This document shows positions 1 through 64,000 of a DNA stretch of 64,000 nt, piece after piece. Below the pieces are notes generated by a model. The model searched no databases, was not told where the DNA came from, and was given only the letters and a program-made list of their open reading frames with translations. The stretch lies in NCBI GenBank assembly GCA_965205215.1, contig OZ242041.1:928001-992000 (forward strand), read 5' to 3'. This stretch comes from Nitrosopumilus sp. (lineage in GTDB: Archaea > Thermoproteota > Nitrososphaeria > Nitrososphaerales > Nitrosopumilaceae). The translations under genes and the position numbers were made by a program. How positions within the stretch are numbered: position 1 is the first letter of the stretch; every line of letters begins with the position of its first letter.

Positions 1-1
1 C

Positions 2-880
2 CTGTACCCGTACGTGCTGGGCGTCGAGGAGCTGCTGGGCATCGAGACGCCGGAGCGCGCAAAGTACGTGAGAGTGATAGCGGCGGAGCTGAACCGCTGC
101 ATATACACGATGTACTGGCTTGCCATATACGGGATATTCCTGGGGCACTCCACCATGTTCATGTGGCCCGCCGGGGACCGAGAGCTGCTGATAGACCTGA
201 TGGAGAAGATGACCGGCGCCCGCGTCACCCACGCGCACTTTGTCCCGGGCGGCGTGCGCAACGACCTTCCCCCGAACTTTGAGGACGTCTGCCTGAGGCA
301 GGTAAACTATTTTGAAAAGCGCATCAAGGAGTACGCCGACATATTCTACGACAACCCCATACTGATATCGCGCACCCGGGAGACGGGCGTGCTCTCAAGG
401 CAGGACGCCATACGCCTCGGCACCACGGGCTCCGTCCTGAGGGCAAGCGGCGTCGACTACGACGTGCGCAAAAAGGAGCCGTACGACGTGTACGACGAGC
501 TCGACGTCAACACGAACGTGATGAAGGCCGGCGACTCGTACGCCAGGTCGCGCGTCCCGTGGCTTGACATGATGGAGAGCTGCAACATCATACGCAGCGC
601 GCTCGAGAAGATTCCAAAGTCCGGCTCCGTGCGCGTCAAGCTAAAGCCGAACCCCAAGGGCGGTAATGACACCGTGTACAAGCGCGTCGAGTCAGGCAGG
701 GGCGCGCTCGGCTGCTACATCGTATCTGACGGCAAGCCGGAGCCCTACCGCGTAAAGATGAGCGTCGGCTCGTTCCGCAACCTTATCGCCCTGCCGTACC
801 TGCTCAAGGGCGAAAAGCTGGGCAACATGCCCGCCGTATACTGGAGCCTGAACTACTGGCCCGTGGAGGCTGACAGGTAA
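2..880 (+). CDS. nuoD: NADH-quinone oxidoreductase subunit D (5'-truncated by window)
   Basis: Complex I 49 kDa motifs (AELNR, GARVTH..VPGGV, ESGRG.LG, PYRVK); first gene of the visible nuo cluster. Confidence 0.93.
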   Translation: MYPYVLGVEELLGIETPERAKYVRVIAAELNRCIYTMYWLAIYGIFLGHSTMFMWPAGDRELLIDLMEKMTGARVTHAHFVPGGVRNDLPPNFEDVCLRQVNYFEKRIKEYADIFYDNPILISRTRETGVLSRQDAIRLGTTGSVLRASGVDYDVRKKEPYDVYDELDVNTNVMKAGDSYARSRVPWLDMMESCNIIRSALEKIPKSGSVRVKLKPNPKGGNDTVYKRVESGRGALGCYIVSDGKPEPYRVKMSVGSFRNLIALPYLLKGEKLGNMPAVYWSLNYWPVEADR

Positions 881-2184
881 TGTCCGTTATAGCGCCCGAC
901 TTTAGGCTGAGTGGCTTTATCCGGTCGATATTTGACAACGCGTTCTGGGCCCTGCTGCTGGCAAACCTGGTGGGGATACCGGCCATAATGATGGTCCTGT
1001 TCTACATCGAGATGCCCGTGATAAACGGAGAGCTGCTCACGCCGTTCCTCGCGTTCACCTGGCTTGCCGACCCCTCCAGGATCCTGCCGATAGTGCACGC
1101 GTTCATGGCTACCGACATGTTCCGAGTGGTGGCATTCCCCGGGTTCGGGTTCGCCGCGCTGATTGCGGCGGGCACCATATTCGTCGAGCGCAAGCTGCTC
1201 GCAAAGCTCCAGCTGCGGGTCGGGCCGTTCTACTGCGGCAAGATCGAGGGGATACTGCAGCTGATGGGCGACGGGCTCAAGCTGATATCAAAGGAGATAA
1301 TCATACCGGCAAAGGCCGACAAGCCGATATTCTGGGTCGCGCCGGTCATATTCGTCGCGACGGCGGCCGCGTTCGTGGCGCTGATTCCAGTCGCGCCGGG
1401 CTGGGTGGTGGCCGACGTCGACCTGGGGCTGATTGCCGTGTTCGCCGTAATCGGGTTCTTCCCCATTATCACCATACTGTCCGCGTGGTCGGCGAACTCA
1501 AAGTTCCCGTTCATCGGCGGCATCAGGGCCCTGTTCCAGATGGTCTCATTCGAGATCCCGCTCATACTCTCGCTGCTCGGCGTCGTGATCCTGACGGGCA
1601 CCCTGAACCTGTCCGAGATTGCCGCAAGCCAGTCCATGTTCCCGTGGATAATATTCCTGCCCATCGGCGCGGTCGTGTTCTTCACCACCATGCTTGCGGA
1701 GCTGGAGAGGATACCGTTTGACCTGCCGGAGGCCGAGTCGGAGATCGTGGCCGGCTGGCTCACGGAGTTCTCCGGCATGATGTACGGGCTCGTGCAGCTG
1801 GGGACGTACCTCAAGCTGTACGCCTTTGCGGCGCTCTTCGTGGTGCTCTTCTTGGGCGGGTGGCACGGGCCGATGGTGGTGCCGCCGTTTCCAGAGGAGA
1901 TACTGACCGAGGGCATAGTAATGGGGCCCGTGACGGCAAAGATCCCGGGGCTCCCGCTGTTTACCCAGGAGATGCTCAACGGCACGCTGTGGTTCGTGCT
2001 CAAGACAGTCGCCGTCATATTCTTCATCCTGCTGCCGAGGGGGGTCTTCCCGCGCATCAGGATAGACATGCTGCTGAACCTGGGCTGGTCCAAGCTGATA
2101 GGGCTGGCCTTTGTTAACATCTTTATTGCACTCGGGCTGCTTTACGCTGGAGTCCTGGGACCTGGAGGTATGCTGCTGCAATGA
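880..2184 (+). CDS. nuoH: NADH-quinone oxidoreductase subunit H
   Basis: ERK..A..Q.R.GP, DGLKLISKE, R.PFDLPEAESE.VAG..TEFSG, PRIRID motifs; multiple TM helices. Confidence 0.96.
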   Translation: MSVIAPDFRLSGFIRSIFDNAFWALLLANLVGIPAIMMVLFYIEMPVINGELLTPFLAFTWLADPSRILPIVHAFMATDMFRVVAFPGFGFAALIAAGTIFVERKLLAKLQLRVGPFYCGKIEGILQLMGDGLKLISKEIIIPAKADKPIFWVAPVIFVATAAAFVALIPVAPGWVVADVDLGLIAVFAVIGFFPIITILSAWSANSKFPFIGGIRALFQMVSFEIPLILSLLGVVILTGTLNLSEIAASQSMFPWIIFLPIGAVVFFTTMLAELERIPFDLPEAESEIVAGWLTEFSGMMYGLVQLGTYLKLYAFAALFVVLFLGGWHGPMVVPPFPEEILTEGIVMGPVTAKIPGLPLFTQEMLNGTLWFVLKTVAVIFFILLPRGVFPRIRIDMLLNLGWSKLIGLAFVNIFIALGLLYAGVLGPGGMLLQ

Positions 2185-2678
2185 AGACTGCCACGGGAAT
2201 CATACGCGCCCTGAACTCGGGGGTAAAGCACCTTGCGGTAAAGCGCTTTACGCTGAGGTATCCTGAGGAGAAGCTGGAGTTTGTAGGCGACGGGTACCAG
2301 TTTGATCCGTCCACCGGCGTGGGGATTGCGGGCCTCAAGGGGAGGCACATGCTGTTCCACGACCACTGCACGGGGTGCCAGCTCTGCTCCATCGCCTGCG
2401 AGGGAGTGGCAGAGGCGATCGCGATGGTAAAGGTGCCCGAGGAGCAAAAGCAGAACAAAAAGTCGATAATGCCGCAGATAGACTACGGCAAGTGCGTCTT
2501 CTGCGGGCTGTGCGTGGACGCCTGCCCGTTTTATGCCCTGTACATGACAAACGACTACGAGCTCTCGTCCTTCTCAAAGGAGGGCCTCATATACACGCCT
2601 GCCCAGCTGGCAGTCAAGCCGTACGTGAGGCAGGACTCGAGCATCCAGATAACTGAGCGGGGTGCGACCCATGGCTGA
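2181..2678 (+). CDS. nuoI: NADH-quinone oxidoreductase subunit I (2x[4Fe-4S])
   Basis: CTGCQLCSIAC and CVFCGLCVDACP ferredoxin motifs; T..YPEE. Confidence 0.95.
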   Translation: MKTATGIIRALNSGVKHLAVKRFTLRYPEEKLEFVGDGYQFDPSTGVGIAGLKGRHMLFHDHCTGCQLCSIACEGVAEAIAMVKVPEEQKQNKKSIMPQIDYGKCVFCGLCVDACPFYALYMTNDYELSSFSKEGLIYTPAQLAVKPYVRQDSSIQITERGATHG

Positions 2679-3186
2679 CCCAGTGTTCGTGGTGCTCGCC
2701 GTGGTTACGGTGGGCTCTGCAATAGCGGCCCTCGAGCTGCGCTCGCTGGTGTACGGCTCCATCGCGTTGATGGGGACGCTCGGCGGGATCGCGGGGTTCT
2801 TCCTGCTGCTTGACGCGACGTTCGTGGCGCTCTTCCAGCTTGCGGTGTACGTGGGCTCCATAGCGGTGCTGATACTGTTTACCGTGATGCTTGTAAAGCG
2901 CGAGCTGATATTCAAGAAGATAGAGGACAAGAGGCGCAAGTTTGCCGGCGTGGCGCTGATGCTTGTGACGATGGTGGCCCTGGGCGCCATATTCATCGAC
3001 TCGGGGATAAAGGATATTACAACAGACGAGCCCCCCGTCGACTTTAGGGAGATAGGCTCGGACTTTGTCACGTATTACTGGCCCGCGCTCATACTTATGG
3101 GGCTCATCCTTGCCGGCTCGGTGACTGGCGCGCTCGTGCTGGCTCGGAGGGAGGATATAGAGGAGAATGGTCAACGAACTAGTTGA
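2671..3186 (+). CDS. nuoJ: NADH-quinone oxidoreductase subunit J
   Basis: A.FVALFQLAVYVGSIAVLILF motif; operon position; ATG at 2671 chosen. Confidence 0.92.
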   Translation: MADPVFVVLAVVTVGSAIAALELRSLVYGSIALMGTLGGIAGFFLLLDATFVALFQLAVYVGSIAVLILFTVMLVKRELIFKKIEDKRRKFAGVALMLVTMVALGAIFIDSGIKDITTDEPPVDFREIGSDFVTYYWPALILMGLILAGSVTGALVLARREDIEENGQRTS

Positions 3187-3472
3187 CTTTACGCTGGTCT
3201 CAATCGCCCTTCTGGGGATCGGGATCTACGGACTTGCAGTAAAGCGCAACTTTATCAGAATGCTCTTTGCAATAGAGATTATCATAAACGCGGCCAACCT
3301 GAATTTGGTGGCCTTTGGAAGGTTCATCCCCGAGAGCGGCGGGCAGACTCTGGCGCTCTTCTCGATTGCGATTGCGGCAGCCGAGGTGGCAGTCGGACTG
3401 TCGCTGATTATCGTGGCGTACAGGATGTACCAGAACGTGGACGTTGCGGACTTTAGGAGCCTGAGGGGCTAG
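3167..3472 (+). CDS. nuoK: NADH-quinone oxidoreductase subunit K
   Basis: RN.IRML..IE...NAANLN; AAAEVAVGL motifs. Confidence 0.95.
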   Translation: MVNELVDFTLVSIALLGIGIYGLAVKRNFIRMLFAIEIIINAANLNLVAFGRFIPESGGQTLALFSIAIAAAEVAVGLSLIIVAYRMYQNVDVADFRSLRG

Positions 3473-3512
3473 AAGAGAGAGAGAAGAAGAAGAGGAGGAT
3501 GAGCAGAGAGAA

Positions 3513-5213
3513 TTGATTACCCCCGACTACGCCCTGATGCAGGCCGTGTTCCTGCCTCTGCTGCTCTCCCCCGTGGCATACGTCCTGGGGCGCAAGGCGG
3601 GGCCCACGGCCGCAATGTGGTTTACGTTTGCCGTGCTCCTGTACTCGACCGTGCTCGTGGTGTCCGCGGCCCTTGACGGGGGCGTCACGGAGGAGCACTA
3701 CCCGTGGACCGAGACGTTCGGGGAGTTCGGGTTCCTGATGGACGGGCTGGCGTCGCCGTTTGCCATCGTGATATACGTGCTGTCGACCATCTTGGCGCTG
3801 TACTCCAAGCCGTACATGATACACAAGTTCAGGGAGCAGTTTGCCGAGGAGGGCCGGTCGGCGCAAGGCAACGGCAGCAGCAGCGGAGAAGCCTCTGTCT
3901 CCTCGACTTCGGCTTCCTCGACTCCGGCCACTGCCGCCGCGACAGCGACCGCCGAGTCCCACGAGACATCGGCCGCCCTGAATTCGTACGTCAACGCAAA
4001 GTCGGGACTCTACTTTGCGCTATACCTCGTATTTGCCATGGGGATGCTCGGGACCGTCCTTGCGACCAACCTCATCGAGTTTTACATATTCTTCGAGGTG
4101 ATGCTCATACCCGGTTTCTTCCTGGTGGCGCTGTGGGGCGACGGGCCCCGCAGAAAGATAGGCCTCATGTTCCTGTTCTGGACCCATGCGGGCGCAGTCG
4201 TGCTCCTGCTTGGCTTTCTTATGATCGGGCTCACGGTGGGAAGCTTTGACTTTGCGGACATCGACGAGTCCGTACTGCCGTCTGACATCGCGCTGCTGTC
4301 CGGCGTGGCAATCACGATAGGGCTCGGCGTAAAGCTGGCCGTGTTCATGTTCCACATATGGCTGCCCTACGTGCACGGCTCGGCCCCCACCCCCATCAGC
4401 GCGCTGCTCTCGCCTGCGATGATCGGGATCGGCGCGTACGGCATCTTCCGGCTCGTGGTGGAGCTGCTTCCCGCCACGTATTCTGAGCTCTCCATATGGC
4501 TCCACGTGTGGGGGCTTGTCACGATGATATACGGGGGCGCCATGGCGCTCATGCAGGACGACCTCAAGCGGCTGCTGGCGTACTCTAGCATAAGCCAGAT
4601 GGGATACCTGCTGTTTGGGATAGGCTCCGTGTCTGTACTGGGGCTGTCGGGCGCCGAGATGATGTATGTAACGCACGGGCTCGGCAAGGGACTGCTCTTC
4701 ATGACTGCCGGGATCATCATAGTAAGGGTGGGCACCCGGAGCATCTCGAAGCTGGGCGGCCTTGCCAGCAAGATGCCCATCACCGCCGTCTGCGCCGTCA
4801 TAGGCGCGCTGACCATAATGGGCGTTCCGCCCACAAGCGGGTTCATGGGCGAATGGATCCTCTTTTACGGGGCCCTTGAGACGGCGATCGAAGAGGACTC
4901 GATGCTGCGTACCGTGACGTTTGCGCTGGGACTGCTTGCGACCGCGCTTACAATGTCCTACATGCTGTGGATGCTAAAGCGCGTCTTCTTTGGCAAGCTG
5001 CCGGAGCGCCTCTCAAAGGTCAAGGAGGGCAGCTGGTACATGACGGCGCCCATGATGGTGCTGGCAGGCTTTACGATCGTGCTGGGGATATACCCGGACA
5101 TATTCTTGGAGACCATCGTGCCGTACATGGAGTGGGTGCTTCCCGCTACAGGCGGCGGTGATGGCATGGCCGCAATGGCAACGGCGACTGCCGGAGGAGG
5201 GGGCGGTACGTAG
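3513..5213 (+). CDS. nuoM: NADH-quinone oxidoreductase subunit M
   Basis: FYIFFEVMLIP, H.WLP.VH..AP, DLKRLLAYSSISQMG, P.TSGF.GE; carries a low-complexity S/A/T insert. Confidence 0.93.
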   Translation: MITPDYALMQAVFLPLLLSPVAYVLGRKAGPTAAMWFTFAVLLYSTVLVVSAALDGGVTEEHYPWTETFGEFGFLMDGLASPFAIVIYVLSTILALYSKPYMIHKFREQFAEEGRSAQGNGSSSGEASVSSTSASSTPATAAATATAESHETSAALNSYVNAKSGLYFALYLVFAMGMLGTVLATNLIEFYIFFEVMLIPGFFLVALWGDGPRRKIGLMFLFWTHAGAVVLLLGFLMIGLTVGSFDFADIDESVLPSDIALLSGVAITIGLGVKLAVFMFHIWLPYVHGSAPTPISALLSPAMIGIGAYGIFRLVVELLPATYSELSIWLHVWGLVTMIYGGAMALMQDDLKRLLAYSSISQMGYLLFGIGSVSVLGLSGAEMMYVTHGLGKGLLFMTAGIIIVRVGTRSISKLGGLASKMPITAVCAVIGALTIMGVPPTSGFMGEWILFYGALETAIEEDSMLRTVTFALGLLATALTMSYMLWMLKRVFFGKLPERLSKVKEGSWYMTAPMMVLAGFTIVLGIYPDIFLETIVPYMEWVLPATGGGDGMAAMATATAGGGGGT

Positions 5214-7307
5214 ATGGCAGCAGAGTCAGCCCCCGCGGCCTTCCTGCCGCCCATCGACGCGATACCCGAGGCCGCGTGGCTGGTCTGGGTCATACCGTTT
5301 GCCGCGGCCCTGATAATGCCGGCGATCGGCAAGGGGTCGCACCGGGTAACCGGGTACGCGGCAGTCGGGTTCGCGCTGATGTCGGCGCTGTCCGCGTTCT
5401 CGCTGCTCCCGATGGCGCTTGCCGGCGGGGAGATACACGACCAGATAATGTGGATAGAGGCCATAGGGCTCAAGGCCGGCGTGCTTGCCGACCCGCTGTC
5501 GGTGATAATGGCAAACGTGGTCGCGTGGATCTCGTTCCTCATAATGATATACAGCACGGGCTACATGAAGGGCGACCGCAACGTCGTGCGGTTCTGGTTC
5601 TGGATGCTGTTCTTCATCGGCTCGATGCAGCTCATCGTGCTGTCCGACAACCTGCTGCAGGTCTTCTTCGGGTGGGAGGGCGTCGGGCTCGCGTCGTACG
5701 CGCTGATCAGCTTTTGGTACCGCGACAAGAAAAAGGACCACGTGGGGCAGGAGAACCGCCGCGTCCTGGGCCTCATGGACTACTACGCCCCGACGCACGC
5801 CGGCATGAAGGCGTTCATCATGACAAAGGTCGGCGACGTGATGATGATTGCAGGCATGCTGCTGATATTCCTGTACGCCGGCACGTTCGGCTTCCGCGAA
5901 CTTGTCGGTGACATGGCGTGGGCAGTCGAGATGTCGGCCCAGGGGCTGCTGGTGCCTGCATTCGTGTTGCTCTTTGGCGGCGCAATCGGCAAGTCGGCGC
6001 AGTTCCCGCTCAACGAGTGGCTGCTGGAGGCCATGACCGGACCCACCGCAGTCTCCGCCCTGATACACGCGGCTACCATGGTAAAGGCCGGCGTGTTTCT
6101 GGTGGCCCGGCTGGGGCCCATCGTGTTTGCCCTGGGCGCCGCGGGGATACTGGCCGACCAGTTCTTTGAGATCGTGGCGTGGGTGGGCGCCATCACGGCC
6201 CTGCTGCTTGCGACGCAGGGCATGACCAACCCCGAGATAAAAAAGGTGCTTGCGTACTCGACCGGCTCGCAGATCGGGTACATGATGATGGCCCTCGGCG
6301 TGGCGGGACTGTCGTACCAGTACGTGGACGGCTACACTGCTGGGTTCTTCCATCTGATATCGCACGCAATGTTCAAGGCCTCCCTGTTCATGGCGGCCGG
6401 CTCCCTGCTGCACGTGGTGGGCTCCAGGTTCATGACTGACATGGGAGGCCTGCGTAAGCACATGAAGAAGACGTACGCCTTCATGTGGGCCGCGGGCCTG
6501 GGCCTCATGGGCGCCCCGTTCATCACGACGGGGTTCTGGAGCAAGGACGCCATATTCGCGGCCGTGTACGAGTCCGGCTCCGAGTGGGCGCTCCCCCTGT
6601 ATGTGATCGCGGTGCTGACCGCCGTGATCACGGCGTTCTACACGACGCGTATGATCGGCATGGTCTTCTTTGGGCCAAAGTCCGAGCACGTGCAGAAGAT
6701 GGAGGAGGAGGGGCACCGCGTGCACGAGGCCTCCGTGTCCATGTGGGTGCCGTACGGGATACTCGCGGCGCTGACGATCGGGATCGGCATCATCGGGCTG
6801 TCTGCCGAGGAGGGGCTGCACCACCTATTCGAGGTGTACCTGGCCGACTCGTTTGGCATACACGGGGCCGAGAAGGGCACTGAGATGGCGTCCATACTGC
6901 CAGGGTTCCTGCAGGGTCTCAACCCGGTGGCGCTCGGCTCGTCGCTTGCCGCCTTTGCCATAGGGATAGGGCTGGGGTACATCTTCTACATCGGCCGTCA
7001 CGTGGATCCCGCCAAGTTTGTCAACTCCAACATATTCTTTTACGCCATACACAAGGTGATACTCAACAGGTGGTACCTCAACGCCATCATATACTGGTGC
7101 TTTGTGGTGGCCCCGCTCTGGCTTGCGCGCGGCGTGTCCCGGTACTTTGAGAAGACCGCAATAGACTACGGCATGAACGACGGACTGCAAAAGGCGGCCG
7201 GCTGGAGCGCCAGGGTGGTGCAGGGCACGCAGACCGGCGTCTCGCAGTCGTACCTGTTCGTGTTCGGGGCGGGACTGCTGTTTGTGGTACTGATGCTGAT
7301 GATGTGA
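5214..7307 (+). CDS. nuoL: NADH-quinone oxidoreductase subunit L
   Basis: FFGWEGVGLASY.LI, GKSAQFPL..WL.EAM.GPT.VSALIHAATMVKAG, IKKVLAYST, HAMFKA.LF. Confidence 0.95.
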   Translation: MAAESAPAAFLPPIDAIPEAAWLVWVIPFAAALIMPAIGKGSHRVTGYAAVGFALMSALSAFSLLPMALAGGEIHDQIMWIEAIGLKAGVLADPLSVIMANVVAWISFLIMIYSTGYMKGDRNVVRFWFWMLFFIGSMQLIVLSDNLLQVFFGWEGVGLASYALISFWYRDKKKDHVGQENRRVLGLMDYYAPTHAGMKAFIMTKVGDVMMIAGMLLIFLYAGTFGFRELVGDMAWAVEMSAQGLLVPAFVLLFGGAIGKSAQFPLNEWLLEAMTGPTAVSALIHAATMVKAGVFLVARLGPIVFALGAAGILADQFFEIVAWVGAITALLLATQGMTNPEIKKVLAYSTGSQIGYMMMALGVAGLSYQYVDGYTAGFFHLISHAMFKASLFMAAGSLLHVVGSRFMTDMGGLRKHMKKTYAFMWAAGLGLMGAPFITTGFWSKDAIFAAVYESGSEWALPLYVIAVLTAVITAFYTTRMIGMVFFGPKSEHVQKMEEEGHRVHEASVSMWVPYGILAALTIGIGIIGLSAEEGLHHLFEVYLADSFGIHGAEKGTEMASILPGFLQGLNPVALGSSLAAFAIGIGLGYIFYIGRHVDPAKFVNSNIFFYAIHKVILNRWYLNAIIYWCFVVAPLWLARGVSRYFEKTAIDYGMNDGLQKAAGWSARVVQGTQTGVSQSYLFVFGAGLLFVVLMLMM

Positions 7308-7453
7308 TGGAAATGGTGATGGTTACGATGATGATGATAATGATGATGGCAGCGGAAACGACGGCGGAGACGGCAGCGGCAGCGGTAAAGATGGCGCCAA
7401 TCGCGTCACCCTGGACGCCGTCCACAGCACGGGAGGTTGACTGCCAAATATGA
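7307..7453 (+). CDS. possible 48-aa Met/Ala-rich peptide bridging nuoL and nuoN
   Basis: Open frame MEMVMVTMMMIMMMAAETTAETAAAAVK...CQI; start overlaps nuoL stop (TGATG), stop overlaps nuoN start (ATGA). Confidence 0.3.
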   Translation: MEMVMVTMMMIMMMAAETTAETAAAAVKMAPIASPWTPSTAREVDCQI

Positions 7454-8943
7454 TCCCGCTCGACTCCACCCCGATGATACTCGTCGCGATACTCGGCACG
7501 GTCGGCGTCATACTCCCGCTGATAAGCATCGCCCGCCGCGAGCTCGGCGGTAGCTCGTCAAACACTCTGTACGCCGCAATCGCGCTGGGCGCCCTTGCCG
7601 CGTCCATGGCCTACGTGGGGTACGAGTTCCTGTACGGGGATATGCCCGCCTCGGCGATCTTCTCCGAGGAGGTGCTCTCCGATGACGCGTTCGGCGGCTT
7701 CTTCGCCGTGGCGATGCTCATAGTGGCCATCTTCACCGTGGTGGGATCGTTTACGTACATGCGCAAGCACGAGAACGCGTCGCCCGCAGTATACTACTCG
7801 CTCATCCTGCTTGCGACCATAGGGATGGTGCTCGTCGCGTACTCCACCGACCTGGTGATGCTGTTCGTGGCCTGGGAGCTGATGAGCATACCCACGTACA
7901 TCCTGGTCGGGTTCATGAAGAGGAACCCCGCCTCAAACGAGGCCGCCATAAAGTACTTTTTGTTCGGGGCCCTCTCGTCGGCGATAATCATATACGGGAT
8001 ATCCCTGTCGTACGGGCTTACCGGCTCGACGAACATAGGCGACGTGATAGAGGGGTACGCGTCACTCGACGCATCGCTGATGCCGCTTGCGCTGCTTTCA
8101 GTCGGCATGCTGATTGCCGGGTTCGGCTTCAAGATGGGGCTCGTGCCGTTCCACCAGTGGCTTCCGGACACGTACGAGGGGGCGCCCGCGCCCGTAACCA
8201 CGCTGCTGGCGGCCGCAACCAAAAAGGCCGGGTTTGCAGCAGCACTGCGCATCGTGATAATGGGCGCCGTCGCCCTGAATACCGACTGGACGCTGGCCCT
8301 CGGCGTCATCGCCGTAATGACCATGACAGTCGGCAACGTGGCCGCCATCATGCAAAAGAACCTCTCAAGGATGCTAGCCTATTCCAGTATAGCGCACGCC
8401 GGGTACATACTGATCGGGCTTGCCGTGGCGCCGCACAGCTCGCTGGGGCTGCAGGGATCCCTGTACCAGATATTCAACCATGCCGTGATGAAGGGCGCCG
8501 CGTTCATAGCCGTGGCCGGAATCGTGGTGGCGCTTGCGGTCACGCACATCGACAAGCTTGCGGGGCTCGGGCGCCGCATGCCGATAACATCACTCGGGCT
8601 CGTGATATCGCTGTTCGCGCTTGCCGGCGTCCCTCCGCTGTCCGGGTTCTGGAGCAAGCTCATGCTGTTTGGCGGCGCGCTAGACGCGTCCTCGGCCCTG
8701 TGGTGGGCCCCGTGGCTTGCCATAGCCGGCGTGCTCAACAGCGCGCTCTCCCTTGCGTACTATGGCTGGATAACGCGCAAGATGTACTTTGAGGGCGAGA
8801 CCAAGCGCCGCGTGCCGGAGCCGAAGCCCGTGGTGGCCGTGATGATATTCTCCATACTGTTCCTGGTGGGATTCGGCGTGTACCCGGAGCCGCTGCTGCA
8901 GTTCATCGAGTTTGCCACGCCGGTAATCGACTGGCCGGGATAG
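7450..8943 (+). CDS. nuoN: NADH-quinone oxidoreductase subunit N
   Basis: EAAIKYF..GALSS, FKMGLVPFHQW.PD.YEGAP, RMLAYSSIAHAGY, LAGVPPLSGF.SK. Confidence 0.95.
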   Translation: MIPLDSTPMILVAILGTVGVILPLISIARRELGGSSSNTLYAAIALGALAASMAYVGYEFLYGDMPASAIFSEEVLSDDAFGGFFAVAMLIVAIFTVVGSFTYMRKHENASPAVYYSLILLATIGMVLVAYSTDLVMLFVAWELMSIPTYILVGFMKRNPASNEAAIKYFLFGALSSAIIIYGISLSYGLTGSTNIGDVIEGYASLDASLMPLALLSVGMLIAGFGFKMGLVPFHQWLPDTYEGAPAPVTTLLAAATKKAGFAAALRIVIMGAVALNTDWTLALGVIAVMTMTVGNVAAIMQKNLSRMLAYSSIAHAGYILIGLAVAPHSSLGLQGSLYQIFNHAVMKGAAFIAVAGIVVALAVTHIDKLAGLGRRMPITSLGLVISLFALAGVPPLSGFWSKLMLFGGALDASSALWWAPWLAIAGVLNSALSLAYYGWITRKMYFEGETKRRVPEPKPVVAVMIFSILFLVGFGVYPEPLLQFIEFATPVIDWPG

Positions 8944-9002
8944 TAGTGTCAGTAGCATAACGTTAGCATAACATTAGCAGCAGCGTCCGCCGCCTGACAT
9001 GC

Positions 9003-9854
9003 TCACATCTTAAACGACGTAAGCCTGATGAGGTTCTCCAGGCCGTCCTTTGCCGGGTGGTCCGGGATCTTTCTGAGCCCCGCCTCCGCCTTTTGCGAGT
9101 ATTTCTTTAGCAGCTCCTCCATGCGGTCAAACACGTGCCTGGGATCCGAGCTGCGCTTTATCAGCAGGTTGAACAGCTTGTCCTCGTTCTTCCAGTCGAG
9201 CAGGTCGTCCCTTATCTGGTATGCGATGCCGATGTTCAGCCCATACTCGGTCAGGGCCTCTATCTGCTGCTCGGAGCCCCCGCCCATTATGGCGCCCGTC
9301 CTGGCCGCCACCTCGAACGCGGTCGCGGTCTTGTATTCTATTACCTTGAGATAGTCGTCAAACGTGACGTCCTCGCTTGCCTCTAGCATCCCCTCTATCA
9401 TCTCGCCCTCGCTCATCCTCATCGCGGTGGTGGCCAAGTCCTTTGTCACGCGGGAGTTGTCCAGCCTGGAGCATATGGCAAGTATGAGCCCGAGCACAAA
9501 GTCGCCCGTCAGTATGCTCGTGTTGTACCCGTACTTTATGTGGAACGGGTCCTTCTGCCTCCTTACGGTCTCGTTGTCTATTATGTCGTCGTGTATTATC
9601 GACTCCATGTGCAGGAACTCGACTGCGCACGAGGCCGCAAGCGTGTTCTCGTCCACGCTACCGACGCACTCGGCCGCAAGCACCAGTATGACGGGCCTTA
9701 TCCTCTTGCCCCCCTCAAGCGAGTACTTGAGCGGCCCTATGAACTCCGACTCTGAATACAGGGCCAGCTCGTCGCTGAGGGCCCCGTCGATCCTCTCTAT
9801 GTAGCGGCCGTACGACTCCGCGAGCGGGTTGATCTCTGCGTTCTCTCTTTCCAT
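9003..9854 (-). CDS. polyprenyl (geranylgeranyl-type) diphosphate synthase
   Basis: GGKRIRP, IIHDDIID..RR (FARM), KTA, AYQIRDD.LD (SARM). Confidence 0.93.
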   Translation of the reverse strand: MERENAEINPLAESYGRYIERIDGALSDELALYSESEFIGPLKYSLEGGKRIRPVILVLAAECVGSVDENTLAASCAVEFLHMESIIHDDIIDNETVRRQKDPFHIKYGYNTSILTGDFVLGLILAICSRLDNSRVTKDLATTAMRMSEGEMIEGMLEASEDVTFDDYLKVIEYKTATAFEVAARTGAIMGGGSEQQIEALTEYGLNIGIAYQIRDDLLDWKNEDKLFNLLIKRSSDPRHVFDRMEELLKKYSQKAEAGLRKIPDHPAKDGLENLIRLTSFKM

Positions 9855-9899
9855 TGAGGTTGGCCTGCGTTCAAAGTGGCCACGTCACTAATTAAATCT

Positions 9900-9993
9900 T
9901 GGTGCTCCAGCCGGGACTTTCATCTTGTGATTTTGAACCCGGGATCACTGCCTTGAAAGGGCAGTATGCTTGACCGGTCTACACCACTGGAAC
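9900..9993 (-). tRNA. tRNA-Glu(TTC) with ~15 nt non-canonical intron in the T-loop; CCA encoded
   Basis: Acceptor GTTCCAG/CTGGAGC, anticodon arm CTGCC-CTTTCAA-GGCAG, T-arm CCGGG/CCCGG whose loop has 15 extra nt (TTC-AAAATCACAAGATGAAA-GT). Confidence 0.9.
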
Positions 9994-10155
9994 AACGCGC
10001 GTGGTACCGGGGCCGGGAATAAAATCCTTTTCGGGCGTGACTGGGCCTCACTCTCTGAATGCAGCCTGCGGCGTCTGCGGCGCGCGCGGCGCCGCTGCCG
10101 TTGCCATGCGATCCCGCCGACAAAGATTTTTTTAGTGGTTTTATGGAGTCGAACC

Positions 10156-10821
10156 ATGAGCCTTTTGAGGCGTATAGACGAGATAATCGCAGAGCGCAGC
10201 CTGCTCAAGCACCCGTTCTATGAGATGTGGTCTGCCGGCGAGCTCTCAGCAGAGTCGCTTGCCGGCTACTCAAAGGAGTACTTTCAGCTTGTAAAGGCGG
10301 TGCCCTCGTTCATGGACACCATAATGGAGGCCGCCCCCGACTCCGAGTCCGTTAACCGCGAACTGGCCGAGAACCGCCGGGAGGAGGCGGATCACATAGG
10401 CCCGTGGCTTGAGTTTGCCGGTGAGCTCGGGGTGCCCGAGTCAGAGCTGGCCGGGTATACGGGGCTGCCAAAGACGCGGCAGGCCGTGCACGATATGGGA
10501 TACCTGATGGGGGCAGCCGGGTTTGACGCGGGAGCGGCCGCGATGTACGCGTTTGAAAAGGAGATTCCGCTGGTAAGCCAGACAAAGCTTGACGGCCTGG
10601 CGTCGTTTTACGGGATGACCGGCGAGCGCGCCACGCGATACTTTGAGCTGCACACCGAGGCAGACATCAGGCACGCCGCGCTCTGGAGGCGGATCATAGA
10701 GAACTCTGAGGCGGCGGCGCACCCGGGCGGCGGACGGGCATCCATACTGGAGGACACGGCGTCAAAGTCCGTGTCTGCACAGAACCTGCTGCTTGACGCG
10801 TGCTACGAAGAGTACTGCTGA
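10156..10821 (+). CDS. CADD/PqqC/TenA-like heme-oxygenase-like di-iron protein
   Basis: LLKHPFY..W..G.L, EE..H, YAFE, F..H..AD..H metal-ligand pattern; ATG at 10156 chosen. Confidence 0.8.
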   Translation: MSLLRRIDEIIAERSLLKHPFYEMWSAGELSAESLAGYSKEYFQLVKAVPSFMDTIMEAAPDSESVNRELAENRREEADHIGPWLEFAGELGVPESELAGYTGLPKTRQAVHDMGYLMGAAGFDAGAAAMYAFEKEIPLVSQTKLDGLASFYGMTGERATRYFELHTEADIRHAALWRRIIENSEAAAHPGGGRASILEDTASKSVSAQNLLLDACYEEYC

Positions 10822-10866
10822 CGCGCATACTCTGTCGCGCCAGACTGCAATGACTCTGTACACTCT

Positions 10867-11118
10867 CTAGCTGGCACGGGCTCGGCGCGCCTCAAGCTCG
10901 GCGCGGGACTGCTCGCGGCGCGCACGCTCGGACTTGCTGCCCCACGTGTATCCGCACGCGTTGCACTCCCACTTGTCGTCATCCTCAGTTACGCAGCATC
11001 CGCCCAGGGTGATCCTCCCCTCTGACAGGTCCCGCTCAAATTCCACACTGCCGTTTGGATATCCGTATACGATGCGCGCCGGTTTGCCCTTGCCGCACAC
11101 GGGACATCTTGGAGCCAT
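10867..11118 (-). CDS. small Cys-rich (zinc ribbon) hypothetical protein
   Basis: CPVCG...IVYGYP...LGGCC...WECNACG. Confidence 0.7.
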   Translation of the reverse strand: MAPRCPVCGKGKPARIVYGYPNGSVEFERDLSEGRITLGGCCVTEDDDKWECNACGYTWGSKSERARREQSRAELEARRARAS

Positions 11119-11237
11119 CCGATCAGGTGTACGCCGGCTGCGCATTTAAGCTCGTTTGATCCGCCCGTTGCCGCGGTTGGCGCCAGAGTCCGTTTTTCCC
11201 GGTCTGGATTGGCCGGCTTGGATCTGGACTGTATGTG

Positions 11238-13214
11238 TCATCCGGACGGCCGTCCTTCCAGCTTGCGCAGTATCTCGAGTTCCTGCTCCAGCTCCGGATC
11301 CCCGATTGATTCCATCTCCCTCTCAAAGTGGTCCCCGAACTGCCCCATTATCGCCTGATAGCCGCCGGATACGCTCAGCGGAATGGACTGCCTCTCCCAC
11401 TGTCCCAGCGGCGTGCTGCCTACATGGTGTGGCATGCGGATCCCCTCGGACAGGAACGGCGACACCCCGTCCCCATAGAACGGGTAGCGTTCAAACTCGA
11501 ATCCCTGGTAGTACGCGTAGGACGCCCTCTCATCAAAGGCCCACGTCTTGGCGAGTTCTGCATACTTTGCAAGGAGGATCCCCTTTCGGATTCCTGTGTT
11601 CTCATAAAACGTGGTGCCGCGATCCTCGAGCTCGAACGTGACGGAGTCTCCGCCCATCATACCTGACCTGTCCCTGTAACTCGCGTCCAGGATGATGGAT
11701 GCGTCGCCAGGCGCCCTTTCCAGCTTGAGCAGCACTATCCCGCCCTTTGTCTGCCCGTCCTCGACCTTGGAGGGGAACAGCGTGTTTATCCTCATTATCT
11801 CCCCCGTGGCCAGATCCGCCTCCGGGGATCCGTATACCTGCTCTATCGAGTACCCGTCTGACTCTAACCTCAGGACAAGGTCGAAGACTAGCGGCGTAAC
11901 CATGAACTCAAACTCGTCAGTCATCCTGTCCAGGAACGACGAGGACGAATGTATGGAGTAGTTGGCCCCCCTGACCTTGGTGATGTGCTCCACCAGCTCC
12001 GTGTTAAAGTCCACGCCGATCCCTATCACGGTGGCGTGGATGCCCTTTTGCGCATTCTTCTCAATCATGCCAAACAGCCCAAACTCGCTGACCAGATCGG
12101 TGTTAGGCATCGCGTCTGTGAGGAATATTATCCTGCTTTCATACTCGTCGGGATCCGCGTCCCGCACCGCCTCAAAGAGCGACGTGCCCGCCCTGATTCC
12201 CGCTTCCATGTTTGTCCCCCCGTCTGCATGGATGGCCAGTATGTTCTTCTTCAGCCGATCGCGGTCTGCCGCCCCCATGCTTTCCAGCGGCTTTGCGACG
12301 TGGGCTGTGTTCTCAAAGAGCACTATGCCGAGCCTGTCATCGTCCCCCAGATAGTCAACCATCCCGGCAATGGATTCTGTGGCGACGTTGATCTTTGCCT
12401 TGGCAAAGTCGTCCTCTGGGGCGTCCGGACGCTCAAACCGGTTCCCAAGCTGGTCGTAATAGTACCTGTCAAATGCGCTCTGCATCGATCCCGAGACGTC
12501 CAGGACCACGACCAGGTTGAGCTTCTTCCTCTCAAAGTCGGATTCCTTTATTCCAGAGTTCAGCCCTACTGACAGGTAGTATTCGTCCTTTTCTGAGAGC
12601 GGATCCTGCGAGACTGCATAGCTGTACGACGGGCAGAACAGTTTTTCGCACTGCTGTTCTGCGCCGGTATCAAAGTAATAGTCGCTGAACAGGCCCTCGT
12701 ACGTGATGTCGGTATGGAGCGGGAGAAAGTCGTTTTCTATGTTCTTCCTAAAGTTCTCAACGTCCTGCGCGCCCCCCGCCGTGAGGCCTATGTTTGACGG
12801 TTGACTCTGGAGGCCCTGGGGTTGCGGGGAGCTCTGCATGGCGCTTTTTTCCTCTGGCATCCTCTCTGGCTGTTCGCTCCAAGTGTCCGAATAGAATCTG
12901 GCCTGGTTGTAAAGGCTGGACGGTTTGCCTGATGGCTTTTCAACTAACGGGTTGTCCTGCATTGTCTGTACCATAACCCATCCACGCTGCTGCAGCGCTT
13001 CGGCGGACTTTTCATAGAGGCACGCCGGCACGCCATTCGGCGACTCCATTAGTATCCTTGAGTCCCTGCACTGTATCTCATGTATCGGTATCCCGGAGTT
13101 ATACTGGACCAGGGGTGGGGGAGTGTCTGCCAGCGCGGGAACGGCAGCCGTGCCGGCAACCGAGGCAAACGACAGCAGCAACAGCAACAATACGGAAAGG
13201 GTCACTCTGCCCAT
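11238..13214 (-). CDS. secreted von Willebrand factor A (YfbK-like) protein
   Basis: Signal peptide; MIDAS DVSGSM, GGTNM, LTD; N-terminal PPLVQ..SG...IQC...PAC module of the kind common in thaumarchaeal secreted proteins. Confidence 0.8.
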   Translation of the reverse strand: MGRVTLSVLLLLLLSFASVAGTAAVPALADTPPPLVQYNSGIPIHEIQCRDSRILMESPNGVPACLYEKSAEALQQRGWVMVQTMQDNPLVEKPSGKPSSLYNQARFYSDTWSEQPERMPEEKSAMQSSPQPQGLQSQPSNIGLTAGGAQDVENFRKNIENDFLPLHTDITYEGLFSDYYFDTGAEQQCEKLFCPSYSYAVSQDPLSEKDEYYLSVGLNSGIKESDFERKKLNLVVVLDVSGSMQSAFDRYYYDQLGNRFERPDAPEDDFAKAKINVATESIAGMVDYLGDDDRLGIVLFENTAHVAKPLESMGAADRDRLKKNILAIHADGGTNMEAGIRAGTSLFEAVRDADPDEYESRIIFLTDAMPNTDLVSEFGLFGMIEKNAQKGIHATVIGIGVDFNTELVEHITKVRGANYSIHSSSSFLDRMTDEFEFMVTPLVFDLVLRLESDGYSIEQVYGSPEADLATGEIMRINTLFPSKVEDGQTKGGIVLLKLERAPGDASIILDASYRDRSGMMGGDSVTFELEDRGTTFYENTGIRKGILLAKYAELAKTWAFDERASYAYYQGFEFERYPFYGDGVSPFLSEGIRMPHHVGSTPLGQWERQSIPLSVSGGYQAIMGQFGDHFEREMESIGDPELEQELEILRKLEGRPSG

Positions 13215-13453
13215 TGGGGTGCCTGTGCCATTTTTACTAGTAAAGGCTTTGTCCAGATCTAATGGCTGGTTCTATCCGCACCCCCGGCCGGGCTACCGAG
13301 ATCTGGTCTCGGTTCCCCCCCACCCTCTTTCGGTACGTACGCTTGACTTGCTCTGCCTGTTTTCCTGAGCCGTGCCTGAATCCGCGTGCCGATGGTTATT
13401 TGATGGTCAGCCTTTCACAACATTTTATACCTCATGCGCGGGTCTCTGCTTGG

Positions 13454-13527
13454 GGGCCCGTAACTCAGCTTGGTAGAGTAACCGGCTCATAACCGGTGAG
13501 CCATGGGATCGAAGCCCTTCGGGCCCA
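13454..13527 (+). tRNA. tRNA with CAT anticodon, probably tRNA-Ile2 (Met not excluded); island integration site
   Basis: Acceptor GGGCCCG/CGGGCCC-A, D-stem ACTC/GAGT, anticodon arm ACCGG-CTCATAA-CCGGT; TTTTATA box ~25 bp upstream. Confidence 0.85.
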
Positions 13528-13660
13528 TTCTATCCTTTTGCGAGTCAATTTTGACTCGATCTTTGCCGCCTGATTCCATGCCCGTCAACATGCAGGTTCA
13601 GGGGGAAGTGGGATTTAACCCTGCTGGTTGGGATCGAGCTACTTTCGAACTTGAACTCTG
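13514..13660 (+). repeat. attL-like direct repeat (tRNA 3' end plus ~130 bp)
   Basis: GCCCTTCGGGCCCATTC...GAACTCTG recurs, with scattered mismatches, at 53472-53618. Confidence 0.9.
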
Positions 13661-13750
13661 CAAGGTACGGATTCTGGTGTTGCAGGCATGATGATTCCAT
13701 GTGCTGGTTGAACCCTTAAGGCATTTATCGAAGATTCCGAGACGTGTGAC

Positions 13751-14563
13751 GTGGTACGGTTCTGCCATCACTATTACGGCAACAACTCGGGATTCTGCCT
13801 GAAGTGCGGGGCCGTGCGCCGTAGCACTTCTGGAGGAGGACCGCGGCGCAGCAGGCGCTGGAAGCCGCGGAGGCGGCGTCATCGCAGGGGCGGCCGCACG
13901 CGCGGCATCATGTCCGGAATCGGCAGGTTCATCATATTTAGTATAATTGCAACCGCCATCCTTTGGGGTATCATATACGGGATTGAATGGTTCTCCGATA
14001 GATACAAGCCGCACATGTCCGGAACGGTGGATAATGCTTCCGGGACAGCCGGTGGGGACGGCATACTGGAATGGCCCGGAGCGCTTGACCCCGTGTTCTA
14101 TACCGCAGAGGAGGAATCAAGGGCCAACCTTGAGTATATCAACGGCCTACGCGCGGAACATGACAGGACTCAGATCGCGTTCGATGCAAGGGCATACGAT
14201 CTTGCGCTTGCCCGCGTCCACGACACTCTGGAATACGACTACCGCGACCACGTTAACCCGCACACCGGAACCTGCCCGTACACCATGAAAGGCGAATACG
14301 GCTTTGCCACGCACGAGCAGGTGGCAGAAAACCTGGCGTGGGTAGAAGGGGTGGGTCACATGGGACCCAACGAGGCGACAGACATCTGGATGGATAGCAC
14401 GGGCCACAGGTTTAACCTGCTGTACCCATCACACACCGGCGGGGCAACCGCGTGCGACGGTGGCGTATGCATATTTCTCGGTGTGAACACCGACCTGTTC
14501 GGGGCCAAGTGCGCCACCGCCGCAGAAGGAGAAGCGTACTGGAACGGGCGCTCCGGTGGATAA
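13751..14563 (+). CDS. membrane-anchored CAP/SCP domain protein with N-terminal Zn-ribbon and Arg-rich stretch
   Basis: CHH...CLKCG, TM helix, IN.LR..H, AENLA, WMDS.GHR.NLL CAP motifs. Confidence 0.75.
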   Translation: MVRFCHHYYGNNSGFCLKCGAVRRSTSGGGPRRSRRWKPRRRRHRRGGRTRGIMSGIGRFIIFSIIATAILWGIIYGIEWFSDRYKPHMSGTVDNASGTAGGDGILEWPGALDPVFYTAEEESRANLEYINGLRAEHDRTQIAFDARAYDLALARVHDTLEYDYRDHVNPHTGTCPYTMKGEYGFATHEQVAENLAWVEGVGHMGPNEATDIWMDSTGHRFNLLYPSHTGGATACDGGVCIFLGVNTDLFGAKCATAAEGEAYWNGRSGG

Positions 14564-14794
14564 TATGACAGTCTGGCGCAGCACAATGGCCAACGTGTCA
14601 GGCGCGCATCAGGATTTCTAGTTGAAGCCTTATCCGCGACAGTCAAGACTCGCAGTCGGCCACAGTTGAACCCCCGATCTACCTGCATATGTGATGGTGG
14701 CCCAGACGGCAGATTGTTCTGGGTAGGCTCGCGGTCTGATGCAACAATAACGGAGATGGTTTGTGTAGGGATGGCAGTTACTAGAGTTGTACGT

Positions 14795-14860
14795 GATACT
14801 GGTGCGGATTCATGATATGGATGGTTTGTCGCGTGTATGTCACGAATTCGCACCGGTATC
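14795..14860. repeat. 22-bp motif doublet A (inverted arms, 22 nt spacer)
   Basis: GATACTGGTGCGGATTCATGAT-spacer-GTCACGAATTCGCACCGGTATC. Confidence 0.85.
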
Positions 14861-15319
14861 ATGTCAGGTATGGTTTTTATGACATTGCCTACGTTGTACG
14901 GTACGGCTCCCAACAAAAATAACACCGACTGCACGGATGCGACCGACACATTAAATGAACTAACTAGAAATATTTCCAGTGAACCCAACCATGCACAACG
15001 TGTGGAAACCCCTCATCCACAGAATACGGCGAGACAACGCCGACAACCGACACGCGACGGACGCCCCGATGCAGGCACGCGCGCAACCCCCAAAAAGGAG
15101 CCCGCACCCGGACCAACAACCCCGTATGACATACTTGGTCTGTCCGGTACCGCCACGTGCGCCGAAATCAAGACAAGGTACAGGCAGATGGTAAGGGACC
15201 ACGACTCGTCAAGGGGGCGAATAACCAAGACCGTGCAGGAGAGGGAGATCGACGATGCCGCCATGGCCGCGATCAACAGGGCATACTCAGCATTGAAGAA
15301 AAAGCACGGGTGCAAATAA
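14861..15319 (+). CDS. J-domain (DnaJ-like) protein with HPD replaced by HDS
   Basis: TPYDILGL...A...EIKTRYRQMV..HDS...INRAY..L; stop overlaps Hsp70 start (TAATG); start uncertain. Confidence 0.7.
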   Translation: MSGMVFMTLPTLYGTAPNKNNTDCTDATDTLNELTRNISSEPNHAQRVETPHPQNTARQRRQPTRDGRPDAGTRATPKKEPAPGPTTPYDILGLSGTATCAEIKTRYRQMVRDHDSSRGRITKTVQEREIDDAAMAAINRAYSALKKKHGCK

Positions 15320-17352
15320 TGGCCGTACTTGGGATAGACCTTGGCACCAGCAGCTCGGCCGCGGCCGTACTCTTGGACGGCAGGGTACAGATAATACCCA
15401 ATCCGGACGCGGGCACGACAGGCAAGCCCTTCCCGTCCGTAGTGTCGTTTTTCAGGGACGGCAGCTGCCTGATCGGGGCGCCCGCAGAGGAACAAAGGCC
15501 GTACAACCCGCACGGCACCATCTCAAACATAAAACGGGACATGGGAACAACCCGGCAAATTGAAGTCTTTGGAAAAAGCTTCATCCCGCAGTTCATATCC
15601 GCGCTGCTCCTGATGAAGATAAGGCTTGACACGGAGTCGTTCCTGAACGAGAAAGTAACGCAGGCGGTAATCACGATTCCCGCAAACTTTAACGACGCCC
15701 AGCGGCAGGCAACGCTGGACGCCGGCCGCATAGCCGGGCTTGACGTGGTGCGGCTTTTGCAGGAACCGGTGGCCGCCGCAATGTCATACGGACTCCACCA
15801 TCTGGAGGAACCGTCCAGGATTTTGGTGTTTGACATGGGGGCCGGCACGCTTGACGTCTCCATCCTAGAGGTCGATTCCGGGTTTTTCGAGGTCATCTCC
15901 ACGTCGGGTTCGCAGCATGTGGGCGGCATCGGCATGGACGACGCAGTCTCAGAATGGCTTGCCGAGGAACACGAAAGGCAGCACGGCCAAAAGCCCGCCG
16001 CCGCCCAGTCATTGCGGCGCCTGTCCGAACTCGCAACCATGCTCAAGCATGAATTGTCAGAGCGGGACGAGGCCTCGTTTGACGAGGACATACCGATGGC
16101 GTCCCACCTTGCCGGAAAAATCACAAGGGGTGTTTTTGAAAAATTGATTGGCGGCCTGCTGGATGAATGCAGGGATGTAATCATGCAGGCCCTGGACAAT
16201 GCCGGACTGCACGCGGCGGACATCGACAGGGTGGTTCTTGTCGGCGGCCCAAGCAAGGTCCCCTCCGTACGGCGCCTGCTCAGAACCGCCGTAAGGGAGC
16301 CGGAGGACGGGATAGACCCGTATTTTGCCGTCGTTTCCGGCGCCGCCATACAGGGCGGCGTGCTGGCCAACGACAAGAACCTGCCCGAATTATACAACGG
16401 GCTGACACTGCTGGAGGTCACGCCGCTTGACCTGGCAGAGGAGGCCCGGAAAGACGGGAAGATCGTACCGGTGGTCATGATCCCGAAGAACACGCCATAC
16501 CCGACGTTTCACACCGAGACGTTCTACGTGAACAAGCCGCTTCAAACCGAGGTTGAAATCAGGGTCTGGCAGGGGGATTTTGAGGCGAACCCCGGGTTTG
16601 CGGGGAACGTAAGCCTCGGCGCGTTCGTCCTAAGCGGGTTACGCGCCGGATGCCAGAACGAGGTCGAGGTCAGATACGAGTTGAATGACAACGGCATACT
16701 GACCGTGCGCGCCGCGGAAATTGGGGGCGGCGTCAAGGGCGAGCTCACCATTGACAGGATATGGAGCCGCATGGGCGCCGTAGCGGAACTTGGATACGAG
16801 CAGCCGGACGAGCATGCCGGGAATGAGGAGGAAATGAAGTCATATGAAAGCAAGTACCGGGATGTAATGTCCCCGTATGAGATGCCAATAGGCAATCAGC
16901 AGGAGGAAGCCGGCGACGCGGGCATGTCATGGATGTGCGGCAGCCTTGCCGACGCAAAGGACATCATCAGGACGCACCACGCGGACCTGCCGGTCGACTT
17001 TTTTGACACCGCCAGGTTTGAGCTGTTTTTGCAGGATGACATGCAGTATGCGTACGCATACATCCACCTTTCCGGGGGTCCCGTATACCAGATAGGCATA
17101 CACAAGATGTTTGCGGAACACACGCGCGAGACCCAGAGAAGCCTCGTAGTAACACTGGTGCACGAACTCCTGCATGCCGTACACCCCGACTGGGGGCACA
17201 ACAGGATAAGGCCCGAAGAGCGCAGGCTTGCGAACCTTGCGCATTACTTCGACGCATATGTGGAGCATGAACGCATGTTTCTCAGCGGGCGCATGTCGTT
17301 TTGCAACAACACACACACCAGTGTGGACGGGAAGCGCATATCGTGCGGTTGA
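15319..17352 (+). CDS. Hsp70/DnaK-like ATPase fused to C-terminal zincin (HExxH) metalloprotease-like domain
   Basis: GIDLGT, AVITIPANF..QR.AT..AG, EPVAAA, VFDMGAGTLDVS, LVGG..K.P; C-terminal TLVHELLHAVHPDWGH. Confidence 0.85.
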   Translation: MAVLGIDLGTSSSAAAVLLDGRVQIIPNPDAGTTGKPFPSVVSFFRDGSCLIGAPAEEQRPYNPHGTISNIKRDMGTTRQIEVFGKSFIPQFISALLLMKIRLDTESFLNEKVTQAVITIPANFNDAQRQATLDAGRIAGLDVVRLLQEPVAAAMSYGLHHLEEPSRILVFDMGAGTLDVSILEVDSGFFEVISTSGSQHVGGIGMDDAVSEWLAEEHERQHGQKPAAAQSLRRLSELATMLKHELSERDEASFDEDIPMASHLAGKITRGVFEKLIGGLLDECRDVIMQALDNAGLHAADIDRVVLVGGPSKVPSVRRLLRTAVREPEDGIDPYFAVVSGAAIQGGVLANDKNLPELYNGLTLLEVTPLDLAEEARKDGKIVPVVMIPKNTPYPTFHTETFYVNKPLQTEVEIRVWQGDFEANPGFAGNVSLGAFVLSGLRAGCQNEVEVRYELNDNGILTVRAAEIGGGVKGELTIDRIWSRMGAVAELGYEQPDEHAGNEEEMKSYESKYRDVMSPYEMPIGNQQEEAGDAGMSWMCGSLADAKDIIRTHHADLPVDFFDTARFELFLQDDMQYAYAYIHLSGGPVYQIGIHKMFAEHTRETQRSLVVTLVHELLHAVHPDWGHNRIRPEERRLANLAHYFDAYVEHERMFLSGRMSFCNNTHTSVDGKRISCG

Positions 17353-17397
17353 CATCATTTTATGCCTGATTCTCGGCACTCCTACCATAACCTACAA

Positions 17398-17463
17398 GGT
17401 ACCAGTGCGGATTCGTGACATGGATGGTTTGTAGCGTGTATGTCACGAATTCGCACCGGTACC
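17398..17463. repeat. 22-bp motif doublet B (near-identical direct repeat of A)
   Basis: GGTACCAGTGCGGATTCGTGAC-ATGGATGGTTTGTAGCGTGTAT-GTCACGAATTCGCACCGGTACC. Confidence 0.9.
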
Positions 17464-17490
17464 TTGTACGTAAATGTTAATTATTGACGT

Positions 17491-18675
17491 ATGAATAAGG
17501 TTGACATGCGAATCAGCAGAAGAAAAGAATCATGGTTGATTGGCATACGGCTGCGCGGTAGCCTTCGATCCGATGTACGGAATTACATGAACGACGTTCA
17601 GAGTGATTTTCAGGACGAGAAGAGGCGATATCCACACATTACGTTATTTGGACCATTTTCTACGCGCATGGCAGAACGACATCTAATATACACATTAATG
17701 AGCATTGCCAAAAAATATCCTGAAGCGAGGTTTTCAACAGACGGGTTTTCGTCATTTGATAATAGCGGGTGGTTTTCTGAAGGCCGCGGCATTATAATGA
17801 TCAAAATAGTACCCAATGAAGATCTAAAGCGAATGCGGTATGACATTGCGCAAGAACTACTACCACACTGCTCGCAAGAGGGGGAGTATGATCGAGGCAG
17901 CAAGAACGACTTCAAGTTTCACGCTACGTTAGCGATCGGTAGGACTGGAAAACTCTTCAAAGAGATAAACAAGGAACTCAAATCATATGAATTTAAGCAC
18001 GAAGACATCAAACCGGAACTGATCTTGTATCGCAATCAAGCCCCGGTTTTTACATATCTTACAGGACACGATGTTACGCCCACAAGGCCCAGAAACTTGT
18101 ATGCTGATCCCGAAACGAACCAGAAAGTTATGCCATCCTCCCCCTCTCCCACAGATGAGAGCAGACGTAGGGGAGAGATTTTTGTGGTCAGTGACATGCA
18201 TTTTGACCACAAAAATATCATAAAGTACTGCAAAAGGCCGTTCAGATCCGTCTATGATATGAACCGCGCACTGATCGGCAATTGGAACGACAGGGTAAGG
18301 AAGGGTGACAGGGTGTATTATCTCGGCGACATGACATTCGGAGGAAAAAGAGGATCCATTGACTTTTGGCTCTCTAAACTAAACGGGGAGGTGCGATTCG
18401 TACGCGGCAACCACGACACCGATACCATTACGAGGGCGGAGGTAATAGAGGACAGATTTCCCATAAAGTATGGTGACTACGAATTTCTTTTGATGCACGA
18501 TCCTCACAGGCCACCAGACTGGGACGGGTGGATCATACACGGGGACAAGCACAACAACAGCCCCATTAGATACCCACACATCAACAGAAGAAACAAGACG
18601 GTGAACGTTTGCGTAGAATATACCGATTACACCCCGATGAACCTTGACGAGATCATTGCAAAGATTTCCGAGTGA
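17491..18675 (+). CDS. 2H phosphoesterase fused to calcineurin-like metallophosphoesterase
   Basis: PHITL and FHATL (2x HxT); SDMHFDH, LGD, GNHD, MHDP, IHGDKH. Confidence 0.85.
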   Translation: MNKVDMRISRRKESWLIGIRLRGSLRSDVRNYMNDVQSDFQDEKRRYPHITLFGPFSTRMAERHLIYTLMSIAKKYPEARFSTDGFSSFDNSGWFSEGRGIIMIKIVPNEDLKRMRYDIAQELLPHCSQEGEYDRGSKNDFKFHATLAIGRTGKLFKEINKELKSYEFKHEDIKPELILYRNQAPVFTYLTGHDVTPTRPRNLYADPETNQKVMPSSPSPTDESRRRGEIFVVSDMHFDHKNIIKYCKRPFRSVYDMNRALIGNWNDRVRKGDRVYYLGDMTFGGKRGSIDFWLSKLNGEVRFVRGNHDTDTITRAEVIEDRFPIKYGDYEFLLMHDPHRPPDWDGWIIHGDKHNNSPIRYPHINRRNKTVNVCVEYTDYTPMNLDEIIAKISE

Positions 18676-18687
18676 GTATATAATCAC

Positions 18688-19164
18688 GAGCAAAAGTTCA
18701 TGAGCAAGCATTTGCTCTAAACGGAACCTTTATTGATCATACTATAGTGTGACGCAAAAATCTTTGCGACTGTCAGAACTACACGCGCAACCTTTTTTGA
18801 TCACCGGATGCACCGCTTGGCATGGATGAGAAAGACAGAGACTTGTTTATTCGAGCCTACAAGGCGGAACAAGGCCACCTCGTAAGAAATAGAATCCACA
18901 GTCTGCATGCTCAAGATCAACGGATTGAAGGTATCCGAGGTCACCTCGCTGTGTTATTGCTACTCGCGCACCGTATCCGACTGGGTTCGGCGCTTTGACG
19001 AGGACGGACTTGCAGGCCTGAAAGACAGGCCCCACCCGAGCAGGCCGCCAAAGATAACCCTGAAGAAGATCAGGAGGATTATTGCGGTGGGAGGCGGCAT
19101 CACAACGTCAAGGATGCTTAAGAATACCATACGCGAAAGACACGAGGCGTCCTCGTCATTGTAA
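18688..19164 (+). pseudogene. IS630-family transposase N-terminal remnant (frameshifted, truncated) with IS-end-like sequences
   Basis: SRTVSDWVRRFDEDGLAGLKDRPHPSRPPK HTH; upstream part from ATG 18822 is in another frame; no DDE domain. Confidence 0.7.
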
Positions 19165-19204
19165 TTATATCAACACATGAGAATCAGAAGATTTAATTTA
19201 AAAG

Positions 19205-20035
19205 CTATCCAAATTTGGCAATTAGCTGATCAGTAATTACTGTTGCATATTTCTTATAAAGTGAGATTGATTGTTTTAGATAAGAATCTGTAATTTTCAA
19301 TCGAGTATCTTTACCAACATAACCAGTTTTTGATTTATAATGTTTATCGGGATAAAGATTATTGTGAATCAATATGTGTCTTCTGTAAAATCGTTCTTTA
19401 AATTTTCTATAATTTTTATCCTCGGTTAAATTAATTTTAAACCGCTTCTCTAGATATTTAAAAATACCATCTATGTCATATTTAATTATGTTTTTGACAG
19501 CTTTGGATCTCATATCATCAATTAAAGAATTCATATTTTCAGCAGCCAGTATATCTGAAAAAGTAACTTTCATATCGTGGGATTTTAAGATTTGTGGTTT
19601 TATGGTGAAAACAACATTTAACAGATCATCCAAAAATTCTTCAAATGCAGCGATTAGGTAAACCACAGACATCTCTCTGCAAAATCGATGAAATCTGTAA
19701 TGCAATAAATCTAATTCTAAATCTGTGGAGACAAGCTTAACAAGTAATTGTGAATCTGTTGTAAATTTCTGTCGTTTTTCCGGTGGGAGTGAGTTCCATC
19801 GTTTATATCTGGTGTATTCTTTTTTGTCACTCGTAGTCATTTGTCCAAAAATGTTTTTATGTGCCGCAGTATTTTTAGGCGTTACTTGTTCTTTAACAAT
19901 ATGCGCAACTTCTTTGTTTATGTAAGTTAAAACATCCAAAGTAATTATGAAATGATCACGTGGGTAAGTTAATTGTTCTTTTTTTGATTGTTTAGTAGTG
20001 GAACTAATTTTAGCTACTAAGTAACGTTTTGTCAT
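19205..20035 (-). CDS. HEPN-superfamily putative RNase (very AT-rich gene)
   Basis: VVYLIAAFEEFL plus RxxxxH motif (RHILIH); strongly lower GC than host. Confidence 0.65.
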   Translation of the reverse strand: MTKRYLVAKISSTTKQSKKEQLTYPRDHFIITLDVLTYINKEVAHIVKEQVTPKNTAAHKNIFGQMTTSDKKEYTRYKRWNSLPPEKRQKFTTDSQLLVKLVSTDLELDLLHYRFHRFCREMSVVYLIAAFEEFLDDLLNVVFTIKPQILKSHDMKVTFSDILAAENMNSLIDDMRSKAVKNIIKYDIDGIFKYLEKRFKINLTEDKNYRKFKERFYRRHILIHNNLYPDKHYKSKTGYVGKDTRLKITDSYLKQSISLYKKYATVITDQLIAKFG

Positions 20036-20160
20036 GAACGTATTTTAATTTTGTAGTTATTAAATTTTGTATGAGTTCACGTCGTGCCTAGATTTTGACC
20101 AAAAGGTGATCAAACGTTGACTGTACAGATCCAAATAGTGCGTAGACAAGTATAGCTGAG

Positions 20161-20211
20161 GGTACTGATGCGAATTCGTGACATGGCCACCAATCGGGGG
20201 GGGGGGGGGGG
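20161..20211. repeat. 22-bp motif arm C followed by G16 tract
   Basis: GGTACTGATGCGAATTCGTGAC-ATGGCCACCAATC-G16. Confidence 0.85.
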
Positions 20212-20342
20212 CATGGACTGCCGCACGTACAGAGAGGGTAGGCTTCCAAGGCGTCAAAGGTGCCCGGACTGCGGGCGGTTCATACTGCCTATCGAATACA
20301 TCGTCTGGAAGAGTTAAAGCGGAGGGCGTCCGGGAAGGGGGC

Positions 20343-20693
20343 ATGAAGTGCGCCACGTGCGGGGATAGGACAAACGAGCGTTGCCAGAAGTGCAATGCGG
20401 CGTGTTGCACTGTCTGTAAGAGTGAATATGATTACGAAGTCTGCCCGAACTGCAAGCGAATAGTGATCGCAAATGGGTACGTAGATGGGATTTACGACGA
20501 CGGGAAGGAGTATCCTCTAGAGCTGGCCGCTGTTCATACTGTGTTGATGAATATTCAAGTTCTGCTTGGCGCTATGGTAAAGACGAGTCCGGAGACAATG
20601 AAGGCATTGGAAAGTATGAATCCCGACTACACGAGGTTTGTAGATCAGTTACTGAAGTTCAACACAAAGGCACAGGCAGACCCCCCGGAATAG
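20343..20693 (+). CDS. small Cys-rich zinc-finger protein
   Basis: CATC..CQKC..CCTVC..CPNC. Confidence 0.6.
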   Translation: MKCATCGDRTNERCQKCNAACCTVCKSEYDYEVCPNCKRIVIANGYVDGIYDDGKEYPLELAAVHTVLMNIQVLLGAMVKTSPETMKALESMNPDYTRFVDQLLKFNTKAQADPPE

Positions 20694-21065
20694 CCCCCCA
20701 CAGACGCCTTTTTGTCCGCGTGCTTTGAAAACCTACTGCATGCCAAGCCGACGGTCTAGACGGCCTGCACGCCCCCAGAACCGCACGCGGCAGAACAACA
20801 AAACTGCACAGTCCAAGACATCAGAAACGGCCTGACATTATGATCAAACTGTCAGGCTCCGCCATTTTTTCTGAAAACGTTCGTTTTCAGGGGGGTTTAG
20901 CTTTCGTGCCTGCATACGCGATGCAAACACGCAAACACCCCCCCCTTGCACGGTCAAAGATGCCCAAGGATTGCAATGTACACACAATGCAGGCACGAAT
21001 AACGCCATACGTGCGGCCGCAGGCAATGTTTCAATTATCCATACCTAATAGATCATTCGGCATCA

Positions 21066-21188
21066 GATACTGGTACGAATTTGTGACATGGCCATCTAAT
21101 CGGGGGGGGGGGGGGAGGGAAGGGCGGCGGCGGCGGCGGCGGGGCGCCCCGGTTTCTTATACCTATATCACGAATTCGCATCAGTACC
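21066..21188. repeat. 22-bp motif doublet D (GC-rich spacer with G14)
   Basis: GATACTGGTACGAATTTGTGAC ... ATCACGAATTCGCATCAGTACC; the right arm is a near-perfect inverse of arm C. Confidence 0.85.
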
Positions 21189-21230
21189 TTGTTCATAAAC
21201 GTTAATTATTGTCGCGCGGATAGACTGACC

Positions 21231-23582
21231 GTGCAAACTATAAGGGAAACACTGTGGTTGGTTGGCATCAGACTGCGCGGCGACCTGCGGCATGATGCGC
21301 GTAGATACATGGAGGATGTTCAACGAGCTCTTTCAGACGGGGAAAGGCGGTTCCCGTACATTTCACTATTCGGGCCGTTCTCAACGCACATGATGGAACG
21401 GCAGATAATAGATGCAATGATTACAGCGATTGAGGCACACCCGGATGCAAGATTCTCAACAGACGGACTGTCGTCACGCGTCCATAACAAGCGGCTGGCA
21501 CGAGACCGCGGTGCCATAACCATCAAAATAGAACCCAACGAATCATTAAAGCAGATGAGATACGATATTGCGCAGGCGCTGCTTCCAAGCACCCGGGCGA
21601 CAAAGCACGACCACAGCAGCAAGGACGATTTTGAGTTTTACGTTACGCTGGCCGTTGGCAACACCGACAAGCGATTCAAGGACATAAGCGGAGATATCGA
21701 GTTCCTAGAGCTGAAACATGAAGACATCAAGCCGGAGTTGGTTTTATATCGCGGCAAAAAACCGGTCTTCACATATTTGGCAGGGCACGGTGCCACGCCC
21801 GCAAGGCCCAGAGATTTGTATGCCGACCCAGAAACATTCCAACGCAATCCACACCCAAACACAAATCGAGGCCGGAATCACAGGAAGGGCCGTAGGGATG
21901 CCACGGGCCCACAAGCGCGACGGCCTCGACAACCCTCGCCGCGTACTGAAATCCACAACAGGGATACCGGCCCAAGGGGCCTGAAAGGCGTGGCAGGCAT
22001 GAGGGATCTAAAAAACCTCCTAATATCCGACGTGATAAACCCACTCAGGCACCCCGAGCAATTTAAAAAATTCAAGGTTACTATGCCCAACGGCATACTT
22101 CTACACGGTCCACCGGGCTGCGGCAAGACGTTTATCGTCAGAAAGCTGGCCGAGGAGCTAGACTATAATTTTTTTGAAGTGGCGCACTCGGATCTTGCAA
22201 CGCCCTACATACACGGCTCAGTCGGCAACATCGGAAGAGTGTTCTCAGCGGCCCTGGAAAACGCCCCCGCAATCATATTTTTTGACGAGATAAGCGGACT
22301 GATACCAGATAGGTCGAAGGCTTCCAACACCGGCGACATCTACAAGGAGGAAGAGGTCAACGAGTTCCTCATGCAGCTTAACAACGCCGCCGAGAGGAGG
22401 ATACTGGTGGTCGGCGCGACAAACTACGTAGACAGGATGGATCCAGCCGCTTTGAGGCCCGGCAGGTTTGACAAGAAGATATACGTCCCCCCTCCGGACT
22501 TTGAGGCCCGCAGGTCGCTGTTTGAGATAGGGCTAACGGACCGCCCATGCGACAAGAGCGTCGACTCTGATCAGCTGGCGGAACTGACCGAGGGGTTTTC
22601 GTGCGCCGACATCATCAAGGACGCGATTGAATCTTCCGCACGGTTCGCAGTCAATCGGGGCCTAGACGTGATTGGCCAAGACATCATACGCAACGAGATA
22701 GCTCGCATATCGAAAAGAATAAGCGCGAATCGCCACCACGTACAACCCGCGCTACGATCTCGGCTACGCGCGGAAAGTGGCAGTGACGATTCTGGTCCGA
22801 GAGGCTTGGAAGGCGTCGCAGGCATGAAGGAGCTAAAAAACCTCCTAATATCCGACGTGATAAATCCGCTCAAATATCCCGAGAAATTTGAGAAATTCAA
22901 GGTTACGGTGCCCAACGGCATACTTCTACACGGTCCACCGGGCTGCGGCAAGACGTTTATCGTCAGAAAGCTGGCCGAGGAGCTAGACTATAATTTTTTT
23001 GAAGTGGCGCACTCGGATCTTGCAACGCCCTACATACACGGCTCAGTCGGCAACATCGGGCGCGCGTTCTCAGCGGCCCAGGAGGACGCACCTGCAATAC
23101 TCTTCTTTGATGAGATCAGCGGCCTGATTCCAAACAGAAAAAATTCACTAGGCCACAGCGGCACCCACAAGGAGGAAGAGGTCAACGAGTTCCTCATGCA
23201 GCTTAACAACGCCGCCGAGAGGAGGATACTGGTGGTCGGCGCGACAAACTACGTAGACAGGATGGATCCAGCCGCTTTGAGGCCCGGCAGGTTTGACAAG
23301 AAGATATACGTCCCCCCTCCGGACTTTGAGGCCCGCAGGTCGCTGTTTGAGATAGGGCTAACGGACCGCCCATGCGACCAGAATGTCGACTCTGATCAGC
23401 TGGCGGAACTGACCGAGGGGTTTTCGTGCGCCGACATCATCAAGGACGCGATTGAATCTTCCGCACGGTTCGCAGTCAATCGGGATCTGGACGCGATTGA
23501 TCAGAACATCATACGCAACGAGATAGCGCGGATATCAAGGAGAAAAGCCGCACAATCAGCGGATGAATTGGGCAATACATAA
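21231..23582 (+). CDS. inactive 2H domain fused to tandem AAA+ ATPase (CDC48/VAT-like)
   Basis: N-terminus paralogous to 17491 gene but HxT changed to YIS/YVT; two modules with GPPGCGKT, FFDEI, VGATN, DPAALRPGRFD; GTG start chosen. Confidence 0.85.
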   Translation: MQTIRETLWLVGIRLRGDLRHDARRYMEDVQRALSDGERRFPYISLFGPFSTHMMERQIIDAMITAIEAHPDARFSTDGLSSRVHNKRLARDRGAITIKIEPNESLKQMRYDIAQALLPSTRATKHDHSSKDDFEFYVTLAVGNTDKRFKDISGDIEFLELKHEDIKPELVLYRGKKPVFTYLAGHGATPARPRDLYADPETFQRNPHPNTNRGRNHRKGRRDATGPQARRPRQPSPRTEIHNRDTGPRGLKGVAGMRDLKNLLISDVINPLRHPEQFKKFKVTMPNGILLHGPPGCGKTFIVRKLAEELDYNFFEVAHSDLATPYIHGSVGNIGRVFSAALENAPAIIFFDEISGLIPDRSKASNTGDIYKEEEVNEFLMQLNNAAERRILVVGATNYVDRMDPAALRPGRFDKKIYVPPPDFEARRSLFEIGLTDRPCDKSVDSDQLAELTEGFSCADIIKDAIESSARFAVNRGLDVIGQDIIRNEIARISKRISANRHHVQPALRSRLRAESGSDDSGPRGLEGVAGMKELKNLLISDVINPLKYPEKFEKFKVTVPNGILLHGPPGCGKTFIVRKLAEELDYNFFEVAHSDLATPYIHGSVGNIGRAFSAAQEDAPAILFFDEISGLIPNRKNSLGHSGTHKEEEVNEFLMQLNNAAERRILVVGATNYVDRMDPAALRPGRFDKKIYVPPPDFEARRSLFEIGLTDRPCDQNVDSDQLAELTEGFSCADIIKDAIESSARFAVNRDLDAIDQNIIRNEIARISRRKAAQSADELGNT

Positions 23583-23611
23583 CAGCGTGCGCCGCGGGAT
23601 GAGTCGTTGAG

Positions 23612-24871
23612 TTGGCACCAACATCCAGAACCGAAGTCAAGCGCAGAGCCGGAAGTAGCCGGCGGCGACTGCCATCTCGTGTCAAAAAATACATGATAGA
23701 GATCAGGGTCGGAGGGCAACAAAATGAGGTACTCAGGCATCTTGTCAAGGTCATAGAGAAAAACTTTGGCGCCAAAAGCAAGTTCAGGCACGTCCCCCAC
23801 GTCACCATAATAGGGACACTGAGTACATCAAACCAGAGAGATCTCATAAACACCGTGCGGAACGTGGCAAAAGATTATGATCTGGTGAGCTTTCGCCTTG
23901 TTGGTTTTGGCGAATTTTCGGGGCGCGCCATATACGCGCACGTCTGCCCGTCAGATGAATTGAGGGAGATGCGGCAGAAACTTGTCAAGAGTCTTGGCAG
24001 GTTCTGCGAGCTCAAAACATACGATATGAAGGAAGATTTCAAACCCCACGCCACCTTGTGCCTCGACACAGATCTACCAGAGAAAACAGAGGTCGGCATC
24101 AAGAGAAAGTTTGGCAAAATACTAGAATTTTTGGAGAGCTGGAAGCTGTTGGATCATAGACAGCACGCGTTACGGGTAAGCGTAATCGGCGAAAACCGGA
24201 AGATAGTATGCGAATATGATTTGATGCTCCGGAGAATGATCAGCAGGGATGAGGCGCTCAACAGGACGCTATTCAAAAAAACAATGTCGGCTTTTGAGAA
24301 GAGGATGAAAAGATCTGGCACAAATGCAGGAAAGCGTCTGAATTTCACAGACGAAAGCGAACACCTTGGAAGAGTTTTCGTACTTAGTGACCTGCATTTC
24401 GATCATACGAGCATCATAAGGCGCTGCAGGAGGCCATTCTCGTCCACCCAGCAGATGAACCGCATACTGGTCAACAACTGGAACGACAGGGTGAGGAAGG
24501 GCGACAGGGTGTATTACCTCGGCGACATGACACATGGAAGAGAAAGAAGATCCATCGACTTTTGGCTTTCAAAGCTGAACGGCGAGGTGCGCTTTATACG
24601 AGGAAGCCACGACACTGACGCCATTACAAGGGCGGAAGTGATAAAGGACAGATTTCCCATCAGATATGGCGGCTTCGAATTTCTTTTGATGCATGATCCT
24701 TACAGGCCGGTGTACTGGGACGGGTGGATCATACATGGAGACAAGTACAATAGCAACCCTGTTACATACCCACACATCAACAGAAGAAATAAGACGATCA
24801 ACGTTTGTTCCGAGTATACTGGATATGCCCCGATGAGTCTTGATGAGATCATCGCAAAGATTCCCAAATGA
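23612..24871 (+). CDS. 2H phosphoesterase fused to metallophosphoesterase (paralog; MPE partly degenerate)
   Basis: PHVTI, PHATL; SDLHFDH, GD, GSHD (N->S), HGDKY (H->Y). Confidence 0.8.
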   Translation: MAPTSRTEVKRRAGSSRRRLPSRVKKYMIEIRVGGQQNEVLRHLVKVIEKNFGAKSKFRHVPHVTIIGTLSTSNQRDLINTVRNVAKDYDLVSFRLVGFGEFSGRAIYAHVCPSDELREMRQKLVKSLGRFCELKTYDMKEDFKPHATLCLDTDLPEKTEVGIKRKFGKILEFLESWKLLDHRQHALRVSVIGENRKIVCEYDLMLRRMISRDEALNRTLFKKTMSAFEKRMKRSGTNAGKRLNFTDESEHLGRVFVLSDLHFDHTSIIRRCRRPFSSTQQMNRILVNNWNDRVRKGDRVYYLGDMTHGRERRSIDFWLSKLNGEVRFIRGSHDTDAITRAEVIKDRFPIRYGGFEFLLMHDPYRPVYWDGWIIHGDKYNSNPVTYPHINRRNKTINVCSEYTGYAPMSLDEIIAKIPK

Positions 24872-25187
24872 GGAATGCGGTAACTGGTCAGGCCATACCT
24901 ATTTCTCCAGTCGAAGAGATGATCTTCATGCCTCGATTTCGCAATCGCCTGATCACGTGCATAAATTCAAAACTATAAACAAGATTCTCAAGTCACGTTA
25001 ACTAAAGTGCGCCTACGCTGAACCGGGGTTGATTCTGCATTACAATTATGCGCCTGTTTCCACGTATTTGGTGGGACAGAGTCACAACTCTGCAACCTAG
25101 GAATCAGTGTGGAGCCAACGGAGAGGATTTGACAAGCATGAGAACAGGTTGAAATACAGGTTTTCAGGATCTTGAGATGAGAGATAC

Positions 25188-26525
25188 ATGGCTAACCGGC
25201 GGCAATACAAGCCATATCGATACAGGCATGGCAGAAACCGCGCAAGAAGAGGCCGCAAAGTGGCGGCCATCGTGACTGCAGTGGCCGTTTCTCTTTTACT
25301 AGTTACCATGTTTGCATATGATGGCTGGCCACTCAGACTTGTCAATGAGACGCATGAGGATGTGGGAGATGAGACAGATCCGGTTGGAGACGGTGCGGCC
25401 GAGCCCTCCAGCCTGCAGGAAACCGCCCCTGCCAACACTGATGACGAGCAACAGACGGTGAATGGCGCGGCCGAGCCCTCCAGCCTGCAGGAAACCGCCC
25501 CTGCCAACACTGATGACGAGCAACAGACGGTGAATGGCGCGGCCGAGCTGAGAATGCACATGCTGCGTCTCATCAACGCCGAACGAGCCGTCGCAGGGCT
25601 CGATCCGGTCGAGCTTGGAACAAACACAGCAGCGCAGTACCATGCAGACTCCATGCTGGACAGCTGTACTTCCGGACACTGGGGGGTGGACGGACTCAAG
25701 CCTTACATGAGATACTCGCTTGCAGGAGGACACCAGTATAATGCGGAGAATGTCTACGGCCTAAGCTACTGCATAAAACCGTGGGAGAACTATGTCACTG
25801 TACACCCTAGGGCGGAGGTATCGGAGTCCATGAGATCACTCATGTCAAGCCCCGGACACCGCGACAACATACTTGATCCTCACCACGTGTCGGTAAATGT
25901 CGGTCTGGCGTGGGACGACTACAACATGATGGTGGTGCAGCATTTTGAGTATGATTATGCGTCGTTTTCCAAAAAGCCGTCCATAGACGGCGATGTCCTG
26001 TCCTTTTCTCTTACTACGAAAAACGGCGCCACGATTTCAGACGATTCTACAATACAGATACAGTATGACCCGCCTCCGTACGAACTTACGCGGGGACAGA
26101 TTGCCAGCACCTACTGCTATGATTACGGCCTTTCAGCAGCTACGATACTGCCCCCTCTGCCTCCGGGCTCGTACTACACTGACGACTCTTATCAGGAACA
26201 TTCTTCCTCAAAATGTCCGGATCCATACCGCATCCCTCCCACCGCTCCGGCGCCTGAATCCGTTTGGGGTGCGCTTGAGGCCCACAGACAGGCCGTGGAC
26301 AGTAGCGAGGGGAGCGACAACGCGCCTGCGCGGATGGTTCCGTTCCTTGTTGCCGACAGATGGGACTCGTCCCCAAATCATCTGAACGTGGTTGCCGACA
26401 TATCAGAGATTATCTCAGAGCGCGGGGCCGGAGTATACACCATAACGGTATGGGGTTTTGTACGCGGGGATGCCCCGATAGGCGAGTACTCGGTATTTTA
26501 TGACATCCGCCCGCCGGACGGCTAG
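25188..26525 (+). CDS. membrane-anchored CAP/SCP domain protein with 72-bp internal repeat
   Basis: Basic N-terminus plus TM; IN.ER...GL, AQYHADSM, AENV, MSSPGHRDNIL; 24-aa duplication at 25392-25547. Confidence 0.8.
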   Translation: MANRRQYKPYRYRHGRNRARRGRKVAAIVTAVAVSLLLVTMFAYDGWPLRLVNETHEDVGDETDPVGDGAAEPSSLQETAPANTDDEQQTVNGAAEPSSLQETAPANTDDEQQTVNGAAELRMHMLRLINAERAVAGLDPVELGTNTAAQYHADSMLDSCTSGHWGVDGLKPYMRYSLAGGHQYNAENVYGLSYCIKPWENYVTVHPRAEVSESMRSLMSSPGHRDNILDPHHVSVNVGLAWDDYNMMVVQHFEYDYASFSKKPSIDGDVLSFSLTTKNGATISDDSTIQIQYDPPPYELTRGQIASTYCYDYGLSAATILPPLPPGSYYTDDSYQEHSSSKCPDPYRIPPTAPAPESVWGALEAHRQAVDSSEGSDNAPARMVPFLVADRWDSSPNHLNVVADISEIISERGAGVYTITVWGFVRGDAPIGEYSVFYDIRPPDG

Positions 26526-26542
26526 ATTAGATATTATGATAA

Positions 26543-26806
26543 TTGAAGTTAGGGCTGGCTCGTCACCTATCTCTAGAGTTCGTCCCTTTTCCTGCTACTA
26601 GGATCCTGTTTGCAATGTCGACGTCTGACTCGGAGGGGATTGACATGAAGACCATCAAGAAGTCTGGTATTGTCCAAGGCACGTTGGCAAAATCGTTGGT
26701 CAGACTTGAGCGCAAGGGGCTAGTGCATCGTTGTGGATATGGAAAGCACAGACTGTCGCTGTCTCTGTTGGGGGAATACCTGAAGAGAAGGATCCCACAG
26801 ATGTGA
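26543..26806 (+). pseudogene. winged-helix C-terminal fragment (archaeal ATPase-like), probably a remnant
   Basis: I.KSGI..GTL...L.RL..KGLV.R...GK..L pattern, no upstream domain. Confidence 0.4.
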
Positions 26807-26877
26807 TGCCACATTTGCGCTACGACATGCAGAGAGAGGAGGGAAGGCGTAAATCCGCTATACCTCAGCCTAGGATC

Positions 26878-26978
26878 TTGCCATCTTTGCCATCTTTGCC
26901 ATCTTTGCCATCTTTGCCATAGTTTGCCATCTTTGCCATCTTTGCCATAGTTTGCCATCTTTGCCATAGTTTGCCATC
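26878..26978. repeat. 9-10 bp tandem repeat (TTTGCCATC/TTTGCCATAG), ~11 copies
   Basis: Directly visible. Confidence 0.9.
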
Positions 26979-27228
26979 ATCACATCGTCTACCAATCTGA
27001 GCCCATCATGGATCTAGACCTCGACTGTACAGTATACGACAAGGATCTCTACAGGAAGATGAAGTCACAAATGAGATGTCAGTCCAGTCATAGCCAAATC
27101 ATTCCAGTTCGTCCATCTGCCAGCCCACTACCCATCGGCCTTAGTATTGTTGACTTAGGTACCATGGACGTGAACCATCTCTCCTTGAGATATGCTTAAC
27201 CGCCTTTGTCACCGAACTTACTGACATT

Positions 27229-27636
27229 GGTGCCCGTGCCGCGCCCGGTGCTGGTGCCCTTCCCATATACCTGATGCCTGTCAAAGTCGACAAAGTCGAC
27301 AATCTTGTCGGCTTTGTCGACACTCGTGTCTGGAACGCCCAAAGAATCTACAAGTCTAATAACGCCTCGTGCGGAGGTGCGGCGGAACCGGGCGCCTGAA
27401 CGCGGTGACAAGTCGGATTATTCGTTTGCGAATGTTGTTCCAAAACTTCTTGTCCGTTTCAGGAATCGGGGTATGCCGCGGAACGACTGAACGGTGAACC
27501 TGCCAGCGCGCCGCCGGCCGGGCGTGCTTTTCGCGGGACGGTCGGGCCGCCGGGCCCGACTGTATGTGGGAGGGGGCCGCCGCTAGGCGGCCCCCGGTCG
27601 TTTCGGGGTTGCCGCGCGCGGGTTCGTCTTGTCTGT
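27229..27636. repeat. non-coding structured module, copy 1 (diverged copy at 29836-30372)
   Basis: Shared blocks GTCAAAGTC..CAAAGTCGA, ATGCCGCGG.ACGACTGAA, two conserved GC hairpins. Confidence 0.7.
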
Positions 27637-27701
27637 CCAAGGGTAATGCGAGTCCGGCCGCCCGCCGGGCCGTGCGTGGCGCGGCTGTCCGGACGGCGCC
27701 G

Positions 27702-27813
27702 TATGCATATTGTGCACGTGTCTGGTGCATATTATGCATCCGGAATATGCATATTATGCACGCCGGAATGCCTCGAAATGCATATTATGCATCCCCCGTA
27801 TGCATATTATGCA
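27702..27813. repeat. five spaced quasi-palindromes TGCATATTATGCA (iteron/operator-like)
   Basis: Copies spaced ~22-31 bp apart. Confidence 0.75.
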
Positions 27814-28463
27814 GTGGGGGCAGAGGCACGCGCTTGCCCGATGGGACTCCGACCGAATCTTGTTGCTTAAACAGGCATCTGACGGCGGCAAGGATAGAAT
27901 TCCCGACCGGGGCAGACGGCCTGTGCTGAAAGCGGGATCGAGAACCATCCGCCCCGGAACGTATCGGCCGCGAGGTGCGCGCCATCAGAAGCCAACGCAT
28001 ATCAGACCGAGTCCGACCACCTGATGCCACAGCTGCCCGAAATATCTCACGTGGGGATGTGACGAACCTGGATCCGTCGCGCGCTGAGCCTCCTGCGCCG
28101 CCACCGCAGCCAGGCTTTGCACCGCCGCCGTTGACGGAAGCATCCGTGGCCAGACAGGCGGGCGCCGCCTGCTTGCGGCAGTAATCAAGCAGGCGCAAGC
28201 GCAGATCCTCATCGCCGTCCTTGGCGGCCGGGGATGACGATCGTTCCGGATCTGGGACTGCTTGGAATGCGCCCTGCCGGCGGCGCCCTCCGGGGCGGGC
28301 GTGCGGGACGTTGCGTCCTGAGGATTCGCATTCGCTGGCAGCAGGCGTCCGGTTCCTTCAAGGTTTTGTCAGACTCCCCCTTCTGGCCTTGGATGCGGAC
28401 GGGAGTCTGTGGCCGCCCGCATCTCACGACAGGTTTAATTTTTACGCTCTGGTACGGCATGCA

Positions 28464-28982
28464 ATGAACGACATACTGGAGGGGTTCATGGCATACCTGG
28501 AGGAGAACGGGCTGGCGGAGTTTGACACGAGGGACGGGGACGAGTCCGGCCTTGACAGCAAGAACAGGCTTCAATGGTGCGTGTTTCTGGCAAAGCGCTT
28601 TGGACTGGACATGAACTACGAGTACGACATATGCTTCTACGGGCCCCAGTCCAGGGCCCTGTCGGGCGACTACCTAAAATACGCAGAGAATCATGTGGGA
28701 AGCCCGGATGGCAGGACGGCGACCGCCTAGGTCGTGATACAGCTTCCGGAGTCCTTCCGAAGCGGGGAGTTTCTGAGCCTTGTCAGGGGCAGGAGCAGCG
28801 ACTGGATGGAGATCGCCACCACGCTGATAAGCCGTAGCGCAACCATCCCGAACAGAAGGGACCTGATCGAAAATATAGAATGGACCACAAACGGGTTTTC
28901 CATAGGGTACATCGCAAGCGTGCTGGATGACCTGCAGGCAGCGCACGTGATAGACCCGGAGCGGCAGCCTACAGGCGCGTGA
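28464..28982 (+). pseudogene. YwgA/SocA(Panacea)-like protein interrupted by in-frame TAG at 28728
   Basis: RLQ..VFLAK.FG...Y.Y....YGP.S..L..DY; the downstream ORF 28734-28982 is in the same frame. Confidence 0.55.
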
Positions 28983-29410
28983 GTATCTTTGATCGCGTGT
29001 TTCGTTTCCCGTCGTGACAAAGCTTCAACTCATGGCCGCAGACGCTTCTATTTTCTGTCAACAGGCCATCAGGCGTGAACAGGAATTTGGAGTCCGGGTC
29101 GGCCGGGGCAATGGGACAGTAGCTCCGCGTCCACGGTGCCGCTGCCCCCCCGACCTAGATGTCGTCTCCAACACCGCCGCCCGTGATCCCGGAGCCGCCT
29201 CCCACGCCACAGCCGGACGCCCCGCGGGTCTGCTGGTAATCCATCCGCCCTTCCACTCTCCAGCTGTACACTGCAACCGGAAGGCCGAGTTCTTTACAAT
29301 CTGCCAAACCGCCAGTCAAATGTGGGAGCGCGGCGGTATGACCGGGGAGTGCGCGAATAAGCCGCGGCCGCCTGTCGTTCCTCCCGCTCCTACTTCCGCC
29401 GGATCCACTG

Positions 29411-29847
29411 GTGCTGGTGCCGTCCCTGTGCTGGTGCCGTCCCTGTGCTGGTGCCGTCCCTGTGCTGGTGCCGTCCCTGTGCTGGTGCCGTCCCTGTGCT
29501 GGTGCCGTCCCTGTGCTGGTGCCGTCCCTGTGCTGGTGCCGTCCCTGTGCTGGTGCCGTCCCTGTGCTGGTGCCGTCCCTGTGCTGGTGCCGTCCCTGTG
29601 CTGGTGCCGTCCCTGTGCTGGTGCCGTCCCTGTGCTGGTGCCGTCCCTGTGCTGGTGCCGTCCCTGTGCTGGTGCCGTCCCTGTGCTGGTGCCGTCCCTG
29701 TGCTGGTGCCGTCCCTGTGCTGGTGCCGTCCCTGTGCTGGTGCCGTCCCTGTGCTGGTGCCGTCCCTGTGCTGGTGCCGTCCCTGTGCTGGTGCCGTCCC
29801 TGTGCTGGTGCCGTCCCTGTGCTGGTGCCGTCCCTGTGCTGGTGCCG
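29411..29847. repeat. 17-bp perfect tandem repeat (GTGCTGGTGCCGTCCCT), ~25.7 copies
   Basis: Directly visible; no spacers. Confidence 0.97.
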
Positions 29848-30372
29848 GTGTCCCCCCGTGCTTGGCGCCTGCCAGAGTCGTCAAAGTCTGCAAAGTCGAA
29901 GACATTGACGACACCCGTGCCTGGGGCGCCCAGAAAGCCTACAAGCCTAAACGCCTCATGCTGGAGCGCGGCGGACTTGGTGGACCTTATTACAAGCCGT
30001 ACACTGATGTATCGGAGTGGTGACGCGTGTCGTACGCTGCCGCGACGTTCTGACTGCGCATGTCTGGAAGACCATACGCGCAAAGCTAGATCCCGCGCAA
30101 ATCAACCTCCGACAATGAGGAAAGCTGCGGACCTGCCTGAAGTGAAGACGAGCTACCGTTCTGGGCGCAACCTCCTAACCGGACTGATCGACGCGGCGCG
30201 CTCTGGGAGTCGGCGCATGCCGCGGGACGACTGAAGGGTGAGCATGCTGGCGCGCCGTCGGCCTGGTGTGTTTTTCGAGGACAGCCGGGACGTCAGTCCG
30301 GGCTGTCCGACGAGGGGGCCGCCGCCAAGCGGCCCCCGAGTGTGAGTGCCGGGCCGCGCGGGTTGTTGTCTG
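29836..30372. repeat. non-coding structured module, copy 2
   Basis: See copy 1. Confidence 0.7.
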
Positions 30373-30430
30373 GGTGACGTGTCAATATGCGAATGGTATA
30401 TTCGACTCGTACCGTCAAGTCATGCCGCAT

Positions 30431-30696
30431 GTTTCACATGCTTTGCCTGTGCGCCAAACGCGCGCTTTACATGCTTTGCCTGTGCGCCAAACGCGCGCTT
30501 TACATGCTTTGCCTGTGCGCCAAACGCGCGCTTTACATGCTTTACCGGTGTTCCGGGCGCATGTTTCACATGCTTTGCCTGTGCGCCAAACGCGCGCTTT
30601 ACATGCTTTGCCATCTTTGCCTGTTTTACCTGTGAGCCGAACGCGTGTTTCACATGCTTTGCCTGTGCGCCGTACACCTGCTTTACATGCTTTGCC
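30431..30696. repeat. ~32-bp degenerate tandem repeat (TTTACATGCTTTGCCTGTGCGCCAAACGCGCGC)
   Basis: About eight TT(T/C)ACATGCTTT cores, directly upstream of the AbrB-like gene. Confidence 0.85.
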
Positions 30697-30734
30697 AGCT
30701 TTTACCCTTAAGTGGATATGACGTGTCAGGGGTC

Positions 30735-31049
30735 ATGGAAGAGGAAATAATCGAGCGCACGGTACAGCTAAGCCGGGGATCGTTCATCCTAACGATACCA
30801 CAGGCCATAGCAAAAGAGGCGGGGATCCGCAAGGGGCAGGGCGTCAGGTTTCGGGTCAGGGGCGGGGAGATTGTACTCAGCCCCACCGACGTCGCCGGCG
30901 GTGGCGGTGGCGGCGCTGCGGATCCTGCGGGCCCCGACAAGTACGAGAGGGCCATAGAGGAGATGATGGCCAAGAACGAATCCAAAAGGTCCGGCGGCCG
31001 GGGCGCGGCATCCGGGAGAAGCAAGCTGGAAAGGCTGCGGATCAAGTGA
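30735..31049 (+). CDS. AbrB/MazE/SpoVT-family DNA-binding protein
   Basis: RTVQ...GSFILTIP..IAKEAGI.KG..V.F.V.GGEIVL.P. Confidence 0.8.
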   Translation: MEEEIIERTVQLSRGSFILTIPQAIAKEAGIRKGQGVRFRVRGGEIVLSPTDVAGGGGGGAADPAGPDKYERAIEEMMAKNESKRSGGRGAASGRSKLERLRIK

Positions 31050-31151
31050 CCGTAACGGAACTCGCGCTTCTCGTCATCGGACAGCCGATCGCGGATCTGC
31101 CACACCGCCTACGTGATCTGCGGGGAAGGGACGGCGGCGGCCCGACGGCGG

Positions 31152-31418
31152 GAACGGGCTGCGGTAGTACGCGCGAAGTTTCATAGAGTTCTATGATTCT
31201 TTGCGCGTAACCGCCGCCGCCCGTTCATGCCCCCGTGCCGGCCCCGCCGCTCTGGTTGTGTGGGGGGGGGGGGAGAGGGCGGAGCCCCCCATGGTGTGAC
31301 GGCAGTGGCAGGAAGGGCCATGGTATGCGGTGCGGAAAGCGGCCTACGCCGGGAGGCTGCCCAGGCGACGTAGTTACCCGGTAACAATCATAGTGCTCTA
31401 TGATTGTTTCCGGGTAAC
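31152..31418. repeat. pair of long palindromes P1 (31168-31209) and P2 (31373-31418)
   Basis: Core (A/T)TCATAG-A/T-G-C/T-TCTATGAT with TAC(C/G)CG arms. Confidence 0.8.
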
Positions 31419-32014
31419 CACCACCACCGCCCGTTCCTACCGCCGCGCTCCTGAGGTGTAGTCTGCAAGGAATCTGTACCGGAACGCCCAGGTTGCGGCG
31501 GGCCGCCCGGCACCTGTGGAAGCTCTGGGAATGCGGTGGCAGATGTCAAACACATGTTGCAGAGGCGGCTAGGACCACCGATACGCCTGGCGGATGGCCA
31601 TTTCCTTGGTATAGCCGTGCTTTTTCATGAGCAGCTTTGCTGTCTCCTCAATATCCTTTGAGTGTTTTTTGTCTGACATGGTTACCGTTGTGCCCCGACA
31701 TACTTAATCCCTGCCTCTCGTCTCCTCTGACGCCTCCAACGCCGCTGCTGCTGCGCGCAGCCTCCTGTGTAACGCGGCGGGGCGCGCACCGGGCACCGCG
31801 ACGCCCCTGATTACACGCACTGATCCGTTTCTGCGGCGTATCTCTGACTCATGCCCTGATTCTTTCCGGGTAACTGTCGCGGCCCGTCCCTGCCGTCTCC
31901 ACCGCGGATCGTCTCCCGGACGGCTCATTGATGCGGATCCACAATCAAGAGCGCTTTTTGGCATAACGCGGAACGTCCTCCGGCCGTCCATTTTTTCACG
32001 CCTCCGGCCCAACC

Positions 32015-33565
32015 AACTTTGTTTCCTAATTCCCCCCGTGCACGCCGGCCAAGTCCATGTCGGGCGGCGGCGTGGCCGTCATGCCGTCATGCCGTCCCCC
32101 CTCCCGCCTCCCGGGCAATCGACTCGTCCCTCCACCTGTTGTACAGGGCCACCTTGAGCCTCACCTCCTGCACGATGTTCTCCCACTTGAGGGCCATCAG
32201 GTGCTCTCCGAACAGGCGCTTGAACGCCGAAAACACGCTCTCCGCGAGCCACCTCTGGCCGTAGCCTATCCGGGTCTTCCAGCATACCTGGTTCTCCCTC
32301 TTCTCCTCCGTGCTCATCAGGTCCAGGCGCGTCGCGTCCGGGCTTCCGCCCAGCTGGTCCCTTACGGATTCGCCCCCCGCGTCGCCGGATCCCCTGCCGC
32401 GCGCCGTCACGTTGATCTTGTGCAGGATGCCGGGGACCATCCGGGCCCGCGCGCACGCGGCCGCATTCTCCCTCGAGCCGTACGCGGCGTCGCCGAGCAC
32501 GACGTCGGGCGCGCCGCGGGCACCGCGGGGCGCGCCGCCGCCTACGCACAACGACGCGAGAGGGGGGACGCCGGACGTGAGAAGGTTCTCGTATCCCGTG
32601 ACGCTGCCGCCGCTGCCGCCGCTGCCGCTGCCGCTGCCGGCGACTCCGGGAGGAGGTGCGGCCATCGGCTCCGGGCTGCCCCCGTCCCCGTCCCCGTCCC
32701 CGTCCCCGGCCCCCGCGACCTGCCCGAGCAGCGCGCCGAACATGGACGAGTCGCCCACGGAGTCGTCTGTGACCTCCAGGGCCAGTATCTTCTTGGTCTC
32801 CGTGTCTATCAGAATGTGCATCTTTACAAAGCCCCGCCTCTTCTTCCACTTGGCTCTCATCCACTCGCCCCTGTTGTGCTGCTTGAGGCCGCTCGCGTCG
32901 AGCGCCAGTATCCTGCGCCTCTTCCTGTCGGACACCGTCACCACGCCGCCGGAATCCCGGCTTATGTCCGCGTCAAGCCTGTTGATCCGCTTGTACAGCT
33001 GGCTGTACGCGGGGGCGTTGGACTTGCCCACCATCCTGCCGACCATCCCCTCTAGCTGCCTGTACTTGACGCCCAGTGCGGACCTGAGGCCCGCGGCCAT
33101 CATGACGAGCGTCTCCGCGTACCGGTACGGGGCGCCCACCTTGCCCTCGTTTGCGCGCATTACGTCGTCCTCCCACCCGGGGTTGTACTCTATGACGAGG
33201 TTCGCCCCGCGCCTGACGTACTTTTCGTTGTCCGTCTTCGCGGCCGCGCCGCCGCGCCGCGCCCGGCTCATGGGCGGCACCCCTCCCCGCTCCTGCCCTC
33301 CGCAGGGGCGGGCCGCGCGCCAAGAAAACGAGCCGGATCATGATTAAATACGGACTCTGTGAACCGATGTTGACGTCTGTATAGGCACACCGATGTTGAC
33401 GTCTGTATAGGCACACCGATGTTGTATGTATCGTGTCTATCTTTCGTCACATACACTTCAAGACGTGCGTGAACGTTCCTTGTCCGTTTGATCAGGTTTT
33501 ATTGATCAAATTGGAGCCTGCGCCGCCGCAGCGGGTGCCTGCAGGCAGAATTGGGAAACAAAATT
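32015..33565 (-). mobile_element. IS5-family (IS903-group-like) insertion sequence
   Basis: 17-bp imperfect TIRs AACTTTGTTTCCTAATT (32015) / AATTGGGAAACAAAATT (33549); encloses transposase; no clear TSD. Confidence 0.75.
32087..33280 (-). CDS. IS5-family DDE transposase
   Basis: ALDASGLK...GEW, K.HILID, GDAAY, GY..R..AESVFSAFKRLFGE; Gly/Ser low-complexity insert. Confidence 0.88.
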   Translation of the reverse strand: MPPMSRARRGGAAAKTDNEKYVRRGANLVIEYNPGWEDDVMRANEGKVGAPYRYAETLVMMAAGLRSALGVKYRQLEGMVGRMVGKSNAPAYSQLYKRINRLDADISRDSGGVVTVSDRKRRRILALDASGLKQHNRGEWMRAKWKKRRGFVKMHILIDTETKKILALEVTDDSVGDSSMFGALLGQVAGAGDGDGDGDGGSPEPMAAPPPGVAGSGSGSGGSGGSVTGYENLLTSGVPPLASLCVGGGAPRGARGAPDVVLGDAAYGSRENAAACARARMVPGILHKINVTARGRGSGDAGGESVRDQLGGSPDATRLDLMSTEEKRENQVCWKTRIGYGQRWLAESVFSAFKRLFGEHLMALKWENIVQEVRLKVALYNRWRDESIAREAGGGTA

Positions 33566-33580
33566 CGTACTAGTTGGAAA

Positions 33581-33937
33581 TCAGCGAGGATTGTTTCTAC
33601 GCGCTTGTTCCCTCTCCATTTCGTCATTTTTTGCCGCGACCTTTACGATAAGTTTGTTCAGTTTTTCCCAGTCGGGTTCCATCAAGTCTATTATTTCCTT
33701 GTTCTCCTGCTCCGTAGGTGCCGCATCATACGTGTCCAGAAACCGGGTAAAGATTATGCCGTCAAAATAGCCATAAAAATAATCATAATACGCCGCAAAA
33801 AGAGCCCTATGATCATCAGTGTATATTACTAAATTTTTAAAGGCCTTGTTTGCGGGCACGCCATCTATGGCACGTATACGTTCGGCTGTTTTCTCATACG
33901 CCTCACGAATAAAATCTTTTACTTGATCGTTTTCCAC
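33581..33937 (-). CDS. hypothetical protein (AT-rich)
   Basis: 118-aa ORF with plausible composition. Confidence 0.55.
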   Translation of the reverse strand: MENDQVKDFIREAYEKTAERIRAIDGVPANKAFKNLVIYTDDHRALFAAYYDYFYGYFDGIIFTRFLDTYDAAPTEQENKEIIDLMEPDWEKLNKLIVKVAAKNDEMEREQARRNNPR

Positions 33938-33945
33938 CTAGCCGT

Positions 33946-34137
33946 TCACCCCGACCTGGGACGCCTAGCTTCATACGTGATTGCGCATATGCGGCGGTCT
34001 ATGAACTGCACGCACGTCACGTCCATCCCCATACTATCCAGTTCCTTACACCGTTCGTTTACCCTGTACAGCAGGCTCTTCACCGTTCCCTCTTCTATGG
34101 TTTCAGTCGTCTTGACCATAAGGTGTGACTGGATCAT
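33946..34137 (-). CDS. small hypothetical protein
   Basis: 63-aa ORF co-oriented with 33581-33937. Confidence 0.45.
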   Translation of the reverse strand: MIQSHLMVKTTETIEEGTVKSLLYRVNERCKELDSMGMDVTCVQFIDRRICAITYEARRPRSG

Positions 34138-34220
34138 ACGCTATTTAACCATACGGCATAATGTGCGATCAGGAAACACAGGCGCCCAACCAATATCGTC
34201 TTAAGGAAGGACGCCCGCCC

Positions 34221-35375
34221 ATGTCCGTGAGGATTGCAGCGTTTGACGCCAAAAGCTTTCAGCGCATCAAGAGGGAATGGAGCGCGGATGGGACGACGGA
34301 GGAAAAAACTAGGGCGTTCACCTCACAGCTCGGGATAGGAGTAACCATACCTGAACCTGAAACGTTTGCCAAGAAATATGTCGAGGCGAGCCAGGATCTG
34401 CGGGAAGAGTTTGGACTCAGATATGCAACGCCCTTCTTTTCGAGCACGTGCCTGAGGGACCACCTCGACATATTCGAGGCGGCAGACTTTGCGAGCCGGT
34501 TGGTGTCCCGGGTGCAGGATCACATAGAGTCCGTGCACTGCTCGTACGTTGCGCTGCCGACCTCGGAAATCACCGACATCGAGGTAGGCGGTGTCAAGTG
34601 CGCCAAGAGCCGGATACCCACGATCAAGTTCATCGAGAGCCTTGGCCCGACGTTTTCTTATCTTACCGCGCTGAGCTACATATGGACGCACGAGGGCTCG
34701 GACTTTGGCGATCTGGAGATGCACATAGACGCCTTCAGGTCCAGGCGCACCAAAGGCTGGAGCATCGTAAAGAAGACGGCGCCCGTCAAGGTATTCTACA
34801 AGGGAGACGAATGTAACCCGTTTATCTCGTGCGCCGACATAATCGCATTCCTGGTGGACGAGACACTCACCGCCAAAAGGCTGAAGCTGTTTCCAGACGA
34901 CATCAAGAGCGCGCTTGAACCCTACAAGTTCGGCAAGACCGTGCACTTTTTTGGCCCGCGCAACATACACCACTGCGCGTGGAAGATGGACCAGATGATC
35001 AACATATCCGACCATCTGGCAGGGCCGATCGTCTTTCTGGCCATAGACCGGCTTGCCGCGGAGAACCAAGACCAGGAGGACGACGCGCAGGACGGACAGG
35101 GCGACGACAGTCCGCAAAAGCCCGACGCGTCCCTAAGGCAGGCCGAAATCTACCAGGCCGCGCTAAGCCACGCCTACCAAAAAAGCGGATGCATGAAGCT
35201 CTTCAGTACGCGGGAAGACAAGGGGATTATCAAGTCTGGGGACGTCTTCATCCCCGCAGGCCCAAACTCTGCAAAGATCGGCAGGACGCTGCAGGACATG
35301 GCCGGCATAGAGATTCTCCCCGGCCGCGAGGCTATCAATCTAATCAAAAAAACGAGTAAACGCAGTGCGAACTAG
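34221..35375 (+). CDS. hypothetical protein, possibly DUF3800-like (RNase H fold)
   Basis: N-terminal strand ending in D (IAAFD), MHID, and PFISCADIIA resembling the DUF3800 IQ.AD..A motif. Confidence 0.45.
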   Translation: MSVRIAAFDAKSFQRIKREWSADGTTEEKTRAFTSQLGIGVTIPEPETFAKKYVEASQDLREEFGLRYATPFFSSTCLRDHLDIFEAADFASRLVSRVQDHIESVHCSYVALPTSEITDIEVGGVKCAKSRIPTIKFIESLGPTFSYLTALSYIWTHEGSDFGDLEMHIDAFRSRRTKGWSIVKKTAPVKVFYKGDECNPFISCADIIAFLVDETLTAKRLKLFPDDIKSALEPYKFGKTVHFFGPRNIHHCAWKMDQMINISDHLAGPIVFLAIDRLAAENQDQEDDAQDGQGDDSPQKPDASLRQAEIYQAALSHAYQKSGCMKLFSTREDKGIIKSGDVFIPAGPNSAKIGRTLQDMAGIEILPGREAINLIKKTSKRSAN

Positions 35376-35403
35376 GATACCGTCATTGCGAGGGCATCCC
35401 GCT
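35346..35403 (-). ncRNA. putative ~60 nt structured RNA convergent with and overlapping the 3' end of the DUF3800-like gene
   Basis: TTTTATAA box at 35431-35424 (- strand); hairpin GGGAUGCC/GGUAUCCU fully paired only on the - strand; ends in U7. Confidence 0.45.
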
Positions 35404-35566
35404 ACATTTAGTACGTGACAGTGTTATAAAACCATAACTGTTGCCGGTTCCTCACGCCAGGATTCTTCCCCTCCCGCCGCGCCTGTTCCTCGGGCATGCT
35501 AGGGCCGCTCGGGGGATGATCTGCAGCAGGGACGACGGTAGCGCGACGGCAGGAACGGGCTGCGGC

Positions 35567-35765
35567 GGTTACCCGCAAAGTTTCATAGAGCTCTATGATT
35601 CTTTGCGGGTAACCCGGCTGCACGCCTTGGGGGCCGCCCGCGCGCCGGTTCTGATTGCCCCTTGCAGCGTTGCGGGTCAGGGCGGTTCGGCCGGCGGATC
35701 TGTTCCGTACCGGGCCCTGACCATACCCGGAAAGAATCATAGATCTTGTTGATTCTTTCCGGGTA
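35567..35765. repeat. pair of long palindromes P3 (35567-35614) and P4 (35724-35765)
   Basis: P3 GGTTACCCGCAAAGTTTCATAGAG|CTCTATGATTCTTTGCGGGTAACC, 48 bp with 2 mismatches. Confidence 0.85.
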
Positions 35766-36106
35766 CGGCCTGCATGTCGTACTGGCTGGCTGCACTACTC
35801 ATCTGCAGGCCTGCCGCATCTGCCACACGTGCATCCTTGTCGTCGTCCGGCGGGGCCATCTCCTATACGATCACCGAGACGGACAACGGATATTACAAGT
35901 ATGGATCGGAGTAGGACGACAGCATGGACTCCCGCACCTACGTGGGCGGCGGGGACGTGACATCTAGGTCAGTCAGCCGCCAATAGAAGAACTCAGGATT
36001 GCCTGCTTCCCATAGATGCTTGGGGGGTCTGCGACTGCGCACACCCAAAGGTCAACCGATGACTCTGCAGTGACTACACGGTTCTGCCCTGACGCCGTTA
36101 TCCCCC

Positions 36107-37588
36107 TCAGTTCTCCAGACGTATTCTGCGCCTGATCAGGAACCTTTCGCCTGCCAGGTCCCTTACCAAGTCCCATCCTTTTGCGGTGCACGTCAGCAGC
36201 TCGGCCTCTCCGTCGACAATCCTACTCTCAAATGGGGACGGCCCTGCATCCGGCGCCCTGCCGTCCTCTGCGGTGGCATCTGCCGTCTGCGCCCCTTCCT
36301 CTGCAGCGGACGGCCTTTGGACTGTATTCTTCAAAGATGCGGCGGATGCATCTGCATCCCCTTTGCGCGCCGCACCGCCATCTTGCGCGAGCGTTACGGC
36401 GGCGGCGGCAGCCGCAGGCAGCGGCGCCCCCGGCGCCCCGTCCAGCGCGCCACCGGAAAGCATGGCATCGGGATCCAGCCCGTACATCTTGGCCTGCTGC
36501 CTCCACATCTCGACCAGCATCTTGCGCCTGTCCTCATCCGTGTCCTGCGTGACATCGGTGGACAGGAACGACTGGCTGCGCTCGTACGAGCGCCTCATGT
36601 CCTCTGTCATCTGCTCTGTAAGCTTGCCCTTGTTGGTGGTGTACCTGGCCTCCATGTCCCCCTTGTGCCCCATGAAGAACTGCCTGTACGCGTGCGTCAT
36701 GCACCCGTGACTCTCGGCAATCAGCAGCTGGCTGTCAAAGTACGCCCTCAGCGCATAGGGCCGCACCTTGAGCACGCTCCAGATCACGGGGCGCACCGCC
36801 GTTGAGATGACGTTCGTGGTCAGAAACCTGCTTGTATTGCCGTCCAGCTTGCTCCATCCCTTGAGGCGGTACCCATAGTGCGCCGCCACGAGCGGGGAAT
36901 CAGGCTTTAGCGTCTCGCCGCGCGCCATCCGCTCCCGCAAGTACCCGAGCACGTACTTGCAGCCCTCCTCTGCCAGGAATGTAAAGTACTTTTTTCTGAT
37001 CTTGCTGAGCTGCGGCCTCACCACCACCATTGCGGGGATTCTGGAGAAGCGGGTGTCGGATCCGTCCAGTACCAGGTCCGGCAGGTCGGAGAGCGCCAGC
37101 CCGTCGCTCTTGTCTGCAAGCCCCATGACCTGCGGCCTCATCCCAGAGAAGGCCATCATGCTTATGATCGCCCTGCACCGCGGATCTGCCGCATCAAGCA
37201 TCTTTCTGAGCTGCGCCCTGTCGGGCACCATCTCGTTTTGTATGCTTGTCGGCACTTCCATGTTTGCAATCCTTATCTTGCGCCGGATGTCGATGCGGTT
37301 GTATTCAAACCAGGACTTTATTGCAGTTATTGTTCCCTTGATGTATCCCGGCGCGTATTTCTTTTCTTCCATCCACGACACGTGGTCCAGCAGTATGTTT
37401 TCTGCCATCATGGGATCATCCCTTCCATCCTCTATCAGCTGCTTTGGCGTCATTCCCACTCTCTCACAAAAAATATTGAGTCGCCTGAGTCTTATGCTGC
37501 TCGTAAGGAAGCTTGACCTGCGCATGTTGTCGTGCCACCTTCTTACGTCGGGGTCGTTTAGCAACAGTTTTGGCGGATTTTTAGTCAT
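36107..37588 (-). CDS. tyrosine recombinase/integrase 1
   Basis: SGMRP, YALRAYF, FFMGH, EARY; start at MTKNPP (ATG 37588) chosen by alignment with the paralog. Confidence 0.88.
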   Translation of the reverse strand: MTKNPPKLLLNDPDVRRWHDNMRRSSFLTSSIRLRRLNIFCERVGMTPKQLIEDGRDDPMMAENILLDHVSWMEEKKYAPGYIKGTITAIKSWFEYNRIDIRRKIRIANMEVPTSIQNEMVPDRAQLRKMLDAADPRCRAIISMMAFSGMRPQVMGLADKSDGLALSDLPDLVLDGSDTRFSRIPAMVVVRPQLSKIRKKYFTFLAEEGCKYVLGYLRERMARGETLKPDSPLVAAHYGYRLKGWSKLDGNTSRFLTTNVISTAVRPVIWSVLKVRPYALRAYFDSQLLIAESHGCMTHAYRQFFMGHKGDMEARYTTNKGKLTEQMTEDMRRSYERSQSFLSTDVTQDTDEDRRKMLVEMWRQQAKMYGLDPDAMLSGGALDGAPGAPLPAAAAAAVTLAQDGGAARKGDADASAASLKNTVQRPSAAEEGAQTADATAEDGRAPDAGPSPFESRIVDGEAELLTCTAKGWDLVRDLAGERFLIRRRIRLEN

Positions 37589-37868
37589 GCGGTTCCAACT
37601 GCGTGGCCACCGATCTGATTTAAGGGGTTTTTTCTTATCCGTATTCTTTCCTGCCGGCGGCGGGGCCTCTTCAGACTCGGGCGTGTAAGCGCCGGGTTTG
37701 GTGGACGGAGTACGCGGGAATTTGGCAGTCGATTTACGACTCGGTTTACTGTTGCACGTATTACGCTTTGATTCGGTCTTTCCAGGCTTCGTAAAACTGT
37801 TCACTTGTTCGACAAACCCCTTCGGGCCCACTCTTACATCCGGATCGGGCCCGTTGCTCCTGCTTTGG

Positions 37869-38021
37869 TTACTGGCTCTGCTGCTGCTTTTGCTGCTCAC
37901 GCTGCTGGTACTGCAGCACGACTTTGCCGTTTGGAAGCGTGCCTGCAAACGTCCACGCACCGGATATTATCAGGCGCTCCGCGGCATCTGACTCGACTAC
38001 CGTCTGCCTGGCGCATCCTAC
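37869..38021 (-). pseudogene. out-of-frame C-terminal module of integrase 2
   Basis: -1 frame reads RQTVVESDAAERLIISGAWTFAGTLPNGKVVL, similar to the C-terminus of integrase 1 (ESRIVDGEAELL...GWDLVRDLAGERFLI). Confidence 0.55.
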
Positions 38022-39430
38022 GTTGCCAGCGCCACCGCCTGACCCTGCATGTTGCCGGCGCGCCTTAGCGCCTCTAGCATCAGGTCAAGCTGCTCTGGCA
38101 CTGCGTTCTGTATCATCTCGTGCATCTCCTGCTGCTTGTGCTCTTTTGCGGCCCGCAGTTCTGCGCGAGTCGCATTGCCGTTGTCCTCCAGGTCGAGAAA
38201 CTCTTCGGACCTCGCAAACGATTCGCGCATCTCCTGCGCCAGCATCTCAGGCAGCATGCCCTTGTTCGTGGTATATCTTGCCTCCATAGACCCCTTGTGC
38301 CCCATGAAGAACACCCGGAAGTCGTGGGCGATCATGCCCTTGGACTCTGCAATCAGCAGCTGCGTGTCAAAGTACGCGCGCAGCACGTACGGCCTCCACA
38401 AAAAGCGGGGGCGGAACGTCTTGCGGATCTCCTTGCTTATGTGCGGCGTGAATATGAACGCCCTGTGCGCGCGCCTGCCCATGTTCTGCGGATGCCTGTG
38501 GTCGGGCGCAATCACGGCAGAATCTCCGTGGAGCGGCTCGCCGCATGCAAGCCTGTCGTTCAGGTACGCGAGCAGCTTGGTGGTACCAGACGCCGTCAGG
38601 AACGTAAAGTACTGGTGCCTGGTCTTTGACAGCTCGGCGCGCACCGTAATCCGGCACGGCGCCCTGATGCACTTTGCCACGCCCTGGTGTATCACCACGT
38701 CGGGCAGGTCGCGCATCCGCAATCCGTCAGAACCGTCGTGATTTCCCATAACCTCTGGCCTGACGCCTGACTTTGACATCAGCGAGATCATGGCGGCAGT
38801 CCGCAGCGGCGCCCTTGCAAATACCTCTGCAAGCTCGCCCGCGTTGGGGACGCGCTCGTTCTGCAGCGTCGGCGTCTGGTTCATGTTCCTGATCTTCACC
38901 CTGCGCCTTATCTCGACGTCAAAGTGCGACAGCCATGACTTTATGGCCTTTACGTAGCTGCTGACGTAGCTTGGCGCATACTGCTTTTCCTCCATCCACG
39001 TGATGTGGTCCTCTATCAGGTTTGTAACTGTCCTGACGTCCTTCATGCCTAGGTCTGCAACTTCCATCGGAGTCATCTCGTGCGTGCGGCAGAACATGTC
39101 AAGGCGCCTGAGCATCGTGTCTGCCGTAATGGCGGATCCCCTTGACATGTTGGCGTGCCACCTGCTGATTTCCGGATTGCTCAGCATCCGGGCCTTGTTT
39201 GACGTCTTTGCAGGTCGTCTGCAGTCGTTGTCGTCGTTTCTGTGTTTGACAGTGTTGTTGTCTGTAGTGGCTGAGTTGTGGTTTCCCATATCGGTCAGCC
39301 TCTCGGCGACTTCATCCTTGCATGCCGTATGGTCTGACTTGCTTATTTCGCTTTTGCACGCGCCCGTGCGTGGGGGTTGATCGCAGTATGTATCGAGCGT
39401 TTCACAGCACGCCTTTCTGTGCGTTTCCAT
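38018..39430 (-). CDS. tyrosine recombinase/integrase 2 (paralog of integrase 1)
   Basis: SGVRP, YVLRAYF, FFMGH, EARY; start uncertain. Confidence 0.88.
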   Translation of the reverse strand: METHRKACCETLDTYCDQPPRTGACKSEISKSDHTACKDEVAERLTDMGNHNSATTDNNTVKHRNDDNDCRRPAKTSNKARMLSNPEISRWHANMSRGSAITADTMLRRLDMFCRTHEMTPMEVADLGMKDVRTVTNLIEDHITWMEEKQYAPSYVSSYVKAIKSWLSHFDVEIRRRVKIRNMNQTPTLQNERVPNAGELAEVFARAPLRTAAMISLMSKSGVRPEVMGNHDGSDGLRMRDLPDVVIHQGVAKCIRAPCRITVRAELSKTRHQYFTFLTASGTTKLLAYLNDRLACGEPLHGDSAVIAPDHRHPQNMGRRAHRAFIFTPHISKEIRKTFRPRFLWRPYVLRAYFDTQLLIAESKGMIAHDFRVFFMGHKGSMEARYTTNKGMLPEMLAQEMRESFARSEEFLDLEDNGNATRAELRAAKEHKQQEMHEMIQNAVPEQLDLMLEALRRAGNMQGQAVALAT

Positions 39431-39523
39431 GCTATCTTATTATAATCTAGCATATATAAAGATGTCTTAATTTAAGCCAGCAAGCAAGTGTTTAAAAACG
39501 GTGTCGCATCATAAGACAGCAAC

Positions 39524-39775
39524 ATGACGCTGATAGTAAAGACCTCCAGAGGCGCCAAGTACCTGTACTTTCAGGCGGGCCCAAAGTCCCTGTACATTGC
39601 GCCAAAGGACGACCCCTCAAAGGCCAAGACGGAGAACGTGAAAAAGGCCATCGAATACACGCAGGAGAGGATCAAGCACTACAACGAATCCCTTGACGAG
39701 CTTTTGCAGTTTCTTCCGCCCAAAGAGCGCAAACCATATGCCGTACCTAGCAACCGAATTCGCAACAGTACCTAG
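39524..39775 (+). CDS. small basic protein divergent from the integrases (excisionase/accessory candidate)
   Basis: IVKTSRGAKYLYF beta-hairpin plus helix; position. Confidence 0.55.
   Translation: MTLIVKTSRGAKYLYFQAGPKSLYIAPKDDPSKAKTENVKKAIEYTQERIKHYNESLDELLQFLPPKERKPYAVPSNRIRNST
39742..39772. repeat. 22-bp motif arm next to the integrase locus
   Basis: CGTACCTAGCAA-C-CGAATTCGCAACAGTACC is an inverse of arm E plus its flank (41541-41574). Confidence 0.65.
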
Positions 39776-40188
39776 AGACGTGGGGTAACCGTTCAATCTC
39801 TCCCAAAATTTAGGTATAGATTTCACTATAGTCAAGAGCAAAAGTTCATGAGCAAAGATTTGCTCTAGACCGAACTGCCAAGAACTGGTGACCTGTGATA
39901 GGCTGTCAAAAGAGTGACCTAACTACTGTGTCCTAGGACTGGTAAGTTATAGTGGCCTGAAATCCTCTGAAAAGCGGGGAGCTGGAGGATCAGTACTTGT
40001 ACAATAGATCTGACTGCAATGATCGGCAGTATTATAACTGCACTCGTCCATATGATCGCAGAAAATGATTATTACTCTGGAAAAATCAAGGACGGTTGGC
40101 ACCCGTAGCTCATTCGCCCGACAGCTCCCGAATTGGAAGTGGAACCGCCAACAAATATTCTTTTATACGTGTGTGGCGTATCATATTC

Positions 40189-40305
40189 ATGTCGGAAACC
40201 AAGGGCAAGGGAAAATCCACCTCCTACCAAGGTCTGCTTAAAGGGAGTGTCGAGGCGCAAGGACCAGTGGGATCAAAACCAAAACGTCTCCCGCCAGAAA
40301 ATTGA
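40189..40305 (+). CDS. 38-aa Gly/Lys/Pro-rich peptide coupled to the DUF6338-like gene
   Basis: MSETKGKGK...PKRLPPEN; TTTTATA upstream; stop overlaps next start. Confidence 0.45.
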   Translation: MSETKGKGKSTSYQGLLKGSVEAQGPVGSKPKRLPPEN

Positions 40306-40850
40306 CAGATGAGCTATACACTATATCATCGGAATACATTTTATTCATAATTTTTATGGTTCCTGGTTTTATAGCGGTAAAGCTGTTTATTTTTTTCTCA
40401 TATTATGAAAAAACAATCACCTCGTTCAATACTGCATATTATAGCCTGACCGTCGGAGCAATCTCTTATTTCAGTACTCGCTTTATTTCAGATCAATCCC
40501 AGAACGAGATCTTGGTGTTTGTAGTGACAGTGATTATCTTAGCTGTAGCTGCTAGTGGGGCAGGGTGGATAAAACGAAAACTTGTGTCAAAAGGAATGGT
40601 TAGAAACAGTGCATGGGATAACTTTGTGATGAGGGAAGTTGGCACATACATAAGAGTGAAAACTGCAGACGGCAAGATTGTTTACGGCTGGTTAAAATCT
40701 GCATCGACTGATGCCCACAAAAACCACGACATCGTGATTAATGAACCATACATATTACACGAAGGGAAGGAGAAAAAGATAGGAAAATCCATGTTCATAA
40801 ATTCATTGGCTATAGTTCACATATTGATTCTAGATTCGGATCCGATATAG
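40302..40850 (+). CDS. DUF6338-like membrane protein
   Basis: F.VPGF, 3 TM helices, AWD.F, IRVKT.DG..VYG...S. Confidence 0.6.
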   Translation: MTDELYTISSEYILFIIFMVPGFIAVKLFIFFSYYEKTITSFNTAYYSLTVGAISYFSTRFISDQSQNEILVFVVTVIILAVAASGAGWIKRKLVSKGMVRNSAWDNFVMREVGTYIRVKTADGKIVYGWLKSASTDAHKNHDIVINEPYILHEGKEKKIGKSMFINSLAIVHILILDSDPI

Positions 40851-41084
40851 TAAGCGCCTTTAATCAACTATCTGCCAGACGGTGCATGAATGCTCCGATC
40901 CAAACTTCATCCCAAGGTAGTGGATCATACTAAATAGCGGTGCGCTTGGTACGGTTTGCCAAACGATCCGGCCGGGCATACATGGAATGAAGGTTATCTA
41001 ATATGCGCTATTATGATTAATTATTTAATAGTAAATTATGAAGTACTGACTTGAACTATGACGATTCAGTAAAGTGACTTAGAA

Positions 41085-41333
41085 TCAAAAACCATCAAAC
41101 GGATCTCTACTAGATGTGAGAGAGCCGGCGACACCGACAAAAACATGACGAATACACCAATACCTAGCATTTCTGTGGTCACAGTTCTCACAATCGTAAT
41201 TCCGTTCGAGACTCTCTTCACAGCATTTCTTGACGTAAAATTCTGTGTACGCGCTATCAGGCGGATATGCCGTTATCTTCCTACCGCAATTATCACATGA
41301 GAAATCTTGGTTTGTCTTCTTTTCTGCCAACAT
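41085..41333 (-). CDS. small Cys-rich zinc-binding protein
   Basis: CDNC, CC, CENC, WC. Confidence 0.55.
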   Translation of the reverse strand: MLAEKKTNQDFSCDNCGRKITAYPPDSAYTEFYVKKCCEESLERNYDCENCDHRNARYWCIRHVFVGVAGSLTSSRDPFDGF

Positions 41334-41335
41334 TC

Positions 41336-41497
41336 TTACCTCATTTGCCTTTTCTGCTTCCAGTCAATGTCTTTTCTCGGTCTGTCCCAGTAAGGGCTTT
41401 TGCATTTGGGACAGACTCTGGGATTGGATTCGTTCCTTGGAACCCATTTGTGGAAACATCGTTCGCATTGGTAACCCTCCAGCATTATCTTTGTCAT
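41336..41497 (-). CDS. 53-aa zinc-ribbon protein (below ORF-track cutoff)
   Basis: MTKIMLEGYQCERCFHKWVPR...PRVCPKCKSPYWD. Confidence 0.7.
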   Translation of the reverse strand: MTKIMLEGYQCERCFHKWVPRNESNPRVCPKCKSPYWDRPRKDIDWKQKRQMR

Positions 41498-41540
41498 GGT
41501 TTTAGTATATTACTAGTAGTATATAACTATTTTTAACCCC

Positions 41541-41562
41541 GACGCTGGTGCGAATTCGTGAC
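41541..41562. repeat. 22-bp motif arm E
   Basis: GACGCTGGTGCGAATTCGTGAC. Confidence 0.85.
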
Positions 41563-41811
41563 TTGCTAGGTACGACGAGAGACCTGGAAAGCTAGTGTGA
41601 GCTGATCTTCTCTAGAAACTATCTGGGGCCGACTGCATGCGGTGCAGGGCATTAGTTGAAGCCTCCTGCTAGTCCCGCCCTGTGAAAAGCGCAGCCGCGA
41701 TCTTAAAGAGTGTACTGAGAGGACGGTGGGGAAGGGGTGCTATATGGTACTAAGGGCGCTTGTGTCGCGTGACGGTAATGCATACATAGGCACAGGTGCA
41801 ATTTTTGTTGA

Positions 41812-44644
41812 TTGGCAACAACAGAGCCCACGTTGAACGACAGACTGGCAAGCATCTTGGACAGGCGCAGCTGCTGGAGCGCACTGCCGGAACAAACTGA
41901 CGAATTGGAGGACGGCGGGCAGATCGACGTACTGATCAAGGAGCGCGGCTGGCCACACGTGATCATGGAATGCAAGATCGGCAAAAAGCCGGAGGATGTG
42001 GACAAGCGGTTTGACAACACATTCAAGGACAAGACGAAACCCGGCATAGTATTTGAGGTAAAGTATCCGGAATGGCTGCGCCGCGCCGGCGCCGGAAAAC
42101 TTGAGGATGCAACGCTCTGGTACTGCGTATGGTATAACAAGCATACTAGGTTTCCGAAGGACGGTTGGCTAGAAGGTACTGCATACGATCTCGCGACCGC
42201 CGTCCAGTATTCAAGAGAGTTCAAGGGGTATGCGGAGGGTGCAACGAAACTGCATGATGCGGTCATGGAAGCGGCATCCGCAATGAACGTACTGTCGAAG
42301 AAGATACAAAAAAGTATAAGCCACATAATGGAACAGGAGCGATCCATACAGACGCATGCCACTGCAGCCCTCGTGGTCGCGGGCGCGCTGAGGTTCCACG
42401 ATACTGCAGCAGAGTCGCACGATGTCGAGCTGATTGGCAGCATGCTGGACAGCGAGGGTTACATCAACACTGCAAAACTCGTACCCGCGTGGAAGGAGAT
42501 ACTGAAACACGACTACTATCCGATATTCTCATCGGCTCTGCAGATCATAAGCGAACTGCCGCAGGATACGGCCTCGAACATAGTCAGGCTGCTGCACCGC
42601 GCCAACGGCGATCTTGCGCGCATACACCTGAGCAACTCATCCGACCTGTACGGGCAGACATACCAGCAGATAATCTCCGACAGGAAGAAACTGGCCGCAT
42701 TCTATACGAGGCCGCCGTCGGCAGCCCTCTTGGCCGCCGTCTCCGTACCTGACAAATGGCGCGATTCCGAGTCGCTGCGGAATGTGCGCGTCGCGGACTT
42801 TGCATGCGGCACGGGCACGCTGCTACACACCGTCTACAGGCAGCTTGCGGCCAATTATGAGATCGCCTCCGGGCAGCCCATGGCCTCCATGCATTCGCAC
42901 ATGATGGCCAACTGCCTGATTGGCGCCGACGTGCTGCCGATTGCAACCCACCTGACGGCCGCCGTACTGTCAAACACGTATCCAAGGCAGCCGTACGAGC
43001 AGACCCGCATATTCCAGCCCCGGCAGGGGACAACAGACCACAAGATAGGCTCGCTTGAGTGGATAACCGAGAGCGCCAAATTGGATGAGAGCGAGACCCA
43101 TCTTACCGGCGTTGGCGAGCAGGGCACGAGCACGCCGCCGGCGCACGGCTCGTGCCACGTCGTAATCATGAATCCCCCGTATTCCCGCTCGCAGGGACCT
43201 GGGGGACGTACCGGTTCAGGCAGTGATGTCGACGGGGGGGGGGGGAGACCCGGTTCAGTTGTTCACGGCGTTTGGCGCCACCGACAAAGACCGAAGAAAG
43301 ATGGGGGAACGCGCGACCGAGCTGTTCAGGCCGCCGACAAAGACCGTAACCAGAAGGACATACTGCGCGGACAAGCGCGCAGGCCTGGGCACGTTCTTCA
43401 TGGATTTGGCGCACGCCAAGCTCGGGAAGGGCGGGAGCCTGGGCCTCGTCCTGCCGATGACTGCCGCAACCGGCGTAAACTGGAGAAAGTTCCGCAGCAT
43501 CATTGAAACCGAATATACGGATGTGATAGTATTCAGCGGGAGGTTCTCTGCCGACACCGGCATGAAGGAGATCATCATATCGGCCAAGAAACTCAGGGAA
43601 GACGAGGCACCGTCCGGACGCGGGGTGTTCGTGTCCCTGGACAGGCAAATTGACACCATACTGGAGGGTGTCTGCATAGGAAAGGCGGTACGCAATCTAT
43701 CCATGCTGTCGCTTGAGGATGCCATGCAGGGGAGCACGCGCATACTGGTGGGCGATGACGAGATGGGTTCTGCACTCGACTGCCCGTTGCAGGACGGATG
43801 GCATACCGTGGACGCGGCGGACTTTACGCTGCACCAGATCGTGCAGCATTTGAGGCAGGGCAAGCTGTACCTGCCGTACATGTCGTCCCTGCTTGACCTC
43901 GCCACCACCACCATGTCTGAAATTGCGGACGTGGGTCCCTCTGATCTTCAGATTCTCGGAGGCGAGGCCCAGCCGGGAAGGACCACAAGCTATTCCGGAC
44001 CGTTCAACCTGCGTGATTATAATCCACGCAGCACATACTCGACGCTTTGGAGTAACCACAACAAAACCCAGCAGCAGATGATAGTAAGGCCGGACCATAC
44101 ACTGGAGCCGCGTAAAAACTGCAATGTCGACAGCATAAAGAGACTCTGGAGAACCAGATCGAACATACACATGAACGTCACTACCGACACCACGTCCCAG
44201 GCACTGATGATGTCCTATACGAAGAAACCCGTGGTCGGCGGAAGAGCGTGGCCGAGTGTCATCACAAAGAGGAAATACGCCAAGGGGCTTGCTGTCTGGT
44301 GCAATTCAACACTCGGCATACTGTGCAGGTGGGCAATGTCAAACCACCAGCAGGTAGGCAGGAGTACGACATCACGCACCGCCCTGAAGGACCTGCTCGT
44401 TCTGGCGCCGTCCGGACTTGCATTGCTTGGCGAGGTGTTTGACGAGTTTGCCGAAAAGAAGTTTGACCGCATAATGAACCTCTGGAAGGACCCGGTGCGC
44501 ATTGACATGGACACGCATATGCTAAACCGGCTTGGCGTCGGAGGTGTTGACTTGGATGACTTGCGCGTGCGCCTGTGCGCAGAACCATCCATGCATGGAA
44601 GAAGACAGATCACCGAGTTGGAATCTGCACTGGCAGACAACTAA
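41812..44644 (+). pseudogene. type IIG-like restriction-modification fusion (nuclease-N6 MTase-TRD), frameshifted at G12 (43234-43245)
   Basis: IDV...MECK (PD-(D/E)xK), FYT, DFACGTGTL, NPPY; continues in the 43223-44644 frame; G11 or G14 would fuse the frames. Confidence 0.8.
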
Positions 44645-44774
44645 CAGACACTGGTAAGTTAGTGACCTGAAATTTCTGAAAAGTCGGTGATCTAGGCGTG
44701 GGGTTTGGTGGCTGCCTTTGTTGCCGTCTGTATCATGATCGGTCACTTGTTCTTGCCCTCTGGATCCTATCATC

Positions 44775-45103
44775 TCTCAATTCGTCAGTTTGTTCCGGCA
44801 ACGCGCTCCAGCAGCTATATCTGTCTAGAATGCTTGCCAGTTTGCCGTTCAGCATGGATTCTGTTATTGCCCGTCAGCAACAATTGTGCCTGTACCTATG
44901 TATGCAGTACAGTCACGCGACACAAGCGCCGTCAGTACCATCTAGTGTCCTTTCCTTCCACCGCCCTCTCAGCATACTCTTTAAGATCGCGGCTGCGCTT
45001 TTCACAGGGCGGGACTAGCAGGAGGCTTCAACTAATACCTTACACCGTAAGTAGTCGGTCCCAGATAGTTTCCAGAGAAGATCGTCTCCATATAACTTTC
45101 CAG
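44775..45103 (-). repeat. inverted diverged copy of the R-M leader and 5' coding region (41584-41910)
   Basis: e.g. TTAGTTGAAGCCTCCTGCTAGTCCCGCCCTGTGAAAAGCGCAGCCGCGATCTTAAAGAGT in both; encodes LASILDR.SCWSALPEQTDEL then truncates. Confidence 0.85.
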
Positions 45104-45124
45104 TTCCTTTGCCGTGTTTAACAG

Positions 45125-45191
45125 GTCACGACTTCGCACTAGTATCTACGAAAAAGTGCTGGTGCAAATTCGTGATATGGAATCTAGGCAC
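45125..45191. repeat. back-to-back 22-bp motif arms F
   Basis: GTCACGACTTCGCACTAGTATC-8 nt-AGTGCTGGTGCAAATTCGTGAT-ATGGAATCTAGGCAC. Confidence 0.8.
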
Positions 45192-45751
45192 ACCCGCAGG
45201 CACGACGCAATCAGCAAAATGCCCACCGCGGCGGCAGGCATTGTAACCGAGGGCGCCAACAAATGGAAAACCATCATTCAGAACAGCAACCTGTACCTCA
45301 TGGCGACTAACCAGAGGGTCTGATCACGAGAGTGTCGGAGACATCCGTTCTAACCGAAGGCCTGCACGACCAGGTTTGCCATTCTAAAGATGACATCAAC
45401 TATTGTCATTATCTTTTTTGTTCGTTTCATTTTTCTACCTCCTATATGGAGTGGCGATTTTTGCAACCGCCTGAACAACACTTCTTTCCTCAAAATTTAC
45501 TATTCCTGACTTTCTCGATCAGATCCTTGGGGGACTCTGCCACCACTACATCATACTTTATGAGGTAGGTATTAAGCTTGGCTATTGGTTTAAGATGGGT
45601 AAACTTGAGTAAAGATGTGACATGCTGAATCCGCCTCCCGCATCACAGATTCATAGCAGGTTGCGCGGGAAGGCCGTACGGCGCGGATACGGTACTCACT
45701 ACCTACCATGTGGGAGTGCCGGCAATGGGATTAAAATAAGGTGGCAATGCC

Positions 45752-45788
45752 GTGCCTAGATTCCATATCCCAAACTTGCACCAGTACC
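45752..45788. repeat. 22-bp motif arm G with flank inverse to F
   Basis: GTGCCTAGATTCCAT-ATCCCAAACTTGCACCAGTACC. Confidence 0.75.
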
Positions 45789-45978
45789 CAACTAAGAAAA
45801 ACATATTAGTTCGATAGAAGAATTATAGACATGGTTATTGAGAATTACTTTGATATTACATTTCCATACGCAGATTTGATTCTAAATTATAGTGAGAGTC
45901 TAGCACTGGCATATTCTGGTGCGGCACTTTATGCATTAACAAAAAAAAAACGGATAACTCGGAACGATCATGCAATTT

Positions 45979-46269
45979 TTACGCATGACTAAAACGAGTT
46001 AAAAACTCTAGCCCAGCCTTTGTAAGCTGTATTTCGTAAACCATGTAAACACTCCTTCCTCCAACTTGACGGTGTTTACGCCTTATTATGATCTGGCAAG
46101 ATTCTTCTAGATCGCGCGTTATATCATACCACGAACTAATAGGAATGCCTAGTTCTTGTGCCAGACCAGTAGTTTCAGTGAAATCTTCACCTATTTTTAT
46201 AATGAAATTTTTGTCTTTCAGACACTGTAACAGAACTCGTTTATAGTGAAAATATTTCCCTTTTCGCAT
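45979..46269 (-). CDS. small winged-helix-like protein (AT-rich)
   Basis: TGLAQELGI..SSWY.I...LE....I...; Y.I.LT..G..FL. Confidence 0.5.
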   Translation of the reverse strand: MRKGKYFHYKRVLLQCLKDKNFIIKIGEDFTETTGLAQELGIPISSWYDITRDLEESCQIIIRRKHRQVGGRSVYMVYEIQLTKAGLEFLTRFSHA

Positions 46270-46309
46270 TCACAAGTGATGCACCTAGAGATATTTAAAG
46301 CGTATGAGA

Positions 46310-46381
46310 ATCGGTGGTGCGAATTCGTGATGTGGATCAGAGTCTCGACTGAAATCCACATCACAAATTCGCACCAGCACC
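46310..46381. repeat. 22-bp motif doublet H
   Basis: GGTGCGAATTCGTGATGTGGAT ... ATCCACATCACAAATTCGCACC. Confidence 0.85.
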
Positions 46382-46424
46382 TTGCATGATATGACATAAT
46401 AACAAGAAGTACCCATGTGTAACG

Positions 46425-46508
46425 ATGGCAAAAGCCAGTAAAGGATCAGCCGGATGGCCTAGTAAGACCGGCAATCCCTCCGGAAAGGGGAGGGACAACA
46501 ACAACTAG
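46425..46508 (+). CDS. 27-aa microprotein MAKASKGSAGWPSKTGNPSGKGRDNNN
   Basis: Resembles the WPSxTGNPSGGGRxN small-protein motif (from recollection, unverified). Confidence 0.55.
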   Translation: MAKASKGSAGWPSKTGNPSGKGRDNNN

Positions 46509-46811
46509 CAGGGTGCTTTTATCCCCCCCCGTAAGGGGGGCACCCTTTCCAGCAATCAACCTCATGCCATCTGCGATCACGCCTAGCCCGTGCCTGACTC
46601 TACTCAAGTATGTAATTCCCAAAATATTTGAGACTGTTTGAAAGGTGGTGTGGCATGCAGGAGGGCCAATCTGCCCTACTTTTCAGGACGGCCACCGGTT
46701 ACCGGCGGCGGCAAAGGCAGGTCCCCGTTTTGACAGCGGATTACAGGTCACCAGTTCTTGACAACACCCGCCCACGCGACGAGTTATATAGCTGTAAGTG
46801 GTGTTTAAACC

Positions 46812-47087
46812 ATGCATCGGAACATCAGATACTATAGAAACAGCCCTGACTGGAGGCCTTCCCTTGGGGAGGCCATAGACAAGGCTCACTACAGAAACAG
46901 ACACTACCACGCGGTGTGTGATCCGGCCACCGGCGCATGTACAGAACATTATGATAAGCACGACCCTCATGAGTCAATACCGTCCCTTGTGCGACACATG
47001 TGGGACAGCGACCTAGGAAGGTTTGTGTTGGTAGCTCTAGGCATAATCACCGTCGTTGGTACAGCTGCAGTAGCACTGAGAAAGTGA
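46812..47087 (+). CDS. small His-rich protein with C-terminal TM anchor
   Basis: H.DKHDP...L.RH..D then a hydrophobic helix. Confidence 0.5.
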   Translation: MHRNIRYYRNSPDWRPSLGEAIDKAHYRNRHYHAVCDPATGACTEHYDKHDPHESIPSLVRHMWDSDLGRFVLVALGIITVVGTAAVALRK

Positions 47088-47179
47088 CCGTTTCACACTC
47101 CTTTTTTTTCACTACTAAATGAACTCAAGTATACGCCTGATCGTAACGGCTCCCAAATGATATATCTCACACGGCCAAG

Positions 47180-47264
47180 AAATCTGGTACGAATTCGTGA
47201 CTTCACCCATTGAGAATCATGACGTGATGTCTCCTTCTGGAGGTCACGAATTCGCACCAGTACC
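47180..47264. repeat. 22-bp motif doublet I
   Basis: CTGGTACGAATTCGTGAC ... GTCACGAATTCGCACCAGTACC. Confidence 0.85.
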
Positions 47265-47307
47265 TACGAAATACTAGTTATATAGTGCACATTCGGCATA
47301 CCCATCA

Positions 47308-49177
47308 TTGACTCCTATTGCAACCTTGAAATGGCATTTTCCGCCGACCGTGGGTGGGCCAGAGCAGGGGTTCAACGACAGTGGCAAGGAATTCTTTACG
47401 GCGGGCATTCTGGAGCACGTCGTACGGGAGATCATCCAGAACTCGCTTGACGCAAAGGATCCACGGCATCCGGACAAGCCGGTAGTTGTGAGAATGAGTA
47501 AGATCGAACTGGAGCGCAGCGCGATCAACGCCAGTTCCCTCGCAAGGCACGTGGCAGAATCGTTGAAGTCCACCCGGGAAAAGAATAATGAAAAGGGAGT
47601 CAGGGTTTACCAACGCGCACTGAAAATGCTGAAAAGCCGTAAGATACCGGTCCTAGTGGCCGTGGACGAGAACACCACAGGACTGAATGATACGCGCTGG
47701 GCCAGGCTAGTGCACGAGGAGGGCACGACAAGCAAGGACGGCCCCGCGGCGGGCGGAAGCTTTGGCATAGGCAAGAACGCCCCGTACGCAGCGTCCGCGC
47801 TCGGATTGGTGTGCTACTCGACGCATTTCCCGAGCAGGCACCGGACCGAGATGTTCATCGCCCGGTGCAAGCTCGTCTCACATGCGGATCCAGATGACAA
47901 AAACAGGCAGTTGCAGCACGTCGGCCTTGGAACGTCTGAGGATTTTGACGGGAGGCGGTACCCACCAGTCATGGGCCGCGAGATCCACGAGGCGTTCAGG
48001 CTGAAAAAAACGGGCACGGGCATATTCATAGTTGGGTTCAAGGTGGAGCGCGACTGGGAAAAGATCGTCGTGCGCTCCGTGGCACGCAACTTTTTTGCCG
48101 CCATACACGACAAAAAGCTGTCCGTCCAAGTCGGGGATTTTGAGATCACAAACGAGACGCTGAACGACTGCCTTGAAAAGGAGTCCCAGAAGGCGTACTA
48201 TGAACTGTACAGAAACTCCGAGCAGCCGATCGCCGTTGGTGGTGGGGGGGGGGGGGTGGAACTTTTGCCTGAAGATCGCCACCGGCGACGAAAAGATGGG
48301 GAACAGCGTCGCATACGTAAACCGTCGCGGAATGCTGATCACCGCCAAAAAGGGGTTCACCGAGAACCCGTTCAGTGTGCGAATTGACATAGGCAGGTAT
48401 GTCGCGGTCGTCTGGGCCGCCGACGACGACACGGACGCGCGGATTAGGGAGATGGAACCGCCGACCCACGAGTCAATAGAATACAGGCGCATAGAGGAGT
48501 CGGATCGGCGCAAAAAGATAAGCGGCCGGCTCCAAGACGTGTCGAACGAGATCCGCGAACACATCAGGAAGAAGCTGGACCTCGAGACGTTTGATCAAAG
48601 GATGGAGCTCAGAGAGCTGTCGGACATCATACCGTACGTGTCCGATCCGGACAAGGACAACAAGAACGAAGACGATGGAACGAGCAGCCAGCCGAACCAG
48701 CAGATAGGAGTCCGGACTATACAGACCGGGAAGGGGATCATGCAGGCGGACGAGGTGGAAGAAGGGAGTGATGAGGAAACAAAACCGTCAGACGGCAAGG
48801 GTGGCGGGGGAGGCAGACCGCCAGACGACCCACCACCACCCAAGACGAAAAAGACCGCATCCAACATGAAAAACGTCCGTGTGGTGCGCCATGGCGCGGG
48901 GAAGCTCCGCGTGGCGTTCGACACGAAGACGGGCGCCAGCAAGTTCGTGATCAAACCCGCTGGGGAGGAGTACAAGGACGAGGCGCCGATCACCGTTGCG
49001 GCCACCGCGGGCGTGTCGGGCACCGGTGAAGTCGAGATACTGGACAAGAATACGATACGCGTGAACGCCAAACCCTGCTCGCGCGTGGTGCTGGACGTGT
49101 CGCCGGACGGACTGTCTGAATATACCGGCTACACCATACTGGAATACAGGGCTCGGAGGAGAAAGATTTCCAAATGA
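47308..49177 (+). pseudogene. GHKL (HATPase-like) ATPase, frameshifted at G13 (48244-48256)
   Basis: REIIQNSLDA, D.NTTGL, GGSFGIGK; continues in the 48173-49177 frame; G12 restores one ORF. Confidence 0.75.
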
Positions 49178-50007
49178 ACACCATACTCTTGCCTCACCCC
49201 GTACTGCGTCCCGACGGTACAGACTACCGGACGGGCCTGGGGTTCAACATGTCGCTGACTGGCGAGCCCAAATACACGCTGGACGACAAGATACTGGTGC
49301 CGGTGCGGTTTGACCTGGAGAGCAGGTTCGTACGGGGACTGATACGCGGCGGAAAGGCCCGCATAATCGTGGTCGTAAAGTGCTCCCGCACGTACGAGCG
49401 TATGACGCTTGACGTGGACGTCACAGAAACCACACTGAAGCTCCCACTCGCCCGCTACGCGGACAAGATCAGACTTTTGCCGTACGTGTCCGCCACGGAA
49501 TCCATAGAGCGGTTCAAGTCGCCGGAGCACCACGCCGAGTTCTCCGACGTCGAGATCAATCTGCCCGCAGGCGCCATACTAGCCCGGGGCTCCGACACAG
49601 AACTCACGATAGATGCGTTGCAGACCCTGAGCGCCGCGATACAATTGGTGCCCGACGACAGACTCGAGGACGGGCAGTACGTCATTGATGTCGGGGGCGA
49701 CTACATACAGATATACATGAACGCGAAGACCTGCCGCGGCGTCGATGCCCTGCGCAAGACCAACCGCGGCCTCCTGTACCCGTCAGTCTACATGACTGTC
49801 CTGACGCACGCCATACAGAACGTCACAGCGGATCGCACCAGAAAGTGGGAGGAGGCCCTCAGGAAGACGCTTGAGAAAAACAACATGTGGATTGACGATG
49901 AGAATGACCGGAAAAGCGAGGCGTACGTGCATGCACAAAAACTGCTAAAGCATCCGGTGAGGTTCATCACGGCGGAACCGGCAGGAGGGGCGGACGGCGA
50001 TGAGTAA
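49174..50007 (+). CDS. hypothetical protein coupled to the GHKL ATPase
   Basis: N-terminal PHPVL...DY; ATGA overlap with upstream gene. Confidence 0.75.
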   Translation: MNTILLPHPVLRPDGTDYRTGLGFNMSLTGEPKYTLDDKILVPVRFDLESRFVRGLIRGGKARIIVVVKCSRTYERMTLDVDVTETTLKLPLARYADKIRLLPYVSATESIERFKSPEHHAEFSDVEINLPAGAILARGSDTELTIDALQTLSAAIQLVPDDRLEDGQYVIDVGGDYIQIYMNAKTCRGVDALRKTNRGLLYPSVYMTVLTHAIQNVTADRTRKWEEALRKTLEKNNMWIDDENDRKSEAYVHAQKLLKHPVRFITAEPAGGADGDE

Positions 50008-51613
50008 ACTGTACAAACTCACGCCGGGCGCGTTCCACTGGCTGAATGCCAACATAGGGCGCAACAAGGACATGTACGGCGACCCGGATGCCGACTTTGC
50101 CGGACTGCTGGAGCGGGCGGACATCCACGAGTACAGGAAGCCGACAGAAGTAGAGGTCAGGAGCGAGATGACCCTCAAGCCGCCCGAAACCGACGATCCG
50201 AAGAAGGCGCATTTTGCAGACCGCCAGGCCATGGAGTTCTACAAGTGCTTGGAGGGCATGACGCCCCGGCTGGCCTCTGACCCGGAGATCTGGGCTTACG
50301 TGAACCACTTCCATCTGCACGGATACGGGATCCTACGCTGGCCGTGGACAAGCGGCTCGCAGAAATCACACATCCGGATGCACTGGCTCACAGCCAGAAA
50401 CCAGAAGATCTACGAGTCCAGCATCTCGGGCCGTACGTGGTGGATGGTTCACGTGGCGACCAAGGCGGCCGAGGCGTCCAACGGGGCATTCACCGCCGAG
50501 CAGGCGCTCAGACTGTTCGCGGACCATCCGGAATACTACCACCGGAGTATGCAGTACGAAGTGCTCCGCAACCCGATGATACTGGCCGAATGCGTCAGAT
50601 CGCTGCTCACGGACGCCAAGGGAATCAGCCGTGACGGATACGTGCAGATTGCCCGCGAGATAAACCGCGAGGCGGGCGCCAGATTACTGGACTCGGTCAG
50701 GCAGCCCGACGTGCGCAGGCTCGTGAGGAGGTCGTCCGACAGGCTCATGCGCATGCCGGAGTTCGTTCCGGACAGGAGGAACCTCAAGGGCGTAAGGACG
50801 TACAAGGTGCTCAGCCTCGGAGCGGGTACGCAATCGACTGTGATGGCCCTCATGGCCGAGGAGGGGTGGGGCGGCCTAGAGAAACCAGACATCGCCATAT
50901 TTGCCGACACTCAGTGGGAGCCGCCGCATGTCTACGAGCATCTCAAGTGGCTCGAAAAGCAGTTGTCATACGAGGTGGTGCGTGTCACCGCCGGGAACAT
51001 ACGAGAAAACGTGCTCGCCGGCGTGACTCCTGACGGAAACCACTTTCTGGACATGCCGGTATTCCTGACAAACAGGGACGGCACCAAGTCGGTGGCCGCA
51101 AGGCAGTGCACGAACCATTACAAGATAACGCCAATACACCAAGAACTACGACGGCAGTTGAAACTGGAGCCCGGCAGGCGCGCCCCCAAAAACTTGCAAG
51201 TCGAGATGTGGATGGGCATAAGCATGGACGAGTCCCATCGCATGAAGCCGAGCCGCGATGAGTGGATAACCAATAGGTTTCCGCTAGTCGACATGAACCT
51301 CACCAGGGCGCAACTCTACGACTGGTTCGCGGAGAGGCATCCGGGGCGCGAACTACCGCGAAGCGCGTGCGTCGGGTGTCCGTACCATACCAACATGGAA
51401 TGGAAGTGGCTCAAGGAGAACGACCCCAAGTCATTCCGGGACGCGGTGTTTATAGACAGGGCAATACGCGAGGTGCCGCAGATAAAGGGCACGTTGCGCG
51501 GCGAAGGATATCTGCACCGCGAAAGAATGGAGCTGGACAGTATAGACTTCAGCGCGGTTGACGATTATGAGGACTATATGGCAAGCGAATGCGAGGGACT
51601 CTGCGGTGTCTGA
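50000..51613 (+). CDS. DUF6339-like domain fused to PP-loop/PAPS-reductase-like Fe-S domain
   Basis: N: TPRLAS..IW.Y..H...Y...RW..HW..RTWW; C: LSLGAGTQS, FADTQWE, RQCT..YK, GIS.DE..R, SACVGCPYH, ECEGLCG. Confidence 0.7.
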   Translation: MSKLYKLTPGAFHWLNANIGRNKDMYGDPDADFAGLLERADIHEYRKPTEVEVRSEMTLKPPETDDPKKAHFADRQAMEFYKCLEGMTPRLASDPEIWAYVNHFHLHGYGILRWPWTSGSQKSHIRMHWLTARNQKIYESSISGRTWWMVHVATKAAEASNGAFTAEQALRLFADHPEYYHRSMQYEVLRNPMILAECVRSLLTDAKGISRDGYVQIAREINREAGARLLDSVRQPDVRRLVRRSSDRLMRMPEFVPDRRNLKGVRTYKVLSLGAGTQSTVMALMAEEGWGGLEKPDIAIFADTQWEPPHVYEHLKWLEKQLSYEVVRVTAGNIRENVLAGVTPDGNHFLDMPVFLTNRDGTKSVAARQCTNHYKITPIHQELRRQLKLEPGRRAPKNLQVEMWMGISMDESHRMKPSRDEWITNRFPLVDMNLTRAQLYDWFAERHPGRELPRSACVGCPYHTNMEWKWLKENDPKSFRDAVFIDRAIREVPQIKGTLRGEGYLHRERMELDSIDFSAVDDYEDYMASECEGLCGV

Positions 51614-51935
51614 CATAGTTTCGCGGCTCTCGGACCGCCCGGTTCCATTTGGGCGCATGTCCTACGAACACGTTGACGAGTCGCCCGGACTCTACTGCTT
51701 CTGGGTCCGCGGCGCGTGCCTGTACGTCGGCATGAGCATGAACCTGAGGAGGCGCCTGAGGGAGCACTGCGAGGCGGAGGACAACGTGCAGCTCGCCGAA
51801 TACTTTGAAGCGTACGGTTCGGAGATCGGGGCGGTGACTGTATATCATGACGCCCCCGAGGCGCGCCTGCGCGAGCTGGAGTCGGAGGCGATAAGAAGGA
51901 TGCGCCCGCTGACAAACAGACAGGGGGCACCATGA
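51606..51935 (+). CDS. GIY-YIG nuclease
   Basis: PGLY...LYVGMS.NLRRRL.EH...E...N. Confidence 0.75.
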   Translation: MSDIVSRLSDRPVPFGRMSYEHVDESPGLYCFWVRGACLYVGMSMNLRRRLREHCEAEDNVQLAEYFEAYGSEIGAVTVYHDAPEARLRELESEAIRRMRPLTNRQGAP

Positions 51936-53146
51936 CTACCACGTATCCCGCGCTACGCGCAAGGTTCGGAACCACCGCGTACTACGTGGTGACCATGCGG
52001 GTCTCAGAACTGGTGGGCAGGATACAGTTCCCAGCGAAGCTGCCCGAGTGGGAGGATCTCTCGATTGAGGGGCAGTTTCAGAGAAAATTGGACGTCGGCC
52101 GCATCCGACGCCAGATGGCGCCATACTTTGCGACCGATGAGAGGAGATTCTCAGGCTCGCTTGTGGTGGCCGTGCAGGGGCTGACAGGGAAGGAGTTTGA
52201 GAGCATACGCGACATCACAACGAAACCACTTCCCGCCGCATACGGCACAGCCGCCAGTGACCTCGGGTTCCTGACACTCGACAGCCAGAAGCTCATTCCA
52301 CTCGACGGCCAGCACCGCGCCAAGGCGTTTCAGTTGGCTCTGGAGGAGGGGGACTCAGGGCTTGCTAACGATGGGATCTCCGTGATAATAATGGATTTTG
52401 AGAAGTCGCTCTCGAGGTATATCTTCAACAAGATCAACAAGTACGCTAGGCCGACATCAAAGGCAGGCAAACTGATAACCGACGACGACGACGCCATGGC
52501 GGTCATTACGCGCGGCCTGATAACGGATGAAATAATCCCAAGAAGGCTGGTCAACTTGGAGTCTAACTCACTGAACAAGAACGCGCACCACTTTACGCTG
52601 ATCTCCACGCTGTATGACGCCAGCAAGTCCCTGCTGTCCGTCATGCCGGTCAGGGTCGTGGGCAGATCGGAGGACATGGACCGGAAGGAGAGGGAGAGAA
52701 ACCAGAAGGAGATTGCCAAGGAATGGACCCGGTTGCTCTCTGGCATATCCGAGTGGAGAAGGGCGCTGGAAAATCCGGACAAAAAAGGGGACAATTACAG
52801 AATAAAGATGCGCCAAAAGTCTATCTTGGGAAGGCCAATAGGCCAACTGGCGCTGGTAAGGGGGTATGCGTACGCATATGGCAACACGGAGAACGCTGAC
52901 AAGGACGCGATAGTGGGCAAACTGGACAAGATAGACTGGGGCATTAAAAATGACACGTGGAGGGGTTTGTTGGTGAGGCCCAACAGCCGTATGATGTACG
53001 GCTCCCGCGTGGCGACTACCGCGTCTAAAATGATAGCGCACCTTGTCGGCGTCAGTCTTCCCAAGAACGTACAGGAACAGCTCCTTGACTCAATCCACGG
53101 GGCCGCCCGATCCCCCCGCAGAAAACTTCCAAAGCCCGTGGGCTAG
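51932..53146 (+). CDS. DGQHR-domain (DndB-like, ParB superfamily) protein
   Basis: FQR.LD..RI....Y, RF..SLVV, LDGQHR, IF..IN. Confidence 0.85.
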   Translation: MTTTYPALRARFGTTAYYVVTMRVSELVGRIQFPAKLPEWEDLSIEGQFQRKLDVGRIRRQMAPYFATDERRFSGSLVVAVQGLTGKEFESIRDITTKPLPAAYGTAASDLGFLTLDSQKLIPLDGQHRAKAFQLALEEGDSGLANDGISVIIMDFEKSLSRYIFNKINKYARPTSKAGKLITDDDDAMAVITRGLITDEIIPRRLVNLESNSLNKNAHHFTLISTLYDASKSLLSVMPVRVVGRSEDMDRKERERNQKEIAKEWTRLLSGISEWRRALENPDKKGDNYRIKMRQKSILGRPIGQLALVRGYAYAYGNTENADKDAIVGKLDKIDWGIKNDTWRGLLVRPNSRMMYGSRVATTASKMIAHLVGVSLPKNVQEQLLDSIHGAARSPRRKLPKPVG

Positions 53147-53471
53147 TTCCATGTCTACGGATCCGCGAAGGCCTGTAGGTGTAATCCTGCTTAGGTCGCC
53201 CCGCTCACACACACCCGCCGGCTATCTTAAACTCCGTGTAGTCGCATTCGGAGTACGTCGCGTCGTCTCCCCTTGGAGGGGGAGGGGGAACGTATACAGG
53301 CGGCCGCGTCCCAGTGAATGCTTGGGCATAGTTCTTGTCGCAGCGGTAGCGATACTGATGTATTTTTAAGTGGACAATCAATTAGTGAAAAAATTGTGGT
53401 CGGGATACTGTAAGCGTCCCGGTTCGCTCCCTGTCGTCTATGCATGGGCCCGATCCAGCATCCGGCTAGGG

Positions 53472-53618
53472 GCCCTTCGGGCCCATTCCACTCTTTTTCG
53501 AGTTGTTTTTGACTCGATCTTTGCCGCCTGATTCTGTGCCCGTCAACATGCAGATTCGGGGGAAAGTGAGATTTAACCCTGCTGGTTGGGATCGAGCTAC
53601 TTTCGGGCTCGAACTCTG
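53472..53618 (+). repeat. attR-like direct repeat
   Basis: Matches 13514-13660. Confidence 0.9.
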
Positions 53619-54319
53619 TGAATCGTAGATCTTGAGAGGCCCCGTTCCCGCCGGACGCTCGCCCGCGTCAGACGGTGATGATTATGTGTGTTTGGTCCAA
53701 ATTTTGCCCTATTTTGCCTGCATAAGGATCATTATAACGCATACTACAGTGTAACGCATCACAACGCTTATTTAGTATTTCGTAGGGCGGGATTTTCCCG
53801 CGCGTTATGCCGGCAAGTTTTCCGGCATAACGATCCAAATATTTGCAAAAACCCCGAAAACTTCCGGCATAATGATCCTTATACAGGCAATATACGGCGC
53901 ACAAGGGGCCCTAGCGTGGGGGGGGACGCCTTGTGCGCCGCGGATCCCGCACTGCGGGACGCCCGGGTTCCCGGCGATCGCCCCTTCGGAGGCCGTAGGC
54001 GTCGCGCCCGCGGCAGACGCGGGTGCCGCCAGGATGCACGCGGGGACGGCCACGCCGGCGGCACGGCCGCGGCCGGGCCTGGCACCGCCGCTGGCCCTGT
54101 AGCCATACCGTTTACCTTCACGGCATCGCGCCGCGGGACGGCGCGGGGCCGGCCGCGCCGGAACCAGCCGCGGATCCCGGGGCGGCGCCGGATGCAGGCG
54201 GGAACGCTAGTCGGCACGCCTGGCGCCTCCACTGCGGCCTTCGTCGGGGGGGGGGGGGGTGGTGAGCGGACGAGCGGACGAGCGGGCGTTCGGCATCTTG
54301 GAAGCGGTAGGTGTCTGAG

Positions 54320-57300
54320 ATGAGGCGGCGGCCTGCGCGGGCCCTGTGCCTTGCGGTAGCAGTAGTAGCAGCAGCGGCAGCGGTAGCCCTTGTGCCGGAG
54401 GTGCTCGCGGAGCCCGCCCTTGCGCAGACGGATCTGACCCTGACTCCGGCAGGAAACATCCAAGACGCCGGCGATCTCCTGCTTGACAGCCCGCACCACG
54501 TCAAGACCCTTGTGGCCTCCGGCAACACGTACGCCGCGGTGGCCGCGCAGGGTGACAAAGGCGCCCAGATAATCCGGATCACCACCGCCGGCACCTCTGC
54601 CAACATCCCCCCGACTGTAGACGCAGGGAACGCCCAGACCGCAGACGGGGGCGACACGGTAACGCTGGCCGGCACCGTCACGGACCCCGACACCGGTGAC
54701 AGCCATACGTACGCGTGGAGTGTAAGCCCCGCAACCCCCGCCATTACGATGACCAACCATACCTCGCTTACGACCACCTTCACGGCCCCCGAGGTCTCGT
54801 CTGGCACCGAGTTCATATTCGTCCTCACGGTAAACGACGGCACCGTGAACGCGACGGACACCGTCACAGTCACCGTCCGGGGCAGCGCCGCCGACACAAT
54901 CCCCGGGCACGCCTTTGTCACCACCTGGACCACCACTGCCGCCAACCAGCAGATAACGCTGCCCGTCAGCGGGTCCGGCATCATAATCGACTGGGGCGAC
55001 GGCACCCCAGACGATACCGGCGTCAACGGCGCGATCGCCCACACATACGAGGACGCCGGCACGTACACGGTCTCTGTAACCGGCGGCCTCGAGCGGTTCA
55101 ACCTGAACAACGGCGCCAGCCGTACCAGCCTGGCCTCAATCGAGCAGTGGGGCAACAGCTCGTGGACGGACATGAACGGCGCCTTTTATGGCGCCAGCAA
55201 CATGGCATACAACGCCGCGGACTCCCCCGACCTGTCCCGCGTCACCGGTATGTTCAACATGTTCCGCGGCGCCGCCGCCTTTGACGGCGACATATCCGGC
55301 TGGGAAGTCTCGTCGGTAACCGACATGTCCCACATGTTCCGCGGCGCCGCCGCCTTTGACGGCGACATATCCGGCTGGGACGTCTCCGCCGTCACCTCCT
55401 TGAACTCCATGTTCCGCGGCGCCGCCGCCTTTGACGGCGACATATCCGGCTGGGACGTCTCCTCCGTCCTACGCATGAACAAAGTGTTCTCCGGCGCCGC
55501 CTCCTTTGACCAGCCCCTCAACGGCTGGGACGTCTCGCGCGTCACCGACATGTCATCCATGTTCTCCGGCGCCGCCTCCTTTGATCAGCCCCTCGACAGA
55601 TGGGACGTCTCGTCCGTCACCCGCATGTCATCCATGTTCTCCGGCGCCGCCTCCTTTGACCAGAACCTCGGAAAATGGTACGTCACCCCGGGAACCGCAG
55701 ACTTTGACGCCTCCGGCTCCTCGCTCAACGTCACTATAATAACCGCGCAGAACCGGCCGCTGCGCGACCACAGCCCCGCCTACGCCATAGGGACCGGCGG
55801 CGACTCGGGACTCTTTGAGATCGTACGGGGATCCGACACGCTGGCCTTCAAGAGTGCCCCGACCGCCAACAGGGACTACGCGGTCAACGTGACCGCTACC
55901 GGCAGCACCGTCTTTGAGGGTGGCAACAACCACATGACGGTCACCGTGACCGTCTCCGGCGCGTCCGCCGGGATGGCAGTCGACGCCGGAGACGCCCAGG
56001 CCGCAGACGAGGGTGACACGGTCACGCTGACAGGAACCGTGCAGAACGCGGGCGGCTCCGCCACGTACGCGTGGACGGTGAGCCCCGCCACCCCCGCCAT
56101 TGCCATAAACAACGCCGACGCGCTCTCGGCCACCTTCGCGGCGCCCGAGGTCACGACGGACACCGAGTTCGTATTCGCGCTCACTGTAACAGATGGCACC
56201 GACACCGCGACGGACACCGTTACGGTCACCGTAAGCCACGTCAACAAGGCTCCGACGGCGTACGCGGGGCACGACCAGACCGTCGCGCAGGGAGCCACCG
56301 TGCAGCTTGACGGTTCGGGCTCGTCTGATCCGGACGGCGACGACCTCGACTACCGCTGGAGCTCGGTCGGGAATGTTGTCACGCTCACAGACAGAACCAC
56401 CGCAACCCCGACGTTCACGGCCCCCTCCTCTGCCTCAACATTCGTCATCTCCCTTACCGTCGTCGACGACGGGAACCTCTTCGACATGGACAACATCACG
56501 ATAACCGTCCCCGCTCTCCCAGTTGCCAAGGACTTGGTTACGGCCACCGTCCGGGGCAGCGCCGCCAGCACAATCCCCGGGCACGCCTTTGCCACCACCT
56601 GGACCACCACTGCCGCCAACCAGCAGATAACGCTGCCCGTCAGCGGTACGGGCATCACCATAAACTGGGGCGACGGCACCGCCGACAGCACCGGCGTCTC
56701 CGGCCCGACCGACCACACATACAAGGTCGCCGGCACGTACACGGTCTCTGTAACCGGCGGCCTCGAGCGGTTCAACCTGGACAACGGCGCCAACAGAACC
56801 AGCCTGGCCTCAATCGAGCAGTGGGGCAACAGCTCGTGGACCACCATGAACGGCGCCTTTCATGGCGCCAGCAACATGGCATACAACGCCGCGGACTCCC
56901 CCGACCTGTCCCGCGTCACCGACATGACCGACATGTTCCGCGGCGCCACCTCCTTCAACGGCGACATATCCGGCTGGGCCACCTCGCGCGTCACCGACAT
57001 GACCGGCATGTTCTATGGCGCCACCTCCTTTGACCAGCCCCTCGACAGCTGGGACGTCTCGCGCGTCACCTCCATGAGCAACATGTTCCGCGGCGCCTCC
57101 TCCTTTGACCAGCCCCTCGACAGCTGGGACACCTCGCGCGTCACCGCCATGATCAACATGTTCCGCGGCGCCTCCTCCTTTGACCAGCCCCTCGACAGCT
57201 GGGACGTCTCGCGCGTCACCAACACGCACGCCATGTTCCGCGATGCCACCTCCTTTAACCAGGACATATCCGGCTGGGACGTCTCGCGCGTCACCGCCAT

Positions 57301-60300
57301 GAGCGACATGTTCCGCGGCGCCGCCGCTTTCGACCAGAATCTGGGGCCCTGGTATGTGACCCCGGGAACCGCCGCGTTTGACGCCTCCGGCAGCTCGCTC
57401 AACGTCACTATAATAACCGCGCAGAACCGGCCGCTGCGCGACCACAGCCCCGCCTACGCCATAGGGACCGGCGGCGACTCGCACCTGTTCCAGATTATAC
57501 AGGGGTCCGACACGCTGGCCTTCAAGGGCACGCCGGCCCGCAATGGCGATTACCGGGTCAACATTACCGCCACCGGCACCAACGTGTTTGAGGACGGCAA
57601 CAACCACAGGACGGTCACCGTGGCCAGCTTCCTGCCATCCCACGCCTTTGTCACCACCTGGACCACCACCTCAGCCGGCCAGCAGATAACGCTGCCCGTC
57701 AGCGGTACGGGCATCACAATAAACTGGGGCGACGGCACCGCCGTCACCGGCGCGACCTCCCACACGTACGCGGCCGCCGGCACGTACACGGTCTCTGTAA
57801 CCGGCGGCCTCGAGCGGTTCAACCTGGACAACGGCGCCAACAGAACCAGCCTGGCCTCAATCGAGCAGTGGGGCAACAGCTCGTGGACGGACATGAACGG
57901 CGCCTTTTATGGCGCCAGCAACATGGTATACAACGCCACCGACTCCCCCGACCTGTCCCGCGTCACCGACATGACCGACATGTTCCGCGGCGCCACCTCC
58001 TTCAACGGCGACATATCCGGCTGGGCCACCTCGCGCGTCACCGACATGACCGGCATGTTCTATGGCGCCTCCTCCTTTGACCAGCCCCTCGACAGCTGGG
58101 ACGTCTCGCGCGTCACCTCCATGAGCAGCATGTTCCGCGGCGCCTCCTCCTTTAACCAGCCCCTCGACAGCTGGGACGTCTTGTCAGTGACCACCATGGA
58201 CTCCATGTTCTCCGGCGCCTCCTCCTTTAACCAGCCCCTCAACGGCTGGAACGTCGCCGCCGTCACCCGCATGGCCGGTATGTTCAATACCGCCACCTCC
58301 TTTAACCAGCCCCTCGACTCCTGGGATGTCTCGTCCGTCACCACCATGACCGGTATGTTCAATACCGCCACCTCCTTTAACCAGCCCCTCAACGATTGGG
58401 ACGTCTCCTCCGTCACCGACATGTCCACCACGTTCGATACCGCCACCTCCTTTGACCAGCCCCTCGACAGCTGGGACGTATCGCGCGTCACCAACATGCG
58501 CACCATGTTCTACGGCGCCTCCTCCTTTGACCAAGACATATCCGGCTGGGACGTCTCGCGCGTCACCAACATGGACGAAATGTTCGACGGCGCCGCCGCC
58601 TTCGACCAGAATCTGGGGCCCTGGTATGTGACCCCGGGAACCGCAGACTTTGATGCCTCCGGCTCCTCGTTCAACGTCACCGACATAACCGCGCAGAACC
58701 GGCCGCTGCGCGACCACAGCCCCGCCTACGCCATAGGGACCGGCGGCGACTCGCACCTGTTCCAGATTATACAGGGGTCCGACACGCTGGCCTTCAAGGG
58801 CACGCCGGCCCACAGCGGCGATTACCGGGTCAACATTACCGCCACCGGCACCAACGTGTTTGAGGACGGCAACAACCACAGGACGGTCACCGTGGCCAGC
58901 TCCCCGCCATCCCACGCCTTTGTCACCACCTGGACCACCACCTCAGCCGGCCAGCAGATAACGCTGCCCGTCAGCGGTACGGGCATCACAATAAACTGGG
59001 GCGACGGCACCGCCGTCACCGGCGCGACCTCCCACACGTACGCGGCCGCCGGCACGTACACGGTCTCTGTAACCGGCGGCCTCGAGCGGTTCAACCTGGA
59101 CAACGGCGCCAACAGAACCAGCCTGGCCTCAATCGAGCAGTGGGGCAACAGCTCGTGGACGGACATGAACGGCGCCTTTTATGGCGCCAGCAACATGGCA
59201 TACAACGCCGCGGACTCCCCCGACCTGTCCCGCGTCACCGACATGACCGACATGTTCCGCGGCGCCACCTCCTTCAACGGCGACATATCCGGCTGGGCCA
59301 CCTCGCGCGTCACCGACATGACCGGCATGTTCTATGGCGCCACCTCCTTTGACCAGCCCCTCGACAGCTGGGACACCTCGCGCGTCACCTCCATGAGCAA
59401 CATGTTCCGCGGCGCCTCCTCCTTTGACCAGCCCCTCGACAGCTGGGACACCTCGCGCGTCACCGCCATGATCAACATGTTCCGCGGCGCCTCCTCCTTT
59501 GACCAGCCCCTCGACAGCTGGGACGTCTCGCGCGTCACCAACACGCACGCCATGTTCCGCGATGCCACCTCCTTTAACCAGGACATATCCGGCTGGGACG
59601 TCTCGCGCGTCACCGCCATGAGCGACATGTTCCGCGGCGCCGCCGCTTTCGACCAGAATCTGGGGCCCTGGTATGTGACCCCGGGAACCGCCGCGTTTGA
59701 CGCCTCCGGCAGCTCGCTCAACGTCACTATAATAACCGCGCAGAACCGGCCGCTGCGCGACCACAGCCCCGCCTACGCCATAGGGACCGGCGGCGACTCG
59801 CACCTGTTCCAGATTATACAGGGGTCCGACACGCTGGCCTTCAAGGGCACGCCGGCCCGCAATGGCGATTACCGGGTCAACATTACCGCCACCGGCACCA
59901 ACGTGTTTGAGGACGGCAACAACCACAGGACGGTCACCGTCACCGTCACCGGCGTGGCCGGCGCCCCGCCATCCCACGCCTTTGTCACCACCTGGACCAC
60001 CACCTCAGCCGGCCAGCAGATAACGCTGCCCGTCAGCGGTACGGGCATCACAATAAACTGGGGCGACGGCACCGCCGTCACCGGCGCGACCTCCCACACG
60101 TACGCGGCCGCCGGCACGTACACGGTCTCTGTAACCGGCGGCCTCGAGCGGTTCAACCTGGACAACGGCGCCAACAGAACCAGCCTGGCCTCAATCGAGC
60201 AGTGGGGCAACAGCTCGTGGACGGACATGAACGGCGCTTTTCATGGCGCCAGCAACATGGCATACAACGCCACCGACTCCCCCGACCTGTCCCGCGTCAC

Positions 60301-63300
60301 CGACATGACCGACATGTTCCGCGGCGCCACCTCCTTCAACGGCGACATATCCGGCTGGGCCACCTCGCGCGTCACCGACATGACCGGCATGTTCTATGGC
60401 GCCACCTCCTTTGACCAGCCCCTCGACAGCTGGGACGTCTCGCGCGTCACCTCCATGAGCAACATGTTCCGCGGCGCCTCCTCCTTTGACCAGCCCCTCG
60501 ACAGCTGGGACACCTCGCGCGTCACCGCCATGATCAACATGTTCCGCGGCGCCTCCTCCTTTGACCAGCCCCTCGACAGCTGGGACGTCTCGCGCGTCAC
60601 CAACACGCACGCCATGTTCCACGGCGCCGCCTCCTTCAACGGCGACATATCCGGCTGGGACACCTCGCGCGTCACCGGCATGAGCGCCATGTTCCGCGAT
60701 GCCACCTCCTTTAACCAGGACATATCCGGCTGGGACGTCTCGCGCGTCACCGCCATGAGCGACATGTTCCGCGGCGCCGCCGCTTTCGACCAGAATCTGG
60801 GGCCCTGGTATGTGACCCCGGGAACCGCAGACTTTGATGCCTCCGGCTCCTCGTTCAACGTCACCGACATAACCGCGCAGAACCGGCCGCTGCGCGACCA
60901 CAGCCCCGCCTACGCCATAGGGACCGGCGGCGACTCGCACCTGTTCCAGATTATACAGGGGTCCGACACGCTGGCCTTCAAGGGCACGCCGGCCCGCAAT
61001 GGCGATTACCGGGTCAACATTACCGCCACCGGCACCAACGTGTTTGAGGACGGCAACAACCACAGGACGGTCACCGTCACCGTCACCGGCGTGGCCGGCG
61101 CCCCGCCATCCCACGCCTTTGTCACCACCTGGACCACCACCTCAGCCGGCCAGCAGATAACGCTGCCCGTCAGCGGTACGGGCATCACAATAAACTGGGG
61201 CGACGGCACTCCCGCCAGCACCGGCGTCACCGGCGCGACCTCCCACACGTACGCGGCCGCCGGCACGTACACGGTCTCTGTAACCGGCGGCCTCGAGCGG
61301 TTCAACCTGGACAACGGCGCCAACAGAACCAGCCTGGCCTCAATCGAGCAGTGGGGCAACAGCTCGTGGACGGACATGAACGGCGCCTTTTATGGCGCCA
61401 GCAACATGGCATACAACGCCGCGGACTCCCCCGACCTGTCCCGCGTCACCGACATGACCGACATGTTCCGCGGCGCCACCTCCTTCAACGGCGACATATC
61501 CGGCTGGGGCGTCTCCTCCGTCACCAACATGGCCAACATGTTCCGCGGCGCCGCCTCCTTCAACGGCGACATATCCGGCTGGGACACCTCGCGCGTCACC
61601 GGCATGAGCGCCATGTTCAACGGCGCCACCTCCTTTGACCAGCCCCTCAACGGCTGGGACACCTCGCGCGTCACCGGCATGTCATTCATGTTCTCCGGCG
61701 CCACCTCCTTTGACCAGCCCCTCAACGGCTGGGACACCTCGCGCGTCACCGGCATGAGCGCCATGTTCAACGGCGCCACCTCCTTTGACCAGCCCCTCAA
61801 CGGCTGGGACACCTCGCGCGTCACCAACACGGGCGCCATGTTCCGCGGCGCCACCTCCTTCAACGGCGACATATCAGGCTGGGACGTCTCGCGCGTCACT
61901 TTCATGACATCCATGTTCTCCGGCGCTGCCTCCTTCAACCAGCCCCTCAACGGCTGGGACGTCTCGCGCGTCACCAACATGCCTGACATGTTCCGCGGCG
62001 CTGCCTCCTTCAACCAGCCCCTCAACGACTGGGACGTCTCGCGCGTCACTGTCATGTCATCCATGTTCTCCGGCGCCGCCGCATTCAACGGCAACATATC
62101 CGGCTGGGACGTCTCATCCGTCACCGGCACCAACATGAACGGCATGTTCCGCGGCGCCGCCTCCTTCAATGTCGACATATCCGGCTGGGACGTCTCGCGC
62201 GTCACCGGCATGTCATCCATGTTCTCGGGCGCCTCCTCCTTTGACCAGCCCCTGAACTCTTGGAACGTCTCGTCCGTCACCGACATGTCATCCATGTTCT
62301 CGGGCGCCTCCTCCTTTGACCAGCCCCTCAACGGCTGGGACACCTCGCGCGTCACCCGCATGTCATCCATGTTCAACGGCGCCTCCTCCTTTGACCAGCC
62401 CCTCGACAGATGGGACGTCTCGTCCGTCACCCGCATGTCATCCATGTTCAACGGCGCCACCTCCTTTGACCAGAACCTGGGGCCCTGGTATGTGACCCCG
62501 GGAACCGCAGACTTTGATGCCTCCGGCTCCTCGTTCAACGTCACCGACATAACCGCGCAGAACCGGCCGCTGCGCGACCACAGCCCCGCCTACGGGATAG
62601 GGACCGGCGGTGACTCGCACCTGTTCCGGATTATACAGGGGTCCGACACGCTGGCCTACAGGTGCACTCCGACCGGTGACGGCCCGCACCGGGTCAACGT
62701 GACCGCCACCGGCCGCAACGTCTTTGAGGACGGCAACAACTGGAGGATGGTCAACGTGACCTTCTCCGGCGCGTCCGACGCCCTGGCAGTCGACGCCGGA
62801 ACAGCCCGGGCCGTAGACGAGGGCGCCTCGGTCACACTGGCGGGAATGGTGCAGAACGAGAGCTGCTTCGCCACGTACAAGTGGAACCAGACCTCCCCCT
62901 CGACCCCGGCCATACCCATAACCGACAGCGATACGCTCGCCGCCTCCTTCACGGCCCCTCAGGTCACGTCGGACACCCCGTTCACGTTCACGCTCACCGT
63001 AACGGACGGCTCCGTCACCAAGAGCGACACCGTTGTAATCACCGTCCGGGACTCGACGCCCGCAAACAGCGCGCCCATCGCCAACGCGGGGCCCGACCAG
63101 ACGGTAGACGAGAGGGGGGCCGTGGAACTCGACGGCTCGCGCTCGTCGGACCCCGACGGTGACCCCATCACGTACACCTGGACCCAGACGGCGGGCACCC
63201 CCACGGTATCGCTCTCCAACACCACCGCGCAGCGCCCCACTTTCACGGCCCCCGAGGTCACGTCGGACGCCGTCCTCACCTTTACGCTTGCCGTATCCGA

Positions 63301-64000
63301 CGGATCCCTGTCCGATACGGACACCGTAAGCATAACCGTCGGCAACGTCAACCGCGCGCCCACCGCGGACGCCGGGGACGCCCAGACGGTCACGCAGGGC
63401 GCCGCCGTGACCCTTGACGGCTCCGGCTCGTCTGACCCGGACGCGGGCGACACCGTCACGTACTCGTGGAGCCAGACGGCCGGAACGACGGTCACGCTCA
63501 CGGGCGCGGACACCGCCGCACCGTCGTTCACCGCCCCCGCGGGCCCCGCCGCCCTCGTGTTCAACCTTACGGTAACCGACTCGGCATCCCTGGCCGCCCA
63601 CGACTCCGTTACGGTCACCGTACCGGAGATGACAGTCGACGCCGGGTCCAACCGGACCGTAAGCGAGGACTCCTCTGTGACACTGACGGGCGCGGTGCAG
63701 AACGCGGGCGGCTCCCCCGCGTACCGGTGGACACAGGCCTCCCCCTCTACCCCGGCCATACCCATAGCCAACAACGACACGCGCGCTGCCACGTTCACGG
63801 CCCCTCAGGTCACGTCGGACACCCCGTTCACGTTCACGCTCACCGTAACGGACGGCTCCGTCACCAAGAGCGACACCGTTGTAATCACCGTCCGGGACTC
63901 GACGCCCGCAAACAGCGCGCCCATCGCCAACGCGGGGCCCGACCAGACGGTAGACGAGAGGGGGGCCGTGGAACTCGACGGCTCGCGCTCGTCGGACCCC
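54320..64000 (+). CDS. giant surface protein with BspA/DUF285 (PARCEL-type) repeats and PKD/Ig-like domains; runs off window end
   Basis: ATG 54320 plus signal peptide; repeats F.GA.SF.Q.L..WDVS.VT.M; PKD W GDG..HTY; start and window end are in the same frame (3227 codons); absent from ORF track because it has no stop. Confidence 0.9.

Follow-up and report, generated by a model that had tools for sequence, protein, structure and literature searches.

A 22-bp motif punctuating an archaeal gene island is very probably the terminal repeat of an IS6/IS26-like transposon family

The window, the whole 64,000-nucleotide stretch of Nitrosopumilus DNA that was analyzed, contains a genomic island with a 147-bp direct repeat (left copy 13514-13660, + strand; right copy 53472-53618; 89% identity). 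A tRNA-Met gene (13454-13527, +) sits at the left copy, and contigs of other strains diverge in this copy at 13514/13531 and 13648. The host is a sponge-associated ammonia-oxidizing archaeon. A 22-bp motif occurs 10 times in the window at up to 3 mismatches, against 0.00 expected from 100 shuffles. A PWM trained on the 39 genome hits at up to 5 mismatches, with arms called at 14 bits or more, recovered all 16 arms of the initial annotation (46310 at 15.0 bits, the others at 23.9-36.6 bits) and added two, at 40125 and 19752. All 18 lie within 14795-47264. Most arms form inward-facing doublets, so that their orientation largely alternates, as first described. The window doublets are 66-123 bp long and fold as hairpins; the hairpin z was -4.1 to -8.6 in four of the five and -1.4 in a G-rich 123-bp doublet.

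At the left, two 66-bp miniature elements (MITEs) of type A bracket a composite unit of 2669 bp (14795-17463). Copy 1 (14795-14860) has arms at 14795-14816 (+) and 14839-14860 (-), scoring 27.8 and 32.8 bits, with a 22-nt spacer and a hairpin z of -4.1. A 95% identical copy lies at genome 86574-86629. Copy 2 (17398-17463; arms 17398-17419, +, and 17442-17463, -; 28.6 and 34.3 bits) is 92% identical to copy 1 and in direct orientation, its spacer oriented alike. Between them are a J-domain ORF (14861-15319) and an Hsp70 gene (15157-17352). The unit lies between two copies of the 8-bp duplication TTGTACGT (14787-14794 and 17464-17471), matching 8/8 at offset 0. By analogy, direct 66-bp copies around J-domain/Hsp70 may be seen as a pseudo-compound-like architecture. 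Farther right, an arm-like match at 19752-19773 (+), within ORF 19205-20035, scores 14.4 bits, the level of the null-hit threshold; it is doubtful and probably due to chance. A solo arm at 20161-20182 (+, 34.9 bits) overlaps the start of ORF 20178-20693. It is half of a type-C MITE, and with its inner 22 nt it matches the minus end of an 85-bp MITE at genome 1982408-1982492. The 123-bp MITE of type C (21066-21188; arms 21066-21087, +, and 21167-21188, -; 30.4 and 34.9 bits) has a G/GGC-rich center, and its tip adjoins the upstream region of a 2H-AAA gene (21189-23582). Adjacent units over 15-21 kb contrast sharply in GC (0.59, 0.47, 0.335 and 0.50), in agreement with the initial annotation.

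The right part of the island contains two tandem divergent integrase-like genes on the minus strand (36107-39430; 617 aa and 470 aa). At a distance of 320 bp, the 3' end of an 83-aa ORF (39524-39775) contains a solo arm (39751-39772, -, 23.9 bits); this ORF had been called an excisionase, and a family search found no match for it. A diverged solo arm (40125-40146, -) scores 19.7 bits. Next is a transposase-less cassette of 3606 bp (41541-45146). Its arms (41541-41562, +, and 45125-45146, -; 28.5 and 28.9 bits) start 363-nt inverted terminal repeats (41545-41907 and 44778-45142; 82-84%), and it carries ORF 41812-43506, which weakly resembles methyltransferase/Type IIG proteins, and ORF 43223-44644. 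Comparison of its flanks found no 8-bp duplication. Its right tip faces another arm tip across the 8-bp spacer TACGAAAA (45147-45154), which is also the left duplication copy of a second composite unit (45155-47264, 2110 bp); the right flank, TACGAAAT (47265-47272), matches it 7/8 at offset 0. This unit opens with an internally deleted IS derivative of 634 bp (45155-45788; arms 45155-45176, +, and 45767-45788, -; 30.1 and 25.1 bits). Inside it are ORF 45332-45568 and a transposase C-terminus remnant (45180-45320), which is 68% identical to residues 263-309 of the transposase described below (E 7e-15). The segment 45156-45323 has a 95% identical counterpart at genome 652705-652870. A 72-bp MITE follows (46310-46381; arms 46310-46331, +, and 46360-46381, -; 15.0 and 32.4 bits; hairpin z -8.1), the inner edge of whose minus arm is the exact start of homology to genome 653823-654230. 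The unit ends with an 85-bp MITE (47180-47264; arms 47180-47201, +, and 47243-47264, -; 23.9 and 36.6 bits; hairpin z -6.2), just upstream of gene 47308-48387, which had been called GHKL and matches PDC-M33A in PADLOC.

Several of the cargo labels assigned earlier hold up in profile searches, namely DnaJ and HSP70 (8.9e-115), 2H (2_5_RNA_ligase2) with Metallophos, and DUF6338. The restriction-modification label is weak, ORF 41812-43506 matching PADLOC REase_MTase_IIG at 4.9e-8, and the candidate wHTH gene matched only YjcQ, at E 0.0055.

The motif had been thought to be confined to the island. The whole genome contains 66 arms at 14 bits or more, against 1 in the reversed-genome null, and 48 of them, in 25 other clusters, are located beyond the window. 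A stretch making up 1.55% of the genome holds 18 arms where 1.02 would be expected (binomial P 9e-18), so that the island is nonetheless strongly enriched. Nearly all arms, roughly 65, belong to non-autonomous derivatives other than the single transposase unit. These include 14 miniature doublets, 64-169 bp long and of several spacer sub-families, transposase-less cassettes whose passengers are a methyltransferase-like gene and TnpB, MITE-bracketed composite units, an internally deleted IS and solo arms. Doublets with conserved spacers recur as copies at other genomic sites and in other species. The arm pattern is present in 22 of 120 further genomes of the genus, and a reversed-pattern control gave 0 in every one.

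The arms resemble the ends of a known transposon family. In their consensus, GGTACTGGTGCGAATTCGTGAC, the bases G1, G2 and G7, which are conserved in the family, have frequencies of 0.89, 0.79 and 0.77. The consensus shares 11 of 14 positions with the published IS6/IS26 consensus GGTTCTGTTGCAAA, and individual copies, such as that at genome 861924, reach 13 of 14. Archaeal IS6-type terminal inverted repeats (TIRs) are described as extending to at least 18 bp (PMC6807381). The genome carries, outside the window, a single, apparently intact gene predicted to encode an IS6-like DDE transposase of 309 aa, with an N-terminal CxxC...CxxC zinc ribbon and a DDE_Tnp_IS240 core (Pfam, 44.9 bits; cut-off 27). 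C14/C17/C40/C43 and D124, D184 and E233 are invariant across 6 homologues. The gene is part of a 3851-bp unit with identical arms at both ends and a perfect 8-bp duplication outside; its other contents are a methylase-HNH gene and tRNA-Arg(ACG). Among NCBIfam models, the protein matches that for IS6 family transposase best (E 1.4e-30, profile positions 1-199 of 202), with a score of 106.5 bits, below the strict IS6 equivalog cut-off of 125. Harmer and Hall have argued that archaeal 'IS6' elements may merit a separate family. For these two reasons, strict IS6 membership is debatable. Homologues of the transposase occur in four of the five arm-richest genomes; those in the related genomes G122 and G104 are full-length and 73-82% identical. 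C-terminal remnants adjoin arms in four external loci. Judged from these likenesses, the 22-bp motif is very probably the TIR of a thaumarchaeal family of IS6/IS26-like DDE transposons.

An 8-bp target duplication is given as a hallmark of the IS6 family (PMC7986276). The flanks of all 37 inward-facing arm pairs of 8 kb or less in the genome were compared with 3700 displaced-flank controls. Three pairs matched 8/8 and three 7/8; among the controls 0.05% reached 7/8 or better and none 8/8. Most pairs have no duplication (5/8 or less in 29 of 37, many of these being non-cognate combinations). The short doublets at genome 86570 and at loci L069 of G122 (2/8), L043 (1/8) and L045 (0/8) also have no 8-bp duplication. 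The four transposase-bearing units of G122 and G104, three of which contain restriction-modification genes, matched 8/8, 7/8, 8/8 and 8/8, and other MAG loci gave 8/8 (L044) and 8/8, 8/8 and 7/8 (L046). Arm-bounded units with such duplications were found in four genomes.

Sponge-metagenome contigs of other studies break exactly at the arm boundaries 17471 and 21189, and cargo therefore varies between strains at the arms, as expected if arms delimit mobile units. One contig of run X1 passes from 14567 to 17471 and lacks the composite unit 14795-17463; 89 nt stand in place of 14568-17470, and on the left the break, at 14567, falls 227 bp short of the arm. A contig of run X8 diverges exactly before 17471. 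In contigs of X1, X7 and X8, which come from three studies, sequence up to about 18676 continues at 21189, so that 18677-21188 is replaced.

Taken with the architecture of the units, these observations argue strongly that the island arms belong to non-autonomous IS6-like elements (MITEs, cassettes and composite units) that would be moved in trans by the DDE transposase. The single enzyme would bind any inward-facing arm pair and insert the segment between the arms through staggered 8-bp target cuts. All four tip-to-tip arm pairs, from three genomes, are separated by 7-8 bp (8, 8, 8 and 7), which suggests that new units favor landing in the 8 bp directly adjoining a resident arm tip. Such landing, together with tolerated insertions in accessory DNA, could build up arrays with arms between the cargo units. 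Where duplications are lacking, the units may have come from intramolecular events or arm-arm recombination, as described for IS26. Miniature and cargo-carrying IS6-like derivatives would in this way have peppered and reshuffled a defense-gene island. Beside the score below the equivalog cut-off and the many arm pairs that lack duplications, a further feature counts against the model: the two 2H paralogues have MITEs of different types at homologous upstream positions (17463 and 21188), which it would account for only through target preference or arm-mediated exchange.

The strongest rival accepts IS6-like ends and takes them as relics accumulated in dispensable DNA. The arrays and the homology breaks at arms would then stem from island exchange and from ordinary homologous recombination of short repeats, with neither end-adjacent targeting nor present-day transposition. 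It is unlikely, though it keeps appreciable weight: only one transposase gene is present, many arms are diverged (14-25 bits), MITE copies are 90-95% identical to each other rather than identical, most doublets lack duplications, and relaxed selection alone predicts enrichment in islands. Passive decay, however, does not predict the constant tip-to-tip gaps. The identical arms and perfect duplication of the transposase unit, the strain polymorphism that in three studies coincides exactly with arm tips, and the nested and tandem insertions with intact duplications at L046 also argue against it.

The arms could instead be primarily operator or activator sites of a factor co-regulating the island (defense) genes, the palindromic core CGAATTCG being a dimer site. 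Inspection by eye places many arms shortly before a gene start, as at 17463 and 47264, with an AT-rich TATA-like box 10-25 nt away; in bacteria, IS6-family ends are known to form hybrid promoters. Against this, mobility, a property foreign to operators, shows in the duplications, in the copies around transposase genes, in insertions that differ between strains and in copied doublets with conserved spacers, and no candidate regulator was identified. Regulation as the primary role is thus very improbable; regulatory side-effects of insertions are possible but would be secondary.

The initial annotation had favored an integron-like system, in which arms act as attC/attI analogues for island tyrosine recombinases that capture and shuffle cassettes. 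The two integrase-like genes are paralogues (36107-37960 and 38018-39430; 42% identical) whose homologues are named site-specific integrase by some sources, including NCBI, and to that extent the label stood. They are divergent: PF00589 did not reach E 0.01 on either gene or anywhere in the window, and the XerA/integron-integrase model gave 19 bits against a cut-off of 220. The nearby solo arm, the hairpin folding and the variable cargo fit such a system, and an arm is found 3 kb or less from four of the nine integrase-like loci, where random placement would give 1.06 such loci (P about 0.017). But no integrase-like gene comes within 5 kb of 56 of the 66 arms, and five of the nine loci have no arm within 8 kb. 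Of the two outcomes that the initial annotation named as refuting its view, the first is seen, since the arms scatter irrespective of integrases; the second is not, since cargo is not fixed and does break at them. Site-specific recombination leaves no 8-bp target duplications, whereas DDE transposition does. The arms bound DDE transposase genes, fit the IS6 consensus, and occur as inverted pairs in both orientations rather than one per cassette in a single orientation. Capture by tyrosine recombinases is thus largely refuted and has scarcely any probability left; on sequence grounds, the integrase-like genes are not the enzyme acting on the arms. The alternative of a REPIN/MITE-like element is supported in its MITE-like, gene-mobilizing half, but REP/REPIN-type elements mobilized by a RAYT (Y1/HUH) transposase, suggested by short hairpin doublets scattered through intergenic DNA, are refuted by the IS6-like arms, by 8-bp duplications, which REPINs do not make, and by the lack of any Y1_Tnp (PF01797) match in the whole genome at E 0.01.

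The preferred IS6-like transposon reading can be set beside known systems. With IS6/IS26 elements (IS26, IS257, IS6100), as described in PMC7986276 and PMC6807381, the family shares a transposase matching DDE_Tnp_IS240 and the IS6 model, a TIR with GG tips, G7 and a ..CTG.TGC.AA.. core, the 8-bp duplication, directly repeated copies bracketing cargo (flanking copies are likewise direct in IS6-family compound transposons), and arrays with ends punctuating cargo, in which duplications are frequently absent. It differs in the N-terminal zinc ribbon and equivalog score of its transposase, and in a TIR whose conservation spans about 22 bp and, farther in, a second block. Its autonomous units are 2.9-4.1 kb with passengers, mostly restriction-modification genes, whereas a typical IS6-family IS is roughly 0.8 kb with a single gene (PMC7986276) and the IS6 review lists one passenger-carrying member. 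Cargo is bracketed by 66-bp miniature elements in place of complete IS copies, and the thaumarchaeal host does not appear to be among the archaeal clades named in IS6 reviews.

Like MITEs and mobile insertion cassettes (MICs; PMC3129680), the derivatives have IS-like inverted ends and target duplications, no transposase, a cognate transposase elsewhere in the genome and, in MIC-like units, passengers; here MITEs also bracket a composite unit. The catalog of PMC7986276 gave, as of 2020, only two IS6-family MITEs (227 and 336 bp), against 14 doublets in several spacer sub-families in this one genome. The outcome is analogous to integron cassettes, with short structured repeats delimiting promoter-poor cargo that varies between strains, but it would arise by DDE transposition with 8-bp duplications rather than attC x attI exchange by IntI, and through inverted paired ends, where integrons have a single oriented attC for each cassette and an IntI/attI/Pc platform. 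DDE-associated TnpB systems (DDE-1 to DDE-6; Altae-Tran et al. 2023, PMC10691335), for which IS630 is named in the case of DDE-6, share TnpB within symmetrical inverted terminal repeats and solo TnpB amid transposon ends; in the present family, IS6-like ends are accompanied by 8-bp duplications, and the DDE gene sits elsewhere in the genome.

The 22-bp arms that punctuate the island are the ends of transposable elements resembling the IS6/IS26 family. The window covers bases 928001-992000 of an archaeal genome, G000, in which the archaeal SSU model matches over its full length at 1459 bits. In the window the 22-mer has 10 matches at up to 3 mismatches (0.00 expected), and in the whole genome (G000, one contig of 2.098 Mb with 60.3% G+C) it has 39 at up to 5 mismatches. 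A PWM made from these 39 matches found 66 arms at a threshold of at least 14 bits; the reversed genome, which served as the null, gave 1. All 16 arm coordinates of the initial annotation were found again, with two more at window 40125 and 19752, the latter doubtful. Eighteen arms lie in window 14795-47264, 1.55% of the genome (1.02 expected, binomial P 9e-18), but the other 48 form 25 clusters outside it. The motif is thus strongly enriched in the island but not, as had been claimed, restricted to it.

The island is a low-GC mosaic stretch that starts on the left at a tRNA-Met (window 13454-13527) and has a 147-bp direct repeat on either side (13514-13660 and 53472-53618, 89% identity). The repeat bracket at the tRNA gene and the contigs of other strains, which part from the window at 13514/13531 and 13648, fit an integrated, strain-variable island. 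When the DNA of window 13600-21900 was compared across the genus, 4 of 120 genomes gave matches, all of them short or partial and none a syntenic empty site; the island is essentially specific to the lineage of G000. Rfam matched only tRNA in the window and only tRNA-Arg in three arm-bearing loci.

The arms have the signature of IS6/IS26 terminal inverted repeats (TIRs), with GG tips, G7 and the family consensus. That consensus is GGTTCTGTTGCAAA, in which G1, G2 and G7 are almost universal; in archaeal members the conservation reaches at least 18 bp (Harmer and Hall 2019, PMC6807381). Individual G000 arms agree with it at 11-13 of 14 positions, and one copy from a relative (G014) at all 14. 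The PWM base frequencies are 0.89 for G1, 0.79 for G2, 0.96 for C5, 0.74 for T6, 0.77 for G7, 0.94 for T9, 0.84 for both G10 and C11, 0.89 for A13 and 0.91 for A14. The arm core reads CGAATTCG, and an inner block, AGGCACGG, lies beyond the 22-bp arm. Among more distant low-GC transposase homologues (loci L011-L017 and L021), a repeat search and a 16-mer scan found clear terminal repeats only in L013. A link of the arms to GAATTC methylation, an idea that came from an EcoRI-type methylase in one relative's element and from GAATTC in the arm core, was rejected. PF13651 had no match in G000, GAATTC is not avoided there (observed/expected 1.11, rank 55 of 64 palindromes; 21 of 226 sites fall in arms), and the arms of the methylase-bearing relative read CAAATTCG.

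Arms face inward in pairs of many different spacings. The cognate transposase is encoded in a unit bounded by one such pair, at genome 437752-441602, whose arms are identical for more than 30 nt. The largest ORF of this unit (genome 438196-439125, minus strand) encodes a 309-aa IS6-type DDE transposase, the only gene of this type in G000. The protein scores 44.9 bits against PF13610 (DDE_Tnp_IS240; cut-off 27). Of the NCBIfam models, that of the IS6 family transposase fits it best (E 1.4e-30, matched over positions 1-199 of 202), although at 106.5 bits it stays under the equivalog cut-off of 125; the enzyme is divergent and of archaeal type. The N-terminus carries a CxxC...CxxC zinc ribbon. 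Aligned with five homologues of 50-82% identity, the protein shows no variation at C14, C17, C40, C43, D124-E125, D184 and E233.

The five transposase-bearing units examined measure 2923-4130 bp and all have extra ORFs, unlike the simple IS6 organisation, in which the transposase is the sole gene of an element of about 0.7-0.9 kb. Four carry restriction-modification-type passengers (Pfam). The G000 unit has a methylase-HNH gene (genome 439790-441013) and a tRNA-Arg(ACG). In genome G104, L077 (4130 bp; 7/8 bases identical between the two flanking 8-mers) carries an N6_N4 methylase and an MvaI/BcnI endonuclease, and L078 (3855 bp, 8/8) a methylase-HNH fusion. In genome G122, L079 (4071 bp, 8/8) carries an EcoRI-type methylase (3.8e-132) and GmrSD_N-HNH, and L076 (2923 bp, 8/8), the exception, two ORFs without a Pfam family. 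The 88-nt tRNA-Arg of the G000 unit (genome 438021-438108, L001:1021-1108, minus strand) lies between the transposase stop and the arm; tRNA-Arg genes for GCG, TCG, CCG and TCT are present elsewhere in G000, so the ACG copy is an extra, transposon-borne one.

Target duplications were sought in the 8 bases just outside each arm tip, for the 37 inward-facing pairs of at most 8 kb in G000. Among 3700 control comparisons with displaced flanks, 0.05% reached at least 7/8 and none 8/8. Perfect direct duplications border the transposase unit (3851 bp, CAATCAGC), the J-domain/Hsp70 unit (window 14795-17463, 2669 bp, TTGTACGT) and an arm-bounded unit at genome 1367805-1369226 (1422 bp, TAAAAAGA). Matches of 7/8 border a doublet of two inward-facing arms (genome 1982408-1982492, 85 bp, CTGTATGC / CCGTATGC), an arm-bounded unit (genome 1143376-1146021, 2646 bp, CTTTTCTG / CTTTTCTT) and a composite unit (window 45155-47264, 2110 bp, TACGAAAA / TACGAAAT). 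Two of the remaining pairs match at 6/8 and 29 at 5/8 or fewer. Over all genomes there are 11 perfect duplications, 4 in G000 and 7 in others. Repeats of 8 bp, often absent, are likewise described for the IS6 family (Varani et al. 2021, PMC7986276). The 88 bases of the 11 duplications contain 41% G+C (hand count) against 60% for G000, which suggests that insertions favour, or are tolerated in, intergenic DNA richer in AT.

The J-domain/Hsp70 unit reads, in order, ctagag TTGTACGT, a 66-bp doublet, the J-domain ORF, Hsp70, a second 66-bp doublet and TTGTACGT aaatg. The spacer has the same orientation in both doublets, which are therefore direct repeats and resemble the direct IS copies of an IS26-type pseudo-compound transposon. 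Directly repeated flanking copies are also described for IS6 compound transposons (PMC7986276).

G000 contains 14 doublets of 64-169 bp. As in MITEs and mobile insertion cassettes, there are IS-like inverted ends, no internal transposase, a cognate transposase elsewhere and target duplication; several doublets are without a duplication, and the one at genome 1982408-1982492 (7/8) and cargo units have one. The centre of a 123-bp MITE (window 21088-21166) consists of a G-run followed by (GGC)n, longer than in the 85-bp copy at genome 1982408-1982492, and a similar G-run lies downstream of a solo arm (window 20183-20210). Of 120 other genomes in the genus, 22 match a degenerate arm pattern and none matches the reversed pattern, used as control. 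The highest counts are 30 (G104), 14 (G062), 12 (G122) and 8 (G117). Transposase homologues are present in four of the five arm-richest genomes, with full-length copies, 73-82% identical, in G122 and G104; G047 has no homologue at E 1e-10. The flanks match at 8/8 around L044 458-2347, and L046 holds nested and tandem units at 1751-4338 (8/8), 2545-3865 (8/8, nucleotidyltransferase ORF) and 1843-2537 (7/8, HicB-like ORF). In L039, L041, L045 and L046 a remnant of the transposase C-terminus is found some 16-20 bp from an arm, and residues 263-309 survive at window 45180-45320, just within arm 45155. Public genome contigs have the same arm variant at 9 loci, 7 of them in MAGs titled Nitrosopumilaceae, Nitrosopumilus sp. 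and Thaumarchaeota. A scan of public metagenome contigs for the arm pattern gave 15 loci, 14 with a single arm and one with a pair whose flanks match at 3/8.

Cargo was found to vary between strains with breakpoints at the arms, as the initial annotation had anticipated. Contigs of four public runs were mapped onto window 12000-28000; these are assembled contigs, whose inserted letters are known by length only. Sponge metagenomes are among the runs in which the region is present. In one of these, X1, from another study, a contig of depth 348 joins 14567 to 17471 via 89 other letters and is without the J-domain/Hsp70 unit; 17471 is the final base of the right-hand duplication of that unit. A second X1 contig (depth 472) holds the cargo, 14826-17440, with both ends within the doublets. 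In run X8, a contig of depth 4.4 covers 13514-18319 including the unit, and another, of depth 54, diverges exactly before 17471. Contigs of X1, X7 and X8, from three studies, join 18675/18676/18681 to 21189, in X7 with 479 letters between. Segment 18677-21188 is thus replaced in all three, and the breakpoint is the first base past the arm tip at 21188. The strain differences are as transposon insertion polymorphism predicts, although the lengths of the replacing letters do not by themselves demonstrate a clean empty site.

One transposase would mobilise any inward-facing arm pair in trans. Arrays would grow through the tolerance of accessory DNA for insertions, and possibly also because the enzyme targets DNA beside a resident end. 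In all four tip-to-tip arm pairs found, from three genomes, the gaps are 8, 8, 8 and 7 bp (between window 45146 and 45155, and in L045, L077 and L046). Such regular gaps are a hint of end-adjacent targeting, and this could account for the growth of accessory-gene arrays. The 8-mer between the tips at window 45146 and 45155 recurs at the other end of the unit to its right. Units without duplications may have come from intramolecular events or arm-mediated exchange, both described for IS26 (PMC7986276). Two homologies that start exactly at an arm, window 46361-46769 with genome 653823-654230 and window 17439-18116 with 21164-21835, may likewise reflect such events. On two reactions of the IS6 family, replicative transposition through cointegrates and the targeted conservative reaction, the direct flanking copies, duplication-less units and 7-8 bp spacing bear only indirectly.

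We tentatively propose that this thaumarchaeal IS6-like family may serve generally to move defence and selfish genes about and to build them into arrays. Autonomous copies would carry restriction-modification genes, cassettes (Hsp70/J-domain, methyltransferase-like, toxin-antitoxin-like, TnpB) would be moved in trans, and insertion would be aimed at the 8 bp beside a resident end, stacking arrays. As regards activity and targeting, the same elements could be passive relics, which we consider unlikely.

Other readings concern the nature of the arms themselves. By eye, many arms lie just upstream of AT-rich promoter-like boxes, as operator or regulon sites might, but the evidence of arm mobility rules this out as their primary nature; regulatory side-effects are possible. 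The boxes are TATA-like and lie about 10-25 nt beyond the tips, often about 26 nt before a start codon; examples are at window 17464-17490 and 47265-47300 and at genome 1577062 and 1982493. Judged from these positions, promoter-proximal DNA may be a favoured or a tolerated place of insertion, with possible effects on expression.

The initial annotation had favoured an integron-like array driven by a tyrosine recombinase. The two integrase-like ORFs of the island (window 36107-37960, 617 aa; 38018-39430, 470 aa) are paralogues with 42% identity, appear by eye to have recombinase-like motifs and belong to a large thaumarchaeal family (3435 matches at E <= 1e-5) whose NCBI name is sometimes "site-specific integrase". 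PF00589 had no match in the window, these ORFs included, at E 0.01, and the XerA/integron-integrase NCBIfam model gave 19.3 bits (cut-off 220). A PDB sequence search returned no match for the 617-aa protein and, for the 470-aa protein, repeat-like matches to TAL-effector repeats only, with no stretch passing alone. An arm lies within 3 kb of four of the nine integrase-like loci in G000 (1.06 expected at random, P ~0.017), but five have no arm within 8 kb. This is read as co-residence in mobile DNA, not dependence. No IntI-type recombinase was found next to an attI and a cassette promoter, and in place of one attC per cassette, in one orientation and without duplication, the arms form inverted pairs in both orientations. 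The integron-like system is rejected on the 8-bp target duplications at arm-bounded units and on the integrase distances, 56 of 66 arms being more than 5 kb from any such gene. REPIN/RAYT elements are rejected as well, since PF01797, the Y1/HUH transposase of RAYTs, had no match in G000 at E 0.01 and was positive in 6 of 14 control genomes.

A small conserved ORF of 76-96 aa, with a weak match to DUF7922 (E 0.0048), recurs beside integrase-like genes and within the transposase unit (window 39524-39775; genome 863102-863392 and 439355-439585).

The idea of an archaeal integron is thus replaced by a testable one, a single DDE transposase acting on 22-bp ends. These would explain much of the defence-island mosaic and strain variation in an uncultured sponge-associated ammonia oxidiser. 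The system works like IS26-type elements and shares the transposase type, TIR signature and 8-bp duplication with the IS6/IS26 family, but not the small single-gene IS; given its divergence, strict membership is arguable, a point that Harmer and Hall make for archaeal members in general (PMC6807381). In the part of the IS6 catalogue consulted, only two MITEs and one passenger-carrying member are listed (PMC7986276). Relative to the portions of the literature examined, it appears new that MITEs are abundant and bracket a composite unit, that autonomous copies have restriction-modification passengers, and that the host is thaumarchaeal. A limited paper collection, searched for mobile insertion cassettes of archaea as well as for MITEs of IS6 type in Thaumarchaeota or sponge symbionts, yielded no description of the family. 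The IS6/IS26 field would gain a lineage with features rare in the catalogued family, namely abundant miniature and cargo-carrying derivatives, in which autonomous copies mostly carry restriction-modification genes and miniature elements can replace full IS copies as composite brackets. If the proposal is true, the system would parallel IS26 resistance arrays in an archaeal, MITE-based form, would be analogous to integrons in function while driven by a DDE enzyme, and would help assemble defence islands in sponge symbionts. In practice, annotations of Nitrosopumilaceae genomes should label the arms as transposon ends, since assembly breaks and the junctions of horizontal transfer are marked by them.

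Of the four TnpB genes in G000, three lie in 1.4-1.5-kb units with IS6-like arms (genome 1367805-1369226, L034:805-2226; 1592654-1594174; 2065414-2066934), with TnpB (Cas12f1-like TNB/OrfB_IS605) as sole passenger. Two of the three have perfect 8-bp duplications, TAAAAAGA and TCGCCAAG. TnpB units with high-scoring arms occur in G062 too, among them L082:426-1887 (CTATTTAG, 8/8) and L081:1289-2683 (5/8), again with TnpB as sole passenger; of these five, two are duplication-less (3/8 and 5/8). G000 has no Y1 TnpA. TnpB associated with DDE transposons and with symmetrical inverted ends has already been described (PMC10691335), and an IS6-like DDE partner was not seen in the accessible portion of that paper. 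IS6-armed TnpB is probably a new member of a known DDE-associated kind, not a new kind.

The island also holds an unrelated IS5/IS4-type DDE_Tnp_1 transposase (window 32087-33280, minus strand, E 3.3e-19), with an 88% identical 1.5-kb copy at genome 1584603-1586095. At its right end (window 47308-53146), a PDC-M33A-like gene (PADLOC 5.7e-67), DUF6339 with PAPS_reduct (DndC-like) and DndB (2e-36) may form a DNA phosphorothioation-type defence module. Window 17491-24871 contains three paralogous 2H-phosphoesterase genes and a 797-aa protein with two AAA modules and strong PADLOC similarity to IetA (2.2e-58). The gene at 17491-18675 resembles a fusion/deletion derivative of the two-gene block 21189-24871, its N-terminal part being 67% identical to 21164-21835 and its C-terminal part 79% to 24368-24872. 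Within the ORF at window 29014-30234 is a perfect tandem repeat of 51-bp period (29411-29847, shifted self-matches 100% identical), which has relatives at genome 905124-905274 and 1125021-1125093.

Follow-up and report, generated by a model that had tools for sequence, protein, structure and literature searches.

Do five tightly packed genes in a thaumarchaeal (Nitrosopumilaceae-type) genome form a DNA modification and defence system and, if so, of what kind? The genes, here A to E, lie co-oriented on the plus strand at 47308–53146 of the stretch analysed (the window, 64,000 nucleotides), and an earlier note, made from the letters alone, had proposed a possible new system in which a PP-loop enzyme marks DNA. 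On balance, we favour reading the operon as a composite, phase-variable restriction–modification-like defence system whose self-mark would be applied by an SspD-like enzyme, probably with sulfur. The list of open reading frames agrees with the overlapping arrangement that the note described: A (47308–48387 plus 48173–49177, two frames because of a run of 13 G), B (49174–50007), C (50000–51613), D (51558 or 51567 to 51935) and E (51932–53146) are joined by stop/start overlaps of 4 nt (A/B), 8 nt (B/C), ~47–56 nt (C/D) and 4 nt (D/E). Just past the operon, a direct repeat of the 3′ end of tRNA-Met (13454–13527) and ~33 nt after the tRNA occupies 53472–53518 of the plus strand (17-nt exact repeat; ~40 of 47 alignment columns identical), and is probably the far end of a ~40-kb integrated island; GC beyond 53.5 kb jumps to 0.64–0.70.

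The A–B–DUF6339 core

PDC-M33 is a PADLOC candidate system with three profiles, and all three have a match here: gene A, gene B and the N-terminal half of gene C. Gene A (47308–49177, plus strand) encodes a GHKL (+S5-like) ATPase, PDC-M33A, hit by PADLOC profile PDLC04582 in two pieces (5.7e-67 for the first, profile 3–304; 4.2e-16 for the second, profile 319–596), with ATP-binding residues E41, N45, D48, D120, G125 and G150-S-x-G-x-G-K156 conserved in at least 90% of 38 homologues. Forty sequences, 9 of them canonical, share an E-x-x-x-H motif (REMEPPTHES); such a motif follows the ATPase domain of paraMORC2 in the passages of Iyer, Abhiman and Aravind (2008, PMC2292703) consulted here, and is the one feature by which we provisionally assign gene A to that group. 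Those passages place MORC/paraMORC GHKL ATPases beside a cytosine methylase plus Vsr in some operons and beside an SFII helicase plus HKD/PLD nuclease in others, as in relatives of the present locus. They describe neither B nor DUF6339, and the paper mentions no PAPS-reductase-type partner, the term ‘PAPS reductase’ occurring nowhere in it.

Gene B (49174–50007, plus strand; PDC-M33B, PADLOC 1.3e-30) is modelled as an N-terminal β-sandwich followed by a C-terminal helical domain (AF2 pLDDT 89.1), and structure searches return no enzyme fold, with generic FN3/Ig-like matches only (Z ≤7.8). It is the true hypothetical protein of the operon; the separate gene that the note placed after the GHKL frame is in part the 3′ half of A, because the tract splits that gene. 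The all-helical N-terminal domain of gene C (50000–50764, plus strand) is DUF6339, or PDC-M33C (residues 3–248; PF19866 1.4e-18, PDLC04586 6e-17; AF2 pLDDT 88.4), for which PDB searches give just two short helical matches (Z 6.3–6.6, residues 190–252). No nuclease domain is recognised in A, B or DUF6339. Complex prediction pairs B with residues 1–255 of C at an ipSAE of 0.84 (runs 0.83, 0.84 and 0.85; best of three controls 0.00), with at least 91% contact agreement between runs and a partner pLDDT of at least 90, a level that solved complexes attain in 116 of 157 cases and mismatched pairs in 2 of 215. The models predict that B binds the DUF6339 domain, through an interface that includes conserved residues of both proteins (T73 and R76 of B; T88, P89, G226 and L229 of C).

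The SspD-like domain of gene C

Of 36 canonical PDC-M33 metagenome loci with at least 3750 nt upstream, 35 show the order C5-methylase–A–B–DUF6339 on a single strand, and A and B stand beside DUF6339 in 38/38; the order recurs in one genome and in a Planococcus plasmid, where Vsr adjoins. The note's statement that this trio usually accompanies a cytosine methylase is therefore sound. The present operon keeps the A–B–C order, protein sizes and overlaps of the 38 canonical loci but lacks the upstream methylase; its gene C is ~290 aa longer, ending in an SspD-like Fe-S domain, and is followed by GIY-YIG and DndB-family genes. A homologue search with the DUF6339::PAPS-reductase fusion gave 785 matches at E ≤ 1e-3 (533–567 aa in 116 of the best 120). 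Across 80 loci with the PAPS-reductase domain, 41 with the fusion and 39 with the enzyme alone, every fusion locus shows the order A–B–fusion (41/41) and a fused domain of ~280 aa (41/41), so that the neighbourhood on which the note's proposal turned is conserved. The fusion is found in archaea, Dehalococcoidia, Caldilineaceae, Arenicellales and Acidimicrobiia at 40–80% full-length identity across archaea and several bacterial phyla, and is patchy nearer home, the full-length form occurring in 8 of the 150 other genomes examined from the same family and in 0 of 8 from the same genus. C5-methylase gave 0 tblastn matches in the 80 loci and in the window, and the 132 ORFs flanking 32 loci include no DNA-methylase Pfam family: methylase and PAPS-reductase domain are mutually exclusive in the surveyed loci, and the PP-loop domain sits in the methylase slot, as the note had supposed. 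The terms ‘DUF6339’ and ‘PDC-M33’ were not found in the literature searched.

The C-terminal domain itself (50765–51613, plus strand) has an SspD-like PAPS-reductase fold of the PP-loop superfamily. Residues 269–487 match SspD (1.3e-15) and phrog_424 ‘PAPS reductase’ (1.7e-45), with PF01507 under its cut-off (19 vs 22.5 bits), and SspD and PDC-M33C are the only PADLOC matches of gene C. Profile alignment with hhalign gives 98.7% for SspD (E 1.9e-16, 214 columns) versus 22.9% for DndC, which places the domain with SspD and not with DndC. The note had set the PP-loop apart from both enzymes; the loop does differ from SGGKDS, and the domain as a whole is SspD-like. The closest structure is PAPS reductase 7rge_A (Z 11.4, rmsd 4.5, 167 aligned residues), above a plateau at Z 9–10.4 with no single best match (NcsA, TtuA, MesJ/TilS, ThiI, Fe-S LarE and PAPS/APS reductases). 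The motifs quoted in the note (SLGAGTQS, QC, CxxC and the C-terminal CxGxC) are present and invariant across 22 homologues. Five cysteines are conserved, with C370, C457 and C460 positioned as Fe-S ligands and a dyad in the C-terminal ECEGLCGV; the layout resembles that of DndC, for which the passages of PMC10853773 consulted give three cysteines that bind the cluster and a cysteine pair besides. Domain and SspD are homologous, similar in size and share DT, R-x-C-T..K..P with its one Cys, CxxC and the C-terminal cysteine pair. The Lys and Asp of SGGKDS, retained in 8/8 DndC and 8/8 SspD, are absent from SLGAGTQS, which resembles SSFGAEDA, the loop in the CysH that this genome encodes; the domain may thus not use the ATP-pyrophosphatase reaction presumed for phosphorothioation. 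In the gene C domain, Ser replaces the Arg conserved in a G-x-R-x-x-E motif.

Beyond the loop, the locus departs from SspABCD–SspE in fusing the enzyme to DUF6339, in lacking any operon match to SspA, SspB or SspC and in pairing it with a GHKL rather than a P-loop ATPase. BREX type 4 follows the same logic. Its BrxP, in which DUF4007 is joined to a PAPS reductase, makes phosphorothioate according to the parts of PMC12914056 consulted; there too a PAPS-reductase-fold modifier joined to a partner domain replaces the methylase of a larger defence system, although the partner is DUF4007 and not DUF6339, and BrxC, BrxZ and BrxL are absent here. The same parts hold that phosphorothioate synthesis requires a PAPS-reductase domain and an NTPase of DndD/SspC/BrxC type, and family profile scans of our operon find no cysteine desulfurase, P-loop ATPase of these kinds (DndD/SspC/BrxC) or DndE/SspB-type partner.

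That shortfall would suit a defence system of abortive-infection type in which the domain leaves no DNA mark and is an effector or sensor, for instance thiolating or altering tRNA, or consuming or sensing adenine or sulfo-nucleotides such as ATP or APS/PAPS on infection, with A–B as trigger and GIY-YIG/DndB as nuclease effector. The presence of tRNA thiolases and LarE among the structural neighbours, the CysH-like PP-loop, unlike the ATP-pyrophosphatase loops found in DndC and SspD, the want of a DNA-recognition partner in the operon and the nucleotide-degrading roles raised for ParB-family proteins such as DndB (in the passages of PMC10853773 consulted) all lean the same way. We nevertheless judge it improbable, if the strongest of the alternatives: the domain substitutes one-for-one for a DNA cytosine methylase in an otherwise unchanged A–B–DUF6339 operon, heads three different nuclease/helicase modules in a position typical of modification genes in restriction–modification operons, occurs in phage copies among replication genes (the lone enzyme is found inside phage replication/recombination modules) and has DNA-modifying SspD as its closest profile relative. 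A DNA-marking role for the domain, our preferred reading, would make DNA its substrate.

Genes D and E and their attachment to the core

Gene D (51567–51935, plus strand, open from 51558) encodes a small GIY-YIG nuclease (PF01541 1.4e-4; score 22.5 vs 22.6 bits; Cho/UvrC-type NCBIfam matches as well). Its ATG at 51567 agrees with homologue starts, and GLY, YVG, R66, H70, E74, N76, E108 and N120 are conserved in 14/14 sequences. Gene E (51932–53146, plus strand) is a DndB-family DGQHR protein of the ParB/Srx superfamily (PF14072 2e-36, TIGR03187 4e-31), with D125-G-Q-H-R129 conserved in 20 homologues. It thus brings a DndB-family protein alongside a PAPS-reductase-superfamily Fe-S enzyme, as in DndABCDE, but scores 95.9 bits against TIGR03233, the DndB equivalog (cut-off 328), and DndD is missing beside it, as is a strong DndC match. 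The note's remark that dndA, dndD and dndE are not visible holds for the window and fails for the genome, which carries canonical dndB, dndC and dndD at 856.9–861.5 kb, ~115 kb from the operon. The DndB encoded there (860.5–861.5 kb) reaches 378 bits versus 126 bits for gene E, its divergent paralogue; since the genome already has dndBCD, gene E might instead work for that system.

The surroundings of the enzyme vary. When alone, it precedes an SF2 helicase, GHKL (HATPase_c_3) and PLD nuclease in 24 of 39 loci and forms a three-gene module with GIY-YIG and DndB in 12 of 39. The GIY-YIG–DndB pair thus cannot be counted simply with a GHKL restriction arm, where the note had put GIY-YIG. Among archaeal fusion loci (n = 8), GIY-YIG and then DndB follow in all but one, which is ended by the contig edge. 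Bacterial fusion loci carry a GmrSD/DUF262-type gene (HEC-05/06, SspE-like) downstream in at least 13 of 33. SspE of the SspABCD–SspE system is a DUF262 + DUF1524 sensor-nuclease, and we suggest by analogy that the DGQHR protein and GIY-YIG together may be its split counterpart.

It is likewise improbable that two systems, a self-contained PAPS-reductase–GIY-YIG–DndB module and a methylase-less PDC-M33 remnant, were joined here by chance with no functional coupling. Each part does occur without the other, the former lacking A–B–DUF6339 in those 12 loci and the latter lacking GIY-YIG/DndB in most bacterial loci (an E-like match is missing in 29 of 33), and extra helicase–GHKL–PLD modules stand behind the fusion in four loci (L012, L028, L029, L034). 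Against chance, the fusion has been maintained at full length across archaea and several bacterial phyla, a methylase for its A–B–DUF6339 part is found in 0 of 41 fusion loci, B is predicted to bind the fusion's own DUF6339 domain, and stop/start overlaps join all five genes.

The poly-G tract and a working model

The G13 homopolymer at 48244–48256 (plus strand) encodes a Gly run and is the frameshift point of gene A. The note had taken it for G12, which would be in frame, as would G9, and L002, whose 633-aa homologue is intact, reads exactly G12 at this site. Contigs from runs X2 and X3 also carry G13, both perhaps from the source sample; a relative in run X1 (93–94% identical) has a contig five letters shorter at the tract and likewise out of frame. 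The 80 loci hold 27 G/C tracts that reach 9 nt or more, and 13 of them fall inside gene A or no more than 300 nt upstream of it, at several distinct positions and in different phyla. This region accounts for 7.0% of the total sequence (binomial p = 7e-9, which overstates independence because the loci are interrelated). Genome-wide, 62 G/C tracts reach at least 10 nt, their lengths peaking at 12 with no decaying tail. These patterns suggest that G-tract slippage turns the ATPase gene on and off, and switching of this kind would be reversible.

Gene A is out of frame in this genome, in the X1 relative and in seven more assemblies (L003, L004, L008, L019, L023, L036, L038), L002 alone combining a tract with an intact frame; this could also mean decay or miscalls, long homopolymers being error-prone in long-read assemblies. 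Least likely of all is that the operon is decaying and no longer functional in this genome and G13 a disabling mutation or assembly error, despite the split gene A here and in the X1 contig, the 8 of 9 assemblies with a tract inside gene A that are out of frame, and a search for RNA runs that turned up none: genes B to E are undamaged and keep every family-invariant residue, the defect is confined to the tract and one base from the G12 of L002, tracts of 10–14 nt are kept in gene A at different sites and phyla far above the background rate, the genome-wide length distribution runs counter to it, and the X2 and X3 contigs repeat the exact G13, source sample permitting.

We therefore return to a phase-variable defence system, of which only the modifier swap and the added GIY-YIG/DndB module are new, because A–B–DUF6339 is already PADLOC candidate PDC-M33; the note's claim of novelty narrows to those two features. 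In the proposed mechanism, the core would comprise the GHKL/paraMORC2-like ATPase A, a non-enzymatic β-sandwich adaptor B and DUF6339, the missing methylase being replaced by the SspD-like Fe-S-type domain on the DUF6339 protein. This domain would put a ‘self’ mark on DNA, most likely sulfur-containing and of phosphorothioate type, and DNA without the mark would be restricted. Fusion and B–DUF6339 binding may keep the marking enzyme and ATPase in one complex, in the manner of type I/III/IIG restriction–modification enzymes. D and E, a second module also used with the stand-alone enzyme, would supply a nuclease and a ParB-like NTPase or sensor, a split counterpart of the single GmrSD/SspE-like gene behind many bacterial fusions, and may act either as a nickase or restriction arm that senses the mark, or as helpers that nick and scan for the modifier. 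Slippage of the poly-G tract would toggle the ATPase arm off and on while leaving the downstream genes unaffected, and the G13 of this genome would represent the off state.

Layout of the operon and the enzyme of gene C

The operon (47308–53146, plus strand) is compact, with five genes whose successive stops and starts overlap, a layout that the earlier note had described and that is borne out by the reading frames, the overlaps and the family matches. Gene A, a GHKL ATPase, is carried on two ORFs (47308–48387 and 48173–49177), the former matching the first half of the PADLOC profile PDC-M33A (5.7e-67) and the latter its second half (4.2e-16). It is followed, on the same plus strand, by gene B (49174–50007; PDC-M33B, 1.3e-30), gene C (50000–51613, 537 aa), a minimal GIY-YIG nuclease gene D (~51567–51935) and gene E (51932–53146), which encodes a DGQHR protein of the DndB family. 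Gene C is a fusion of an N-terminal DUF6339 domain (1.4e-18; PDC-M33C, 6e-17) and a C-terminal PAPS-reductase-fold domain, hereafter the enzyme. All three profiles (A, B and C) of the PADLOC candidate system PDC-M33 are thus matched by adjacent, co-oriented genes; in the window, most genes around the operon lack a Pfam or PADLOC match.

No Pfam HATPase model matches gene A at E ≤ 0.1, and its assignment therefore draws on motifs and the PADLOC profile. The Bergerat ATP-binding residues are kept in 38 homologues, and, after the putative S5 region, an E-x-x-x-H motif (REMEPPTHES) is kept across 40 sequences, nine of them from canonical PDC-M33 loci (those with a C5 cytosine methylase upstream). 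A 2008 paper on MORC ATPases gives E-x-x-x-H as a paraMORC2 hallmark (PMC2292703), and by these two features gene A would be a GHKL/paraMORC2 member. Gene B models well (pLDDT 89.1) as a β-sandwich plus a helical domain with no enzyme fold; its fold matches are generic β-sandwiches, its conserved residues include no catalytic motif and an Atlas search returned only ‘hypothetical protein’ clusters. Complex prediction of B with the DUF6339 domain gave an ipSAE of 0.84 (runs 0.83, 0.84 and 0.85; best of three controls 0.00), with run-to-run contact agreement of at least 91% and partner pLDDT of at least 90. Among solved complexes, 116 of 157 reach this ipSAE mark, as against 2 of 215 mismatched pairs; both counts are only rough because our own alignments were used. 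The predicted interface involves B residues 63–78 and 131–135 and C residues 88–94 and 226–237, with family-conserved residues on both sides, and the model supports binding of B to DUF6339. No nuclease domain is recognizable in A, B or DUF6339.

In all 14 sequences compared, gene D has kept both the GIY and the YIG motif as well as the catalytic Arg, Glu and Asn, which identify it as a GIY-YIG nuclease; it scores 22.5 with PF01541 (cut-off 22.6), and its homologue at locus L008 scores 26.6. Gene E scores 126 bits with PF14072 and 108.7 bits with TIGR03187, against cut-offs of 29.1 and 58.85, and its DGQHR motif (D125–R129) is kept in 20 sequences. A DndB of a Dnd system is ruled out, as gene E reaches 95.9 bits against a DndB equivalog cut-off of 328; it is accordingly a member of the family and not a Dnd-system orthologue.

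The C-terminal domain of gene C matches SspD (PADLOC, 1.3e-15) and the phage family phrog_424, ‘PAPS reductase’ (1.7e-45). Profile comparison with hhalign gives 98.7% for SspD (E 1.9e-16, 214 columns) and 22.9% for DndC (E 9e-4, 129 columns), and gene C has no NCBIfam match at E ≤ 0.1, TIGR03183 (DndC) included. Judged by these profiles, the family is clearly related to SspD, not DndC. An AF2 model of gene C (pLDDT 88.4) places a PP-loop/adenine-nucleotide-hydrolase fold at residues 258–537, with PAPS reductase 7rge_A as the top structural match (Z 11.4, RMSD 4.5, 167 residues aligned), followed by a plateau near Z 10 that holds MesJ, NcsA, Fe-S LarE and APS reductases; Foldseek E-values for this model are weak. 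For the DUF6339 fold, Foldseek of the whole gene C model against the PDB gave nothing at E ≤ 0.001, and, for the DUF6339 part of the full-length model, a wide structural search gave two short helical matches only (residues 190–252, Z 6.3–6.6). A gene C sequence profile matched no PDB chain at E ≤ 0.1, its two matches under E = 1 being noise. Housekeeping CysH shares the fold (the 7rge_A match), the loop type and a C-terminal E-C-x-G with the enzyme, but that identity is ruled out by PF01507 (PAPS_reduct), with which gene C scores 19 bits (cut-off 22.5) and the genome’s own CysH 168.

We aligned eight DndC and eight SspD genes, the CysH of the source genome and the enzyme family (window plus seven relatives). 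The PP-loop reads SGG[KR]DS in DndC and SspD (8/8 for SspD), SSFGAEDA in CysH and SLGAG[TV]QS in the enzyme family; the window and its seven relatives can be written SLG[AG]G[TV]QS, a signature that is invariant in sets of 22 and 19 homologues. A DT motif, R-x-C-T..K..P (CC in CysH) and CxxC are common to all four groups, which differ again at the C terminus: a CxxC pair in SspD, ECGIH in CysH, ECEG-x-CG in the enzyme family. The source genome’s true DndC (L185) aligns with the DndC set. Three cysteines plus a cysteine pair are described as sulfur-carrier features of the DndC/SspD type in PMC10853773, and the enzyme family carries them (in gene C, C370, C457 and C460, and the pair C531/C535). 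The Lys and Asp of the ATP-pyrophosphatase loop are missing, and the enzyme may use a chemistry other than that of known phosphorothioation, the point of greatest uncertainty here and also of greatest interest.

Distribution of the enzyme and the methylase position

A search with gene C returned 785 proteins at E ≤ 1e-3, and 116 of the best 120 are 533–567 aa long. Twenty-two homologues (49–80% identity) share the invariant motifs SLGAG-x-QST, FADT-x-WEPP, RQCT, SAC-x-GCPY and ECEG-x-C. Among named homologues, the nearest belong to MAGs of Thaumarchaeota, Nitrosopumilaceae and Cenarchaeum. Scanning one genome per species for the enzyme family, fused and stand-alone, gave 589 confirmed matches, from which 80 loci were kept. 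By tblastn with the window proteins, 41 hold the full fusion, with A and B directly upstream in every case (41/41), and 39 hold a lone enzyme of ~280 aa. Conservation of the fusion and its neighbourhood beyond this genome, on which the earlier note had staked its proposal, is therefore confirmed. Fusion loci occur in archaea and in MAGs that bear the labels Dehalococcoidia, Caldilineaceae, Arenicellales and Acidimicrobiia; of 150 other genomes in the window’s own family, eight have a full-length fusion, and the eight genomes of the same genus have none, a sparse distribution that marks the gene as patchy and mobile. Among longer DUF6339 proteins (310–528 aa; 11 of 13 tested), no second Pfam domain and hence no other fusion partner was found, and only eight short DUF6339 proteins related to the fusion were retrieved. 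DUF6339 as a whole comprises 1074 clusters. In one Caldilineaceae genome (G003, which holds locus L013), three distinct genes for a full-length DUF6339 fusion occur, their open frames measuring 541–554 aa.

Lone-enzyme loci fall into two main arrangements. In 24 of the 39 (L042, L044–L046, L049, L050, L053, L055, L056, L058, L061, L062, L065–L067, L070–L074, L076 and L079–L081), the enzyme is followed by an SF2 helicase (ResIII/DEAD), a GHKL protein (HATPase_c_3, MzaB-like) and a PLD nuclease, a four-gene system spread over several bacterial phyla. Helicase–GHKL–PLD is the layout of MORC-type restriction-modification described in 2008 (PMC2292703), except that here the lone enzyme stands where the methylase would be; no DNA-methylase family lies beside the system in the 12 of these 24 loci whose flanks were scanned. 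In a further 12 of 39, the enzyme is followed by GIY-YIG and/or DndB, so that D and E of the window make up, together with the enzyme, a module of their own; the remaining three have no conserved neighbour.

Fusion loci differ in what follows the fusion. All but one of the eight archaeal loci have D and then E, the exception ending at a contig edge. At least 13 of the 33 bacterial loci instead place a GmrSD/DUF262-type gene behind it (PADLOC HEC-05/06, Orf5, SspE-like), five have PbeA/PbeC-like genes nearby and four the helicase–GHKL–PLD set. A DUF262–DUF1524 protein combines a ParB-like NTPase and a nuclease, and by analogy DndB and GIY-YIG may supply the same two activities on separate genes. 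Homologues of the enzyme also occur in phages, at 30–43% identity, as solo genes within replication/recombination modules; of the 48 records, 28 are from Mycobacterium prophages or phages.

The stand-alone form of DUF6339 reveals what the enzyme replaces. In a proteobacterial genome, the order is C5 methylase (PF00145, 1.7e-63), 624 aa, 278 aa and DUF6339; on a Planococcus plasmid, it is Vsr, cytosine methylase, a 77-aa gene, 619 aa, 282 aa and DUF6339. Such proteins are rare in the collections searched, with one match in all among plasmids and, for the Pfam DUF6339 model, 1 in 400 other Pseudomonadota genomes and 0 in 14 control genomes. Searched with stand-alone DUF6339 proteins, metagenomes yielded 80 loci; all 38 with at least 2,800 nt upstream have A and B, and 35 of the 36 with at least 3,750 nt have a C5 methylase on the same strand. 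The usual company of the GHKL–hypothetical–DUF6339 trio is thus a cytosine methylase (these metagenome loci, one genome and one plasmid), as the earlier note had stated. The same C5-methylase query has no match in the 80 PAPS-reductase loci or in the window, and the only Dcm-like gene of the source genome lies at about 614 kb. Nor is there any DNA-methylase Pfam family among 132 flanking ORFs from 32 PAPS-reductase loci, which yielded three generic matches of small-molecule methyltransferase type only. Occupation of the methylase slot by the PP-loop domain, also proposed at the outset, holds across these loci: the PAPS-reductase-fold domain and the cytosine methylase are mutually exclusive partners of A–B–DUF6339. 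This exclusion is the main argument for the domain as the ‘modification’ half of a restriction-modification-like system.

G/C tracts and the island setting

Gene A is split by a run of 13 G (48244–48256), not 12 as the earlier note had it, which shifts the frame by one. The run is one of six of at least 12 nt in the window (20196, 21102, 31262, 43234, 48244 and 54246) and one of 62 G or C runs of at least 10 nt in the source genome, a single 2,098,239-bp contig with 60.3% GC and archaeal rRNA. Their lengths peak at 12 and reach 17; G lies on the plus strand from ~0.48 to 1.48 Mb and C elsewhere, giving two strand switches half a genome apart. Many of the tracts lie at the beginning of a long ORF or link one reading frame to another. 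The set looks like a contingency-locus repertoire in an archaeon.

At the window’s site, a 69%-identical homologue (L002) has an in-frame G12 and an intact 633-aa gene A. Contigs from two sequencing runs of the same study (X2 and X3) have exactly G13, a single length at contig level; the contig of a 93–94% identical relative from a different study, labelled sponge metagenome (X1), is at depth 6 five letters shorter here, again out of frame. Gene A and the 300 nt preceding it make up 7.0% of the sequence of the 80 loci and hold 13 of their 27 G/C runs of at least 9 nt (p = 7e-9, with loci that are partly related to one another). The sites of these runs vary. Three archaeal loci have the run at codon ~16, the window and L002 in the middle of the gene, and two Arenicellales loci between the ATP-binding boxes; in Caldilineaceae it precedes A, and one locus has it at the A/B junction. 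Eight of nine assemblies with a tract in A are out of frame, homopolymer lengths in long-read assemblies being unreliable. Long tracts in the same defence gene of unrelated phyla suggest on/off switching under selection, and we read them as convergent contingency switching of the ATPase arm, a reading made from partly related loci and contig-level lengths. Many of the organisms with the tract-bearing system belong, by their labels, to lineages that we take to be sponge symbionts. Three Dehalococcoidia loci of the PAPS-reductase–GIY-YIG–DndB type carry G10–G14 inside the DndB gene (L048:9489, L052:9484 and L063:9486), which is split at the tract in L048 and L052.

A tRNA-Met gene (13454–13527) opens a stretch of uneven GC whose far end holds the operon. 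Just past the operon, 53472–53518 repeats directly the 3′ end of this tRNA and the ~33 nt after it (17 nt exact, about 40 of 47 aligned columns identical). The stretch is a probable integrated island of ~40 kb, whose repeats (13454–13530 and 53472–53518) would form an attL/attR pair; no recombinase was found in the two ORFs compared with PDB sequences. Its cargo includes a transposase, a MazE-like gene and two further genes with tracts. A gene of ~940 aa (41812–44644) is split by G12 (43234–43245) into ORFs of 564 and 473 aa. Its PADLOC matches, to profiles of type IIG restriction/methylase and of other methylases, are weak (best 4.9e-8), and L036 and L054 have relatives of it close to the same defence systems. 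At 20840–23582, G14 (21102–21115) separates a 121-aa ORF from a 797-aa ORF on whose 5′ side it lies, the latter encoding a 2H-phosphoesterase (2′-5′ RNA ligase-like) with two AAA ATPase domains; a second 2H-domain gene follows (23612–24871). Immediately upstream of the operon, the segment 46500–46760 is polymorphic or alternative: the X2 and X3 contigs differ from the window there by ten substitutions and a C8 run (46523) one base shorter, and are identical to it from 46740 on. Past the island, in DNA of 65% GC, lie five paralogous minus-strand genes of ~215–280 aa (55628–60940), and a Pfam scan of four of them gave no match.

Known systems and a working model

BREX type 4 was rejected as an identity for the operon. 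The design is nonetheless analogous, as in BREX type 4 a PAPS-reductase fusion replaces the methylase, making phosphorothioate (PMC12914056). For Dnd, the operon contains no DndD, the genome’s only match being at 856,947–858,944, and no DndE in general Pfam, PADLOC and NCBIfam scans. For Ssp, SspD homology spans the catalytic domain, but the canonical S-G-G-K/R-D-S loop is absent, and the six operon ORFs have no PADLOC match to SspA, SspB, SspC or SspE at E ≤ 0.1. Having no DndC-type enzyme, no DndD or DndE and no SspA, SspB or SspC, the operon is neither a Dnd nor an Ssp system. It shares its three profiles with PDC-M33 and differs in lacking the methylase and in having the fused SspD-like domain and the GIY-YIG/DndB module. 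In its working, it would resemble restriction-modification systems of the MORC/paraMORC kind. Full-text literature searches found no paper with ‘DUF6339’ or ‘PDC-M33’, and no account of the enzyme arranged with DndB/GIY-YIG, ParB/phage or MORC partners in the article text reached, although supplementary tables could list such loci.

The absence of dndA, dndD and dndE that the earlier note reported stands within the window, where none was matched, and fails genome-wide: a canonical dndB–dndC–dndD cluster lies at 856.9–861.5 kb (G000:C1:856947–861510, minus strand), ~115 kb from the operon. Its dndB scores 378 bits, its dndD 485 bits, and its 509-aa dndC has the SGGKDS loop; from these genes, the archaeon probably already phosphorothioates its own DNA by the classical route. 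Overall, the original observation is confirmed, and the interpretation built on it is largely upheld and sharpened.

There is a substantial, though less than even, chance that the enzyme puts a new mark on DNA or forms phosphorothioate along a new route that needs no partners. The fuller reading, which joins mark, modules, phage counter-defence and tract switching, is put forward tentatively and may well not hold as a whole. It would make the SspD-like, PP-loop-degenerate Fe-S-type enzyme, alone at ~280 aa or fused to DUF6339, a portable DNA-marking cassette. The mark would be non-methyl and so far undescribed, a sulfur-based modification of backbone or base, or else phosphorothioate made by a new route; marking would do without the P-loop ATPase, desulfurase and DndE/SspB partners needed by all known phosphorothioation systems. 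The cassette would plug into at least three restriction machineries (paraMORC2–B–DUF6339, helicase–GHKL–PLD and GIY-YIG–DndB), phages would carry it solo as counter-defence, and convergently evolved poly-G/C tracts would switch the restriction arm in host-associated archaea and bacteria.

These results offer a working model for the orphan candidate PDC-M33/DUF6339, as a paraMORC-type restriction-modification system with a predicted B–DUF6339 contact. They also bring to light an archaeal genome in which long G tracts number in the dozens and several lie in defence genes. Comparative genomics puts the enzyme at the position of a DNA methylase in three restriction contexts, as well as in phages, which makes the question directly testable with one small gene. 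To our knowledge, only three enzyme lineages put sulfur into DNA (DndC, SspD and BrxP), each needing a P-loop ATPase partner. If it inserts sulfur, the enzyme would be a fourth and widespread lineage, with 785 fusion homologues and 589 genomic matches.
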